Shown here piece after piece: positions 1 through 64,000 of a stretch of 64,000 nucleotides of DNA. The DNA lies in contig NC_042997.1 in NCBI RefSeq assembly GCF_006345805.1, positions 161,696,001 through 161,760,000 of the forward strand, read 5' to 3'. Each line of letters opens with the position of its first letter. Within the stretch, counting starts at the first letter, position 1. Source of the stretch: Octopus sinensis (lineage: Eukaryota). A program made the translations under genes and the position numbers. The notes beneath the pieces are model-generated. The model worked only from the letters and a program-made list of their open reading frames with translations, had not been told where the DNA came from and did not search any database.

Positions 1-1489
1 CCTTAATATGCGTTATCAGTACGACAACTTTTCTAGAAATAAAGTTGTCTTGATAACAATATAACGTCAACTGACATACATTTATGCCATTTGGAAATGA
101 GAAGCTCATCAGCGTTATGCATTTTTATGCAAGCAGTTCTGTAGGGTATAAAGAAATATGAATCATATATGTATGTGTGTGTGCGTGAGCGCGCGTGTGT
201 GTTGTGGAATAGTAGATCCCGAAGCAATTACAGCTATAAATATTGGACTGAAAAACCCTAAGGTTAGAAAAAGTTGAAGACTGTCCTACAGGCAGCAACA
301 TTTATGTGTGTGTGCTCGCGCATGTGTATATGTATGTAAGTAGACTATAAAAATCAGGAGGTATGAGAGGTGAATATATTTATTTAATCACTTGACATCT
401 TTAAGATTACGCCCGTTTCGTAGTCTTCTTCATTTAGTAATAATTTCAGTGTAGAATAAATTGTTTGCATAAATCCTCATGTTACGCACTATACAATACA
501 GTTGTGTATTCACAAAATGCAAATAAAGAAAGCTAACTTATTTGATCACCAAAACATCATGGTTACGTTACCGATTCAACTGTAACTATACTCAAAAATT
601 TTCTCTTTATATATACAATGTATAGAAAAGAGAGACTAGATAAAATTAACTTGGTTTGGTCAGTAAAAATAAATACATGTTGTTTCATATCAATAAGTTG
701 CCAATCAGAAGTTAAGGGAATTGATCGTTCTTTATTGCTAGTATAAACACGAGAGGGCAAAAAGAGGAAGTAAAGTATTTGAAGTAAATATTTTAAAAAA
801 ATAAGAAAATAAAAAATAGCTTAGAATATATGTAAAATACATATGAAATTATAATAAATTAATTAAATGGGGAAAAGACAGCTGGAATAATAAAGATCAG
901 ACCAGGAAATAGTATTGAACAACATGATTCAAATGGGGTTAAAAGGTCAAAATGTCACACATAAAAACTTATGGACATTAATTTTCTAGACATATCTCAA
1001 AATACTTTCTAGCTCAATGAGCTGTTGTAAAACCAAGCTGTACACACCCCAACACAAGCACAAGCAGAGACACATGAACAAACTAAAAAATACACAACCC
1101 CCACACGTAATAGTGTACTCTTTTTCACCCATGTATATACATATAGACCACACAGAGAAAAACATCTGCACACACTCAAACATATATGTGTATGTATATG
1201 AATACATAAGTAAAACTACACATACACATATAAATACATATATAAACAAATAACGCATACATATATATATATATATATACAGTATAAGTACACATACAAA
1301 CATATGTATGTATACGAATATACACACACATACATACATATAGATATAACATATATACACATACACATATGTACATGCATGTATAGATACACACATATCA
1401 CAAGATGACCTGATCGACCAAATTATCGGATGCTGGTATACATTGTTGGTCACAATGCGCTTTGCATCATTTTAGCTTTCGAATCCCCC

Positions 1490-1632
1490 TGAGTTACTCA
1501 TTTACCGCTGAGTGGACTGGAGCAATGTGGATTGGAGCATTTGGATCAAGAAAACAACGCGCGGCCCGGGAATCGAATCTACGATCTAGCAATCGTGAGT
1601 GCGACACCTTAACCGTTAGTATATGCACCTTC
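1490..1632 (-). mobile_element. Degenerate tRNA-derived SINE head fragment
   Basis: Minus strand has a tRNA-like B-box (GATTCGATTCCC) and a head similar to the SINE at 2987-3372. Confidence 0.6.
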
Positions 1633-1707
1633 ACACATGCAGATATACACCCATACATACTCATTCACCTGTACACCCATTTATACATAAATATATACAC
1701 AGAAATT

Positions 1708-1712
<5 letters not shown>

Positions 1713-1793
<81 letters not shown>
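1713..1793. repeat. Compound microsatellite (TA)n(GA)n
   Basis: Seen directly. Confidence 0.95.
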
Positions 1794-1880
1794 TACTATG
1801 AAATTAACTAAAACAGTCTTCAGTATTCCCTCGAAGATTTTATTCTCTACAGCAATATTTCTACCAAATTAAATCTATGA

Positions 1881-2038
1881 TTAGTATAAGTGATTGGGAA
1901 GCAAGTTTATCACCACACAGCCACTCTTGTTGCAAAGAAATTTTCCATAATCACTCGAGGAACCTCCATTTGTAACTTGTTTCTGTTCATTCACTTTACT
2001 GTCTATGAATTTTTTTGTTTGTGTAAATTCAGAATATT
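1881..2038 (-). CDS. Candidate terminal exon, degenerate or internally deleted Ig-like: EYSEFTQTKKFIDSKVNEQKQVTNGGSSSDYGKFLCNKSGCVVINLLPNHLY*
   Basis: Pyrimidine tract cttctttctccctac then an atypical AAG acceptor; open in phase 1 to TAA; both ends resemble the upstream Ig (EFTK..KVKEKQQAT; DxGxYxC). Confidence 0.45.
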
Positions 2039-2526
2039 CTTGTAGGGAGAAAGAAGTTACAGTTAGAAAATATCACATGGGCAGCAGGAGGAGAAATAAT
2101 ACATAAAAAGATCATACAGGGAATTATGCACAGAGAAGTTTGTATAGGTTACAATTAAATTTACACATCACACACACACATATATATTAGATACAACACA
2201 CTGCAAAAAGATATTTAAACAACGAGTGTCTTCTAAATTTGTTTGATAAATTGTAGTATAACTAGTAAAATTTGTAAGCATTCTACTGTTTACTCGATAT
2301 ACCCAGTGAAAGGTGATATGCACATAGCAATACATTTACACATTGACACACAAACATAGAACTCGCACACATCCGAGTACACTTGCGTTCACATACATAC
2401 TCTGTGTGTGTGCGCGTGTGCGTGTGCTATACATTGTGAAGTAACTACAATTTAAGTTTGGCTTCATCAGGGAGATATTTGATTCGGAGTAAACTGTAGC
2501 CTCTTTTCTTCTATCAGTATTCCCTA

Positions 2527-2527
<1 letters not shown>

Positions 2528-2577
<50 letters not shown>

Positions 2578-2621
2578 CATACATACATACATACATACAT
2601 ACATACATACATACATACATA
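2528..2621. repeat. Compound microsatellite (TA)n(TACA)n
   Basis: Seen directly. Confidence 0.95.
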
Positions 2622-2986
2622 CACTGCACACTCACACACTGCTTAAATACCAATCTTGAGAAATTAGGCTTCTCAAAACCAGAAAGGAGAAAGCTAATTC
2701 GAAGACTACAGATCCAATCCATCACTGGAACTGTAAAAATGTGCAAAACTTTCCATAAGTTTATCATTTAAATATATATGAGCATGTCTAGATATGCAAC
2801 TAAATGCATGAGTATACATGCATAAAACATACAAATTTGCACATACATGCATACGTACATATATACATACATACATACATGCATACATACAAAAATATCC
2901 TGTTTAAATTCCAATGAAGGAGTCTCGGATCGAGGTTGGAGACCGGCTTTTACTCTAATGGCGGGAAATCTTGAAATAAACTGAAT

Positions 2987-3372
2987 CTTGAAGCACTCCG
3001 TCGGTTACGACGACGAGGGTTCCGGTTGATCCGATCAAAGGAACAGCCTGCTCGTGAAATTAACGTGTAAGTGGCTGAGCACTCCACAGACACGTGTACC
3101 CTTAACGTAGTTCTCAGGGATATTCAGCGTGACACAGAGAGTGACAAGGCCAGCCCCTTGAAATACAGGTACAACAGAAACAGGAAGAAAGAGTGAGAGA
3201 AAGTTGTGGTGAAAGAGTACAGCAGGGATCACCACCATCCCCTGCCGGAGCCTCGTGGAGCTTTTAGGTGTTTTCGCTCAATAAACACTCACAACGCCCG
3301 GTCTGGGAATCGAAACCGCGATCTTACGACCGCGAGTACGCTGCCCTAATCACTGGGCCATTGCGCCTCCAC
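2987..3372 (-). mobile_element. tRNA-derived SINE with 12-bp target-site duplication
   Basis: Minus-strand 5' end GGAGGCGCAATGGCCCAGTG (A box) ... GGTTTCGATTCCC (B box); AATAAACTGAAT repeated at 2975-2986 and 3373-3384. Confidence 0.85.
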
Positions 3373-3597
3373 AATAAACTGAATAATGACATACATACAG
3401 TGTGCACTTTTCGTATATAGTATAGATTAGTAATGGTTCTGTATACTATAGTAATTCTTCATTCTCTATTGAACTCTGTAGGGCGATGTCACTGCCAATT
3501 TTCTTTACGATTAGTAAACATTAGTTTTGTGTTAATCAAAAATTCTAAATATAGTACTACTATTAAGTTGCTACTTTCAATATACAAACAAACGTAC

Positions 3598-3864
3598 CTT
3601 CCACAGACAATGTGGCTGATGTAGACACATCACCTGCTACACAAGAATATTCTCCTATATCTTCCAAAGTAACATTTTCAATAATTAATTGATGAACTTT
3701 CATATCAGAAGCAAGTTTTATGTGATTATCACTTTTGATTTCTTTGCCATTCTTTTTCCATATGACTGTCATATTTTCTTTTGAAACTTCGCATATCATC
3801 GTTGCTTGTTGCTTTTCTTTAACTTTCATATCTTTTATTGTTTTTGTAAACTCTACTTTAGCAT
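3598..3864 (-). CDS. Exon encoding one I-set immunoglobulin domain (DAKVEFTKTIKDMKVKEKQQATMICEVS...W...DIGEYSC...SATLSVE), titin/obscurin-type
   Basis: tttgcag| acceptor, |gtacgt donor, 267 nt, phase 1-1; canonical Ig Cys, Trp, LxI and DxGxYxC motifs. Confidence 0.93.
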
Positions 3865-5569
3865 CTGCAAATGGGAAATATTTTGAATACTTTAAAAATA
3901 TGTCAATCATTTTATGTAACTGATTGCTTTAGAATCCAGAATACATGATTTCCAATTGTTTCCCCTACCTCACAACCAACCTTTTTCACAACCAACCTTT
4001 TTTATTTAAGTATTTTACACTTCTGTATGTTCATATCATTTCTCCTGGGAGGAAGACCTCTCCCTTTTCCTTTATCATTGCCACCAAAATCTACAGATTC
4101 GAGTTTATGGCACGTCATAACAGATCACTTTGGTATATAGATGACCAACAGAAAAAAAGCTTAAGCTATATTCTTCAGTTACACATACATTAGTGAGTAT
4201 TTTGTTTGCTTCTTTCCCGATTCCACTGACCCATAACGCTTACCTTCTCTGATGTCTCAGGTGAGAAACACACTTTGAGACACTTTTCTACGTGCACAAG
4301 AAGAATATTTTGCTACCCTCTTACTTTGCCATTTATATACCGGTAGGTCATAATATTTCATAGTGATCGACTCAAGTCCTCTGGGAACATTATGCCCTTG
4401 GCTTTCTTTGTTTCTTAGGCTTCATTCGCCTTGTATGTTCATTTTTTATTTGAATATATGTTTAACCAAGTTGCTGGTAGCTCTAACAGCAGCTGTACAT
4501 TCTTTGATGCTGCTGCTCTTTTCGTTGTTGTTGCTTATTTTATTCTTGTTCCCACTCATATTGGTGTTGCTATTGCTGTTTAAGTCATCTATGAGTGCAA
4601 GGACGGAGCCGGGTTATGCATAGTTATTGGTGCACATATTCTGTATTCTATGCATGAAAAATTCCCAAACGTGAACATGGAAGGACGAGCTGATTTATTA
4701 CTCGTAACATGAGCAGGCATGAGTTAGATAGTTACAGTAAGCATCTAATTATATTCGTCCAATGTGCAAGTTTAATATTCAGATATGTAAAAGTGGAAAT
4801 TAAAGTATTGATGTGTGCATGATATGAGAGCATCTGGTCCTATCTATATAATTCAGTAAACATGTGAAGAATGTGCTAGCTTATGAAGCAGAGATCAATT
4901 TTTTACACGCGCGCAGAGAAGCGAGAATCAAAATATTGAAGTAGGCATTTATTCTAACCATGTTGCTGCACACAAACGAAAACATGGCTCTTTACTGTTG
5001 AGTATCATACTGAAGGATGACTTCTCACTATAGACGATATGTATAAATAAAATAATTATTCCAAAGGACTTAAATGGAGCAACAGACAAGGTATTTCGGC
5101 CTAATTATCAATTTTTGAATAGTAGCTGCCACGCAGTCCTTTGGAGCTAAATAGAAGCGGCAGACATTATCAATAGAAATAAGCGAACAAAACATTCCCT
5201 GATGCAAGCGTTAACTTGCAGAGCCGAGATTAAATTATTACATGCGTGCAACAAAGCGAGAATCAATATACTGATGCCGGCATTCATTCTAACGCTGGAT
5301 GAATAACGGGATAGTAGTTATTATGAGGTGGGTGGACGTTAGAAGTATCTGGGTTTGTGCACAGCCGTAGATAGTCCAACCCTTGTCAAAAACTCAGAGT
5401 CGACTGTAACTTTTTTTTATATAATAAGCATATATACCCTTTATATCCAATGTACAAGTATTTAGTTTTATCAGATATAACGTTTTCACTATGTTACAAT
5501 ATAATACCTCCCTAGTAATGCCGAACAACATAACATGCATTTTCCGACCACTTATATCGACAAATATCC

Positions 5570-5990
5570 TCAAAACTGAACCTATCAACATATACTTCGC
5601 CATGGAAAAAAACACCCTTAAAAATGGGGACTCTTACTTGATAAGACGAATAGAAAAGAAAGAGATCATTACATGAGGTGTCCGATGAAAAATCTTATAT
5701 TATCAAAAAGATAACAATAACGACAACAAAACCACCCCGAACTTTGGTTTCAAAACAACTGAATATCCACCAGTCGACGTTCTTCGCCAGCCCTTCGAAG
5801 AAAATGCATTAAAACTCATCAATAATATCAAATTCCGAAAGCATATCGACACCATCCCAAAGAGAACAAAATCAGTATAAGCGAAAATATATTCGTACGA
5901 TTGAATAAAACGAAAGCTATAAATCACAAAAATGTCTCTTAACCAACACTATATCAAGCACTTACAAAAGAAAAACTTATAGAAAATAGC
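5570..5990 (+). mobile_element. Decayed Penelope-like retroelement N-terminal ORF fragment
   Basis: Translates ...DSYLIRRIEK...NFGFKTTEYPP...PFEENALKLINNIKFRK with stops, resembling the pre-RT region of Penelope-like elements (recognised from memory). Confidence 0.55.
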
Positions 5991-6332
5991 CACTGAGTTA
6001 AAATACAGGAGGAGTTAATAGTGATATGCAGTCAGTTTGAAAACATTTTAGCCCAGAAATTTAATTTAAAGTATCCGAAGTACTCAATTGGCATAGTAAA
6101 TAATTTTTGAATGTATAAATTTGCAAAAAAGCAGGAGTAAAGTTTATAAAGTTTGTATTACACATCTGCAAGTCAAGAACAATTATTAGCTCGTACAAAA
6201 CTGAGGCAAACATACTCTGAAGTGATGCGGAAAATATTTCAGTGCTATGACAGCCTTCCGTATAGGGAAAGGTTGACAGTTACTTTGAGATTTTGGCTAT
6301 GTTGATAAAGTGATTGTTAAATATAATGTTTG

Positions 6333-6335
<3 letters not shown>

Positions 6336-6413
<78 letters not shown>

Positions 6414-6468
6414 GTATATGTATGTATATATGTTTATATATATTTATATATATATACATATATGCGTA

Positions 6469-6510
<42 letters not shown>

Positions 6511-6533
6511 TATATATATATATATATATATGC

Positions 6534-6571
<38 letters not shown>

Positions 6572-6652
6572 TTATTTATACATAAAAAGCATTTATATAT
6601 ACATACATACCTAAAACATACATATATATATACACACACATATATATATATA
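6336..6652. repeat. Long (TA)n-rich microsatellite complex
   Basis: Seen directly. Confidence 0.95.
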
Positions 6653-7029
6653 GGCAAGGAAGGATTAGATCACGAACGGGCTACCGTTTTCGGGAAGGAA
6701 GCCGCATAAGACATGATTCATCACCAGATGGGCTGTAGTTTACCCATGGCTGGAGTAGATAATCCAGGCGTTTACCACGCACAAAAAAACATAACGACCG
6801 GTGACATTTTGAAGTTGCATAAAAAAATTTTCCCCCTGGAAACTAACGTTGCGAACAATGAGAGAATCTGTAAAGTTTACTTGTCTCAGAGTATAGAAAA
6901 ATAAGTGTACAGTGGAGTTTATGGTATAACTTTGTTCCATGGTTTACAATTCTTGGTCTCAATTGATTTTGAAAAAAAATATTGTAATACATTAATATGT
7001 CCATGGAGAACAATTCAACGCAATACATA

Positions 7030-7630
7030 TACTGGTTAAATGTACAGTACTTTAAGTGAATACTACTTGAGAATACCTGAGTAGTATGGTCCATGTTTAA
7101 GAAAACTTAGATGCAGAAATCACTTCTCGTACTCAAACAAGCCTTTGGCAGGCTAGAATCACAGTGCCATATCAAATCTGATACTAAAATCATAGTATAT
7201 GTCATTTTTTTTTGTACTGTTGTAGTTTTCTGAAATTTGGACACTATACATGCATCATGTAAAAATGTTTGACAGGTTTCACCAGAAATATCTGCGCCAC
7301 ATATTCAGAATAAGCTGGGCTTCACCCATTCGTGACACGTAGGTTCTTGCTGATGTTAGGAACACATCAATCCAAGCCATGCTTATATGGAATCGGCTAC
7401 GATGGACAGGTTATCTCAACAGAGCGGATGAGTAGCGCATTCCCAAACAAATGCTCTATGGTGAGCTTATACCGAGAAAGAGGAAAAATAGTAAGCCAAT
7501 GAAAAGATAGAAAGATTCCTTAAAACCAAATTGAGATACCTTAAATTATTTTACAAAAGTCTTGAGTCACTTGCGGCAGATAAATATGTGTAGAGAGCTA
7601 CAATATGGACTGGTGTTAAAGACTTTGAAC
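7030..7630 (+). mobile_element. Decayed RTE-clade LINE, ORF2 C-terminal fragment
   Basis: LDAEITSR..QAFGRL..WTLY..RFHQKYLRHIFRISW..RLRWTGYL..RIPKQMLYGEL..KDSLK, with stops and frameshifts. Confidence 0.8.
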
Positions 7631-10033
7631 CTGACAGACCATGCAGATGTGTACCCTCAATTTTTTCGAGGGTATACATCTGCAGTTATGCAGATAAACT
7701 GATGACTTTTACATGACTAAGTAAAGTCAACATACACTCAATTTCTTCATAAATTCTAAACGCTGTCTAAGTTCTTGGTATTATTCTAAGTTTATTGAAC
7801 GAGCGCATATAATTAGTCGCATAAAGAATACAATGGAAAATTAAACGTAACATACAAGAAAAATTACACAGAGAATCGAAGTTGTAAATACCGGTGGGTA
7901 GGCTTTCTGCCAGTACATTATATACAATACATAGATTTATATATATATATGTATACAAGACATACATAAATGCATGCATCAATACATGCATGTATGTATG
8001 TATGTATGTATGTATGTTTGTATGTATGTATGTATGTGTGTGTGTATGTGAGTGTATGTGTGTATGTGTGTGTACAGCGTACGCCAAATTTTTTCCGTAT
8101 GAGTCGACAGAAGAATTCTTGAAATTTGCCATGTTTTTGGTAAAGGAAAACATTTGTCGGTATTTATTAGCACCCTCAAAGAAAATGGCAGAGGATTTTG
8201 ATAAATTAAGAATCAATTTCTCTTAATAGCTCACAAAGAGACAACTGTTCACACGTTTTGGTTTTATTACACTCTTATAAGCATTGCATTATTTACATCA
8301 GCTTGCGTTGATCAGATGGCAACATTTTTATATGAGTCCAAAGTGTGCTACGAATAACTTTTTTGCTAGTATGATTTGCATAATTACAAAAGTGAGTTAG
8401 AGCAATTAACACAAATGAGTCAAAAGTGTCAGTTTCGTGATATACTGAACGACGCATACAATAAAGCAAAAAAGAGCGTTATTAGTTATATCTGTAGGTC
8501 TATGTATGTGTGTGTATGTGTGAGAGAGAGAGAGAGTATGTGTGTGTGAGAGTGAGTGCGTGTGAGAGAGTGTGTGTGTGTGAACGTGTTTGTGCTTACA
8601 TGCACACACACCTATATAACTGAAACACAGAAAGCATATAAGAAATGCATTCCAAAAGTTTATTGCAATATAAGAAGCACTTATATAATAAAAGGAATTA
8701 TATATATGAAATATTAGCACGCAATCATAAGCAATATAACGATTATGAACTAAATTATAAAACAAGATACATTATGATATATTATTACACGACTAGAATC
8801 TTCGACGTATAACACTGACTCGCGAAAAATCAACACGTCGTTTGCAAAAGAATGCTTATATTCTAACATCATTGCATTTCTGATTATATTATTATACACC
8901 GAGTCCAGAATGTGATTGGATTACACACTCTCACAAATTTTTAATGTAGAAGAAGTACCTGTTTTAGGAGTGCATGCCAGCAAGAAATCACATCAAAAAA
9001 CAATATTTTCGCAGCCATTAAATTTTGTAGCGGATTTGTTTATTACGTATGATATGATCTAATGATCACTGGCTAGAATTAAATTATCTAATTACTCCTT
9101 ATTTAGTACATTTGAAAATACATTCCATTGAGAACGTAACCACTCTTTCTAACGCTACTTCAATGTGAATAACCTTTGACATTATGATTTCTCACTTAAC
9201 GATTTTACATTTAAAATCAACTGGCCTGCTAACTCAGAATATTCCAGTACGCTGTTGTGATATCCTAAGATATATGTTATTAATTTTTGTGCTTAAACAG
9301 CTGTCCTTATTGATAAATGCGAGAAGTGAGGCTAGCTACTCCTGTATTACCAATCTTTGCAGACTCTAAGAACAGCACACTTAATTTCATTCAAATGTAT
9401 TTCTTCATTCATAAAATTGTCGATATAGTTGACTGATCCACAGAAAGTTTTCCATGCTAAGGTTATCCTTTAGTTTTCCGTACTAAGTTTATCATTTACG
9501 GTATAAATACTATATCATTTGCCATTGTACTCTATTTTTAGTATATGGGAATGTTAAATAATTCAGAGATTTGACGATAAAAACACAGGAGAAAGATTGT
9601 AAACATAGTATATGCACACGCGGTCTATATGCAAATTAAATGAATGACTGAATGAAAGAACAACTACTCATACCAATATTACTGATGAGCATTGATATAT
9701 CTGAAATTTTAGCATTCAAATTCTGCAAGAAATTGTTTTCACATATCTTCATTAATAAAAATGTCATGAAAGAGGGGTGACATTAAGTAGGATGCCGTTC
9801 AGCAAGATACTGCTATATATATTTCCTAGTGCATCAAGAATATCGCTAATAAGTTATTAAATGAAAGAAATTAGAGTCACATGTATTTCACCAATAGAAT
9901 TTTCAGCGAATTTAGTCTTTCCTGACACAGTAGAATGCAAGAAATTGCACAAGGAGACACGAAGCCATCAAAGTGAGACTCAGCAACAAGCAGAAGCAAG
10001 AAATCATTAGTCAATAAATAATCTTTCACTCAC

Positions 10034-10063
10034 CAAAAGCAGCTTCCACCTCAGAACGAGTTT
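10034..10063 (-). CDS. Micro-exon class A (ETRSEVEAAF); last array exon before the Ig exon
   Basis: ctag|30 nt|gtgagt, phase 1-1. Confidence 0.85.
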
Positions 10064-10350
10064 CTAGCGAAAAATAAACGTAAATATATGCCCTCATTAT
10101 TTAGGTCACGTGAAAACAGTAAATATATTGAGGAAGAAGGGACGTACTTTTTTTTTTTTTCTTAATTATTACACCGTTATAAACAGTAGATGGACTTTAC
10201 AAGAATCGAAAATACTCTGAGAGAGAATATGTATACGGTTCAAACTTAGAGAAATGTAATTAGTACAATAAAAAAATATCGCAATACGATTAGAAACTTT
10301 AATATCTTATATTGATATATAATGCGAGAAACAATTTTGCAGTCGCTTAC

Positions 10351-10380
10351 CTGTACGAGTTATTTTTTCCGTTACGACCT
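10351..10380 (-). CDS. Micro-exon class B (EVVTEKITRT)
   Basis: gcag|30 nt|gtaagc. Confidence 0.85.
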
Positions 10381-12579
10381 CTGCAGGATTAAGGAAATAT
10401 ATAGTTTAATATTTCAAAAAGATAGTTTATAAACACTGTACCATTAAATGGTAACTATATTAGAACATTTGTTGAAAAACTCATGGCATTTAATCATTCA
10501 TTCGTTGTAAAATGATTCGTTGCTAAAATTTCACACACATATATACATATATATGAAGTGTATGTAAAAACAAACATATATATGTAGTATATCCTGTATG
10601 CATCTATGAATATATGCATGGATATATTCATTTAAGCATATGCGTGCGTGTGTATGTTTGCATGTAATGCAAGTAATTCGTTATATATGTAAATCTTTCT
10701 CAACGCAATACTTTCTCAACGAATGGAAATTTTCCATTTAGTTGGTGGAGTGAAAAGTAACTATTGATGATAGTTTTTAGTGACTCAACAAAAATAAACG
10801 ATAATTCAATTTCCACAGTCCAAGAAATAATGAACAGTTAATCATAAAATAAGAATTTTCATGCTTAGATTGAAACCTGATCTTTTTTAGTAACACATTA
10901 TCATCTACAAACTTGTTTTATTACACCGCGTTGGTATAGTCTAAATCCAAGCATAAATTTAAAGTATTCATGTATGTTGTCATGTACAGAATGGCGTACG
11001 CCAAAATGGTTGAGAGGCTTGTATTTTGCCATTTAGATACAGAAAGAAAACAAAAATCCATAAAGTTTTCGAAACGAGGAAAAAATATCACAGTATAAAC
11101 AATACCTTTTCTACCATTAATTTAAAGATGTCTATATCACTTTCTAATTTAGTTGTATCTTTCTATTCTATAACCTAAAGATATTTCAAAGACACAGACG
11201 AAGACAAAATAGAATAGATAATAAGAAACGAAGACAAATTTCACACCTTCAAGTTAGAAAAGTAAAAATTCTTCAAACAAAATAGAAAGCATGAAGGGAA
11301 AGCGCAAAACAAATAAAAATAGCGTGAGCGTATCTTTGTAAAGTCAGTGTTATTGCTGCTCGATAATTCTTTATAGATATGCTATATTTATATTTAGTTG
11401 AAAATGTTAAATAAAATTTAAATCATCGCTACATTTGTATTGAAACCATTATTTTCTTTAGTTTGTATTTTTAGCAATGTGTATCATAGTCATTTTCTGC
11501 TGTAACACGAGATTCATTGTTAGTGCATGTGTATATGTTTGTGTGTGTTTAAGTGAGTATACGCGCATGTGAAATTTTGTATCTGATCGAAAGTAAGAAA
11601 GTGATATATACACATATAATACATATAATGCATGTGTGTGTGTATGTCTGAGCCGGTTGTGCTTTGTTTTGCTTCATCACAAGTGTTTTTCACATATTTT
11701 TATGTAATTTAAATATGAAATGAAATTTTTCGCATCAGACTTAGTTTCTTGTGACGCCAAATTCAGTTTCTTTTACTTTTCAAATGTTCTGGCTAAAAAA
11801 CTAAATATATATTATACTAATATAATTTTAATTAAATAGTTTCCTTCTAATATATTTATTTTGCATGTAGATTTATTTCTTTGGGAAGTTCTGGTAATTC
11901 TGGTTGAGTAAATGTACTCAGGGAAGCATACTGTGCAGATGAAACATACTTAGATCTATTCAGTTATATAGGAAAGCTTCATGTCAGTTTGCTCATAAAT
12001 GCCAAATAAGTAACGGTTAATATGCGCGTTGATTTTTGTTAGTTTGACTTTAGTGATGCCTTTATATAGATGTTTTCTTATGCTGTGGAATTGACTAAAT
12101 TATTTCAATCCTTTCTGCAATGTACGTAGTGATCCAAATTGTGCTTTAAACAATTATTTCAAGATTAATACTGTTTTAGACAAATTGCATTTAGATCAAT
12201 CATATTTTAGATAAAATGTTTTCGACAAACTCGCCGGATACAATAGGAAATCATTACTAGCGAATTTGGGATCCAAGTACATAGCAGTGTCAGGCTGTTA
12301 AGAGAAACATGCCTGGCATGTAGGGAAAACTACAGCTAAGCCTTTTTGATCTTGACAAGTGTGAGTATGTATCTTTAAAATTAAATTGCAGTCTTTACAA
12401 ATGCTTACTTTGATAGGGAAATGTTACAAACTAATTTGAATTTATACTAAAAATACTACAAAAATCAGATAGTTTCGTTCTTTGAAAAAAGTGTTATCTA
12501 CGCAATTATATATTTTTAGCGATTTCTTTGCCGAAGCGAAACACTGGAAGCCATTGAAATGATTTTAAATGAAACTCAC

Positions 12580-12609
12580 CAACTGTAGATTCAACTTCAG
12601 ACGGTTTTT
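12580..12609 (-). CDS. Micro-exon class C (EKPSEVESTV)
   Basis: tcag|30 nt|gtgagt. Confidence 0.87.
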
Positions 12610-12974
12610 CTGAACGAAAGTTAATACGAAGTACAATAAGCAGGTTGTTCGATTATCTCATGCACAAAACACTTTTGTTCAAATACTTAGTTATGTAGTT
12701 ATACGCTTATAAATAGTATATCATTATAAATTTCTTACAATGGTAATGCATCTTCTAATTACTTTTAATTAGCACATGTTTTACTTTTAATATAGATTGT
12801 CTTAAAAATCATTAACTAATTTGAGAATCATTCGAAATAATTATCATTCTCTAAATATGCTATAAATTTACAAGAAAACTATCAAAATTATTCTTTAGCA
12901 TCTACGTTGAAATATTCTTTCCATAAAATTTATTTACATTAGTGAGTTCCATATTTTATAGCTAATGTGCTTAC

Positions 12975-13004
12975 CTATGCGAGATTCGGTTTCTCTAACA
13001 AATT
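12975..13004 (-). CDS. Micro-exon class D (EFVRETESRI)
   Basis: gcag|30 nt|gtaagc. Confidence 0.85.
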   Translation of the reverse strand, partial: NLLEKPNLA

Positions 13005-13361
13005 CTGCAAAATCAAAATCGTTATTCATTAATGATTACTTTCATCATTTCGTGAAAGAAAAAAAGCTTAAATAGTTTGAATTCAATTAAATTCATCAGA
13101 GAATCTAGATTGGCGTATTTGTCAGTATACTTTCATATCAATTTCTTAAGTATAACTTAATTTGAAAAATGTCCTAAAGTTCAATATTTAGTATAAGAAG
13201 GAATACTATAAATCGTATATATCAATTCATACTAAGGCAAATTACACTTCTAGTACGCATATCGATAAAAATAATAATCATTAAGAAATGTTTTACTGAC
13301 TATAATAATTCTAATAATATAGGTGCTCAATTTTCATTGAATCAATTAAGAAAACACTTAC

Positions 13362-13391
13362 GAACTGTGGCATCGACCTCAGAAGGTTGTT
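13362..13391 (-). CDS. Micro-exon class E (EQPSEVDATV; last base C)
   Basis: tcag|30 nt|gtaagt. Confidence 0.8.
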
Positions 13392-13837
13392 CTGAATATG
13401 GAATAAAAGGTGACATCAGATTTTGCACCGTGCACAAATAAAATATAGACGGACAGATGCATGAATGCATAAAAAAACTTCTCTACGCTTTTAAAATTTA
13501 ACGGTATGTTGTTCGAAACTATACAATACACTTACGTAAAAGGTATATTCGCAATTTTGAATATGTATTGAAGTTTTATGACATATGTTAGATGCGTTTG
13601 AAAAGTAGACCAATAATTGGAGAGCACTTACAAAAATTTATTTCATGCTTGAAACAATCGTGAATATTTTTTAAGGATTTTTAATAATAATGACAAATCG
13701 ATAATTTACAGGTATATGGAGATTTACATATTTAAAAATTACTTAAAATTTAGAAGTTTGAAAACAATTCTAGACGAAATCTATAGTATTGTGACTCGAG
13801 CGTATTATAGTAATAACGAAAATAGAAGATCGCTCAC

Positions 13838-13867
13838 CTTTAGGACGTTCGTCCTGTGTCACAATAT
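13838..13867 (-). CDS. Micro-exon class F (DIVTQDERPK)
   Basis: acag|30 nt|gtgagc. Confidence 0.87.
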
Positions 13868-14685
13868 CTGTGAAATTAATTGAATGAAATTGCAATTGAT
13901 TCTCAAGCATTTGTGGACAAAAAACTAAAAATGATAGTTCTTTTAATATCATACGATGTATTATGGAAAATGATTATATTGAGAAACAGTAAAGTATGTT
14001 TCAAATATTAGCAGTGGCAAATTTTGTAAACAAACTTTATGATGAATAAAAGACTGCATATGATACATTTTATCATTTTATGTATTATTTGACTAGGACA
14101 TTCAATGTATAATACTGAAACGCGATAAAGCAATAGCATTTTCACAAAAAGCATTTGCATATCATCGAGATTGTATTACTGATTATATCATTACGTACCA
14201 AGTACAATATGTCGTTTCAGCAGAATCTTTCTCTCTTTCTTTCTCCCCCTCTCTCTCTTTCTATACCTCTCTTTCTTTCATCGTTTGTCTATGATTTGGA
14301 AGTGGCTTTTGCAATGTATAGCCAATATTTAGGTACAATACCAGTAATTTCTGGTGAGAGTTAATGGATACCATCAGCCCCAGAAAAGTATCAGTTCATT
14401 ACATGAAGGGAAACAATACAAAGATGTATACACACACACACACACACATGTATATACATATATATGAAATAATTTTAGTACCTAATTCAACTGAATCTTA
14501 ATTGCCTTATATAATATATATATATCATATATCATATATACGAGAGCAGAATACAACAGGAAACTTACATCATAAATTACATAATCTTTACAAGTTTCAC
14601 TTGCGAATACTAGAATGTTGTGCGAAAATTGTTACCTAAACGATTGCATCCACCCATCTACACCCCTTGTATATATATAGATACA

Positions 14686-14767
<82 letters not shown>

Positions 14768-15131
14768 TGTATGTACGTATAATATACAGAGATAGATAGA
14801 GAGATAGAAAGACAGACAGACAGACAGACAGACAGGCAGGCAGATACTATGAAGTTCTATAATGTTTCTGTCTCCCAAATTTCATTCAAAGTATTCACCT
14901 ATTTTTATTACTAAGTTATTAAATGACTATGACTATTCCCAGTCAGAACTACTTCGTCCATCGAAAAGAGGCCATATCGTTCAAATATCTATCCAAACAA
15001 ATTTGAGGCACTTTCATTCTTTTCAAATACGATAGAATACCAGAGACTATATAAAGACAGATGAAGACATCAAAATGAAACTTAGCGACAAGCGGAAGCA
15101 AGAAATCATAAAAGAATAAACTATCACTCAC

Positions 15132-15161
15132 CAACAGTAGATTCCACCTCAGAACGTGTTT
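15132..15161 (-). CDS. Micro-exon class A (ETRSEVESTV)
   Basis: ttag|30 nt|gtgagt. Confidence 0.87.
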
Positions 15162-15467
15162 CTAATAAAAGGTAAAAGTAAAGATATACCCCCATCAATT
15201 ATATGATGCAAACAATGAAACATTGTGCGTTTTCAAATCATGAATTTCCGATATAAATTTCGACTATCCCCAAGCTGTTACACTTTATTGAGCATAATAT
15301 ATATTGAACTTTACTAAAATCGTAAATATGTTAAAAAAGGAAGTGTAAACAAAGTAGATTTTTAAAATGTAGTTACATTTCAGTAAACGATTTTAACTTA
15401 AAAATTAGAGACTTTAATATCTTCATGTTGATATACCGCTTGAAGAATAATTATTTTAGTAGCTTAC

Positions 15468-15497
15468 CTGTACGAGTAACTTTTTCCGTTACGATCT
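15468..15497 (-). CDS. Micro-exon class B (EIVTEKVTRT)
   Basis: gcag|30 nt|gtaagc. Confidence 0.87.
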
Positions 15498-15949
15498 CTG
15501 CGAAATTAACGAAATGTATAGTAAAGATTTCAAAAGTTACTTTCTTACAGAATATATAATTATGTCATAATTATATTAAAAAACATGTTTGCATTTCTAT
15601 GTCATTTGGTCCTTCATTATTTCTAAAGCGATATTATGTTTAAATGCATGCAAATACATATTCAAACAGATGTGTGTATCTATAGGTGTCTTCACCTGTA
15701 CGAATTAAAGCCTATGCATTACTGACACTCTTGTTACGGAATTTTGCATTTAGAAAATTGTAGAGAATGTCTTCCAATTTTAAATACGTCTTATATTTTC
15801 ATCCTAACGGAAACTTTTTTATTTATTTATTTTTTTTTTAATTAAAAAGACTGAAATCTCGTTACGTGCATACAAACATCAGAATATAATTTCCAGAAAC
15901 GCAATGCTTCCGTTACGTATAGGAAGATAACAAATATACATCGCACGTG

Positions 15950-15997
<48 letters not shown>

Positions 15998-16067
15998 ATA
16001 TACATATGTGTATACATATGTATACATGCATATATATATATATAATATATATATATATATATAATAT

Positions 16068-16099
<32 letters not shown>

Positions 16100-17096
16100 C
16101 ATATATATACAAACATTCATTAGAAAGTGTTTATAATTTTTTGTATAAATGTATTTCTGTAGAAAGTATTTATTATATCCCTATTTACTAAGTGACGCAC
16201 GCAAACATCCCTTAATGAATTATATGTTGCCACTTCCGCAGGCAAAGCGCATCTAACTCATTGAGACGATAGTAAGCAGCTCTCAAAGGGAACAGTATAG
16301 GATTTCAAGAAGTTAGAGATCCAGATAACTAGAGTCTACTTTTATGAATTGACAAATTTTGCGTGTAGGGAAAAAACCATATCAATATTAATAGTTCTTA
16401 TAATTTAATATTTTCAGAACTTGCATTACGACAAATAACCTAAATACGTAAATAGTACCAATTTAAAAATCCAAGTCTTTCGTTATATATTAAATTAGGT
16501 ACACAAAAAGTCTTGAAGGCATAAAGTTAGGCTAAAAAGAGAAAATTGAAATGGGAAAATTGAAAAGGAAAGTAAAATCCTATTATTATTCGTCAGAATA
16601 GGTAGGTTCCTATATGGTGAAAGAAGGAATTGATAAATTATATTTAAATCGAGATAAGTGTAATGAAAAGTGTAATGAAAACGAAATAGAAGGCTAATAA
16701 AATTATCGGTTGTGGACAAAGACACCAGCAACCTCTATTTAGAAAATACACAATCTCCAAACAAAATGCAATGTATTAAAAGAAAGCTCAAAGCAAATTA
16801 AGAACAGAACATATTGTCCTTGTGAAAGTCAGGCGTGTTGAATTTGATATAACTATATCGTATTTAAAATGTTACACACAAAAAGATTTCGGAGCGTATT
16901 ACATTTAGTTCATCACCACTTTAAATATATCGTTTCTGCAACATGTCACTAGTAGTATGAGGCAAATATACCCTACTCATGTGAAGCAGACCTCGTTATT
17001 AGCATACGTGCATGCTTGTGTGTTTGCTTTGAGTATGATATTTTACTTATCCTCACGTCAGAAACTGATGCAGTGCGTTAAATATTCTACGTATGA

Positions 17097-17160
<64 letters not shown>

Positions 17161-17283
17161 CTTATGTGTTCTGTTTAGCTATAAAATGTGATATTTCAGC
17201 AGTGATAGCTTTCTGTATTAGCCAACAATCGACAGTGAAGACAAACATTGAAAGCGATTGGAAGTATTGCAAATGAGACTCAC

Positions 17284-17313
17284 CAACAGTTGATTCGACA
17301 TCAGATGGTTTTT
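17284..17313 (-). CDS. Micro-exon class C (EKPSDVESTV)
   Basis: tcag|30 nt|gtgagt. Confidence 0.87.
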
Positions 17314-17686
17314 CTGAACGAAATTGAAATACATAACAGTAAACACGATGTTCAATTATTACACACACAATTGTGCATATATTTTGTCATATGTTTAGTT
17401 ATATTATTTATACACTTACGTATTTATGTTATAAAACATTTGTCAGACCGCAGATTTCATTTTTTAACAATGTATTCTAGCTATATTTAGCTGAAAAATG
17501 CTTGTCTATCACTTATACTTAATAAATATTGTCCATAAATTAGAAAAACATAGATTTAATTATAAATACTTCCTGAAACATACTATCTTAAACTTACAAG
17601 AATACACTCTTACTCATGAGAATATACAGAAAGTATCATGAATATTCCGAAACAACACCATATGTTGTTATAGAAAAGATGCTTAC

Positions 17687-17716
17687 CTATACGGGTTTCG
17701 GTTTCTCTAACAATTT
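17687..17716 (-). CDS. Micro-exon class D (EIVRETETRI)
   Basis: acag|30 nt|gtaagc. Confidence 0.87.
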   Translation of the reverse strand, partial: KLLEKPKPV

Positions 17717-18047
17717 CTGTGAAATTAGAAACGTAATCCATTAATATTTTCTTTCACCAATTTTAAATAAAATAAATCTTTAATAGTCTTCATCAAAATA
17801 CTCAACGATATACCTGTCTATGAAATTCTATATCAATTTCGTAAGTATAATATTAAAATATTATGTAAAGTACTTCAATACTTTATATATGACATAGATA
17901 CAGGTTTATATGAAAGCAAATTGAAGTTCTAATACTCATTCTAATTAAGATGATAAATATAAAGTATTACTGAGTGACAAATTGCTACTAATAATATTGA
18001 TAATTTAACTGCCACATATTCATGAATTCAATTTAGAAATCACTTAC

Positions 18048-18077
18048 CAACTGTGGCTTCTACATCAGAAGGTTGTT
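18048..18077 (-). CDS. Micro-exon class E (EQPSDVEATV)
   Basis: tcag|30 nt|gtaagt. Confidence 0.87.
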
Positions 18078-18430
18078 CTGAATAAGGAACAAAAGATGAT
18101 GTCATCAAATTTTCAATAATAACTAGAGTATTTATGGATAAGATAGAAAAACCAAAAATATTTAAAGTTGTTCTAAACACTCATGGTTTGGAGGGATATT
18201 TCTTAACAGTATGCTTTGACACTTTGCAGTATATATCTAACAAGTTCAAAAATGTTTCGAAAGCAGAAAATATATTCTAATTGATAATTTATTGACTGTT
18301 CACGACATTATACTTTACAGGTATTCATAAGAATATAAAAATATAAATATCAATTTCTTATAAAGACATAGTTTGTAATATAATAATTCGGAGCTATTTT
18401 AGGTATTATCATAAACAGAAGCTCGCTCAC

Positions 18431-18460
18431 CTTTAGGACGCTCGTCCTGTGTCACAATAT
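18431..18460 (-). CDS. Micro-exon class F (DIVTQDERPK)
   Basis: atag|30 nt|gtgagc. Confidence 0.87.
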
Positions 18461-19185
18461 CTATAAAATGATTGAATGAAATTGCAATTAAAACTCATGC
18501 ATTTATGAATGTATTACTAAAGATGTTTTTGTGCAAATAAACCTTAACTTTATAATGTGTTACTACTTCAACAGTAAACATCACAATTGTGAAAACTGTT
18601 TTTATTTCAACACTATTAAGCTCAAAATTAATTCCATTTAACTGTTATGGAATGCAATACACATATATTGTAAAAAGGGGTAACTGTAATTCAAATACTA
18701 GCACACGCTAAACTGTCATACAAACTTGATATTGAATTAGAATATTGAAGAATAAACATTTTAAGTGAGACTTCGGTGTATAATACTGATAAGCGATGAA
18801 GCAACACGGCATTCAAAAATGCGTTTACATACTATAGTTATTATAGTAATAATCATGTTATTGACTCTATGATTCTGTAACTGAAATATTCATGCTACAT
18901 TGCAATAACGCATTTATTTCCTAAATTATCAACAAATTAGTTGAATGTAAACGGTTCATATTTGCTTTATTATCACGTTTTTTAATGAAAAGTAGGATTT
19001 GACATCGCATTTATTTAACAAATTAAATAGAGTTAATAATGTTTTTTCAGGTTATATCAACAGAATTGGAATAACGTTAGTTATTCTTACATCATAGAGT
19101 ACAAATACAAAAACAGATGAAGATTCTTAAAAAGAAAATCGTGACGAGCAGAAGCAAGAAATCATGAAAATAATCTCTCACTCAC

Positions 19186-19215
19186 CAACTGTAGATTCCA
19201 CTTCAGATCGTGTTT
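19186..19215 (-). CDS. Micro-exon class A (ETRSEVESTV)
   Basis: ccag|30 nt|gtgagt. Confidence 0.87.
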
Positions 19216-19558
19216 CTGGAGAAACGTAAACGTAAACGTAAATATATAATCCTATCAGTTATATCATTCAGAATAATATTGCAAAATTTAAACGTGAAAT
19301 TAATGTCGCATACTTTTCGAGAACTGAGATTAATCTTGAGTACTTTTCGAAATCGAAATCTTTACGAAATATTCTTTAGGTTATATTCCCATAACTAATT
19401 TTGTAAATTGTAGTCGAAATTTACTAGAAATAGAACTCTTAAAGAATTTGCAAATTGATTAGATGTAGAAAAATTGATAATATTTAAGGATGTAAATATA
19501 GTAGAAATATAATTATATTGAATTTAGGTGATACATAGTATCTTTGCCTGTAGCTTAC

Positions 19559-19588
19559 CTGTACGAGTTACTGTCTCGGTTACCATTT
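19559..19588 (-). CDS. Micro-exon class B (EMVTETVTRT)
   Basis: acag|30 nt|gtaagc. Confidence 0.87.
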
Positions 19589-19808
19589 CTGTGAAATTAG
19601 CGAAATATATAGATAAATATTTCGTAAATTAATTTATAACATAATGCATAATTCTGTGGTATTCAGAAATGGTTTACATATATACCGGATGTAGTCTCCA
19701 AAATTTTTTAAACAGTGTATATATAGATACATAAATATAGATATTTATGTGTGCATATATTTTCTTTTAATTTTCTACCATTTATTGCTGAGTATATACA
19801 AATTTGTG

Positions 19809-19858
<50 letters not shown>

Positions 19859-19861
<3 letters not shown>

Positions 19862-20110
19862 CATCTCCTCGACTTATGACCTATGCAACTTACAACCTAT
19901 GCGACTTAAGACCACAAAAAATAAATAAAAAGGGATTTTCGAACTTAGGGCAGCTGCGCGGATGATAAACATGGTAGCGTCTGACAACTCTGTCTCTCAC
20001 AGTTGCGTTTGAATGAAAACAGTATTGAAAAATATAAATCCGACACGACCAGATTGACACACGACCTGTCAGTGGGAACGGAATTCGGTCGTAAGTCGAG
20101 GAGGTGTATG
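19859..20110. mobile_element. MITE (pogo/Tigger-like) with terminal inverted repeats
   Basis: CTCCTCGACTTATGACC ... GGTCGTAAGTCGAGGAG inverted pair, inserted next to (TA)n. Confidence 0.6.
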
Positions 20111-20136
20111 GATAAATAAATATATATATGTGTATA

Positions 20137-20178
<42 letters not shown>

Positions 20179-21275
20179 TGTAAATATACATATATACATA
20201 CATATATATGTATATATATATATATAGATTGTCTTTCGGGTGTTTTTTCTTATTCCTTTTTGTTGAAGAGTGTAGGCTCGAAACGTACTAGACGTTTTCA
20301 TTTTTCTTGAGCATCAAACTAATACACTTGCTTGTTATTCATACACCTGTCTTCGTCTTTTGTTTATATATATATATATAATATATATATATATGTGTGT
20401 GTGTGTGTATGTGTGTGTGTGTGTGCGTGCGTGTGCGTGCGTGTGTGTGCGTGTGAGTGTGTGTGTATATAAATTACTGTAAATATATATATATATATAT
20501 ATAATTAGTTATAATCAGTCCGAATATGCTTGATGCATATTCGAACTGGAGGACAAGCTGCTCACTGCGTTTTGTCACGGAGAATATATCTCGCTTGTTG
20601 ATAAATGGTGTGTGTACACTTAGATCAGCTTACAGCGCCATCTGCCTAGACTGTGAGATGTTAACATTTCAAGGTAGTTGTCTCATCATCGGTCACAGGC
20701 ACCAAGCAGACGGCAGTGCAAGCTGAATTAAGAGATTACCTCTCTTATGCTTTTCCAGTTAGCATCCGATGATTGGTAGCGCTATACGGCGGCTCACCGT
20801 AAGTAAATTACAGAGGGGGAGTGCTAAGCTGTGGTAAGTGAAGCTGCAATGTTATTGTCAGTCCAAATATGCTTTATGCGCATTCGAACTGGGGAACAAG
20901 CTACTCACTACGTCTTATATTTCCTATATTTCCGGGAAATATAGGACCATTGTGAATAACTACATATTTTACAAATCATTATCTCGCAGCAGTAGACCAG
21001 AGAAAATTAAGCCATCTATAATCATGTGACAGAATTTCTTCTGAAATGTGATATAATATTTTTGCTCCGTGTAATGTATATGATTGCCAACAAGTGTTAA
21101 AACAAAGCAGGTGGGCTAATAACTTGAATTTAGTGAATTCATGTAGGTTGTCATGAACAATATAACTCAGGTAATAATTTACACGAAAAATTATTGGGTT
21201 GTTGAACGAAAACAAGACAAAGAATTTGTTGTAAATAACCATGTGCGCGAATGTTTGTGTGTGCGGGCATGTTTG

Positions 21276-21306
<31 letters not shown>

Positions 21307-22023
21307 TGTGTGTGTGGTGTGTGTGTGTGCGTGTGTGGCTATGTGTTGGTGTAATATGTGATAATATATACAAAAATATTCATCATAGTTGGAACAAGAT
21401 TTCCCAATATAATGCATAGAATTCTATTTTGCTATAACATTCACGAGGAAAATTCTGATATATGACATTCAACATATCTCATGGATAAAAATAAGCAAAA
21501 AATAAAAGAAAATTGTCTGTAGGAAACAAACGAATACAATCAAACACCAGCAAAACGACTTCGAAAATTAAAACTTTCCAAACAGAATACAATGCATAAG
21601 GATAAAGCGAAATGTAGCATGAAAATAAAATATATTTCTCAAATAGTCAGCTTCACTAGGCCCTCTTGATATTTCACTCACCTTGAAATTGGCATTGTTT
21701 CAAAGGTTGTGTTTAATTGAAACTATTGATGCATGTTGCACTGACGCCATTATCATTGCATGTTTTGTGTTTTGACAAGTCGGCCCACATTAGGGTGACA
21801 TATCCAAGTTTCTTACAAGACTAATGAATTGATGTCAGTGTCAGTATACATGCCTGTCTGTATAAATATGCTCATGTGCACAATTTTCGTACAATCATAT
21901 GTATCCTGTACGTCTTGGATTAAATATGAAATTAAAGTTATAGATTTTTTTTATGCTATAGCCAAAAATTTATAGTGAAGCCAAACATTAAAAGCGAGTG
22001 AAATTATTGCAAATTAGACTCAC

Positions 22024-22053
22024 CAACAGTAGATTCAACACCAGACGGTTTTT
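22024..22053 (-). CDS. Micro-exon class C (EKPSGVESTV)
   Basis: ttag|30 nt|gtgagt. Confidence 0.85.
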
Positions 22054-22416
22054 CTAAACAAAATCAAAGCAAAATACAATAAGCACGTTGCTAACGTGCG
22101 AAAAGACGCATTTGTAAATCTAGTGTTTCATAATTAATCAGTTTTGAACATTTATTACGCATTTGCGACGCTGATACTTCGATTCTTTAACAATACATAT
22201 GCAATATTTCATTGAAGCATGTTTACGCCAGTCATATATGCTTTACGTATATATTACCAAATAATAATAATAATAATATATGAGAATCATTGAAGCAATT
22301 TACGAATGTTTTTAAATATATTAATTTACAAGAAAACTAACAATTATTCACGAGAATAAACGGCAAGTATAAAATGTATTTTAAAGATACTATGGTGTTA
22401 TAGCAAAGGTGCTTAC

Positions 22417-22446
22417 CTATGCGAGATTCGGTTTCTCTAATAATTT
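22417..22446 (-). CDS. Micro-exon class D (EIIRETESRI)
   Basis: acag|30 nt|gtaagc. Confidence 0.87.
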   Translation of the reverse strand, partial: KLLEKPNLA

Positions 22447-22772
22447 CTGTGAAATTCAAAACGCATATCATTAGCTATCTCTTTCACCATTATGCAAAGA
22501 AACAATTCTTAAAGTTTCGATTAATTAAATGTATTAGAGAAATTGTACATAGATAATATTCAGTATACGTTTCTATCATTTCTTAAGTATAACTTAAAAA
22601 CATTGTTGATATTTAATATCTGAGGAAATATTGTAAGTCATACAATTATAATTCTTGTACTTCTTCCAATATAAATAATAAATTTATAACATTAATAATC
22701 AATGTTATACTATTACAAACAGTAATAACAGAGTTGCTAATTTTTTCTGGAGGCAAATTAGAAGACACTTAC

Positions 22773-22802
22773 CAACTGTGGCTTCAGCCTCAGAAGGTTG
22801 TT
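22773..22802 (-). CDS. Micro-exon class E (EQPSEAEATV)
   Basis: tcag|30 nt|gtaagt. Confidence 0.87.
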
Positions 22803-23047
22803 CTGAATATGGAATAAAAGATGTCATCAGGTTTTGCACCATGTACATATACAATACAACATGGGATAGATAGTTTTAAAATTAAAATAATACTCTAGTT
22901 AGACATTTGTGGAAGTTTGATAACTAATCGTAACCAAATGATTACGAAGTAATTTCAAACGCAATATATTCAGCAAGTATATTATACTATTCAATATTAG
23001 TTGCACATCATACATTACGGACACTCATGAGAATGTGTGTTGATATA

Positions 23048-23123
<76 letters not shown>

Positions 23124-23302
23124 AGAGAGAGAGAGATACACACACATATATATGTATGTATATATTGATGTGTGTGTGTGTTTTGATACTGATATTGGTA
23201 TATCAATATTGATATTATTACTTAAATTGAAATAGTTATTTTCGAAATAATTACAGCGATAATCTAAACTCAAGGTATTATCGTAAACACAAGTTCGCTC
23301 AC

Positions 23303-23332
23303 CTTTAGGACGCTCATCTTGTGTCACAATAT
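23303..23332 (-). CDS. Micro-exon class F (DIVTQDERPK)
   Basis: acag|30 nt|gtgagc. Confidence 0.87.
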
Positions 23333-24070
23333 CTGTGAAAAGAATCGAATGAAATTACAGTTGATTTGTGGGCATTCTTGAATAGCTAAAATCGTTATCT
23401 CCACTAATATATAGATATAAACTTTAGTGTTACTCTTTCTTTGGTACCCGTCATAGTTGTGAGAAACCTTGTTTCAAGGGATTTCAGTATTATTTCAGCA
23501 TATGTTTGCGGCCCATATTACAGCGCATAAAAGAGACATTCATTCAAATATAACTGTGCCAGCGAATCAATATGCATATATTTAGTCTCAAACGAGCAAC
23601 TAAATGACAAATAATAGTACTCGCTACTTTACGATGGACTAAAATCGAAAATTGTTGATGTATTACAAAAGGATATCGTCAAGGTATAACATTCAAATGC
23701 GATGAAGCAACACACCATTCAAGAAAGCAGTTAAATACTATCGTTATATATTAAAAATTCTATTATTGCTTAATGGCTCCTGTTTTCTTTTCCAGTAAAA
23801 TATATGTTCTACTATAACTGTATATGTATTTCATAAATTATCAGTAAAATCTTTGTATATAAAACGTTCATATCAGGTTTTTAAATGAAAATTAGAATTA
23901 TATGATTTGTATACTTTACGATTTGCATAGATTAACTATCTTTGGAACAAATTTAGTCTTTCTTACACCATAGAATACAACAACTACACAAGAATAGATG
24001 AAAATTTCTAAAAAGAATGTCAGAGATAAGCAGAAGCAAAACATCACGACGAAAATAATCTCTCACTCAC

Positions 24071-24100
24071 CAACTGAAGATTCCACTTCGGAACGTGTTT
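24071..24100 (-). CDS. Micro-exon class A (ETRSEVESSV)
   Basis: ctag|30 nt|gtgagt. Confidence 0.87.
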
Positions 24101-24416
24101 CTAGTGTAAAGTAAATGCAAATATATAACCTGATTAGTTACACCATACACAAAAAACTGATAAGTAGTAAAAATATTGAGAAAATTGATTATTACCCTGT
24201 GGTTTTTAAAAACCTTTCTTTGCAAAATATCATTTTGGCCATACACCCCACCCAAAGCATTAAGTTACTAGAATTGGAAATATTTTAATAAATGATGTCT
24301 AAATTGAGAGATATAGAAAATATGATAGCATTTTAGTACTTAAACATAACGGAAGCAGAAGCTTATTAAATTTATGTGGATATGTAGCGTGAATAACGTT
24401 TCTTCCTGTAGCTTAC

Positions 24417-24446
24417 CTGTGCGGGTGACTTTCTCTGTTACAACCT
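24417..24446 (-). CDS. Micro-exon class B (EVVTEKVTRT)
   Basis: acag|30 nt|gtaagc. Confidence 0.87.
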
Positions 24447-25429
24447 CTGTGAAATTAACGAAATATATAATTAAATATTTCATAAAATTTCTTATAACAC
24501 AATGCATAATTAGGTTGCAATTATTCCTGAAAATGCATTTACATGCATATCGGATAAAAGTTTTTATAGAGGGTGTATAAAAAATAAATACTCAAATAAA
24601 TGTAAACACGTATTCATTAGTTGCGATGGAAGCCGTATTAGTTTAACATTATTGATCTGTATACATATTGAAAGTGTGAAAGCTTTCTAAACTGTGGTAT
24701 TCGTCTAAATAGCCATATTGTTTTAAAATCACAAAAGTATCAGTAGAACGTGGAGGTAATGAAATTTCTAGGTCCGCATTTCTGCCTGTTAATTTCATCA
24801 CAAGCAAGCATCCACGTCACCTCATGTAAAGTAAACATCGTAACGGAAAATGAAAATGAAAATAAAAACATTTTCTGCAACAGACAAATGAAAACACAGC
24901 AAAATTCAGGAGCCACTATCTCGAAAACTTGTCATTCAAGGCACAAAACGAAAGAGATTTGCAACATGAAAATAGTTCTATTATATTTCACTTAACGTTT
25001 GCATTACTAGGTGTCGAAAAAGTTATTTCACATTAACGTTGATGGAGATTCAAATGTTGTGTATAACTGAGATTATCAATGCGCTGGAGACATTATAAGC
25101 ATACGATGTACGTTTCGACGGTCCATCATTACAAATGCGTGACAAGTAATTTTCTAATGTGAATAATGAATTGATGTCAATATTAGTGTATGTTTGTATG
25201 CTGGTTTGAGAGAGAACGACAGCGCCTGAGATTATGCGTGCGATGAAGGTAAAGTAAAAGTGTATGTATGTGAAAAGATTTTTGTGCGCTTTGGTTTAGT
25301 GGTTTAGCAATCAAAATTATACTAAATAAATGAGAGGAATAATTTTTGCTCTATATGTATGCTACAGACACGACTGACAGTGATATCAAACACTTGAAGC
25401 GAGTGAATTTTATTTCAAATTAGACTCAC

Positions 25430-25459
25430 CAACTGTAGATTCGACGCTTGATGGTTTTT
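25430..25459 (-). CDS. Micro-exon class C (EKPSSVESTV)
   Basis: tcag|30 nt|gtgagt. Confidence 0.87.
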
Positions 25460-25795
25460 CTGAACAGAATTAAAATAAACAATAATAAGTATATTGTTCG
25501 ATCATTACACGAACAAACACGGATTTGTGAAAATTTATTCAAATCATTTGTTATATAATTATGAATTTAATATTTACTATCGTAACATCCATATAACCCT
25601 GAAGATTTCATATTTTAAATATATTTAAAATAGGGTATGGTTACGCATCATATATACTTTACAGATATTACCAAATTACCTGACAAAACATTAGCCCGAC
25701 TTTAAAAGAAAAATTATACTTTAAAGAGAATATATGGAAGTATAAAATATATTCCAGAAAAAATAGACGTAAGCTATTAAAGCAAAGTTGCTTAC

Positions 25796-25825
25796 CTATA
25801 CGAGATTCGGTTTCTGTAATAATTT
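25796..25825 (-). CDS. Micro-exon class D (EIITETESRI)
   Basis: acag|30 nt|gtaagc. Confidence 0.87.
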   Translation of the reverse strand, partial: KLLQKPNLV

Positions 25826-26042
25826 CTGTGAAATTAAAACGTAATTCATTAACAATCACTTTCACAGTTTCATAAAAGAAACAATTCTTAAAAAATCTTT
25901 ATTCAATAAGATATTATCAGGAAAGTGATATGTATATAGTCCCCAGTATAGGTTTCAATCAATTTCCTAACTACAGTTTAATATTATTAAAAAGAGGAAT
26001 TAAGTTGTTAAAAATTGCAACGAATATATACGTATACATACA

Positions 26043-26136
<94 letters not shown>

Positions 26137-26185
26137 CATGTGTTTGTGTATGTGTGTGTGTGTGTGTTATGGGAAAGGCGCTAAT

Positions 26186-26215
26186 TTATATGCGATTCTG
26201 TTCTGAAATAGCTTA
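26186..26215 (-). pseudogene. Dead duplicate of a class-D micro-exon (pseudo-exon)
   Basis: Flank (acgtaat..ctctttcacc..ttcataaaagaaac) matches class-D flanks, but both splice sites are lost. Confidence 0.55.
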
Positions 26216-26564
26216 TATTCTAAATAAACAACGTAATACCATAACAAGCTCTTTCACCACTTCATAAAAGAAACTATACTTCAAGAATCTGGATCCAACA
26301 ACATATTAAAGTAGCGATTACCAATTACGCATATTCATATGTTTCTATCAAGATTTTAAATATAATTTAATATAAATTCATCATATGTAAGTTGAATATT
26401 TAATATAGAGCAAAATACTATCAATAAAAATTTATATATAGATCAGGTACTATTCTAATACACCATCCAATATGTATAATAATCTTAAAACTGATGATGA
26501 TATACTAAAAATGATATTCTGAAGATGTTTTCTACATCTTCACAGAATCAAATAAGACACTTAC

Positions 26565-26594
26565 CAACTGTGGCTTCGGCCTCAGATGGTTGTT
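26565..26594 (-). CDS. Micro-exon class E (EQPSEAEATV)
   Basis: tcag|30 nt|gtaagt. Confidence 0.87.
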
Positions 26595-27038
26595 CTGAAT
26601 ATGGAATAAAAGACAATATCATCAGGTTTTGCAACAAGCACAAATAAGATATAAATAGACTATCAAGTTTACAGTGTGGAAATATTTTTGTAGGATATTG
26701 TGAAATATTATAAAATAGCTTTCCGTGATATTCATTACCACAAATTAAAAATGGTTTGAACGACTGAAGGTATGTTCCACATGAAAATATTTTGGAAGGT
26801 AGGCTTTAAATTGTAAAACTGAATGAAGATGGTATCGAAAATGGTGCAATTGATAGATTATATATCCACCACACCACAGAAATTGTGCAATATTCTTTAT
26901 GGATTTTAATGCAAGATGTAACGTACACATGTACAAATATATGAATGTATTTATACATATGTATGTACATATATAAATGTATATATGAATATGTATATGT
27001 ATAAATCGAGATCTATAACTATCTATATACATATGATC

Positions 27039-27094
<56 letters not shown>

Positions 27095-27173
27095 TGTGTG
27101 TGTGTGGTGTGTGTGTGTGTGTGTGAATATACGTGTGCATATATGCATATCTCGTAAATAGAAGCTCTCTCAC

Positions 27174-27203
27174 CCTTTGGACGCTCGGTTTCTGTCACAA
27201 TAT
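27174..27203 (-). CDS. Micro-exon class F (DIVTETERPK)
   Basis: acag|30 nt|gtgaga. Confidence 0.85.
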
Positions 27204-28602
27204 CTGTGAAATAATTGAATGGAATTACAATTCAATGTCAAGAATTGATGAATATATAACTTACAAATCATATCAGCAAACATATTAACAAACACCTTAT
27301 TGCAAAACTGTTTAACTAGTAAGACTCCCATTTTATGAATCGTCTTATATTTTCACTTTATTTGAAATGCATTAGACGGGCGGAGAATAAAATGAAAAAA
27401 TGTTTCTTGCAATTAATATTTTATCAGGAAAAGACGTGTACAAATATTGGGAAAAGAGTTACTAAATTTCATATCATAGCTCTCGCTAATCGATTACACG
27501 GACTTCAGGGATTAATTGAAACACAAGATAAAACAATAATTTTACATCCAGTAACTGAGAAAATTTACGCGCAAAATATTCAAATGCAATGAAGCAACAC
27601 AACATTTAAAGCGTCTATTACACAGTGCTCTTCTTGTATCACTTGTTATTCTATTACGTAATGAGTTTGAAATTATGTGACTCTTCATAGAGAAAATTCA
27701 GCATGTAAATCAGTATATTAAACGGAAAGTTCGTTGTTAGATACAGAAAGAAATGTGTGTTGTCTTGTGTTTGAATACAGGTGCACGTGAGATTGTGTCG
27801 GTGTATTACATGTTGGATACAGTAATATTCAACTTCGGGAAAATGGCGTGTGTACCAGGAGTTTTCCTCCAAATCATGATATATACAGATGTATGTGATG
27901 GAAAAGCTGAGACGCAACATTTATGTCCTAGTAAATCATCCTCACATTAATTTCCAATATACTTTGTATGCATCCATTTTACCACCGTAATACTTTCGGG
28001 TTCATCATTAACTTGCTGTTGTATAATACACTCTCTGTCATGAGATTCAGACATTGAGACGACGTCAAAGAAAAGAAAATAATCAACCGTTACACCCAAA
28101 CAAAGAAAAATTTCACACCAGCAACCATTACTTAGCAAATTAAAAATTTTCCAAACAGACAAGGACTGAAGACAAAGCGCAAAACCACATGGAAATAAAC
28201 AAAACTATTTCTGCATGATGTGCATTATGCGGTGTCCTGATATACAAGTCAATATCCACTTGATACTGCATAAAATGTGAATAATTAAGATCACAGATGC
28301 GTGTTATTTTGGGATAATTCTCAGCTTAGCATTTATGGTTCGACAGCTCGTCGCTTCTGGAAGGTAGCATATGAATATTTCTCTTGTAAATCAGGATTAG
28401 AGGGCAGTACATTTGTTTCTGTGTCTGATTCCATGCGGAATTATACTGATGAAAGCATGTGGGTAAGTAAGAGGTGTAATGATACACATAGGTATTTTGT
28501 ATGGATTGGTTTAGCTAGCAATAATATACATCTGCTATACTTGATAATTGACAGTGAAGCTAGTCATTAAAAGCGAGTGAAATCATTGCAAAATGGACTC
28601 AC

Positions 28603-28632
28603 CAACAGTAGATTCAACATCAGACGGTTTTT
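28603..28632 (-). CDS. Micro-exon class C (EKPSDVESTV)
   Basis: tcag|30 nt|gtgagt. Confidence 0.87.
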
Positions 28633-28986
28633 CTGAACGTAATTAAAATAAACCACGATAAGCACTTTGCTAAATTACTCAATATGGAAATACTTAATGT
28701 AAAAATGTTTGTTCAAATATAACAGAAAAGCTATGAACATTTTCATAAGGCATTTCATATAATGTTACTCTGATTTCGTAACCATACATATTCCGTCTAT
28801 ATTTTAATGGAGCATATTTATCGATTCGATATAAGCTTTACAAATAATTTATCAAAAATGGACACAATTTAGAAATGTTTCGATGAACTTTATCGCGAAC
28901 TTACGAGAGGTTTTATACATGAAAATATGCGCCGAGTATATATTATATTTAAAATAATACTGTGCTACCATAGCAAAAGTGCTTAC

Positions 28987-29016
28987 CTATGCGAGTTTCG
29001 GTTTCTCTAATAATTT
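28987..29016 (-). CDS. Micro-exon class D (EIIRETETRI)
   Basis: acag|30 nt|gtaagc. Confidence 0.87.
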   Translation of the reverse strand, partial: KLLEKPKLA

Positions 29017-29349
29017 CTGTGAAATTAAAAACGTAAATCGTTAACTATCTCTTCCGCCATTTCGTAAAAGAAACAATTCTTAAAGTAATCATTCAATTAC
29101 ATATTACCAAGGAGGTGATTCAATTACATGTTACCAAAGATCACTAAACAGTTCTATCAATCACTATAATTTAATACACAAATATTACGTGAAAATTCAA
29201 TAATTCCTATATAAAGGAACATAAATAATAATTCATATATTGTGCAACTATGACTTTAATCTACCTCCAAATATGTATATTAATCTCAAATATTCAGAAA
29301 ACATTTGCTAAATTTAAATTGATACGGAATCAAGTGAGAAGACACTTAC

Positions 29350-29379
29350 CAACTGTGGCTTCGACCTCAGATGGTTGTT
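29350..29379 (-). CDS. Micro-exon class E (EQPSEVEATV)
   Basis: tcag|30 nt|gtaagt. Confidence 0.87.
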
Positions 29380-29770
29380 CTGAATATGGAATGAAAGTCA
29401 ATATTATCAGCTTTTACACTAAGTACAGATATAATATCAGTAGATATATAAGTAAATAATCGAGAATTCATTGGAAATTCTCAGCATTCATATCATTGAG
29501 GAGTACTTTGGAATTTTTGCAAAAACATTCCAAATTATATACTGTCACAAATTCAAAGTGGCTTCAATGTGTCTATGTCTATTCAGCTCCATAATTTTGG
29601 AAGGAAGGTGACAAACTAATACTTGGAAAACGATATGTGAAACTTTATAAAATTACCAGCATCTAGCATGAAAACAGCATTAATTGTGTATTATTGTGTA
29701 TTTGTGTATTGTGTATTATTGTGTATTATTGTGTATTATTGTGTATTTTACACATATGCATAGGAAATTA

Positions 29771-29780
29771 TATCTATCTG

Positions 29781-29868
<88 letters not shown>
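29771..29868. repeat. (TATC)n microsatellite
   Basis: Seen directly. Confidence 0.95.
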
Positions 29869-29869
<1 letters not shown>

Positions 29870-30016
29870 ATACACATAAATGTATACGAGAATATAAGAC
29901 TTTCTCACTTCCCGAGTGTTAAAATAATGCATATGTTTGTTGTTTTGTAAATTTTCAATATATATGAGAATATATATATGTCTCTCTCTATATAGAGAGA
30001 TATATATACATATGAT

Positions 30017-30062
<46 letters not shown>

Positions 30063-30160
30063 TATATATATATATACATACACACACAAGCACACACATA
30101 TATATGCATGTATTATATATGCATATATGTAGGTATGTGTGTATAAATGAATCAATGAAG

Positions 30161-30235
<75 letters not shown>

Positions 30236-30279
30236 GAAATATATTTCAAACAGAAAATAGAAACTACACATGGAAAAGA

Positions 30280-30577
30280 TATGAGGAAAATATAAAGAAA
30301 AAAGCGAAAATGCACATTGAAAAATAAAAACATTTTTTATGAAAAGTAGCGATAAATTAATACCATTAGATGAACTGAGGTAGACTTAAGTCAGTTAAAT
30401 AGTAATGACGACACTGGTTGGACTTTGAATCTCTTTACCAATTTAAAATAATGAATTTAATTCCTCTTAATTCTATCTCAGTTCATCTAATTGCATTTGT
30501 TTATAGCTACTTTTCATAGAAAACCCTTTATTTCTTTGATATTCAATGTGCACTTTCGCCTTTTTTCTTCTTACTTT

Positions 30578-30580
<3 letters not shown>
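30280..30580. mobile_element. Foldback/MITE-like element with ~105-bp imperfect inverted arms
   Basis: 30280-30384 (..gcgaaaatgcacattgaa..tatgaaaagtagc..ttagatgaactgag) is the inverse of 30471-30580; flanked by (TA)n. Confidence 0.7.
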
Positions 30581-30665
<85 letters not shown>

Positions 30666-30861
30666 AAAATATGTGACAATTATTCGGTGGCCAAGATAAA
30701 ACTCTGAGTTTCGGATGCAGAGGTGGAAATCCACACCACCATCTCTTCGAAGAGATATTATTTTACAGATAAATTTCCTCTATTTACATAATATTGAAGT
30801 CTCTTTCTTTTGTCATCTTACCGTTTTTAACAATATATATATATAATATATATATATATAT

Positions 30862-30893
<32 letters not shown>

Positions 30894-31066
30894 ATAATAT
30901 TCAGGGCAAGCGAGTAAGTACACTGGTTTTGCCACATGCTTTAAGAAGCTGAATGTCTGTAAGCTACCTTAAACTTTTCACAATATATATATAAAGTTAT
31001 GATTTTAATGTATTGAGGAGCAAATTAAGACTAATGAAATATAATCGCAAACAGATGCTATCTCAC

Positions 31067-31096
31067 CTTTTGGGCGCTCGTCCTGTGTCACAATAT
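31067..31096 (-). CDS. Micro-exon class F (DIVTQDERPK)
   Basis: acag|30 nt|gtgaga. Confidence 0.87.
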
Positions 31097-31643
31097 CTGT
31101 TAAATAATTCAATATTATTAAAATACACTATCGAGAGATCGCAAATATGCATATAACACGTTATCTCTAATCATATAACAATATACACTTTTAATTACCA
31201 AACTGGAAAGTTTTCATTTGAATAGTTTTAAGATTTCAAACAGATTTTGATTATAAATTTCATCGCTCGGAGAAAATAAATTAAAAAATTTCATGCAATT
31301 ATTTTTGCATAAAATGTCTGGTCGCATGGATCTTGAAATGAGTAACGATGTTTCAAGTACTATGTATTTCTAACCCATCATACGCACGTCAAGGTTTCAA
31401 TTAACTACAAGTTTCAACAATATAAATTTAAAGTGAAGATAACAGGTAATTGATGGGTTATATTGCTGAAATGCGATAAAATAATCCGCACAAACGTGAT
31501 ATAATGCTGTTGTTCTTTCATTAATTATTACTATATTTCGTAATAAGTCAATATTGTCTTTCCAGAATTACAATGGAAAACATCTCTAAAGAAACTCAGC
31601 GAAAAGCAGAAGCAAGAAATTGCGAAAGTAATTTCTCACTCAC

Positions 31644-31673
31644 CAACTGTAGATTCCACTTCAGAACGTGTTT
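31644..31673 (-). CDS. Micro-exon class A (ETRSEVESTV)
   Basis: ctag|30 nt|gtgagt. Confidence 0.87.
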
Positions 31674-32007
31674 CTAGAGAAAGGCAAACGTAAATATATT
31701 CCCTTAACAGTTACATTACACACTATATATAAGAAACAAGCATTAAATATATTCAGCTAGAATTGAATATTTAAGAGTCATTTTGAAATGATAAATTTAC
31801 GAAAACTAATCCGATTATCCCACCATCAGAAAATAGTTTGAAAACCCATAGTGACACTTTACTAGAATGGAGATTGTTTACACGAAGAAAAGATAAACTA
31901 AGTTTTGTGGCAATTTAGCTTACAATTTATCGAAAACTTATCGCAGAAAAGTTTGTGATATATTTAGATTGATAGATATCGCAAAAAAACATTTTGCAAT
32001 AGCTTAC

Positions 32008-32037
32008 CTGTACGAGTTACTGTTTCCGTTACGACTT
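32008..32037 (-). CDS. Micro-exon class B (EVVTETVTRT)
   Basis: acag|30 nt|gtaagc. Confidence 0.87.
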
Positions 32038-33432
32038 CTGTGAAATTAACGAAATATGTAGTTAAATATTTCGAACGATGCTTTACAGCAGAATGCATAG
32101 TTATGTGGCGATTATATAGAAAATTACGTTAGCACAATTACGATATGTATTCGTTTGATATTTCAATCGACTTAATCCATTTGTCTGTCCTTGTTTGTCC
32201 CCTCTATATTTAGCCCCTTCTGGGCAATAAAGAAATACATATTTTTGAAATACATTCATATTAAATTATATATATATACCACCCTCTAAGGTGATATATA
32301 TATGTGCATAAAACTATCTTCAAATTTCGGAAATATATAGTGAACCAGTGAATCAGGACACGGCCATTGCAGGAATCATTATCGTGTGACAAAATAAAGA
32401 GGAAAAATATCTACAAATTAATGATCAACACCTTCTACAATTGAAGTCCATAAAATTGGTAACATGAGAAATAATTCAGCAAATACAAGAAAACAACTGA
32501 CATATACGTTGCTGCAGTACACATAAAAAGAATATTTAAGCCATCTGACATAGGAATCGGACTCTTCCACACGTGTATTAAAGAGACAATTTACAATTAT
32601 TTGACGAATATAATATACTCACATCCAATGTTAGTATTTAAGCATGTATGCATTTTTATCACTTAGTATTTTGAATGTTGTGCGATAATAATTTTCCTAT
32701 ACATCATGCAAAGTAAACCTGTGTGTGATGGAAATGATATATGAAATGTGACATTCGTATAAAACCAAATCACACTTACATTAAAGACAAAATAAATCCT
32801 AAAGTAACTTTGCACATTAATTTCCCATTTAATTTCGTATTATCCTCCGCGGAAAGATATTTTATATTAGCAGATATTTCAAAACTTCAGACGTGGTGTC
32901 AACGAGAAAGGAAAACAACCAGATTAACTGTCACACAGTAAAAAAACTGACACTAAAAACAGCAAATTAAGAAATTTAAAATTCGCCAAACTAACAGCGA
33001 AAGCGCAAGGCAACGTGAAAATAACGCGATCATATTTCTCAGCACTCTGTATTCTCAAGAACCTATTATTCAGGCCATTTTCAACAAGATACGGTACGAT
33101 ATGTGTATAATTCGGACTGGTGCTGCATGTTATATTGGGACACTTCTCCGTACGGGACTTACGGCTCGATAGCTCGTCACTTTTGGAGTGTAGCATACGG
33201 AGATTTCTTGTGTAAATCAGGACTACATAGCAGTGTCTCTATCTGATGTTGTGTGTGATTGCATCCAGGATGCTGCATATCGATGCATGTGTATTAGTAG
33301 GGAGTTAGTTTGTATCAAATGTATTTTTGCGTGACTTGGTTTAGCTTGAAATAATATACATCTAATATACCTGACAATTGACAGTAAAGACAAACATCGA
33401 AAGCGAATAAAATCATTGCAAATTAGACTCAC

Positions 33433-33462
33433 CAACAGTCGATTCAACTTCAGTTGGTTTTT
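33433..33462 (-). CDS. Micro-exon class C (EKPTEVESTV)
   Basis: tcag|30 nt|gtgagt. Confidence 0.87.
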
Positions 33463-33830
33463 CTGAACGAAATTAAAATACGCTACAATAAACTCGTTGC
33501 TAAATTATACGACGGGAAATTATATACTGTGTAAATGTTTGTTCAGATTACTTTTTATGTAATAGAAAACCAATGATCTTTTGCAAAAGCATTTCTTACA
33601 ATGATACTCATACGTTACGCATATTGTACGCATAGTTGAATTGAAAATATTTATGATTACAATATAGATTTTAAAATACGTGAAAAGAATTGGACGATCA
33701 CTGAAGTAATTCAGAACTCTTTCGCAGGAAGTAATCACGAATTTACGAGAAAATTACTATACATGAAATTATGCGCTGAGCATATATTGTATTTTAAGTA
33801 ATATTATGCCGTTATATCAAAAGTTCTTAC

Positions 33831-33860
33831 CTATGCGAGTTTCGGTTTCTCTAATAATTT
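33831..33860 (-). CDS. Micro-exon class D (EIIRETETRI)
   Basis: acag|30 nt|gtaaga. Confidence 0.87.
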   Translation of the reverse strand, partial: KLLEKPKLA

Positions 33861-34211
33861 CTGTGAAATTGAAAACGTAAATCGTTAACTAACTCTTCAG
33901 CCGTTTCGTAAATAAATAAAAAAACGATTCTTAATGATGCTTTATACAATTAAATGTTACAAAGAAAGTGACACGCAAATACACTTCGGTAAACTTTTCT
34001 ATCAATTTTGTTAATATAATTGAATATGAAAATATTACGAAAAAATTCAATAATTACTATATGAAAGAAAACCACAAGAATAGGTTATAAACTGGGTGAT
34101 TATTGTTCTAATACACCTAATATGTATAATAGTTTCAGAATTAATAATGGTGTACTAACAATCATTACAGATTTATTAAATTTACACGGAATGAAAACAG
34201 AAGACACTTAC

Positions 34212-34241
34212 CAACTGTGGCTTCGGCCTCAGATGGTTGTT
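34212..34241 (-). CDS. Micro-exon class E (EQPSEAEATV)
   Basis: tcag|30 nt|gtaagt. Confidence 0.87.
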
Positions 34242-34573
34242 CTGAATGTGGAATGAAACACAATATCATCAGATATTACACGGAATACTGATATGATATA
34301 CACAGACAGAGGTAAGAAAATAATCAGATTTATTCTCGAAAATACACTTTCTAAACGTTATATTTTATAACGTTTTGCAATAATATTCAGCAGAATATAT
34401 AATTATGAATTCAAAGGACTTCCAATTTGACAATATACGTTCAGTTCCATCAGTTAACATGTAGATACAAACAGCAACATTTGGCAAAAGTGATGTCCAA
34501 CTTGATACAATTACAAGCATATATAATCTATACTACATTAATTTCGTATTATACTTTGCGCACTAGCAGAAAA

Positions 34574-34644
<71 letters not shown>

Positions 34645-34705
34645 TATGTAGGTATATAGAAATTTAGGTCTATCGAGGTATATTTGGAAACAGAAACTCT
34701 CTCAC

Positions 34706-34735
34706 CTTTAGGACGCTCGTCCTGTTGCACAACAT
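34706..34735 (-). CDS. Micro-exon class F (DVVQQDERPK)
   Basis: acag|30 nt|gtgaga. Confidence 0.87.
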
Positions 34736-35305
34736 CTGTGAAATAATTGAATGAATTGTCAATTTAATGCTGAGAATTGAGGAATATATAACTAACATTT
34801 CATCACGACTGATATATCAATCTACCTTTGTAATTTCAATACTACTTACCCACTGAATTCACGTTGTATGATTCGCCTTATTCTTTCAGATCGATTTCAT
34901 TTTATATATTTCAAGCGCATAGAAAATATATCGAATTGTTTATTTCGATTATTATTTTATATTCTAATGCCATGTGAATATATTTCGTATATTTCGAAAG
35001 GAGTTTCTTTCTTTCAACTGTTATCTCTCTCTAATCAATCATAAGCACTTAAATTTTAATTGAACGATAAATTTGAACGATATTACTGAGATTTAGGGGA
35101 CAAAATTTCCAACGTACATATATTATAGAGATGCGGTAAAGGAAAGCAAAATCTCATTCTTTAACACGCTATCGTTCTTTTATTACGCATTATCGTATTT
35201 CGTAATGAAATATTACACTCTTTCGGCAAGCACATTGAAAGAGTTCTCTAAAGGAACTCAATGACAAGCATAAGCAAGAAATCACGAAAATAATCTCTCA
35301 CTCAC

Positions 35306-35335
35306 CAACTGTAGATTCCACTTCAGAACGTGTTT
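35306..35335 (-). CDS. Micro-exon class A (ETRSEVESTV)
   Basis: ctag|30 nt|gtgagt. Confidence 0.87.
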
Positions 35336-35669
35336 CTAGAGAAAGGCAAACGTAAATATATTCCCTTAACAGTTACATTACACACTATATATAAGAAACA
35401 AGCATTAAATATATTCAGCTAGAATTGAATATTTAAGAGTCATTTTGAAATGATAAATTTACGAAAACTAATCCGATTATCCCACCATCAGAAAATAGTT
35501 TGAAAACCCATAGTGACACTTTACTAGAATGGAGATTGTTTACACGAAGAAAAGATAAACTAAGTTTTGTGGCAATTTAGCTTACAATTTATCGAAAACT
35601 TATCGCAGAAAAGTTTGTGATATATTTAGATTGATAGATATCGCAAAAAAACATTTTGCAATAGCTTAC

Positions 35670-35699
35670 CTGTACGAGTTACTGTTTCCGTTACGACTT
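35670..35699 (-). CDS. Micro-exon class B (EVVTETVTRT)
   Basis: acag|30 nt|gtaagc. Confidence 0.87.
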
Positions 35700-37167
35700 C
35701 TGTGAAATTAACGAAATATGTAGTTAAATATTTCGAACGATGCTTTACAGCAGAATGCATAGTTATGTGGCGATTATATAGAAAATTACGTTAGCACAAT
35801 TACGATATGTATTCGTTTAATATTTCAATCGACTTAATCCATTTGTCTGTCCTCTATGTTTAGCCCCTTGAGGCCAATAAAGAAATACATATTTTTGAAA
35901 TACATTCATATTAAATTATATATATATACCACCCTCTGAGGTGATATATATGTGCATAAAACTATCTTCAAATTTCGGAAATATATAGTGAACCAGTGAA
36001 TCAGGACTCAGCCATTGCAGGAATCATTATCGTGTGACAAAATAAAGAGAAAAAATATCTACAAATTAATGATCAACACCTTCTCCAATTGAAGTCCATA
36101 AAATTGGTAACATGAGAAATAATTCAGCAAATACAAGAAAACAACTGACATATACGTTGCTGCAGTACACATAAAAAGAATATTTAAGCCATCTGACATA
36201 GGAATCGGACTCTTCCACACGACTTGCATATTACAATCTTGTTCACAAACGTAGTAAATGCGATAAAATACGACATCTTCAAATAGAAAATTAGGCATAT
36301 AAATCAGTGTATTAAAGAGAGAATTTACAATTATTTGACGAATATAATATACTCACATCCAATGTTAGTATTTAAGCATGTATGCATTTTTATCACTTAG
36401 TATTTTGAATGTTGTGCGATAATAATTTTCCTATACATCATGCAAAGTAAACCTGTGTGTGATGGAAATGATATATGAAATGTGACATTCGTATAAAACC
36501 AAATCACACTTACATTGAAGACAAAATAAATCCTAAAGTAACTTTACACATTAATTTCCCATTTAATTTCGAATTATCCTCCGCGGAAAGATATTTTATA
36601 TTAGCAGATATTTCAAAACTTCAGACGTGGTGTCAACGAGAAAGGAAAACAACCAGATTAACTGTCACACAGTAAAAAAAACTGACACTAAAAACAGCAA
36701 ATTAAGAAATTGAAAATTCGCCAAACTAACAGCGAAAGCGCAAGGCAACGTGAAAATAACGCGATCATATATCTCAGCACTCTGTATTCTCAAGAACCTA
36801 TTATGCAGGCCATTTTCAACATGATACAGTACGATATGTGTATAATTCGGACTGGCGCTGCATGTTATATTGGGACACTTCTCAGTACAGGATTTACGGC
36901 TCGATAGCTCGTCACTTTTGGAGTGTAGCATACGGAGATTTCTTGTGTAAATCAGGACTACATAGCAGTGTCTCTATCTGATGTTGTGTGTGATTGCATC
37001 CAGGATGCTGCATATCGATGCATGTGTATTAGTAGGGAGTTAGTTTGTATCAAATATATTTTTGCGTGACTTGGTTTAGCTTGAAATAATATACATCTAA
37101 TATACCTGACAATTGACAGTAAAGACAAACATCGAAAGCGAATAAAATCATTGCAAATTAGACTCAC

Positions 37168-37197
37168 CAACAGTCGATTCAACTTCAGTTGGTTTTT
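37168..37197 (-). CDS. Micro-exon class C (EKPTEVESTV)
   Basis: tcag|30 nt|gtgagt. Confidence 0.87.
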
Positions 37198-37565
37198 CTG
37201 AACGAAATTAAAATACGCTACAATAAACTCGTTGCTAAATTATACGACGGGAAATTATATACTGTGTAAATGTTTGTTCAGATTACTTTTTATGTAATAG
37301 AAAACCAATGATCTTTTGCAAAAGCATTTCTTACAATGATACTCATACGTTACGCATATTGTACGCATAGTTGAATTGAAAATATTTATGATTACAATAT
37401 AGATTTTAAAATACGTGAAAAGAATTGGACGATCACTGAAGTAATTCAGAACTCTTTCGCAGGAAGTAATCACGAATTTACGAGAAAATTACTATACATG
37501 AAATTATGCGCTGAGCATATATTGTATTTTAAGTAATATTATGCCGTTATATCAAAAGTTCTTAC

Positions 37566-37595
37566 CTATGCGAGTTTCGGTTTCTCTAATAATTT
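37566..37595 (-). CDS. Micro-exon class D (EIIRETETRI)
   Basis: acag|30 nt|gtaaga. Confidence 0.87.
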   Translation of the reverse strand, partial: KLLEKPKLA

Positions 37596-37946
37596 CTGTG
37601 AAATTGAAAACGTAAATCGTTAACTAACTCTTCAGCCGTTTCGTAAATAAATAAAAAACCGATTCTTAATGATGCCTTATACAATTAAATGTTACAAAGA
37701 AAGTGACACGCAAATACACTTCGGTAAACTTTTCTATCAATTTTGTTAATATAATTGAATATGAAAATATTACGAAAAAATTCAATAATTACTATATGAA
37801 AGAAAACCACAAGAATAGGTTATAAACTGGGTGATTATTGTTCTAATACACCTAATATGTATAATAGTTTCAGAATTAATAATGGTGTACTAACAATCAT
37901 TACAGATTTGTTAAATTTACACGGAATGAAAACAGGAGACACTTAC

Positions 37947-37976
37947 CAACTGTGGCTTCGGCCTCAGATGGTTGTT
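37947..37976 (-). CDS. Micro-exon class E (EQPSEAEATV)
   Basis: tcag|30 nt|gtaagt. Confidence 0.87.
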
Positions 37977-38555
37977 CTGAATATGGAATGAAACACAATA
38001 TCATCAGATATTACACGGAATACTGATATGATATACACAGACAGAGGTAAGAAAATAATCAGATTTATTCTCGAAAATACACTTTCTAAACGTTATATTT
38101 TATAACGTTTTGCAATAATATTCAGCAGAATATATAATTATGAATTCAAAGGACTTCCAATTTGACAATATACGTTCAGTTCCATCAGTTAACATGTAGA
38201 TACAAACAGCAACATTTGGCAAAAGTGATGTCCAACTTGATACAATTACAAGCATATATAATCTATACTACATTAATTTCGTATTATACTTTGCGCACTA
38301 GCAGAAAAGAATATATATATATATATATAGGAACAAAAAATGGAGTCAACGCAGGTTTAAACAAGTATTTTTTCTTTCTACATATGTTTCAAAAATTCCA
38401 CTGATACTTATTCAACAGAATAAAAGGTATAAACAATGCAATCTTCTCTTCGGGAAAGTGAAAAAACGAAACTTGTCAATACGACATTTTAGCAAAAAAT
38501 GGTAACTATTCATTCATTTATCCGTGTTAATTGTTAACAAGGTAAAATACACTCA

Positions 38556-38601
<46 letters not shown>

Positions 38602-38709
38602 TATATATATATATATATATATACATATATTATATATATGTATATATATATATGTAGGTATATAGAAATTTAGGTCTATCGAGGTATTTGGAAACAGAAA
38701 CTCTCTCAC

Positions 38710-38739
38710 CTTTAGGACGATCGTCCTGTTGCACAACAT
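38710..38739 (-). CDS. Micro-exon class F (DVVQQDDRPK)
   Basis: acag|30 nt|gtgaga. Confidence 0.87.
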
Positions 38740-39312
38740 CTGTGAAATAATTGAATGAATTGTCAATTTAATGCTGAGAATTGAGGAATATATAACTAAC
38801 ATTTCATCACGACTGATATATCAATCTACCTTTGCAATTTCAATACTACTTACCCACTGAATTCACGTTGTATGATTCGCCTTATTCTTTCAGATCGATT
38901 TCATTTTATATATTTCAAGCGCATAGAAAATATATCGAATTGTTTATTTCGATTATTATTTTATACTCTAATGCCATGTGAATATATTTCGTATATTTCG
39001 AAAGGAGTTTCTTTCTTTCAACTGTTATCTCTCTCTAATCAATCATAAGCACTTAAATTTTAATTGAACGATAAATTTGAACGATATTACTGAGATTTAG
39101 GGGACAAAATTTCCAACGTACATATATTATAGAAATGCGGTAAAGGAAAGCAAAATCTCATTCTTTAACACGCTATCGTTTAACACTTATTACACATTAT
39201 CGTATTTCGTAATGAAATATTACACTCTTTCGGCAAGCACATTGAAAGAGTTCTCTAAAGGAACTCAACGACAAGCATAAGCAAGAAATCACGAAAATAA
39301 TCTCTCACTCAC

Positions 39313-39342
39313 CAACTGTAGATTCGACTTCAGAACGTGTTT
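39313..39342 (-). CDS. Micro-exon class A (ETRSEVESTV)
   Basis: ctag|30 nt|gtgagt. Confidence 0.87.
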
Positions 39343-39678
39343 CTAGAGAAATGTAAACGTAAATATATTCCCTCAACTGTTACATCACAGAATATGTGAG
39401 TGACATGCATTAAATATATTCAACTCGTATAGAATATTCGTGAGTAGTTTCCAAATGGTAAAATTTACGAAAACTAATACGATTGCCCCACCATCAGAAA
39501 ACACTTTGAAAAACCTTTCGTTAAACTTTGTTACAATAGAAAATGTTTACATGAAGAAAATATTAACTGAATAATGGTAGGAATTTCGCTTTCATTTTAC
39601 TAAACAATTATCGCAGAAAATATTTCTATATATCTAGCTTGTTGATATACATCACGAAAAAATTCTTCAATGGCTTAC

Positions 39679-39708
39679 CTGTACGAGTTACTTTCTCCGT
39701 TACGACTT
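39679..39708 (-). CDS. Micro-exon class B (EVVTEKVTRT)
   Basis: acag|30 nt|gtaagc. Confidence 0.87.
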
Positions 39709-39900
39709 CTGTGAAATTAACGAAATATGTAGTTAGATATTTCGAAAGATGCTTTACATCAGAGTGCTTAGTAATGTTAGAGATTATACGGAGAATCATA
39801 TTAGCTAACTACGGCTTTTAGTCGTCAATTCTTTTCAAGAACACTAATATATTACTGTATAAAATACATACACACATACATACACACATACCTACAAACA

Positions 39901-40124
39901 CAGGGTTGGTCAACTGTCACCCAACAGTAAAATAAAATTCCATAAATATTATCGATAATTCTGTATTCACTCGAATGGAAACATGCGACGCTAAAGAAAA
40001 GTGGGAATAATTATCGTGATCTTTCGTATTTAGATGCTTTTATTAAATTCATTCAGTTGTTAAACATGAATAAACCTTGGAATTAAATTTTGATTTACTG
40101 TCAAGTGACTTTTGGGCAACCCTC
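39901..40124. mobile_element. Tc1/mariner-type MITE
   Basis: CAGGGTTGGTCAACTGTCACCCAACAGTAAA ... TTTACTGTCAAGTGACTTTTGGGCAACCCTC imperfect TIRs. Confidence 0.6.
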
Positions 40125-40286
40125 TACATACATACATACATACATACATACATACATACATGCATACATACATACTTATACATACATACATACATATATA
40201 TATATACACACACATATATATATGTGTATATATATATATATGTATATATATATGTATATATATATATATATGTATGTATGTATAAG

Positions 40287-40336
<50 letters not shown>

Positions 40337-40337
<1 letters not shown>

Positions 40338-40534
40338 TGTTGTGTCTGGGGAGAGTCATTTTCTTTTTGTGCCTTATAATGTAACACACTCACCGGTGAA
40401 AGACTATTTGAAAAGGTTGCAAGACGCAACGAACATTTTAGGGAAATAAAAATAAGAAATAAGTGGAAATTTTACCGGTGAGTATGTTTCATTATAAGGC
40501 ACAAAAAGAAAATGACTCTACCCAAACACAACAG
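40337..40534. mobile_element. Palindromic MITE with ~65-bp inverted arms
   Basis: CTGTTGTGTCTGGGGAGAGTCATTTTCTTTTTGTGCCTTATAATG..CTCACCGGT is inverted at 40470-40534; next to (TA)n. Confidence 0.8.
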
Positions 40535-40759
40535 AATATGCTTTAACACATGAACTCATATAAAGAATCTTGCAAACCAAATCCCAAAACGAAATATATA
40601 TATATATATTTATAAACACATCTTTACCATGTGTATACAAGAAACATCGTGCAAAGGACACACGTGTTGAACGGAAACGATATACATACAAACATGCCTA
40701 CTTGAACTTATCTCCCAACTTCCATAATTATATATATACATATATGTACAATTTTACAT

Positions 40760-40847
<88 letters not shown>

Positions 40848-42239
40848 CATATATATACACGCACACATTCACACACACATATATATAAACCCATCTGTAC
40901 CTTGTGTATGCATCTATACAGGAAACTACACATTTCGAAAATATATAATGATGCGATAATTAATTTAGAAATCCTAAATTTCCATTTACGTGGAGAAGCA
41001 AGACACATTCATTGCAGCAATTATTTGCATATGACAAAGGAAAGGGTGAAAACTTTCTTGATATTCATCATTAATTGGCGATATGTACCAGCATCAGAAA
41101 TATATGAGCAATTTCAAGATATCTAGTCAGATGTTTACACCATATACCTTTGCTGCAGCATAGATATTAAAGTATATTTCAGCTATTATTAATCGCAATC
41201 TCCCCGGACTTTTCCGTATGAATTCTATATTTCAAACCACGTTTATTAGCATAACAAATTCGACTAAATCATAAATTTATGAAATTAAGCAAATATTGAT
41301 ATATAAAATTCAGCATATAAATCAGTATAATAAACGGAATCTTTTCGGTTATTTGGAGTCAGGAATAGCCACCTGTTCAATCTTAGTATTTAAGGAAGTG
41401 CACATTTATGTCTGCTTGATTTTTCATGCCATATATTATAGTATTTCTCTTTCAGCAACTAACCCATTAAACAACAAATTTGCTATACATCGTGCACTCA
41501 ACATGTGTTGAATGGAAAATATGTGATACATTAAATTTATAGAAAAGTACATCAACCTAATGCTACTAACAAATTAGTTGTACAAATTTTGTTTAAAATG
41601 TCTAGTTTACACTCGCATTATTTTCCTATTATGCTACAAGCAACCATCCCTGATATTACCAGATATTTTGAAATAGAAGCGTTGACACGACGATAAAGGT
41701 AAAGAAGCAAATTAACTGTCACACCGAAGCAAAGAAGCATTTGATACCAACAACCGAAAATCAGAACATTGAAAATTCGCCAGACGAAAACGTGTGTAAA
41801 GAAAGCGCAATATAACGTGACAGTAACATGAATATATTTTCGAGTATTCTGCATTTTCAGGACTTTTAATGTATTAGCCACTTTCAACATGATATGGTAC
41901 GACGTGGAAATAATTTGGACTGGGGTTGCGTGTTATATTGAGACAGGACTCAGTATAGCATTTACGGCTCGATAGTGAATCACTTCTGGGTAGTAGCATG
42001 TGGAGATTTCTCATTTAAATGAGGACTACATAACAGTGTCTCTATTTGATGTTGTGTATGATTGCATGCAGGACGCTGCATATCGATGCATGTGTAAGTA
42101 GGGGGAATTAGGTTTAATCAAATGTATTTTTGCGTGACTTGGTTTAGCTTGAAATAATAATATATCTGATAATATACCTGAAAATTGACAGAAAAGCCAA
42201 ACATTGAAAGCGAAAGGAATCATTGTAAATTACACTCAC

Positions 42240-42269
42240 CAACAGTCGATTCAACTTCAGTTGGTTTTT
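42240..42269 (-). CDS. Micro-exon class C (EKPTEVESTV)
   Basis: tcag|30 nt|gtgagt. Confidence 0.87.
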
Positions 42270-42309
42270 CTGAACGAAATTAAAATAAACTACAATAAGC
42301 ACATTGCTA

Positions 42310-43555
42310 TTGGGTTGGCAAATAAGTTGACGCAGCTTTTTCAAATTTTGGAATTTATTGCGTTTTTAAAATATAGAATCTATTTTTTTAGAGAATTCTG
42401 TTTTTAAATCATTTTAGAATCTATTTTGTATTTTTTTCTCTAGTTAATTTAAGTTAATTTTTGTTTATTTTCAGATCATTAAAATGGAATATCAAGTTAA
42501 GAAAAACAAGCATTTTCGACACCTCCTTCTTTTTGCTTTTAACCAACGTTCTAAGGCCGCAAAGCTGCACGCGACATTTGTGCTGTGTACGGAGAGGGTA
42601 CCATAGCTGAAAGAACCGCTCGTTATTGGTATGCCAAGTTCAAAAATGGCAATTTTAACCTCAAAGACGCACCTGCTTCTGACTGTCCACGTGAGTTCGA
42701 TGAAGAGCGAACCAACTTTTGCACGAAAATTCTCGTCAAACGACAAAGGAACTGGCAGAGAAAATGGAATGCTCCCACACTGCTATAGAGAAGCATCTTC
42801 ACTCGATGGGAAAGGTTCAGAAGTATGGAGCATTGGGCTCCGCATGCTTTAAGTGACAACAACAAAAATCAACGAGCCACAATCTCCGCTAGTTTGCTTG
42901 CTCGTCACCACTCAACTCATGGACGCAAGCAACGATTTCTTTACCGAATCGTTACTGGCAACGAAAAGTGGTGCCTGTAATCAATATGAAGCAGCGTAAG
43001 GAATGGCTTAGCCCCGGTAAACAAGCGACACTGCGCGTGAAACAAGATCTTCATCCGCGTAAAACGATGTTGTGCGTATAGTGGGCCTGGGAAAGGATTA
43101 TCCATCACGAATTGCATGAACGGAACCAAAAGGTCAACGCAGAAGTCTATGTTCAAAAAATGGAACGACTCAACACGAATATTCAAGAGAAAAGACCTAT
43201 CCGTGAGCATAGAGTTCTTCTGCTGCACGACAACGCCCGCCCTCATATCGCCAATATGACCAAGGAAGACATTCAAACGCATGGCTGGGAAGTGCTGCCA
43301 CACCCGCCGTACTCTCCTAATTTGGTACCAACGGATTTCCACTTCTTTCGATCTCTTTCAAATTGAGAACTTGGTTGGATCAATTTTACGAGTCGAAATC
43401 AGGTGATGTCTAACAACGAGGTATTGAAAATCTTGTTGAACGTTGGGAAGAAGATGTAAACAACAAGGGTGAATATATTATTGATTAATTAGTTGTTATT
43501 TTTTATTAAACCTTTCAAATTTAAAAAAAGGGCGGGAACTTAGTTGCGAACCCAA
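42310..43555 (+). mobile_element. Near full-length decayed mariner DNA transposon (mellifera-subfamily-like)
   Basis: TIRs TTGGGTTGGCAAATAAGTT / AACTTAGTTGCGAACCCAA; TA duplication at 42308-9 and 43556-7; 1246 bp. Confidence 0.95.
42484..43488 (+). pseudogene. Mariner transposase pseudogene (frameshifts and stops)
   Basis: MEYQVKKNKHFRHLLLFAF..YGEGTI..WYAKFKNGNF..WAPHAL..IVTGNEKW..HDNARPH..HPPYSPNLVPTDFHFFRSL..GEYIID*. Confidence 0.93.
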
Positions 43556-43850
43556 TAAATCATTCGACGATGTAACACAATGCCTATGACCTATTGCAAA
43601 AACCATTTCTTGCAATGACACTCACATACGTCAACAATTTATATTCTATCTATAGTTGAATGGGACATATTTATGACTGCAATATAGACTTTACGAATAT
43701 TTGGGAAGAATCGGATGCTCACTGAAGCCAATTAGAAGTCTTTCGAAGGACATTATCACGAATTTACGACAAAATTTAATGTATGACAGTATGCGCAGAG
43801 TATGTATTTTATTTTAAGTTATACTAGGCCATCATATCAAAAGTGCTTAC

Positions 43851-43880
43851 CTATGCGAGTTTCGGTTTCTCTCATAATTT
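43851..43880 (-). CDS. Micro-exon class D (EIMRETETRI)
   Basis: acag|30 nt|gtaagc. Confidence 0.87.
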
Positions 43881-44232
43881 CTGTGAAATTGAAAATGTAA
43901 ACGTTAACTACCTCGTCGACCATAATGTAAAGAGAGCGTTTCTTAATGAGGCTTTACACAATTAAATGTTACCAAGGAGGTGGCACGCAAATACATTGGT
44001 AAACTTTTCTATCGACTGTGTTAATATAATTTAATATGAAAATGTTACATAGAAATTCAATAATTAATAAATGAAAGATAACCATAAAAACTACTTCGAA
44101 ACTTGGCGTTTATTGTTCTTATACAACTCCTAGTATGTATAATAATTTTTCACAATTCATAATGATATACTACGACTAATAATTATAAGAGATTACTTAG
44201 ATTTACACGGAATCGAATGCGGACGCACTTAC

Positions 44233-44262
44233 CAACTGTAGCTTCGGCCTCAGTAGGTTGTT
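44233..44262 (-). CDS. Micro-exon class E (EQPTEAEATV)
   Basis: acag|30 nt|gtaagt. Confidence 0.87.
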
Positions 44263-44667
44263 CTGTATATGGAATGAAAAACGATATCATCAGATTTTAC
44301 ACTGTATACAGATATCATATACGTAAACAGAGGTAAGCAAATAACCAGAGATTCATTTTGAACACTACACGTTTTTCTTTTCAGTGAGGTATTATAAACA
44401 TTTGCACTAAAATTCCGCAAAATAAATTATTATGAATTCAAAGTGCTTTCATTGTGACAATCTACGTCAGTTCCATCATTTAAATGGATCGCTTCAAAGC
44501 ATTTGACAAATTCGGTGCCGAACTTGATACAATTACAAACATTCCTCAACTATACTACATTAATTTCGCATTATACATTACGCACTCGCGAAAACACGAT
44601 ATATATGTAGGTATGTAGAAATTTAGACGTATCGGTATATATTCGTAATCAGAAGAAGCTCTCTCAC

Positions 44668-44697
44668 CTTTAGGACGCTCGTCCTGTTGCACAACAT
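44668..44697 (-). CDS. Micro-exon class F (DVVQQDERPK)
   Basis: acag|30 nt|gtgaga. Confidence 0.87.
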
Positions 44698-45254
44698 CTG
44701 TGAAATAATTTAATAAAATATCAATTTTGAGCCAATAATGCACAAATATATAACTAAAATGTTATCGCTAAAACATACCAATCAAACTTTGAAATTTCAA
44801 TACTGTTTATCTACTGAATTCATATTGTAAGATTCGGCTTAGTCCTTCAGTTCGATTTCATTTTATATTTATAAAGTGTAAAGAAAAAATATCGAAATGT
44901 TTATTACGATTACTATTTTACACAAATATTTCATGTAAATATATTTCGAAACGAGTTTCTTTCTCTCAGGTAATATCTCTATCTAATCAATAACACACAC
45001 ATAAAATCTAACTGAACTATAAATTTATAAGTTGTAATTCAGATTTAGGAGCCGAAAAAATTTACAAAAGAATATTATTTAAAATGCGATAAAGCAAAAC
45101 GTCCGAAATTTTTACAAGCTAAATTCTTCTATTACTCATAAACTTAATTCATAATGAAACGTTATTCTCTTTCCGCAAGCATATTTGAAGATTTCTCTAA
45201 GGAAAATCAGCGAAAAGCAGAAGCAAGATATCACAAAAATAATCTCTCACTCAC

Positions 45255-45284
45255 CAACTGTAGACTCCACTTCTGAACGAGTTT
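45255..45284 (-). CDS. Micro-exon class A (ETRSEVESTV)
   Basis: ttag|30 nt|gtgagt. Confidence 0.87.
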
Positions 45285-45616
45285 CTAAAGAAAGGCAAAC
45301 GTAAATAGATTCCCTCAACAATTACATCACAGAATTTGTTATGGCAGTCAAGTATTAAATATATATAACTCGTATAGAATGAGTGCTTTTCAAATGATAA
45401 ATTTACGAAACTACTTCAATTACGCCACTACAAGAAACCACTTTGCAAACCTATCGTCATACTTTAACAGAATGGAAAATGCTTACATGAAGTAAATATT
45501 GATTGATTAGTCATAAGAATTTTACTTTCGTTTTACTAAAGAATTAACGCTGAAATATATGTTACATATCTAGCTTATTGGTACACATCACGAGGAAAGA
45601 TTCTTCAGCAGCTTAC

Positions 45617-45646
45617 CTGTGCGTGTTACTTTTTCCGTTACAACTT
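45617..45646 (-). CDS. Micro-exon class B (EVVTEKVTRT)
   Basis: acag|30 nt|gtaagc. Confidence 0.87.
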
Positions 45647-45812
45647 CTGTGAAATTAATAAAATGTATAATTAAATATTTGGAAAGAAGCTTTAAGGAGA
45701 ATACATAGTTATATAACGCTTATATAGGGAAACATATGGGCGAACAACGTCTTCGAAGTATCAAACTTTGTCAAACGCAATCATATTTTCAGAGATATAT
45801 AAATGTATGATT

Positions 45813-46048
45813 GTATATATATATATATATATACATATATACGCACACAGACACACACACACACATATATATACATATATATATATATGTATGTATATAA
45901 TATTAACATATATATATAAATGTATGTATATATATATATACATATATATAAAATAATGTATATATATATATATATATACATATATATGTAAATATATATT
46001 ATATATATTATATATGTAAATATATATGTATATATATATATATATATA

Positions 46049-46093
<45 letters not shown>

Positions 46094-46163
46094 TATTATA
46101 TATATATAATATATATATAGATATAATATATTATATATATATTAATATAATATATATATATAG

Positions 46164-46204
<41 letters not shown>

Positions 46205-46207
46205 TAT

Positions 46208-46251
<44 letters not shown>

Positions 46252-46270
46252 TATATATATAATATATATA
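45813..46270. repeat. Long imperfect (TA)n microsatellite complex
   Basis: Seen directly. Confidence 0.95.
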
Positions 46271-47721
46271 TGGGATCTCGGACTTCTGTGCATTTTTATA
46301 TACAAATATATTATAAAGCTGAAACACTTTTTAATTTCCTTTTGCAGGGTATTTGCTATTTTCTGTCTTCACACACCTTCCTTCTCATCACATGCTTTGA
46401 CCATATGAATTTGCGGCTTCATACATACCAAAACACCTTTCAGCTATATATACATGCTATCTCGTCGGACTTTTCCGCATGGAATCTATATTTCAATTAA
46501 TGTTAATTTACGTAACAAATTCGACAAAGGCGTAATTTTAAGTAACTATGTAATTACAAATATATATATAATTCTGTGTATAAATCAGGATATGAAATAG
46601 AAAATTCTCATATATTTCGAGTTAGAAATTGCCGCTTGTCAAATACTTAGTATATAGGCAAGCATGTATTTGTGTCTGTTTGTGAGTTTAATGTCGTACA
46701 TATTAGTTTCTTTTTTCTTTTGCATCTACTAATGTGTGTAACTAGCACTTTGCTATACATCCTGAAAAGAACACATGTGTTGAACGGAAGTAATATGTCA
46801 CACTTTCAATTCTAAAAAAATACCTTTCCCTTACGTTAAAATCAAATTGATTCGTCACATACTTTACAGGTGTCTAATCTATTCTCAAAAATTTCTTGCA
46901 TTTCCATTCGCTCACTGTTCTCAAATACCTTCGGTGATTTTGAAATTCAAACGTTTCAACGACAATGAAGGAAAAGTAAAACCTCGACTGTTACAATGAA
47001 GCAAGAAAACATTTGACACCAACAACTGCTAAGTAGCATGTTTGAAATTCACAAAGCAAACACAAGTGTGGAGAAAGCGCAATGCAATGTGGAAACAACG
47101 TGGTTATATTTCTGAGTATTCTGCATTTTCAGGAATCTTAAAGCATTACCGTCAAAGGTCTTTTTTTTTACGACCAGAATGATGATCCATCATCTTTCTG
47201 CAAAACCTGTATTTTTCTTAGATATCTTTGGTTCTACACAGGAGTGTCATTCAAATATTATAATAAAGATATTCTTTATATGTTTAGAATGAGATAAAGT
47301 CGTATAAATAAAGATTGTTAGTAATAAATTAAATAAAAGAATTTGGGCTGAAATGGTTTAATATACAAGCCACATTCAAGAGGATATGTTGCGACATGAA
47401 AAGAATTTGAACTGGGGCTGCGTATTATATTGTGCCCCTTCTAAATATAGGGTATTTGACTCGATTGTTCGTCACTTCTGCAGCGTAGCATATGGAGATT
47501 ATTCATGTAAATGCGGACCAGGAATCGGTGCCGGTATTTGATTGTCTCTGTAATTGCATGCACTGTGCTCATATCAATGTATGTGTGTATGTAGGCTGTG
47601 TTAGGTGTAGTGAAATATATTTTTGCGTGACTTTGTTTAGCTAGCAATATCTGATACACCTGACAATAGACAGTAAGCCTAAACGTTGAAAGCGAATGAA
47701 ATTATTGCATATGAGACTCAC

Positions 47722-47751
47722 CAACAGTAGATTCAACTTCAGATGGTTTTT
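47722..47751 (-). CDS. Micro-exon class C (EKPSEVESTV)
   Basis: tcag|30 nt|gtgagt. Confidence 0.87.
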
Positions 47752-48096
47752 CTGAACGAAATCAAAATAAACTACGATAAGCATGTTGCTAAATTATTCG
47801 ACGGGAAATGATATAATCTGTAAATGTTTGTTCATATTTCTTCTTAAGTAATAGACCGCCAATGACCTTTGCAAAATGCATTTCTTACAATTATACGCTA
47901 ATAAGTTAACATTATTTATATTCGATCTGTATTTGAATGCCTTCAATATAGATTTATAATTATTTGATAAAACAACGCGTTCACTAAACAAATGCAGAAT
48001 TCGCGAATTTACGAGAAAACATTCTTACAGGAATGTATGCGGTCAGTATATATTGAATTTTAAGTTACGCTATGCTATAATATCAAATCTTCTTAC

Positions 48097-48126
48097 CTAT
48101 GCGAGTTTCGGTTTCTCTGATAATTT
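48097..48126 (-). CDS. Micro-exon class D (EIIRETETRI)
   Basis: acag|30 nt|gtaaga. Confidence 0.87.
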   Translation of the reverse strand, partial: KLSEKPKLA

Positions 48127-48483
48127 CTGTGAAATTCAAAACGTAAATCGTTAACTATGTCGTCGATCATTTCATAAAAGTCACGATTTTTAATGACGTT
48201 TCATACAATTAAGTATTACCAAGGAGGTGACGCACGAAAACACGTAGGTAAATATTTCTATCAATTTTGCTTATATAATTTAACATGAAAATGTTATGTA
48301 GGAATTTGGTAATTTCGATATAAAAGAAAACCACAACAATCAGTTATTAACCGAGACATTAGTTTTCGAGTACATCTCCCACTATAAATATATAGTAATT
48401 TCAAAATTAATAATGATGTACTATAACTAGTAATCATAAGAGATTTGTTAAATTAAAACGGTACCAAATTAGGAGACACTTAC

Positions 48484-48513
48484 CAACTGTGGCTTCGGCC
48501 TCAGATGGTTGTT
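48484..48513 (-). CDS. Micro-exon class E (EQPSEAEATV)
   Basis: tcag|30 nt|gtaagt. Confidence 0.87.
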
Positions 48514-48908
48514 CTGAATATGGAATGAAAGACATTATCATCAGCTTTTGCATCACATACAGATATAATATACGTAGACAGATAACCAAACATTCATTCA
48601 CAACAATACACCTACCTATTTTAAAGATATATTTCATAAAGCTATGCAAAATAATGCGGGACAATATATTATCTTGATTTGAAAGTGTTTTCAGTATGAC
48701 AATAAATGTTCATTCCATCATTTGCAAAGGAGTCAACAAACAGTAACTTTTGTAAAAGCGACGTCGCCTTTGATATATTACAAGCATATATCAACTTTAC
48801 TACATTCATTTCGATTAATATGTTACGCTTTCCAAACAAATTATAGTTAGCTAGTTAAACAGAAACCTAGGTCTATTGAGATAAGTTCGTAAACTGAAGC
48901 TCTCTCAC

Positions 48909-48938
48909 CTTTAGGACGCTCGTCCTGTTGCACAACAT
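48909..48938 (-). CDS. Micro-exon class F (DVVQQDERPK)
   Basis: acag|30 nt|gtgaga. Confidence 0.87.
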
Positions 48939-49772
48939 CTGTGAAATAATTAAATGATATATCAATTTCATGCTGATCAACACATGACTAATCTCTACAA
49001 ATATATCAATCTACTTTTGCAATTGCAAAGCTTTTCAAAAACCGATTGCCCTTGCATGATTCGCTTTATTCTTTCTGTACGATTTCATTTTACACATTTA
49101 AAGCGCACATAAAATATATCGAAATATTTATTGCAATTACTATTTTACACGGTAGTGCGATGTGAATATATTCTGCGATGAGTTACTTTCTCTCCAATTA
49201 ATCATAGGCACTACAATTTTAACATGATAAATTTACACAATATATTTGAGATGCGGTAAAGTAACCGAGAATTCATTAATATATAAGTAACATTTTATCT
49301 CTAGTAATATATCCATGTAATTTTGCAATCTTAATATTGTTTACTTGCTGCAATGTCTTTATTCTTTCAGTTCGATTTCAGTTTTTATATTTTAAGCCCT
49401 GAGAAATTATATCGAAATATTTTTTGCAATTGTTATTTCCACGGTAATACTCTGTGAATATATTTAGAAACGATTTCGTTTTTTACCACTAATACTTTTC
49501 TCTAATTAACCATACGTACTTCTGTTTTAATATGATAAATTTAATGATTTTATTTTAGATTCAGGAGCCGTCAAAATTTACAGCGTATATTTCTAATAAT
49601 GGATAAAGCAATACAGCATCTCAATCTTTTACATACTATCTTTCCTATAGTCCTCATTATCTTACTTCGTAACGCATTATTATTCTCTTTCTACAAGTAC
49701 ATTTGAAGACTTCTCGAAGGAAACTCAGCGATAAGCAGAAGCAACAAATCACGAAAATTATCTCTCACTCAC

Positions 49773-49802
49773 CAACTGTAGATTCCACTTCAGTACGTGT
49801 TT
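49773..49802 (-). CDS. Micro-exon class A (ETRTEVESTV)
   Basis: ctag|30 nt|gtgagt. Confidence 0.87.
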
Positions 49803-50094
49803 CTAGAGAAAGGCAAACGTAAATATATTCCCTCAACAGACGGTGGACATCACACAGAATATATGAGTGACAGGCATTAAATTTATTCAACTCGTGTAGA
49901 ATATTTCAAATGATAAATTTACGAAAACTACTCTTTACACAGTTTACTAAAATGTTAAATGTTTACATGTATAAGATATTAGCTGCGTAATCGAAAAAAA
50001 TTCGCTTTCATTTTACTAAACAATTATCGCAGAAATATTTGTTACATCTAGTTTGTTGATACACATCGCGAGATAAAATCCTTCAATAGCTTAC

Positions 50095-50124
50095 CTGTAC
50101 GAGTTACTTTTTCCGTTACGACTT
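50095..50124 (-). CDS. Micro-exon class B (EVVTEKVTRT)
   Basis: acag|30 nt|gtaagc. Confidence 0.87.
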
Positions 50125-50313
50125 CTGTGAAATTAACGAAATAGGAAGTTAAATATTTCGAATGATTCTTTACAACAAAATGCATAGTTATTTGGTGGTT
50201 ATATTACCTAAGTACGGCTTTTATATATTTAGGATACAATATGTTAGTTTGCTTTCTGTCATGGGAGCTAATATATTTCTCTCTCTCTCCCTCTCTCTCT
50301 CTCTCTCTCAGAT

Positions 50314-50384
<71 letters not shown>

Positions 50385-52109
50385 GATCTCCACCGTGTGT
50401 ATGTATACACAAAACTATCTACACATTTTTTTATTATATAAAGGTGGGTTAATTCTTTTATGAATCTTAAATTACAATTTTCATTGTAAATCAGGTCACC
50501 GTCATTGCATCAATTATCATATGACAATGGACGTGATGGAAAAATTTCTAGAAATTCATAATCACCGACGTTATTAATTGACGTTTTATACTGTGGTCAA
50601 AATGAGAAACATGTGAGCAATTACAAGACAACTCCTCAAATGTTTACATCACATGCTTCTGCTGCAGCATATATGCTAAGAAATATTTCAGCTATCTTTA
50701 ATCGTAATCTCCCTGGACTTTTCCCTATGATTTTTACATTTCAAATAATTTTTACTAACATAACAAATGCGACGAAATCATAAATTTATAAATATATCAA
50801 ATTCGGCATGTAAATTAGTATATTAAACGAACACTTTGCATTTATTTGGAGTATAAATAGCCTCATGTCTATTATTAGTATTTAAGCAAGTGTGCATTTT
50901 TATCTGTTTGTGTTTTTGTATGTTGTGTGTTTTAATATTTCTTTTTTAGCTTTACTTATGTGTAACAATCATTTTGCAAAACATCACGCAAAGAATACAT
51001 GTGTTGAACGGAAACGATATATTACAGGTGAAATTTATATAAATGCAAATCTTTCTCACATTACAAACAAATTAATTCCTCAAATACTTTACACGTGCAT
51101 TGTTTTCATATTTCCATTGACGCTCTGACTCCTAATGTTACAGGATTTTTTTTTATTCAGACTGAGATGACGATAAGCAGAAAGGAAAAAAATACCCGTC
51201 ACACCGAAGCAAAAAAACATTTGACATCAACAACCGCTAATTAGCAAACTTAATATTTGTCAGACATGCGGCTTTTAAGAGATTGTGACTTGACACATGA
51301 AAATAGCACAAAATATTCGTACAAATTCTGCATTATCAAGCGTCTTATTATGCATATCATTCTATCGTTGGTATATTTTGGAAATGCCTATAATTCAGGA
51401 CATTGTTAAGTCTTCTCCCTCCACTCCCTATATATATATATAAGTATATAAGGAGACGTGTATGAACTGTCCTCTCTGTTTGCGCAGTCTTCTTTATTGC
51501 TATATTATCGTAACATATTATTCTGTACAGTGTAACAATATCTATAATTTCAATGATACTACAAATCAATGATGATCAATCATGAATGTATATCTAAAAA
51601 GATATTTCAGCTAATACATCAATATTAATTTTACAGTGTCTTATCGTATCTTTCGTGCACCTTAAAATTCGAATTCGTGCAATTCTTTCAACATAAATTT
51701 TTCCTATCCCAGAGAAAATACACAAATTCTTATTCCCAGTGTTATTAAATCATGCCGTGCAATGTTCATATATTTTGAAAAGGGCTAACTATATTTCAGT
51801 TAACAGCTAATCAACCATTAATGACCTAATGACAGTTTAAACTCTATAAATTTTAGATGTATTTTCTAGCAAAACCATCGACAAATATCATTGTAGTGCA
51901 ATAAGGTAAATATCATTAAAATAAATCTATTAGTCACTTTTATTATTATATCATTCAATATATGTTGTACCCAGTCACTAATTTAAAATGCTAAATTTGT
52001 ATAGGACAAGCTTCCTTACATCATCAATAACGTAAAATGTTCATATTAAATTTAAACTTTTAACTAGATCCAGCAGTAGCAAGAAATCGTGAAATACTCT
52101 CTCACTCAC

Positions 52110-52139
52110 TAAGCTTAGATTCCACTTCAGAACGTGTTT
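52110..52139 (-). CDS. Diverged micro-exon class A (ETRSEVESKL; last base A), possibly decaying
   Basis: ctag|30 nt|gtgagt; 3' codons diverged. Confidence 0.6.
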
Positions 52140-52453
52140 CTAGTGAAATTCAAGCGTAAATATATATCATCACTTACATCATACAGAACAGAGTGACAAA
52201 CGGATTATATTTACATAGATGAGATTATTTGAGTGTGATTTTTTTCAATGTATTTAATTTCGAAAAATATTATCTGTAACACCAGCAGAATACAAGTTGA
52301 AAAATTATAGTTTTTAGAATTGAAAATGTTTCAAAAGAAAATGTAAAACGAGGAGATTTAAAAATTTGGGATACATTTGCACTAAAGAAATATCGGGAAA
52401 AAGACAACTGATATACTTTTAGTCTTACTGAATGCACAGAAGAATTCATCTGT

Positions 52454-52475
52454 AGCTTATTTGTACGAGCTGCAC
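52454..52475 (-). pseudogene. Dead class-B micro-exon remnant
   Basis: agcttat-ttgtacgag versus intact agcttac-ctgtacgag (donor GT>AT); the acceptor half is replaced by LINE sequence. Confidence 0.65.
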
Positions 52476-52479
52476 TGAC

Positions 52480-52565
52480 CATAGAAGAGGGCTTCTAGGT
52501 AAGTTAATGTTTTTCATGCGTACCACATGGCCAACCCACCTCAGTTGCACTTTGATAAATAAACT
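52480..52565 (-). mobile_element. Short RTE-clade LINE 3' fragment
   Basis: Minus strand translates FIKVQLRWVGHVVRMK, the conserved RTE ORF2 C-terminal motif. Confidence 0.65.
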
Positions 52566-53668
52566 ATGCCTGCATTATCACATCTTGCAAAAATCATCTG
52601 TTGAGAACTCGTCCTGTCATTTGGTGTTACACTTTATGTTTCTTATATTACAGTCACGGCAGGAATTCAATGTCAGCCCTTCGCCTTCTGCAACATTTCA
52701 GCAGTTCATTTACCCGTTGCTCTCTCTCATTGCAGCCCATTTCCGGAATATACCCATTTACGTACAATATCTCATTTACACTTCAGTTCATTTGACTGTC
52801 AACTATACGATTGGTCGTGTTAGACGCAGCGCTGTTCGCCTCAAAGGTGGCTTCAAAAATTACATATCCCCAGTCCCAATTTCCATGATACGTTAGGGAC
52901 TAGAATCCGCCAAACAGACGGATTACATGTCGCTTAGTCGAATTAGACCATCATTTACTCCACAAATGTTTTGTCATCAATGCTGCATTTTCCAGTATCA
53001 CTTGTTTCAACATAGCTGTAATGTATATATATATATATATGTATAAACTATAGCATTTTAATCCTGAGTAAAGCCTGGTATCTCTGCTAGTCATTAGTAA
53101 TCTTATATAACTGATGTTGCAAAGCTGCAAATGCAATAAAACTATTATTTTCTATAACAAACGGACGATAATACTTCTGATACTAACAACCGCTTATTAA
53201 CAGATTAAGAATTCGTCAAAGATACTACGAGTGAATTGAAAGTGTAATACCCTGTGATAATAAGGCGGAAGTAAGTCAAAAGTTAGTATTGTCATTTTCT
53301 TCGAAACTAACTTTCGTTAAAGTCGATGCTGTTTTAAATGTGTATGTTTGAAACTTGTAATGCATATTGCATTGGAACAATTTATCAGCGTGCACTTTAT
53401 GACCTGATAGCTCATCACTTCTAGTCTGTGTAGTGTGCATCCATTTTATGTAAATCAGAATTTTATATCAGTCTTGTTGAACGCTTTTGTGGCTGTGTGT
53501 GTGTATGATTATATGCAGTATTGTGTGCATGGAAGCATGTGGAAATATAATGGATGTAGGTTTTATGCATAAGCATTTTTGCATGACTTGGCATAGCTTG
53601 CTATACCCGATAACTGACAATGAAGCCAAACATCGAAGCGAGTAGAAATTATTGCAAATTAGACTCAC

Positions 53669-53698
53669 CCACGGTAGATTCAACTTCAGACGGTTTTT
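53669..53698 (-). CDS. Micro-exon class C (EKPSEVESTV)
   Basis: tcag|30 nt|gtgagt. Confidence 0.87.
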
Positions 53699-54062
53699 CT
53701 GAACAAATGTTAAAATATATTAGCTATAAGCAAGTTGTTCAACTATTCATGAATACACGTGATTCTATTCGATATATTTACATAAAAATATACAGTTTTA
53801 TGTATTTAAATTGTAATATTACCCAAGTAGAATGTTAAATGATCAAACTGACATTAACATATTAACAATATATCTTCTTAGAAATATTAAATGGAGCGTT
53901 TCAGATGTTAAAAACGATTACGTTTAATCAGAAAATTTTCGGAGTAATTCAGAAATATTTCCTAATTATATTTTCACATGAAAACCTTCGATATAATAAA
54001 TATTGTAGAATATCTAGCGTTAAAATTAGTGGAGATTATATTGATATAGCAAATGCGCTTAC

Positions 54063-54092
54063 CTATGCGAGATTCGGTTTCTTGAATAATTT
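54063..54092 (-). CDS. Micro-exon class D (EIIQETESRI)
   Basis: acag|30 nt|gtaagc. Confidence 0.87.
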   Translation of the reverse strand, partial: KLFKKPNLA

Positions 54093-54435
54093 CTGTGAAA
54101 TTAACAAAGGAATCAATTAACTATTGTTTTCATTATTTCGAGAAAAAACCCCAGCGAATCTTAAACTGTGTTGTACCAGATAATTTATGAATGAATCTAC
54201 ACGGAAATATACATCAATATGTACGTTCACATGAATTTCTTAACACGGTTTTTATTATGGCAAGCATGTTGTAATATTTTATATTACATATTAGTTCATA
54301 TTAAGGCAAACTAACATTTTACTAATCATCCCAATATAAACAACAATTACTAAAATAAAAAGTAATTTTATTAGAATAATAATAATAATGATAACAGTTG
54401 CTCTATTTTAAGGAGTCGGTTTAGGAGACACTTAC

Positions 54436-54465
54436 CAACTGTGGCTTCAACTTCAGAAGGTTCTT
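54436..54465 (-). CDS. Micro-exon class E (EEPSEVEATV)
   Basis: tcag|30 nt|gtaagt. Confidence 0.87.
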
Positions 54466-54906
54466 CTGAATGTGAATAAATAAAAATTATGCTATTAGAT
54501 TTTTACACCTCATAGAAATGAAAACAAAAATAAAAATATAGGAAGAGCACACTTCCAATATTTGCCTAAACTTCCATAGTTTTCGGGATATTATAGGATA
54601 CAATGATCTGTCCTTATGCATTGTTATATTCACTGTTTTCAACTAAGTATGGAACATTAAGTATATATTCCAGTAACGTGTTTATGTATCCTATTCCAGG
54701 AATAGCAACAAATTGATATAAATTGATTTTATGCTAGAAACAATTTTGAATTATTATTTATATTTTGAAATAATAGTTGTGTATTCACATTTTATAAAAT
54801 TCATATGAATGAAAATTAAAAGAGTAATTTGGAAACAATTACAGAAACAGTTTCTAATAAAAGTTCATATTTATTCTAGTATTATCGAAAATATAACCTT
54901 GCTCAC

Positions 54907-54936
54907 CTTTGGGACGCTCTTCCTGTGTTACAATAT
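54907..54936 (-). CDS. Micro-exon class F (DIVTQEERPK)
   Basis: acag|30 nt|gtgagc. Confidence 0.87.
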
Positions 54937-55685
54937 CTGTGAAATTTAATAAAGTGAAATTGCGATTAATAAATACAATTGCAATTGTACATCTATAAAT
55001 TTGACTGCTAAAATCGCTATTCCTGCTAGTATTTGAATATAAATGTATAATATATTACTGTTTATAACTGTACGTATTGCTTTTGTAAGCAAGAATATTT
55101 CAAGCAACTTGATTCAATATTATGTATGTTTTAAACATAGGCACATTGTATTTATATATAAAAAAAACATTGATATCTAATTAAATTGCATTATGGTAAG
55201 TACTTTTATAGTTAAACGATCGACACATTTTAGTATATGTTCTTGCTAATTCAAAATACAAATGTTGTAAAGTACTAAAAAAAACAAATACACAATATAC
55301 GAATTACGTGACTAGAACCACCCTAATATAACACACAAAAACGACTAACACTGTACGACATCCACAGCAACTTTTTCAGAATATTCGCGTTATATGATAT
55401 TAGTCCAAAATATACGGTATCTGACAAAAGGTAATATATATTGTAAATTGTCTACGAAATAGTTCACTAGAAATGCTTATACGTGTTTTTATTCATAAGT
55501 TATCGCCTAAACTTTACAAGATACTGTAAAACATCATTCACCAATCAAAGATTATATAAAATTCTTTGGAAAAGTATCCACACGAATGCTCAATACATTT
55601 ATTCTCTCTCAACAACGTAGGAACGACACAAAACTATACGCAGACAAGCAGAAACAAAGAATTATTGCAACAATCTCTCACTCAC

Positions 55686-55715
55686 CAACTGTAGATTCCA
55701 CTTCAGAACGTGTTT
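55686..55715 (-). CDS. Micro-exon class A (ETRSEVESTV)
   Basis: atag|30 nt|gtgagt. Confidence 0.87.
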
Positions 55716-56015
55716 CTATAAAAAGGTGAACGTAAAAATATAAACCCATCAGTTTCATCATACAAACATTAAATATATAGTGGATCGAATAGTAATTTTA
55801 GTTTACTCTTAGAAATCATTTATTTCCGAAATACAATATTTTAAACTAGATGATTAAAGTATTATAAAAATGAAAGTAAAATTGAAAATACTTTCATAAT
55901 GGGTGTACAAATTCAGATGTATGAAATTTAGTATATTTCAAAACGAATATCGCAGAATTTTCTATTTATAGTCATGTTGATACATTCGCTATGAAACAAT
56001 TCTGTAGTAACTTAC

Positions 56016-56045
56016 CTGTACGGGTTACTTTTTCTGTTACGACTT
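56016..56045 (-). CDS. Micro-exon class B (EVVTEKVTRT)
   Basis: acag|30 nt|gtaagt. Confidence 0.87.
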
Positions 56046-57639
56046 CTGTAGAATTAATGAAATAAATAAATGACTCAAGAGAAACGTATACGAATCTATA
56101 ATTACGTAGTTTCTATTATATACATATATTTGTGTATGTATATATATATATATATATATATACATATATATACATGTGTGTGTGTATAGATATGTATGTA
56201 TATTTATGTGCATGTATATACATGTATAAATATATATACTCACCCAACAATATATATATATGTATGTATAGATACACATATATATACTTATACGTATTAT
56301 ATATTTGAATTTATCTCTGTGTGTATGCATGTATGTATTTCTGTATGTATATGTGTATTTACGTTTGTATGTATGTGCGATTATAATTCACGTAAGTGCT
56401 CTTTATAAAGAAACGTTGACAAATATGCTTTAATGAACTAAAAAATGCTAATTAGATAGAGAAGCAAAACTAAGTCAGCAGCGTAATTTTCAGCGACACT
56501 CCAAATAACCGGGAAATATTTGCAGGAATTAACCGCTGGTTTCTATTAAGATTGTATTTTCATGCTCAGAGAAAATTTGATCTCTTTCAGTAAGTGGTAT
56601 GCACAGCTATGTTTCAGTATTTTTAGGACATTTAAGTTAGAATGACCAATTCACATCTTTGGTTACTTGACAAATGTTCTTCCATGTAGAAATATGTTAC
56701 GAAAATGTTTATCCCTTATAATTTGCATAATCATAAAACGAGAGTAAAAACTTCTAACTCAACTGTACCAGGACAATATATTTAGACTTTTGCTAGCTAT
56801 TGAATGACACATGCAAAACTTTTTATATGAATTTTTTTTTAATTGAAAAGGGAAAGAAAAAACTGAACGGTAATGTTTAGAGACTGAAAGTAGGTTTCTG
56901 CATTTATGATTGCATGAAATTTTAGTGTGTTTAATTCTGTTTGTGAGTGTGTCTTAGTGATTGTTGACAATTCTAAAGCAAATCGTGATTGGTGTCCCCT
57001 GTTCAATGAAACGATTGAATCCTAATATTTAAATCGAAGTATATATTCATTCATTGCACTACAAATAATATCTTTCCTATCATTGATTAAAGAATATTGA
57101 TTTTACTTCATAATTCAGGAGAAACCCTCTGCTCTATAATTTTGAACATACTTCAAAAATACACAGAAAATGAAATGAGGCAATAATAAGCTGTAGCAAA
57201 CAAACAGAGACACCAACAAACAAAAGATATAAAATGGCAGGAGCAAAATTGAGTGCAAAACGAACTGAAAAACAATGTAAACACATCTTTGAGAAAGACG
57301 TTGTTTGTAGGTGTTTTACTGCTTAATTCACATTGACGTTTTTCTATAAATAGCGCATCTATTAAATGGCACATGCCTCTCTGCTTTGAATGAATATTTG
57401 TCGCTACTGTGCGTGTATGTTAGTATTTCTGAGAATTTCATGTTTCAGATTTTGTGCTTAATCGCATGTGAGAAAGACGCTTGTATATGTACATATATTT
57501 GTATGTATTATGCGTTAGCTTTCAAGCCTATTATGTATTTGTGTACTACAAATATCTCACTATTTATTTGCTGTAGCCCTCATATTGTCTGCAAAGCAAA
57601 GCACAGAAAGCCACTGGATTTATTGCAAATTAGACTCAC

Positions 57640-57669
57640 CAACTGTAGATTCGACTTCAGAGGGTTTTT
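57640..57669 (-). CDS. Micro-exon class C (EKPSEVESTV)
   Basis: tcag|30 nt|gtgagt. Confidence 0.87.
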
Positions 57670-58401
57670 CTGATGAAAATTAAAATCAATTATTAATTAC
57701 CAGATTTTTCGATAATTTACTTGTTCATATTTAAGAAAATGATTACGTTTATATCATGAGCTTATGTATTTGCACTTTAACACATTCGTTAGATTGATAT
57801 TTTCACTTTACATCTTCTTACTGAATTTAAGTGAAACATTTTGCTTCTGTTATTTACTCTTTTAAAAAATAATACTAATTAGATAGCCATTAAAATAATT
57901 CAGAAACGGACAAAGTCAACATCCATTCACAAGGTTGCAAAAGCAACGAAACTTTTGGAAGAAAAAATACAAATAACTCAGAAATATTTCATAAATATAT
58001 TTTCATAAATTTGCCAAACTCTATATTATTGATTAGAATATATGGACAGTAAAATATATACTCGAGAAGACTTAATATTCGTGGCCACTATGTTGTTAAA
58101 AATATATTTAGTGTTTCTTACTCTTATTTTTTGTATGATGTAATTGGTGAGGGTATATATTTACATTTGCCTTTCACTGGAAACAGCAACCGTACACTTT
58201 TTCAAAATCATATGTTTACAAAGCAAATTTTCGGTTAAAGCAAAAGATGTTTTAAAAAGTGTAGATGGAATGGAAATTATTGTTTTATGAAAGATATTCT
58301 AAGTAGGAAATATTACATTTGGCAAATGAATATTGCTAAAGAATTAAGGATTTGACTTCATTTTAATGTGTAGTGTGAGGAATAATTCTATACTAGCTTA
58401 C

Positions 58402-58431
58402 CTGTATGAGTCACTTCCTCCGTTACGACCT
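58402..58431 (-). CDS. Micro-exon class B (EVVTEEVTHT)
   Basis: acag|30 nt|gtaagc. Confidence 0.83.
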
Positions 58432-58869
58432 CTGTGAAATTAATGAAACATATTTGTAAATATTTGAAAAGATACTTTGCATAACTACGTAGCGTTTATT
58501 AAAAAAATATTTGTACATATAGTATTTTACATTATCATTTTCCAGGCATAATATATATAAATATATATATATCCATAAATATATAAATACAAATCTGTAG
58601 CAGAGTCTATAATTGTGTTTGTACTCGTCTTTGATCCCATGCATGTATATATGCTTGGATGCTTCATTATAATTCACTCAGTGAGAATATTTACGTATGT
58701 AAATATTGTGAGATGCCAATTGGTAACGCAGAACTGGCTCGTTTCAGCAGTTTTTAGCTAAACTCAACGGAAGTAGGAAATAATTTCAAGAAAAGAAGTT
58801 TCTCACAAAAGCTAAACGATAACTGCGCTCATCTTTCTGTCTTATTACACGCAGCAACTTGCGTGCTCC

Positions 58870-59545
58870 ATCGTAACTGCCTCGCTGGTTATAGGTGAGA
58901 CGACAAAAAATTCCACTGGTTGGTTCAATTGTCTGTGTTCCAACAGGATGGTAAAGATATTTTTGAACTGGTCATTCAGGACCTCACTGATTATCCGCTA
59001 TCTGTGAGTGAACCATCCTTCTGGAAGAAGGATCCTATTTTGCAGCGTACTGAGGCTGTTTCTTTGACATAATGAAAGAAAGCCTTTGGGTTTGATTTGA
59101 TGTATTTTATAACCCATGATTCATTGTCTGCTTTCTCCTTCATATCGGATTATTACTCCATCAGTGTTGTCCTTAGGCGAAACCTTTCACTACTTTTGAG
59201 AGGTAGGTTGATGCAATTTGCAACCTTCGTCCATCTCATAACAGTCTTCCTCTCCCTTTGATTCTTGCTCCTTTTTTGTGTTGGCCTTGTGCTCTAGGAC
59301 ATATTTCTGGCATATGGTTTGCATAATAGACATAAAATATTCTAGTTTCATGCCAATGTCTGGTGTGGAGAAACACTTTGACCAGTCCTGTCTGAGGATC
59401 TCCTTTTGGATCGATTTCCAGTCTTTTATGTGGAAGTTCAGGTTGGACAGATTTTGGGTGCTTCCTTTAGGCTGTATGTCTTTGGCTACTTTTGGTCAAT
59501 ACACAGACAACTCTATTATGTTGGGATCCGAAACGAATGTCCGCG
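58870..59545 (-). mobile_element. Decayed CR1/L2-group LINE ORF2 fragment (end of endonuclease to pre-RT region)
   Basis: Minus strand: SDPNIIEL..LNFHIKDWKSIQKEILRQDWSKCFS..IKSNPKAFFHYVK. Confidence 0.75.
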
Positions 59546-60426
59546 TCACTTTCACAGTATGAACAATGTCTATATATATAACAACAACAACAACAACAAT
59601 AATAATAATAATAATAATAATGATAATATATGTATATATGGGTACGGGACGTCACCAACTGTGTAAACAAGATGAAATACGAAGACAAACGTGTTAAATA
59701 CGTAAACAACGAGAGAAAATGGAAAACATGACAAATAAACACAGAGAAACGACCCTTCGTCAGTTGTCGGCTGTCTATCTACTCCTTATTTCGAGCATTC
59801 AACGACAATATGAGTCTTCAAAGACATTTGCTCCCATAAATTCTAAAATAAAATTCAGGATTTATGGCGGGACAAAGTTGGGAACAAAAACAGGACAGTG
59901 GAGACATACAAGGAAACCGAACGAAAACAATCATGGAAGATCGTTAGACCAAAATGAGAGGAAAATAGTAAACGTTGGGAGAAATAATTTCTTTTGAAAG
60001 AGAAAAGATAGAAGAGGTACTGAAAGTTAAGAAAATACAAATTCTCCAATCAGAGTATAATACATGAACAGAAAGCGCAATGCCAAGTGAAAAACAATAC
60101 CAACATATTTTCGCGACAGCCAGCATTATATAATGAAATCTGGTTTAATATGTTTCGTAAAATTCAGACAATCGTTATGAAGGATTAATGCATTTTCCTG
60201 TAGAACAAGGCTTGTTTCTCTGTAGAACATTGTTTGTTGTTATTGTGTGTGAATGCTTTCGTGTCCGGAATTTCGCATTTTGAATATGTCTGTGACTTTG
60301 TTCAGCTATGAAATACATTAATTATTTGCGTCATTGTACATCTCTTCCTGTATATCTGCTATAACCCACAGTTGATGGTGAAGCCAAACATTAAAAGCAA
60401 CAGAAATTATTGCAAATAAAACTCAC

Positions 60427-60456
60427 CAACAGCAGATTCAACTTCAGATGGTGTTT
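60427..60456 (-). CDS. Micro-exon class C variant (ETPSEVESAV)
   Basis: tcag|30 nt|gtgagt. Confidence 0.8.
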
Positions 60457-60518
60457 CTGAACAAAAATTGAAATAAACTGCGATAAGCATGTTACTTCAC
60501 AAAAGCCTCATAAATTTA

Positions 60519-60595
<77 letters not shown>

Positions 60596-60785
60596 ATGAG
60601 TATTATAATACATATTGCATTTGATATATAGAGTAAATGGAGCTATCTAAAATATGGTTTATATATAAGCACACCAAAGAAGGTTACAATCGACGTTTTT
60701 CTTCAGATAATACGCAAAATATAAATTTTCGAGAAAATGATTGTAAATTCTGAACGGATCTATGTCATTATTTGACGTTGCTTAA

Positions 60786-60815
60786 GTATCTAAGATTTGA
60801 CTTTGGTAGTGATTG
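60786..60815 (-). pseudogene. Dead class-D micro-exon (donor lost, in-frame TAG)
   Basis: gcttaa-gtatctaagattt..gattg-ctatgaaatt..acgtaat aligns to the class-D context at the usual ~330 nt from a class-C exon. Confidence 0.55.
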
Positions 60816-62558
60816 CTATGAAATTTACGACGTAATCAATACCATATTGTTTACTGCAATGCATAAGCAGTATGATTATACAGTATGATCCAGATGGTCC
60901 TTTAGTATTTAAATACTATATAAAATTATGTTTAATTATGTTATAGTTATGTTGTTATATATTTTTAATACTGCTTTTGTGTCTGAGTGTAACATGGTTC
61001 CCATGTGAAGGAGTTCTGAGCTGTTGTTTAATATGAGTATTTGTTGTTATTTCATTTACCAAGTCTAAATCTATATAACGAAAGATCCTTAAGGAAGAGA
61101 ACGTGTGTGTCTAAGAAAAAAACCGCAATTATTAGTATCTTATGGATAGATACTAGTCAAACTTTTTCATTCTTAACTGCAACATTGTCAAACACATTAA
61201 CAGTTCTATTATTAACCCTGTACTGTATTCTTTGAATTGGGGATTGATCCCACCAAACGAGAGCTTGGACACGAGTAAGTTTACATAATTTCAGGCTGAT
61301 CAAAAACTTTTCGAATTTAGTAATCGGAAACTGTGAAATATGTCGCAATGTTCATTCTTGCTCTTGGGTGCTAGATTTAATCTGCCAACCGCTTTAACAA
61401 CACAAACAATTGCTTACAACAGATTTAAATCACAACACAATCGAATCCGTTGCAAAGATTTGGACCTAGTTTCAGATAACTTCCTATTTTCATCCCTAGT
61501 TCCCTAGTTCCGTAAAACTGGGGAAAATAATAGGCACTTCTCGTTCATCCTTCAGTAAATTAGAAATATATATGTACATGAATGGACGTATGAATGTACA
61601 TGTGTGTGTGTGTGTATGGTAAACACTTTTCTTATATTCCCTCCTATTTAAATAATAGGATTTTTATTACTAGCACTACATTAAAAGAGGAAAGGGTGAT
61701 CATTTCAAATTACACATTAAATGAGGACTTTTTCATTACAATTAAGAGGATAACAATAACCTTAGTAAAAACACAAAAATTGTCAAATATAAATCAATAT
61801 AGCAACAACGGAAGCAAGAAACAAGAGAACAATGTCGACAACAGTTCTTCAGAATAAGTATTACATACAAATAATATGATATAGCTATATATATATGTAG
61901 AAACGTGTTGATCTTATATAGAATCTAATTTTTTATATGCACTGTTCATAAAGCTAATATACATTAGCTGTTGACAGTATAGTTAGTGCAATAGCTATGT
62001 AACATATCTGGCTTGTTTTAAAATTATATGAAGGGTATGCTACAAATGTTTAGAGGATATGGAGTAATGGCAACGTTAATCCTGTAACTTCCGTGTTCAA
62101 AAAAGTTTTAAAACTTTACAAATAATACGGAGCATTGCAGTAACAAATATATTAAGCTGCAAAACGGAGAGACGTTATACATTGGCCATAATTACATTGA
62201 GGAAGAAGAATAAAACAAAAGGATGTAATCATGTTCGTAAATAAGCATAATAATTATAAAACCATGTTGATTAATACACAGGAAGCGAAAATGTTGCCTA
62301 CAAACCAGACCACTGGAATTAAGCGCACTAGAAGAGTAGAATTATCTCGCATTTGTAATTTGCAATGCATTGCATCATATTTATTAAGGATTATGCACAT
62401 TGATGAGCGTTTATGCGTGCATATTATAACAGGCAGATCTATATAATATAAATGCCTGAAATCATAAGTAATCCGTGTATTTAAATGCCTAAATTTTACA
62501 TATAGGATAGTGAAGTCAAACATAGAAAGCAACTGAGATTATTTCATATGCCACTCAC

Positions 62559-62588
62559 CAAATGTGGATTCAACTTCAGATGGTTTTT
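62559..62588 (-). CDS. Micro-exon class C variant (EKPSEVESTF)
   Basis: acag|30 nt|gtgagt. Confidence 0.83.
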
Positions 62589-63481
62589 CTGTGCGAAATT
62601 AAAATAATATTCATTAACTGTTATTGAAATATCATATAGGCACACGCACATACACGTTCACACGCGTCGAAGACACACATTCAATCTTTCTGAAATGCTA
62701 TCTATATGAACATATGTAAATGCACATATATGTTGGTATATATGTATACCTATAAATACATGTTAAAGAAATCAAATTAATGCAGCTGTGACAAAATTAC
62801 AGATTTAATGCGAACAATGCATTATTTATACCATTATGTTAGAAACTGAGATACACACGAGCAAAAGAAAAGTTTTGCCGTTGAAGTTGACGTGACTGTG
62901 AAAAGTATAGATGCATATAGCGCACTTTTTATGGAAGATTTGAATGATATTTCGAGAAAGTTGAGCAACCACATAGTGAATAGCGCATTACTTAACGTTC
63001 GCGCGCTTGTGTGTGTGTGTGTCTGTGTCTGTGTCTGTCTGTCTGTGTTTTTGTGTGCGCGCGCTTGTATGCTTTGCTCAATTAGGCGTAAGGTTAGAGT
63101 TACTGGGCTAGGAGCAAGCATTATGTAACCCTAAATCCTAGTCGTATATAAATTTAAAACCGTATTCTCGTAATTGAAAAGTCAAATCTTCAAGCTTCAG
63201 TGAATAGGTCTTATTCTGTACAGCTTAAACAAATTACACACTCTGTCAACAATGAAAATATATCGAACCCACTTTATTAATCGCAATATTTCCTACACTT
63301 ATGACTACTTGTACATCATTGAATTATGAACAGTATATCTTGTAATTGATATTATAGAATATGCTCGAAATTTAAGTTCACAATTTGTAATTACTACAAT
63401 ATATAATCAAGTAAAAATTAAATAGAAGTTATTTAAGAAATCCTGTCAGAATTTGGAGTATCTAGTGAAAATATTGCTTAC

Positions 63482-63511
63482 CTCCACGAATAATGGTTTC
63501 CTTTATAATTT
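63482..63511 (-). CDS. Divergent class-D-like micro-exon (EIIKETIIRG)
   Basis: acag|30 nt|gtaagc. Confidence 0.8.
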
Positions 63512-63807
63512 CTGTGAATTCAACCAAATTCATAATTAGCGTGTTAATTAACATATTCTAATAATTAGTCAAATATATACACTATATTTACTTTACTAGC
63601 ACAGTTATTTTTCTGGGAGAATTAAACCTAATTTTCAGTTAGAAATAAAGATCAAATAATATATTTAATCAAAAGTTTAATCCAAAATGAATTTTTCATA
63701 ATAAGCGTTCTTTTTTCAAGTGTATTTTGTAGCAGATGTAAGGAAAAATATTAGCCGAAAAATCAAATATTAATCGTTCGCATCAATCAGTTTATAAGCA
63801 AACTCAC

Positions 63808-63831
63808 CAATCGTTTCAGCATACGGTCGAT
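63808..63831 (-). CDS. 24-nt micro-exon of a different type (DRPYAETI)
   Basis: tttccatctag|24 nt|gtgagt, phase 1-1, open frame. Confidence 0.7.
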
Positions 63832-64000
63832 CTAGATGGAAATGAAAAACCGTTATATATATTTTTTAAATCTCTCAGCTGAATGCACAAGTTTCAACAT
63901 TTAATATTTCAGTTAAATATGATATGCTATGGAACTTTGATTTCTTAAGATTTCGCAAGACAAATATAAAGAACTGACATTATGGTAAGTGAAAAGTAAG

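Follow-up and report, generated by a model that had tools for sequence, protein, structure and literature searches.

An array of 210 micro-exons encoding a candidate spacer module in a putative octopod obscurin/UNC-89 gene

Introduction

The exons of the titin PEVK segment are about three times longer than the octopod micro-exons described here, and schistosome micro-exon genes carry runs of short symmetric exons whose products are small, secreted, and variable. The PEVK segment of projectin, some of whose exons measure 24 and 33 nt, is alternatively spliced, as is the PEVK segment of titin (PMC3835035). Obscurins are heavily spliced, and UNC-89 has an entropic-spring segment (PMC12812942). 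The same 2026 review assigned forms with Ig domains before the RhoGEF to chordates and RhoGEF-first forms to ecdysozoans, and it contained no word beginning with "mollus".

No published description of the array analyzed here was found in literature searches, nor was an answer on the molecular basis of passive elasticity or spacing in cephalopod obliquely striated muscle cells, for which this locus is a candidate. The best explanation overall, with a probability of roughly 0.55, would be an extensible spacer module built by exon duplication in an octopod obscurin/UNC-89 gene and PEVK-like in its action.

Results

The window, a 64,000-nucleotide stretch of the Octopus sinensis genome, contained 67 micro-exons on the minus strand (66 of 30 nt and one of 24 nt), bordered by AG and GTRAG and in phase 1-1; strict and profile scans matched the first-pass annotation exactly in these respects. 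The strict scan (YAG, pyrimidine tract, n bases, GTRAG; n from 9 to 120) gave 64 minus-strand matches and one plus-strand match at n=30, zero to nine matches at each other length, and a mean of 0.64 and maximum of three matches in 100 local shuffles. Two further 30-nt exons (63482-63511 and 31067-31096) came from the profile scan. The class counts reported earlier (A11, B11, C13, D11, E10, F10) were reproduced with two borderline exons placed by position, and the reported F-E-D-C-B-A order held overall but was irregular at the 5' end of the window and lacked B and A in one unit. A reading of the micro-exons based on open reading frames was rejected. A genome-wide pattern search for class A returned 12 exact matches, every one inside the array. 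The phase 1-1 symmetry is a requirement of tandem exon duplication.

In transcript order, and all on the minus strand, the features of the window began with a 24-nt marker exon of eight residues (63808..63831) from the strict scan, one of four markers array-wide, each preceded by a Trp-containing 30-nt exon. It was followed by a divergent D-like 30-nt exon from the profile scan (63482..63511) and by four 30-nt exons across 57640..62588 (C 62559-62588, C 60427-60456, B 58402-58431, C 57640-57669), among which a decayed copy with an in-frame stop and a lost donor GT (60786..60815) falls outside the 67. A six-exon unit at 53669..56045 (B 56016-56045, A 55686-55715, F 54907-54936, E 54436-54465, D 54063-54092, C 53669-53698) preceded a single A-class 30-nt exon standing alone at 52110..52139 (strict scan). 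The subsequent units, given here with the low coordinate of each 30-nt exon, were located at 47722..50124 (B 50095, A 49773, F 48909, E 48484, D 48097, C 47722), 42240..45646 (B 45617, A 45255, F 44668, E 44233, D 43851, C 42240), 37168..39708 (B 39679, A 39313, F 38710, E 37947, D 37566, C 37168), 33433..35699 (B 35670, A 35306, F 34706, E 34212, D 33831, C 33433), and 28603..32037 (B 32008, A 31644, F 31067, E 29350, D 28987, C 28603). The unit at 33433..35699 lies within a recent duplication, where 32574-34595 and 36308-38330 share 99.0% identity. The four-exon unit without the B-A pair (25430..27203; F 27174, E 26565, D 25796, C 25430) was followed by six-exon units at 22024..24446 (B 24417, A 24071, F 23303, E 22773, D 22417, C 22024), 17284..19588 (B 19559, A 19186, F 18431, E 18048, D 17687, C 17284), and 12580..15497 (B 15468, A 15132, F 13838, E 13362, D 12975, C 12580), and by the final two micro-exons at 10034..10380 (B 10351-10380, A 10034-10063). 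The I-set Ig exon at 3598..3864, into which the array had been proposed to splice, was confirmed as a 267-nt, phase 1-1 exon with a stop-free conceptual join to the whole array, and the splicing itself stands as a prediction from sequence. It is the first of 26 intact Ig exons in a downstream block that leads to SH3-RhoGEF-PH beyond the window.

The window edge was not the end of the array, and the 67 exons first counted amount to about one third of it. The full array comprised 210 intact micro-exons over 205 kb (G000:C1:161,706,034-161,910,808), of which 200 were 30 nt, five 27 nt, four 24 nt, and one 21 nt long, flanked by two tandem-Ig blocks with 17 Ig-coding frames upstream and the 26 intact Ig exons downstream. 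An excess of 30-nt exons was absent from 60 kb of C2, a contig with a twitchin/titin-like locus, and from 140 kb further downstream. The array grew through tandem duplication at three levels, namely the exon pair (20 residues), the six-exon unit (60 residues), and blocks between the four markers, and copies are still being gained and lost. Identity between duplicated segments ranged from 64% to 99%, with some segments 96-99% identical across 2-5 kb; four decayed copies were found inside the array, one copy was 29 nt long, and the nearest copy compared with its flanks scored below 0.8 for 148 exons. The 210 exons encode 95 distinct peptides. Two exon types alternated in 164 of 172 adjacent regular pairs, and the cycle order was followed in 150 of the 172 steps. 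One of the two same-type junctions never occurred; the putative turn-bearing type was never lost alone (0/172), and the other type was lost in 8/172.

The array exons are almost certainly coding and spliced. In the coding frame, all 210 exons were free of stops; the two remaining frames had stops in 88 and 118 exons. Any exon could be joined to any other without a stop at the junction. Identity between copies was 0.83-0.88 in the exons versus 0.37-0.62 in the flanking introns. The dN/dS among copies was 0.26 for 169 regular-class exons (0.16-0.59 by class), an estimate from non-independent pairs that leaves out 41 of the 210. Judged from these comparisons, the micro-exons are under purifying selection for protein.

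The gene model P0002 of Argonauta hians contains 48 units in the same exon register, followed by the orthologous Ig, and includes one unit of eight residues as in the 24-nt exon. With the Ig exon as query of the representative library, top scorers included vertebrate obscurins, and 11 of 155 proteins had an E/T/V/S-rich window, the ordered repeat being seen by eye in P0002 alone. None of the shorter proteins among 8000 candidates carried the repeat at E <= 1e-5, and the ESM Atlas search gave no usable match. After the last marker, 66 exons were present here versus 30 units in the Argonauta model, a count possibly lowered by exons that the annotation missed. The P0002 pipeline combined ab initio, RNA, and homology evidence including Octopus proteins (PMC12682272), and the model is therefore not independent proof of splicing. 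Separately, 0.05-0.34 of the words of a downstream Ig block query occurred in 17 presumed RNA runs (24 listed), which is uninformative either way on splicing.

Regulated length variation of the spacer was slightly favored, and regulated exon skipping is plausible. In the weakest step of the proposed mechanism, spacer length would vary by muscle type through the skipping of blocks or exon pairs, not through single-exon shuffling. The free 10-residue steps or combinatorial isoforms proposed earlier lost ground on several counts. Phase 1-1 also occurred in 40/40 intact Ig exons, so that symmetry is the default of the gene, and the strict alternation of two types argues against free 10-residue combinatorics. 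The donors were strong (GTRAG in 204/210 micro-exons vs 8/40 Ig exons), and no enrichment of UGC (neural micro-exon) or RBFOX motifs was found around array exons; TGC at -20..-3 occurred in 20 of 209 introns, under the mid-intron rate. The default phase, the donors, the unenriched motifs, and the 66 exons against 30 Argonauta units would also fit constitutive splicing into one long spacer, whose symmetry and exon number derive from germ-line tandem duplication and loss and whose length varies by species, not tissue. However, the decayed copies indicate that single exons can drop out harmlessly, alternative splicing is usual in titin-family spacers and obscurins (PMC3835035, PMC12812942), and the Argonauta count may reflect missed exons; constitutive splicing was considered rather unlikely. 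A neural micro-exon program was rejected, as UGC was scarce and the donors were strong.

The conceptual product of the array reaches 2,084 residues, which replaces the earlier figure of about 668 residues, and has the composition E24 T16 V14 S10 (E+T+V+S 64%). The P+E+V+K content of 47% was chiefly Glu and Val, with little Pro (4.7%) or Lys (4.2%), and PEVK membership by composition was rejected; the suggested comparability to the PEVK of titin and projectin holds as an analogy of role. FoldIndex was -0.19, net charge was -0.16 per residue, and aromatic residues plus Cys made up 1.4%. The earlier description of a charged, disordered, modular coding spacer leading into an I-set Ig was borne out by the reading frame, dN/dS, Argonauta, and FoldIndex, with disorder as a predicted property. 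The spacer is somewhat more likely than not to be mainly disordered and extensible. Having arisen through exon duplication, the spliced array would yield a segment of at most about 2,084 residues that is acidic and largely unfolded, with a contour of about 750 nm. In series with tandem Ig, it might serve, from the M-region end of obscurin, as an entropic spring or extensible tether, in the manner of the titin PEVK.

The product is made of 20-residue exon pairs. Its hydropathy power at period 2.0 was 5.5 times the next peak, with a further peak at period 20, and the repeat has one face with 41% Glu and an opposite face with 77% Thr/Val/Ile/Ser and 2% Glu. The low Pro and Gly content together with the period-2 hydropathy is unlike classical entropic springs. 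Each exon pair could instead form a 15-residue beta-strand and a 5-residue turn, so that the repeat would build an extended amphipathic beta-meander or, on a partner, a tandem beta-zipper; hidden length would be stored in it and released strand by strand on unzipping. This structured repeat is consistent with the two periodicities, the two faces, and the turn-bearing exon type never being lost alone, and AlphaFold2 on part of P0002 placed strands of 15 residues, separated by 5-residue gaps, across much of the repeat. However, that model covered one sequence with a mean pLDDT of 45.5 and no residue >=70, the control Ig within it failed, and AlphaFold2 is reported to invent beta folds for repeats (PMC11795689). 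The net charge and negative FoldIndex also speak against ordered strands, and of 13 cross-strand registers two were highest in opposite-charge pairs (9% and 12%), with none clearly best. A Foldseek search returned nothing at E <= 0.001. A structured repeat was considered unlikely.

On the same strand, 3' of the Ig block, SH3, RhoGEF, PH, Ig, 17 FN3, and two kinase domains were found. The SH3 best matched human obscurin SH3 (1v1c; E 1.2e-19, next 8.8e-6), and RhoGEF, PH, fn3, and Pkinase were recognised by Pfam, with the RhoGEF and PH exons in order after SH3. Pkinase exons were located at C1 161.389-161.396 Mb and 161.363-161.372 Mb with I-set and fn3 in between. Several features of obscurin were present: an SH3 directly before DH-PH, two C-terminal kinases with Ig-FN3 between them, and tandem I-set domains, one per exon (40/40 intact Ig exons examined were single-domain). 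Because of this downstream content, the host is most likely the octopod obscurin/UNC-89 gene. The donor of the last Ig exon is in phase 1; a bridging exon compatible in frame lies 6 kb beyond it, and the SH3 exon follows after a further 1.4 kb. The array very probably belongs to the same gene as SH3-RhoGEF, presumably as a single transcription unit.

The Ig-spacer-Ig part could alternatively be a separate titin-like or OBSL1-like gene, with a shorter obscurin beginning near SH3. Database searches found no annotated protein spanning the Ig block and SH3; the SH3 search yielded one protein from 38 candidates of up to 2000 residues, a limit by which full-length cephalopod models could not appear. 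In a test of ancestral versus convergent layout the Ig best matches were split, with 34/43 octopod Ig closest to Ig of the twitchin/titin-like locus and 8/43 to vertebrate obscurin. Against two genes stand the in-frame path from the last Ig through the bridging exon to SH3 and the vertebrate obscurin layout, which has tandem Ig before SH3-DH-PH with one domain per exon (PMC2196875); a separate gene was considered improbable.

Combinatorial diversity for recognition, in the style of Dscam or schistosome micro-exon genes, would draw on freely joinable exons and 95 distinct peptides, but it is highly improbable given homogenised copies, purifying and not diversifying selection, a host resembling an intracellular muscle scaffold, and an ordered cycle. 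A non-coding repeat or assembly artefact, to which the near-identical segments and the 29-nt copy might point, has a negligible likelihood and was rejected on the frame-specific absence of stops, variation at third positions, Argonauta conservation, and the 148/210 exons with a nearest flanked copy below 0.8, so that an artefact could touch the exact copy number only.

Discussion

The spacer in the putative octopod obscurin is a possible counterpart, by analogy, of the titin spring in soft-bodied muscle. It is a rather long shot that obscurin is the main tunable elastic filament of octopods, with about 105 two-exon modules and a length set by splicing per muscle in 20-residue steps. If so, each module would contribute either one beta-strand with its turn or 20 residues of acidic, Ca2+-sensitive chain, and module number would set reach as well as passive stiffness in obliquely striated hydrostat muscle. 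With regard to splicing, too, the locus is extreme: 210 exons of <=30 nt follow one another, and these are easily missed by ordinary annotation. Four exon classes alone bring the gene to at least 282 exons (210 + 15 + 40 + 17), compared with 119 in human OBSCN (PMC12812942) and 363 in titin.

Among known systems, the neural micro-exons (Srrm234/eMIC) are likewise very short and frame-preserving. However, they are dispersed, with UGC and weak splice sites in flies (PMC8797185), whereas UGC lies upstream of 20/209 octopod exons and the donors are strong. The schistosome type of micro-exon gene, with diversified exons and a small secreted protein, was rejected: the octopod array is an ordered repeat under purifying selection (dN/dS 0.26) in a giant cytoskeletal protein with RhoGEF and kinases.

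Like the octopod spacer, the PEVK segments of titin and projectin are charged, of low complexity, encoded by many small exons, and placed between tandem-Ig blocks in a giant muscle protein. They differ in host gene and composition, and the 210 near-uniform 30-nt exons in a strict cycle contrast with the <=21 alternative exons reported for projectin (PMC3835035).

In its domains the gene resembles obscurin/UNC-89, with which it shares SH3-DH-PH, Ig and FN3, a pair of kinases separated by Ig-FN3, Ig domains encoded one to an exon, and groups of almost identical Ig copies (PMC2196875). In contrast to the mostly linker-free tandem Ig of vertebrate obscurin (PMC2196875), the octopod Ig chain is split by a spacer of up to 2,084 residues, and the gene further differs in 15 intact 30-nt linker exons after downstream Ig exons and 17 FN3 frames before kinase 1. 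The inter-kinase elastic segment of UNC-89 is likewise a disordered spring in an obscurin (PMC12812942), disorder being predicted for the octopod spacer. That spring lies between the kinases with 647-742 residues (PMC12812942), whereas the octopod spacer lies in the N-terminal Ig chain as an ordered exon-coded repeat. The order in this mollusc, with Ig before RhoGEF, appears chordate-like; if the gene is one transcription unit, the view of this arrangement as the chordate form would need revision.

Identification and extent of the micro-exon array

The array is a real and unusually large feature, a predicted exon-array-coded spacer of a titin-family protein. A strict splice-signal scan of the window identified 64 minus-strand exons of 30 nt against a single one on the plus strand, and each other exon length from 9 to 120 nt gave at most nine matches. 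Across 100 local shuffles, chance matches to the 30-nt scan averaged 0.64 and never exceeded three. Two more exons were recovered by a profile scan, which brought the total to the 66 reported in the first-pass annotation; the single 24-nt exon (window 63808-63831), the class counts (A11, B11, C13, D11, E10, F10), and an I-set Ig exon of 267 nt and phase 1-1 at window 3598-3864 were likewise borne out. The array of 67 exons held inside the window, which covers G000:C1:161,696,001-161,760,000, but not as the full extent: judged on 800 kb of neighboring and related sequence, 210 intact exons run along the minus strand from G000:C1 (NC_042997.1) 161,910,808 to 161,706,034.

All 210 exons are bounded by AG..GT, with a median intron of 541 nt. 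Exons of 30 nt predominate (200 occurrences), followed by those of 27 (five), 24 (four), and 21 nt (one). The four 24-nt marker exons split the array, with 60, 43, and 17 index steps between them and 66 exons past the last. Four extra copies were damaged: one lacked a donor, two contained stops, and one measured 29 nt, possibly due to an assembly indel. The exact class-A pattern had 12 matches in a genome search, every one within the array. Because identity between duplicated segments ranges from 64% to 99%, the array is partly old and still expanding.

Several sequences in and around the array are atypical. At its 5' end (G000:C1:161,890,929-161,906,487; fetched pieces L014-L015), a distinct 39-residue unit is formed by one 27-nt and three 30-nt exons, and its copies are 87-95% identical, introns included. 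An isolated 24-nt phase-1 exon candidate lies between two upstream Ig exons (G000:C1:161,946,139-161,946,162; L019). Weak exon-like sequences, probably decayed, flank the Ig exon at window 109-138, which has an acceptor of the linker type, and at window 4231-4287. By their motifs, intronic remnants at window 42941-43366 and 59190-59997 resemble a transposase of the mariner type and the reading frame of a retroelement.

Coding potential and predicted product

Judging from their sequence, the array exons are coding. In the phase-1 frame, 0 of 210 exons contain a stop, whereas 88 and 118 do when read in the two alternative frames. A conceptual join of the array to the Ig exon is likewise stop-free. 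Calculated over the 169 exons of the regular classes, with 41 irregular exons set aside and pairs not independent, pN was 0.097, pS was 0.314, and dN/dS was 0.26. Third codon positions were the most variable in six of six classes, and copies were 83-88% alike in exons versus 37-62% in flanking introns when compared without gaps.

A similar repeat was found in P0002, an NCBI gene model of Argonauta hians, whose first 480 residues split in exon register into 48 units; one has eight residues and the other 47 have ten each. Set against whichever octopus unit matches best, they average 0.79 identity, a best-of-many figure, with only 3/10 for the first unit; the repeat is followed by an Ig that is 80% identical to that of the window. 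The pipeline behind the model combined ab initio, RNA, and homology evidence that included Octopus proteins (PMC12682272). The match shows conservation across octopod lineages and is not proof of splicing.

The proposed spacer of ~668 aa stands for the part in the window, while all array exons together would encode 2,084 residues, with a contour length of ~750 nm. The predicted product is composed of E (24%), T (16%), V (14%), S (10%), I (7%), R (7%), P (4.7%), and K (4.2%), with a net charge of -0.16. Membership in the PEVK class by composition was rejected, since P and K are so scarce. Of 172 adjacent regular pairs, 164 follow an alternation of a turn-bearing exon type (A, C, E) with a beta-branched one (B, D, F); turn-bearing exons are neighbors of each other eight times and beta-branched ones never. 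The working unit is an exon pair, one of each type, and a hydropathy period of 2 gives one acidic face and one Thr/Val/Ile face.

FoldIndex was -0.19 for the repeat product versus +0.12 for the Ig. A real rival is that the product would fold as a beta-meander, which AlphaFold2 drew for a single Argonauta fragment. However, the mean pLDDT was 45.5, the control Ig came out unfolded, and AlphaFold2 has been reported to produce spurious beta folds from repeat sequences (PMC11795689). The favored reading is therefore a segment that is extensible and for the most part unfolded.

Host gene

Upstream of the array, 17 Ig-coding frames were found, and downstream of it 26 intact Ig exons. Past the Ig block, the domain order is SH3, RhoGEF, PH, Ig, and fn3 exons, then two kinases separated by Ig-FN3, the same domain set as described for obscurin/UNC-89 (PMC12812942; PMC2196875). 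The SH3 matched that of human obscurin with an E of 1.2e-19, compared to 8.8e-6 for the next structure; the SH3 of UNC-89 is reported to bind paramyosin (PMC4865318). The last Ig has a phase-1 donor, and the frame can pass via a bridging exon into the SH3 exon. No protein joining the Ig/array part to the SH3 part was found (the SH3 search covered proteins of up to 2000 residues); we infer, with a probability of roughly 0.85, that the array, the Ig blocks, and the SH3-RhoGEF part belong to one gene.

The octopod layout may be ancestral or convergent; in a comparison bearing on this, among 43 Ig domains, best scores went to a twitchin/titin-like locus on a second contig, G000:C2, in 34 cases, to vertebrate obscurin in eight, and to nematode UNC-89 in one. 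That locus (G000:C2:91,630,001-91,690,000; L075-L080) holds another giant gene with Ig and FN3 domains, similar to twitchin or titin. Its Ig at 91,672,369 was the top match for most Ig domains of the obscurin-type locus. An excess of 30-nt exons was absent from these 60 kb.

A second micro-exon family, the linker exons, occupies G000:C1:161,664,573-161,694,920 (L021-L024), with 15 intact 30-nt exons, each preceded by one of the downstream-block Ig exons, and four decayed ones; P0002 has one such linker among 15 Ig domains. Several downstream-block Ig exons (G000:C1:161,670,000-161,691,000; L021-L023) are disrupted by stops or frameshifts, representing decayed copies or assembly indels. Following the PH domain, a single open frame of 340 residues (L029:3935-4954) encodes a Pro/Glu/Val/Ala/Lys repeat with 73% P+E+V+K, a more classical PEVK-like segment of the same gene. 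Between PH and kinase 1, 17 FN3-coding frames were found (G000:C1:161,418,735-161,597,748). Two of them, at 161,438,788 and 161,439,988, lie 1.2 kb apart with identical scores, so that the duplication may be recent or else false. In the kinase regions (L069:5999-6493 and L067:6037-7145), the canonical catalytic-loop Asp and the DFG motif are present in kinase 1 and missing from kinase 2, so the latter may be this locus's pseudokinase.

Possible length tuning and comparison with known systems

Regulated skipping of these predicted exons is a plausible candidate mechanism for setting spacer length. Any exon can join any other without a stop at the junction, and the decayed copies show that loss of an exon is tolerated. 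Alternative splicing is also reported for the PEVK regions of projectin and titin (PMC3835035) and for obscurins (PMC12812942). Against this, or neutral to it, phase symmetry is common to 40 of 40 intact Ig exons and is needed for tandem duplication anyway, and GTRAG donors occur in 204 of 210 array exons versus 8 of 40 Ig exons. UGC and RBFOX consensus motifs were not enriched at array exons. Fly neural micro-exons differ in this respect (PMC8797185). Because the alternation of exon types is strict, skipping, if any, is predicted to proceed in 20-residue steps or whole blocks and not as a free 30-nt ladder.

The locus departs from described obscurins in several ways. Its 17 FN3 frames far exceed theirs. 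Ig domains precede RhoGEF here, whereas the obscurin-family review (PMC12812942) gives that order for chordates only and leaves molluscs unmentioned. The same review treats a different invertebrate in which the first kinase is inactive, while it is the second kinase that lacks the motifs here. No description of the array was found in the full-text literature searched, which covered few subscription papers and no supplements. By analogy, the array most likely works like a PEVK segment, which it would resemble in working but not in composition, and the probable host is obscurin here instead of titin. The principle of the array has precedent, and its unusual size is real.

Follow-up and report, generated by a model that had tools for sequence, protein, structure and literature searches.

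The window that we analyzed is a 64,000-nucleotide stretch of the Octopus sinensis genome (NC_042997.1, positions 161,696,001 to 161,760,000). Its minus strand carries an array of 30-nucleotide microexons. Scoring all 239 minus-strand AG-30nt-GT candidates in the window with an iterative profile retained 66 exons between positions 10034 and 63511 (the lowest retained score was 24.5 and the next candidate scored -7.8). In a plus-strand control, the best of 157 candidates scored -9.3. All 66 microexons are in phase 1-1, are frame-symmetric, and lack stop codons. The first-pass annotation had reported an array with this span; the array is real within the window, but the window holds only its 3' third. 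The full array continues for about 150 kb past the window, to window coordinate 214,808 (about 161,706,034 to 161,910,808 of NC_042997.1). It has about 210 exons, which when spliced give 2,084 codons without a stop. The unit is exactly 10 residues in 200 of the 210 exons; units of 7, 8, and 9 residues also occur, and these shift the odd/even register. (A composition scan for further exons returned mostly transposon frames.) The features of the window are (exon starts are the lower coordinates):

10034..63511, minus strand: the array's 3' third, comprising 66 microexons of 30 nt, transcript order B-A-F-E-D-C, phase 1-1
10034..55715, minus strand: class A, consensus ETRSEVESTV, 11 exons, starting at 10034, 15132, 19186, 24071, 31644, 35306, 39313, 45255, 49773, 52110, 55686
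10351..58431, minus strand: class B, EVVTEKVTRT, 11 exons, starting at 10351, 15468, 19559, 24417, 32008, 35670, 39679, 45617, 50095, 56016, 58402
12580..62588, minus strand: class C, EKPSEVESTV, 13 exons, starting at 12580, 17284, 22024, 25430, 28603, 33433, 37168, 42240, 47722, 53669, 57640, 60427, 62559
12975..54092, minus strand: class D, EIITETESRI (in the window mostly EIIRETETRI), 10 exons, starting at 12975, 17687, 22417, 25796, 28987, 33831, 37566, 43851, 48097, 54063
13362..54465, minus strand: class E, EQPSEVDATV or EQPSEAEATV, 10 exons, starting at 13362, 18048, 22773, 26565, 29350, 34212, 37947, 44233, 48484, 54436
13838..54936, minus strand: class F, DIVTQDERPK, 10 exons, starting at 13838, 18431, 23303, 27174, 31067, 34706, 38710, 44668, 48909, 54907
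63482..63831, minus strand: two of the exons of an irregular punctuation module, 24 nt at 63808-63831 (DRPYAETI) and 30 nt at 63482-63511 (EIIKETIIRG)
32573..38329, no strand assigned: youngest hexamer duplication in the window, 32573-34594 versus 36307-38329, 99.0% identical including introns, offset 3,734
3598..3864, minus strand: Ig I-set exon, 267 nt, phase 1-1 (PF07679, E = 2.5e-17), the first domain past the array, which opens the downstream Ig block

Sixty-five of the 66 window exons were sorted into six classes, and one is irregular. We assigned the class letters afresh; they fit the two motifs described earlier, but may not be identical to the letters used there. The motif proposed for A, C, and E, E-x-[PR]-S-E-[VA]-E-[SA]-T-V, is matched exactly by 18 of 34 exons and with at most one mismatch by 32. 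The start proposed for B, D, and F, [ED]-[IV]-[IV]-x-[EQ], fits 28 of 31. As for their supposed C-terminal arginine, 30 of 31 have an arginine in positions 8-10 (versus 0 of 34 for A/C/E). The two super-classes alternate at 62 of 64 steps in the window (mean 32.4 and maximum 47 in 10,000 shuffles), and the D-to-D spacing of 3.2-6.3 kb is close to the hexamer size of 3.7-6 kb given before. There are nine complete B-A-F-E-D-C units in the window; across the whole array we counted 20 complete hexamers and 28 E-D-C cores. The punctuation module, which opens with a tryptophan-containing exon, occurs four times in the array. The canonical order is departed from at 14 steps, of which six keep the alternation and eight break it. 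(In two of the eight, a young copy has lost a single base, which may reflect an assembly error.) Since these departures disrupt the alternation more often than they preserve it, the "hierarchical design" of the first-pass annotation is not established, and we rejected the idea of selection for unbroken alternation. Purifying selection does act on the exons: within-class dN/dS is 0.12-0.59 and below 1 in all six classes, with 0.12 for class B (the pairs compared are not independent).

We then compared 2.5 kb of the array with contigs from four sequencing runs, from three studies. Contig coverage falls in 5 of 30 bins, exactly those with the four exons. The joints lie at GT-AG sites (read as CT..AC) and connect exons, and the contig sequence repeats every 180 nt. 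The class C exon at 12580-12609 is covered in all four runs. The joints 13004/13362 (D-E) and 13391/13838 (E-F) are also seen in all four, which gives the class E exon at 13362-13391 joints on both flanks in every run. By eye, a contig loose end is identical at every letter to the class B exon at 10351-10380, and the junction of the 24-nt and 30-nt exons of the punctuation module is in a loose end in two of four runs. Exons spanning 10 to 148 kb appear joined in the contigs. We conclude that the exons are spliced together in the stretch examined. Within these 2.5 kb only consecutive joints were seen and no skipped isoform, although contigs are unable to demonstrate that skipping is absent.

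This coverage largely refutes the idea that the array is non-coding and owes its apparent splice sites to a degenerate satellite or to faulty assembly. It is true that certain blocks are 97-99% identical, that two exons of young copies are missing one base, and that the runs, which we presume to be RNA, are not on record as RNA. But coverage keeps to the exons, with GT-AG joints in all four runs, the introns of most copies are only 50-80% alike, and the same units are translated in an independent annotation of Argonauta. We consider such an origin extremely improbable.

How did the array arise? The earlier account was that a two-exon module triplicated, diverged, and was then amplified about 10 times as a hexamer. 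In a phylogeny of the 65 classified window exons with 50-nt flanks, A/C/E and B/D/F separate as two groups (support 99/99), and the same split has an SH-aLRT of 99 in a tree of 172 exons. It is also the best of the 10 possible three-against-three splits by whole exon, by third codon positions, and by the intronic acceptor flank. A caveat is that the donor flank favors ACF|BDE, which an AU test did not reject (p = 0.07). Since introns of the same class are homologous and can be aligned to each other, amplification of the hexamer is clear: blocks of exon plus intron were duplicated repeatedly. Some of this is recent, with blocks that are 95-99% identical at 96-123 kb, 33/37 kb, and 202-210 kb (window coordinates), and single exons and pairs have also been lost. 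So, the two super-classes and the amplification stand, with more copies than had been supposed. The older triplication of a pair is likely but unproven because introns of different classes no longer align: their similarity was not above shuffles in 15 of 15 class pairs, at both intron ends, and we dropped this alignment as proof.

Our first tree had mirror-image branching, with (F,(B,D)) at 91/71 and (E,(A,C)) at 90/75, and this was recovered in 2,960 of 5,000 column resamples. However, alternatives had AU p values of 0.45-0.69 and two of them scored higher, so we rejected the mirror branching as proof of an ancestral unit; at most, it hints at a unit in which the B/D/F exon came first and the A/C/E exon second. 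Comparing trees yielded no resolved topology for the branching order within each super-class. Overall, a single 10-codon symmetric exon may have given rise to two exon types, this pair probably triplicated before the split of Octopus and Argonauta, and the hexamer and its sub-blocks would then have multiplied by unequal crossing-over, which is tolerated because the exons are in phase 1-1 with 3n lengths.

The array probably lies inside the octopus obscurin gene. Seventeen Ig exons precede it and 26 intact ones follow, all on the minus strand, and Pfam confirmed I-set for two of them. Among proteins of 4,331-5,000 amino acids, the best-scoring named matches to the upstream Ig block are vertebrate obscurins. 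Downstream of the array, on the same strand and in this order, are SH3 (PF07653, E = 1.9e-7), RhoGEF (PF00621, E = 1.1e-10), and PH (PF22697, E = 1.7e-9). At least 15 Fn3-like exons precede the first kinase (PF00069, E = 3.9e-16), Ig and Fn3 lie between the two kinases, and the gene also has an interkinase exon of its own. The fragments of the second kinase do not match a Pfam kinase on their own, but they read like the OBSCN B row of supplement 3 of PMC12198301. By eye, the kinase exon fragments are identical in reading to the octopus OBSCN A and B rows there (the published octopus OBSCN is XP_036361934.1). Strand and order are consistent over about 650 kb. Gene models from Argonauta join an Ig block to the array (P0006) and the array to an Ig block (P0001), but cover only the Ig-array-Ig part, and we saw no transcript that reaches the SH3. 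Judging from strand, order, and these models, the array and the signalling cassette may be in one transcript.

The Argonauta models have the same exon classes at the same site with the same flanking Ig blocks. The Ig exon at 3598..3864 is 80% identical to its counterpart in P0001, where it comes after the last repeat. Octopus and Argonauta share the classes, their order, the tryptophan module (once in P0001), and a 5'-to-3' gradient of variants. As for other species, none of 131 other proteins contained the repeat unit twice, including many vertebrate and arthropod obscurins. A representative search outside octopods gave seven weak matches, of which the two inspected were unrelated and compositional, but this blank is weak because even the Argonauta proteins failed to come back. 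The ESM Atlas gave no usable match to the repeat, and protein searches recovered no obscurin of useful length from squid, cuttlefish, or bivalves.

The array could instead be a near-neutral by-product of runaway unequal crossing-over, with selection only on frame, splice sites, and rough composition, and with length and order having no function. The bursts in copy number and the losses described above would fit, as would the adjoining Ig block, which expanded likewise and has broken copies, and the near-absence of class F in the Argonauta model that covers the 5' part. But dN/dS is below 1 in every class; the classes, their order, the tryptophan module, and the variant gradient were kept in Argonauta while cross-class introns decayed; and distant exons appear joined in contigs. 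We think that this is distinctly unlikely.

UNC-89 may carry KSP repeats, but the literature that we checked did not confirm them and we draw nothing from them. Like obscurin/UNC-89, the octopus gene has tandem I-set Ig domains, SH3-RhoGEF-PH, Fn3, and two C-terminal kinase regions with Ig-Fn3 between them. Its Ig-before-RhoGEF order is the chordate type, according to a review (PMC12812942). It differs in that about 210 microexons add 2,084 residues within the Ig tandem, and in having at least 15 Fn3-like exons before the first kinase, versus two Fn3 in all of UNC-89 (PMC4865318). The interkinase region of UNC-89 is a low-complexity, measured random-coil entropic spring that is needed for sarcomere order (10.1101/2020.04.03.023374). 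The array is likewise a low-complexity, non-domain region in the same protein family (UNC-89/obscurin/SPEG). But in that study, interkinase springs have 647-742 residues and 12-13% proline and lie between the kinases, whereas the array is three times longer, proline-poor, far N-terminal, and coded by microexons.

The exons of titin's PEVK segment are also small and frame-symmetric. According to PMC12241362, PEVK is about 70% Pro, Glu, Val, and Lys, includes a nine-exon block that is triplicated, and varies in length by tissue. The likeness is a Glu/Val-rich low-complexity segment between Ig tandems, with many exons and duplications of multi-exon blocks. However, the octopus host is obscurin by its domain set and kinase match, its unit is 10 residues with strict alternation of two families, and Thr and Ser are abundant. 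Splice variation, which is shown for titin, is no more than a possibility for the array. The array parallels titin PEVK in a different gene. (Sponge GranRep genes also have tandem 30-bp coding repeats, but in one exon of a small signal-peptide gene (PMC11703226); we consider them unrelated.) Our literature search, which was thin on subscription journals, found no publication describing the array.

The spliced array is 24% Glu, 16% Thr, 14% Val, 10% Ser, and 4.5% Pro. Pro and P+E+V+K (48%) are low relative to known springs (titin PEVK and the interkinase regions). The peptide repeats at 20 and 60 residues as predicted, with identities of 0.20, 0.47, and 0.75 at lags 10, 20, and 60, and the 180-nt repeat of the contigs agrees. 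A charge period of about 20 residues had also been expected, from acidic exons alternating with Arg/Lys-ending ones. There is a weak signal, but it comes from Arg/Lys alone: acidic residues show no periodicity at 20 residues (p = 0.54), and net charge is negative in each of the six classes (-0.4 to -3.1). The expectation is only partly borne out. In the Fourier check, the net-charge power at period 20 (7.9) exceeds all 500 exon-order shuffles, but it is dwarfed by the power at period 2, which is the strongest signal (124 for charge and 92 for hydropathy). Our best reading is that duplication history accounts for most of the 20- and 60-residue periodicity, which is not a functional charge code.

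The period of 2 raises the question of whether the product is a conditionally folding ladder of amphipathic beta strands. Every exon would supply one strand, acidic on one side and lined with Val/Ile/Thr/Ser on the other; a pair of exons would form a hairpin or a rung of a solenoid; and the ladder would change between coil and folded states in response to Ca2+, pH, or a basic partner filament. Odd positions are 52% Asp/Glu, while even positions are 2% Asp/Glu, 37% V/I/L/F/A, and 43% Ser/Thr; the fixed length of 10 residues would also suit strands, as would a 20-residue period that stands out more in hydropathy (28) and in basic residues (23) than it does in net charge. AlphaFold draws the Argonauta stretch largely as long strands, but because the mean pLDDT is 36.5 from a single sequence, this is not evidence of a fold. 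The net charge of -0.16 per residue disfavors stacked strands, 62 of the 92 A/C/E exons in the whole array have proline at position 3, the shorter units and the breaks in alternation are tolerated, and exact 10-residue tandem repeats produce harmonic peaks by construction. We regard the ladder as unlikely.

We favor, with some confidence, a different reading, in which the array (about 210 microexons, with their 3' third in the window) is spliced where tested, probably sits in octopus obscurin, and likely specifies an acidic, disordered tether, about 2,080 residues long, with an Ig block on either side. On a charge-hydropathy plot the array falls on the disordered side (0.408, versus 0.471 at the boundary). 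Although it is not itself a PEVK segment, the product may behave much as titin PEVK does, as an entropic spring or spacer in random-coil form. At 0.34 nm per residue, its contour length would be about 0.7 micrometre. Such a tether would allow obscurin to reach from one anchor point to another in octopod muscle and to stretch between them, and its length could be adjusted by exon skipping. The many beta-branched residues and the strong period-2 pattern are unlike a typical coil.

A more elaborate proposal, which we consider quite unlikely, is that octopod obscurin is a titin-like tunable element. The ten-codon exons would specify an acidic ladder of beta strands whose state can be switched, with Ca2+ or filament binding causing it to fold or stiffen, and splicing in 10-, 20-, or 60-residue steps would set its length in each muscle (arm, mantle, or suckers). 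If so, the gene, at roughly 300 exons, would be on a par with human titin in its exon count.

The array preserves a clean history of how an exon array evolves, with four nested levels: the exon, the pair, the hexamer, and the block bounded by tryptophan modules. Gene models cope badly with such an array, as illustrated by the Argonauta locus, which is split across at least five of them. To our knowledge, the molecular basis of passive elasticity and filament spacing in cephalopod muscle is poorly known. A lineage-specific obscurin insert of 2,000 residues from frame-symmetric 30-nt exons is a concrete candidate for a part in both.

The window (G000:C1:161,696,001-161,760,000 in a 2.72-Gb animal genome) is about 30% G+C, with many microsatellites. 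We also examined 400 kb on each side of it, and coordinates below are window coordinates, extended beyond both ends. Starting from seven seed exons, an iterated profile search of all 239 minus-strand AG-30nt-GT candidates retained 66 exons from 10034 to 63511, with a clean score gap between retained and rejected candidates (24.5 vs. -7.8). (As a control, the top score among 157 plus-strand candidates was -9.3.) All 66 exons are phase 1-1 and without a stop codon. Across 464 kb, the profile search retained 214 exons: 199 in the array and 15 of another type past the next Ig exon. With five 27-nt exons, four 24-nt exons, one 21-nt exon, and one weak 30-nt exon added, the full array has 210 exons and 2,084 codons, with 0 stops. 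Six classes, which we lettered A to F, account for 172 of the 199; the other 27 are irregular. The canonical order is B-A-F-E-D-C; complete units number 9 in the window and 20 over the whole array, and there are also 28 E-D-C cores. Two class exons, at about 118,630 and 101,520, lack one base; both lie within 95-98% identical blocks, and these losses are possible assembly errors. An A-like exon at 86,904 lacks a GT donor. The array is bordered or punctuated by these features:

3598-3864, minus strand: Ig I-set exon, the first domain after the array
193,158; 131,035; 83,349; 64,623: Trp-containing irregular module, four occurrences punctuating the array
194,900-214,808 (L014-L016): a different four-exon unit including a 27-nt exon, at the array's 5' end, about 5 repeats at 87-95% identity

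The first-pass annotation had proposed two super-classes, A/C/E and B/D/F, and our trees recover them: a 99/99 branch separates them among 65 window exons with 50-nt flanks, and the branch has an SH-aLRT of 99 among 172 exons. Also, ACE|BDF is the best of the 10 possible 3|3 splits on exon sequence (margin 0.25 vs. -0.006), on third codon positions, and on the 12 intronic bases 5' of the acceptor (0.226 vs. 0.016). The donor flank favours another split, ACF|BDE, which the AU test does not reject (p = 0.07); the ABF split is rejected (p = 0.009). The two families do alternate along almost all of the array, as had been claimed: at 62 of 64 steps within the window and at 160 of 171 steps overall (the maxima in 10,000 shuffles were 47 and 110). 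Adjacent classed exons depart from the canonical order 14 times. Alternation is kept in 6 of these cases and broken in 8, two of which are one-base deletions in young copies.

As a history, the proposed hierarchy mostly holds: a two-exon module probably triplicated, and the resulting hexamer was then amplified. Introns of the same class align far above shuffles (excess of 7-29 score units), so blocks of exon plus intron were amplified. No pair of introns from different classes rises above shuffles (the largest excess is 1.5), which leaves introns silent on the earlier triplication. The first tree shows mirror branching, with F and E as outliers of their families, which would put a B/D/F exon ahead of an A/C/E exon in the ancestral unit. 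Alternatives to this scheme are not rejected by AU tests. Amplification is ongoing and local, and block identity is 99% at 33/37 kb, 93-98% over 96-123 kb, and 87-95% at 195-210 kb. Most D-C introns (between neighbouring D and C exons) are only 50-70% alike. The most alike are at matching places beside the Trp module (74% between 88 and 70 kb, and 63-65% between 122-97 and 75 kb), which points to a fourth, block-level duplication that the recurring module would mark. Two adjacent B-like exons in the four-exon unit at the 5' end indicate that single exons are duplicated too. One D-C intron contains fragments that, by eye, resemble a Tc1/mariner transposase (42555-43363, plus strand); they extend it from about 350 nt to 1,581 nt.

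The other part of the proposal, a 20-residue charge design with acidic exons alternating with Arg/Lys-ending ones, fared less well. Net charge does have power at period 20 (7.9, above the maximum of 3.9 among 500 exon-order shuffles), so the periodicity whose absence would have refuted the scheme is present. But the signal comes from Arg/Lys (power 23), the acidic residues show none (power 0.3, p = 0.54), and periods 2, 5, and 3.3 are far stronger (power 124, 73, and 50). Acidic residues make up 52% of odd positions and 2% of even ones. Mean net charges in the window are -1.9 for A, -1.9 for C, -3.1 for E, -0.4 for B, -1.1 for D, and -1.0 for F. Overall, the peptide is 24% E, 16% T, 14% V, and 10% S, with a net charge of -0.16 per residue. 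Charge-hydropathy predicts disorder, and AlphaFold gave a pLDDT of 36.5 for a single 479-residue Argonauta stretch. We consider it unlikely that the peptide is a conditionally folding beta ladder.

Over 11700-14200, contigs from 4 of 24 listed runs (three studies) were aligned; we guess that three of these runs are RNA, and the kind of the fourth is unknown. Contig depth is confined to 5 of 30 bins, those containing the four exons. Joints with CT..AC ends are seen in all four runs at 13004/13362 and 13391/13838, and in one run at 12609/12975. In a single contig, exact copies of F, E, and D directly abut one another, and in several contigs the same class recurs at 180-nt spacing. Paralogous exon copies feed into these contigs, whose loose ends match exons at 10351, 63808/63482, 72041, 88877, 145084, and 148333 (compared by eye). 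No exon skipping was seen in the contigs over 11700-14200, although contigs cannot exclude it. Within classes, dN/dS is 0.12-0.59 by simple pairwise counts. The array is real, spliced in the stretch examined, and under selection. That it is an artefact is extremely improbable, and a nearly neutral by-product is unlikely, slightly less credible than the beta ladder.

By every domain feature testable here, the host gene is an obscurin. Ig exons flank the array (17 upstream, 26 intact downstream). Past the downstream block come SH3, RhoGEF, PH, Fn3, a kinase, Ig and Fn3, and second-kinase fragments; compared by eye, the fragments of both kinases agree with the OBSCN A and B rows for octopus in supplement 3 of PMC12198301. 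The whole region covers about 650 kb, over which we infer a single continuous transcript. An obscurin review (PMC12812942) distinguishes an ecdysozoan type from a chordate type in which Ig precedes RhoGEF; its available text contains no match for molluscs. The octopus gene shares the chordate-type order. It differs from known obscurins in having far more Fn3-like exons before the first kinase: at least 15 (L030-L039 and L066-L068, minus strand), 5 of them tested with Pfam and the others recognised by eye. Two Fn3 frames, L066:2788-3150 and L066:3988-4350, are 1.2 kb apart with the same displayed translation; they are either very recent duplicates or duplicated only in the assembly.

At -1,109 to -31,427 (L021-L024, minus strand) there is a further family of 30-nt phase-1 exons, of ELPAVIEPDT type, with 15 copies and a decayed one. 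Interspersed with these copies are Ig exons of a young tandem, about 70-77% identical to the Ig of the window, several of which have stops or frameshifts. Another Ig-exon cluster, on a different contig (G000:C2:91,637,608-91,680,621), is 33-52% identical to the window's Ig and is probably another titin-family gene.

Two Argonauta hians gene models, P0006 and P0001, have the same Ig blocks enclosing the same repeat classes. They parse in the order E-D-C-B-A, with alternation at 62/74 and 33/40 steps. The 5' model lacks class F and the 3' model has a single call of it, perhaps through loss or mis-annotation. P0001 also contains one ELPAVIEPDT-type linker. Along the octopus array, variants change gradually from 5' to 3': C6 goes from Ile to Val, E7 from Asp to Glu, and D4 from Thr to Arg. 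In the 5' Argonauta model, the 5' forms predominate, so these regional differences are likely older than the split. No protein among the 131 others retrieved contains two or more array units, and a literature search, mostly at listing level, found no description of the array.

The available text on the UNC-89 interkinase region (10.1101/2020.04.03.023374) and on titin PEVK (PMC12241362) offers two precedents for reading the array as a spring. The insert is not titin PEVK itself: it sits in a different gene and is 48% PEVK and 4.5% Pro. It may nonetheless work like titin PEVK. (Elsewhere in the same gene, a 340-codon frame at L029:3935-4954, minus strand, carries a Pro-Glu-Val-Ala-Lys repeat of 14 residues ahead of an Ig start; judged by its sequence, this is a truly PEVK-like segment within one exon.) We think that the array product is probably a disordered acidic tether between two obscurin Ig blocks, predicted to act as an entropic spring or spacer. 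With frame-symmetric 3n exons, the gain, loss, and possibly skipping of exons would be harmless to the reading frame.
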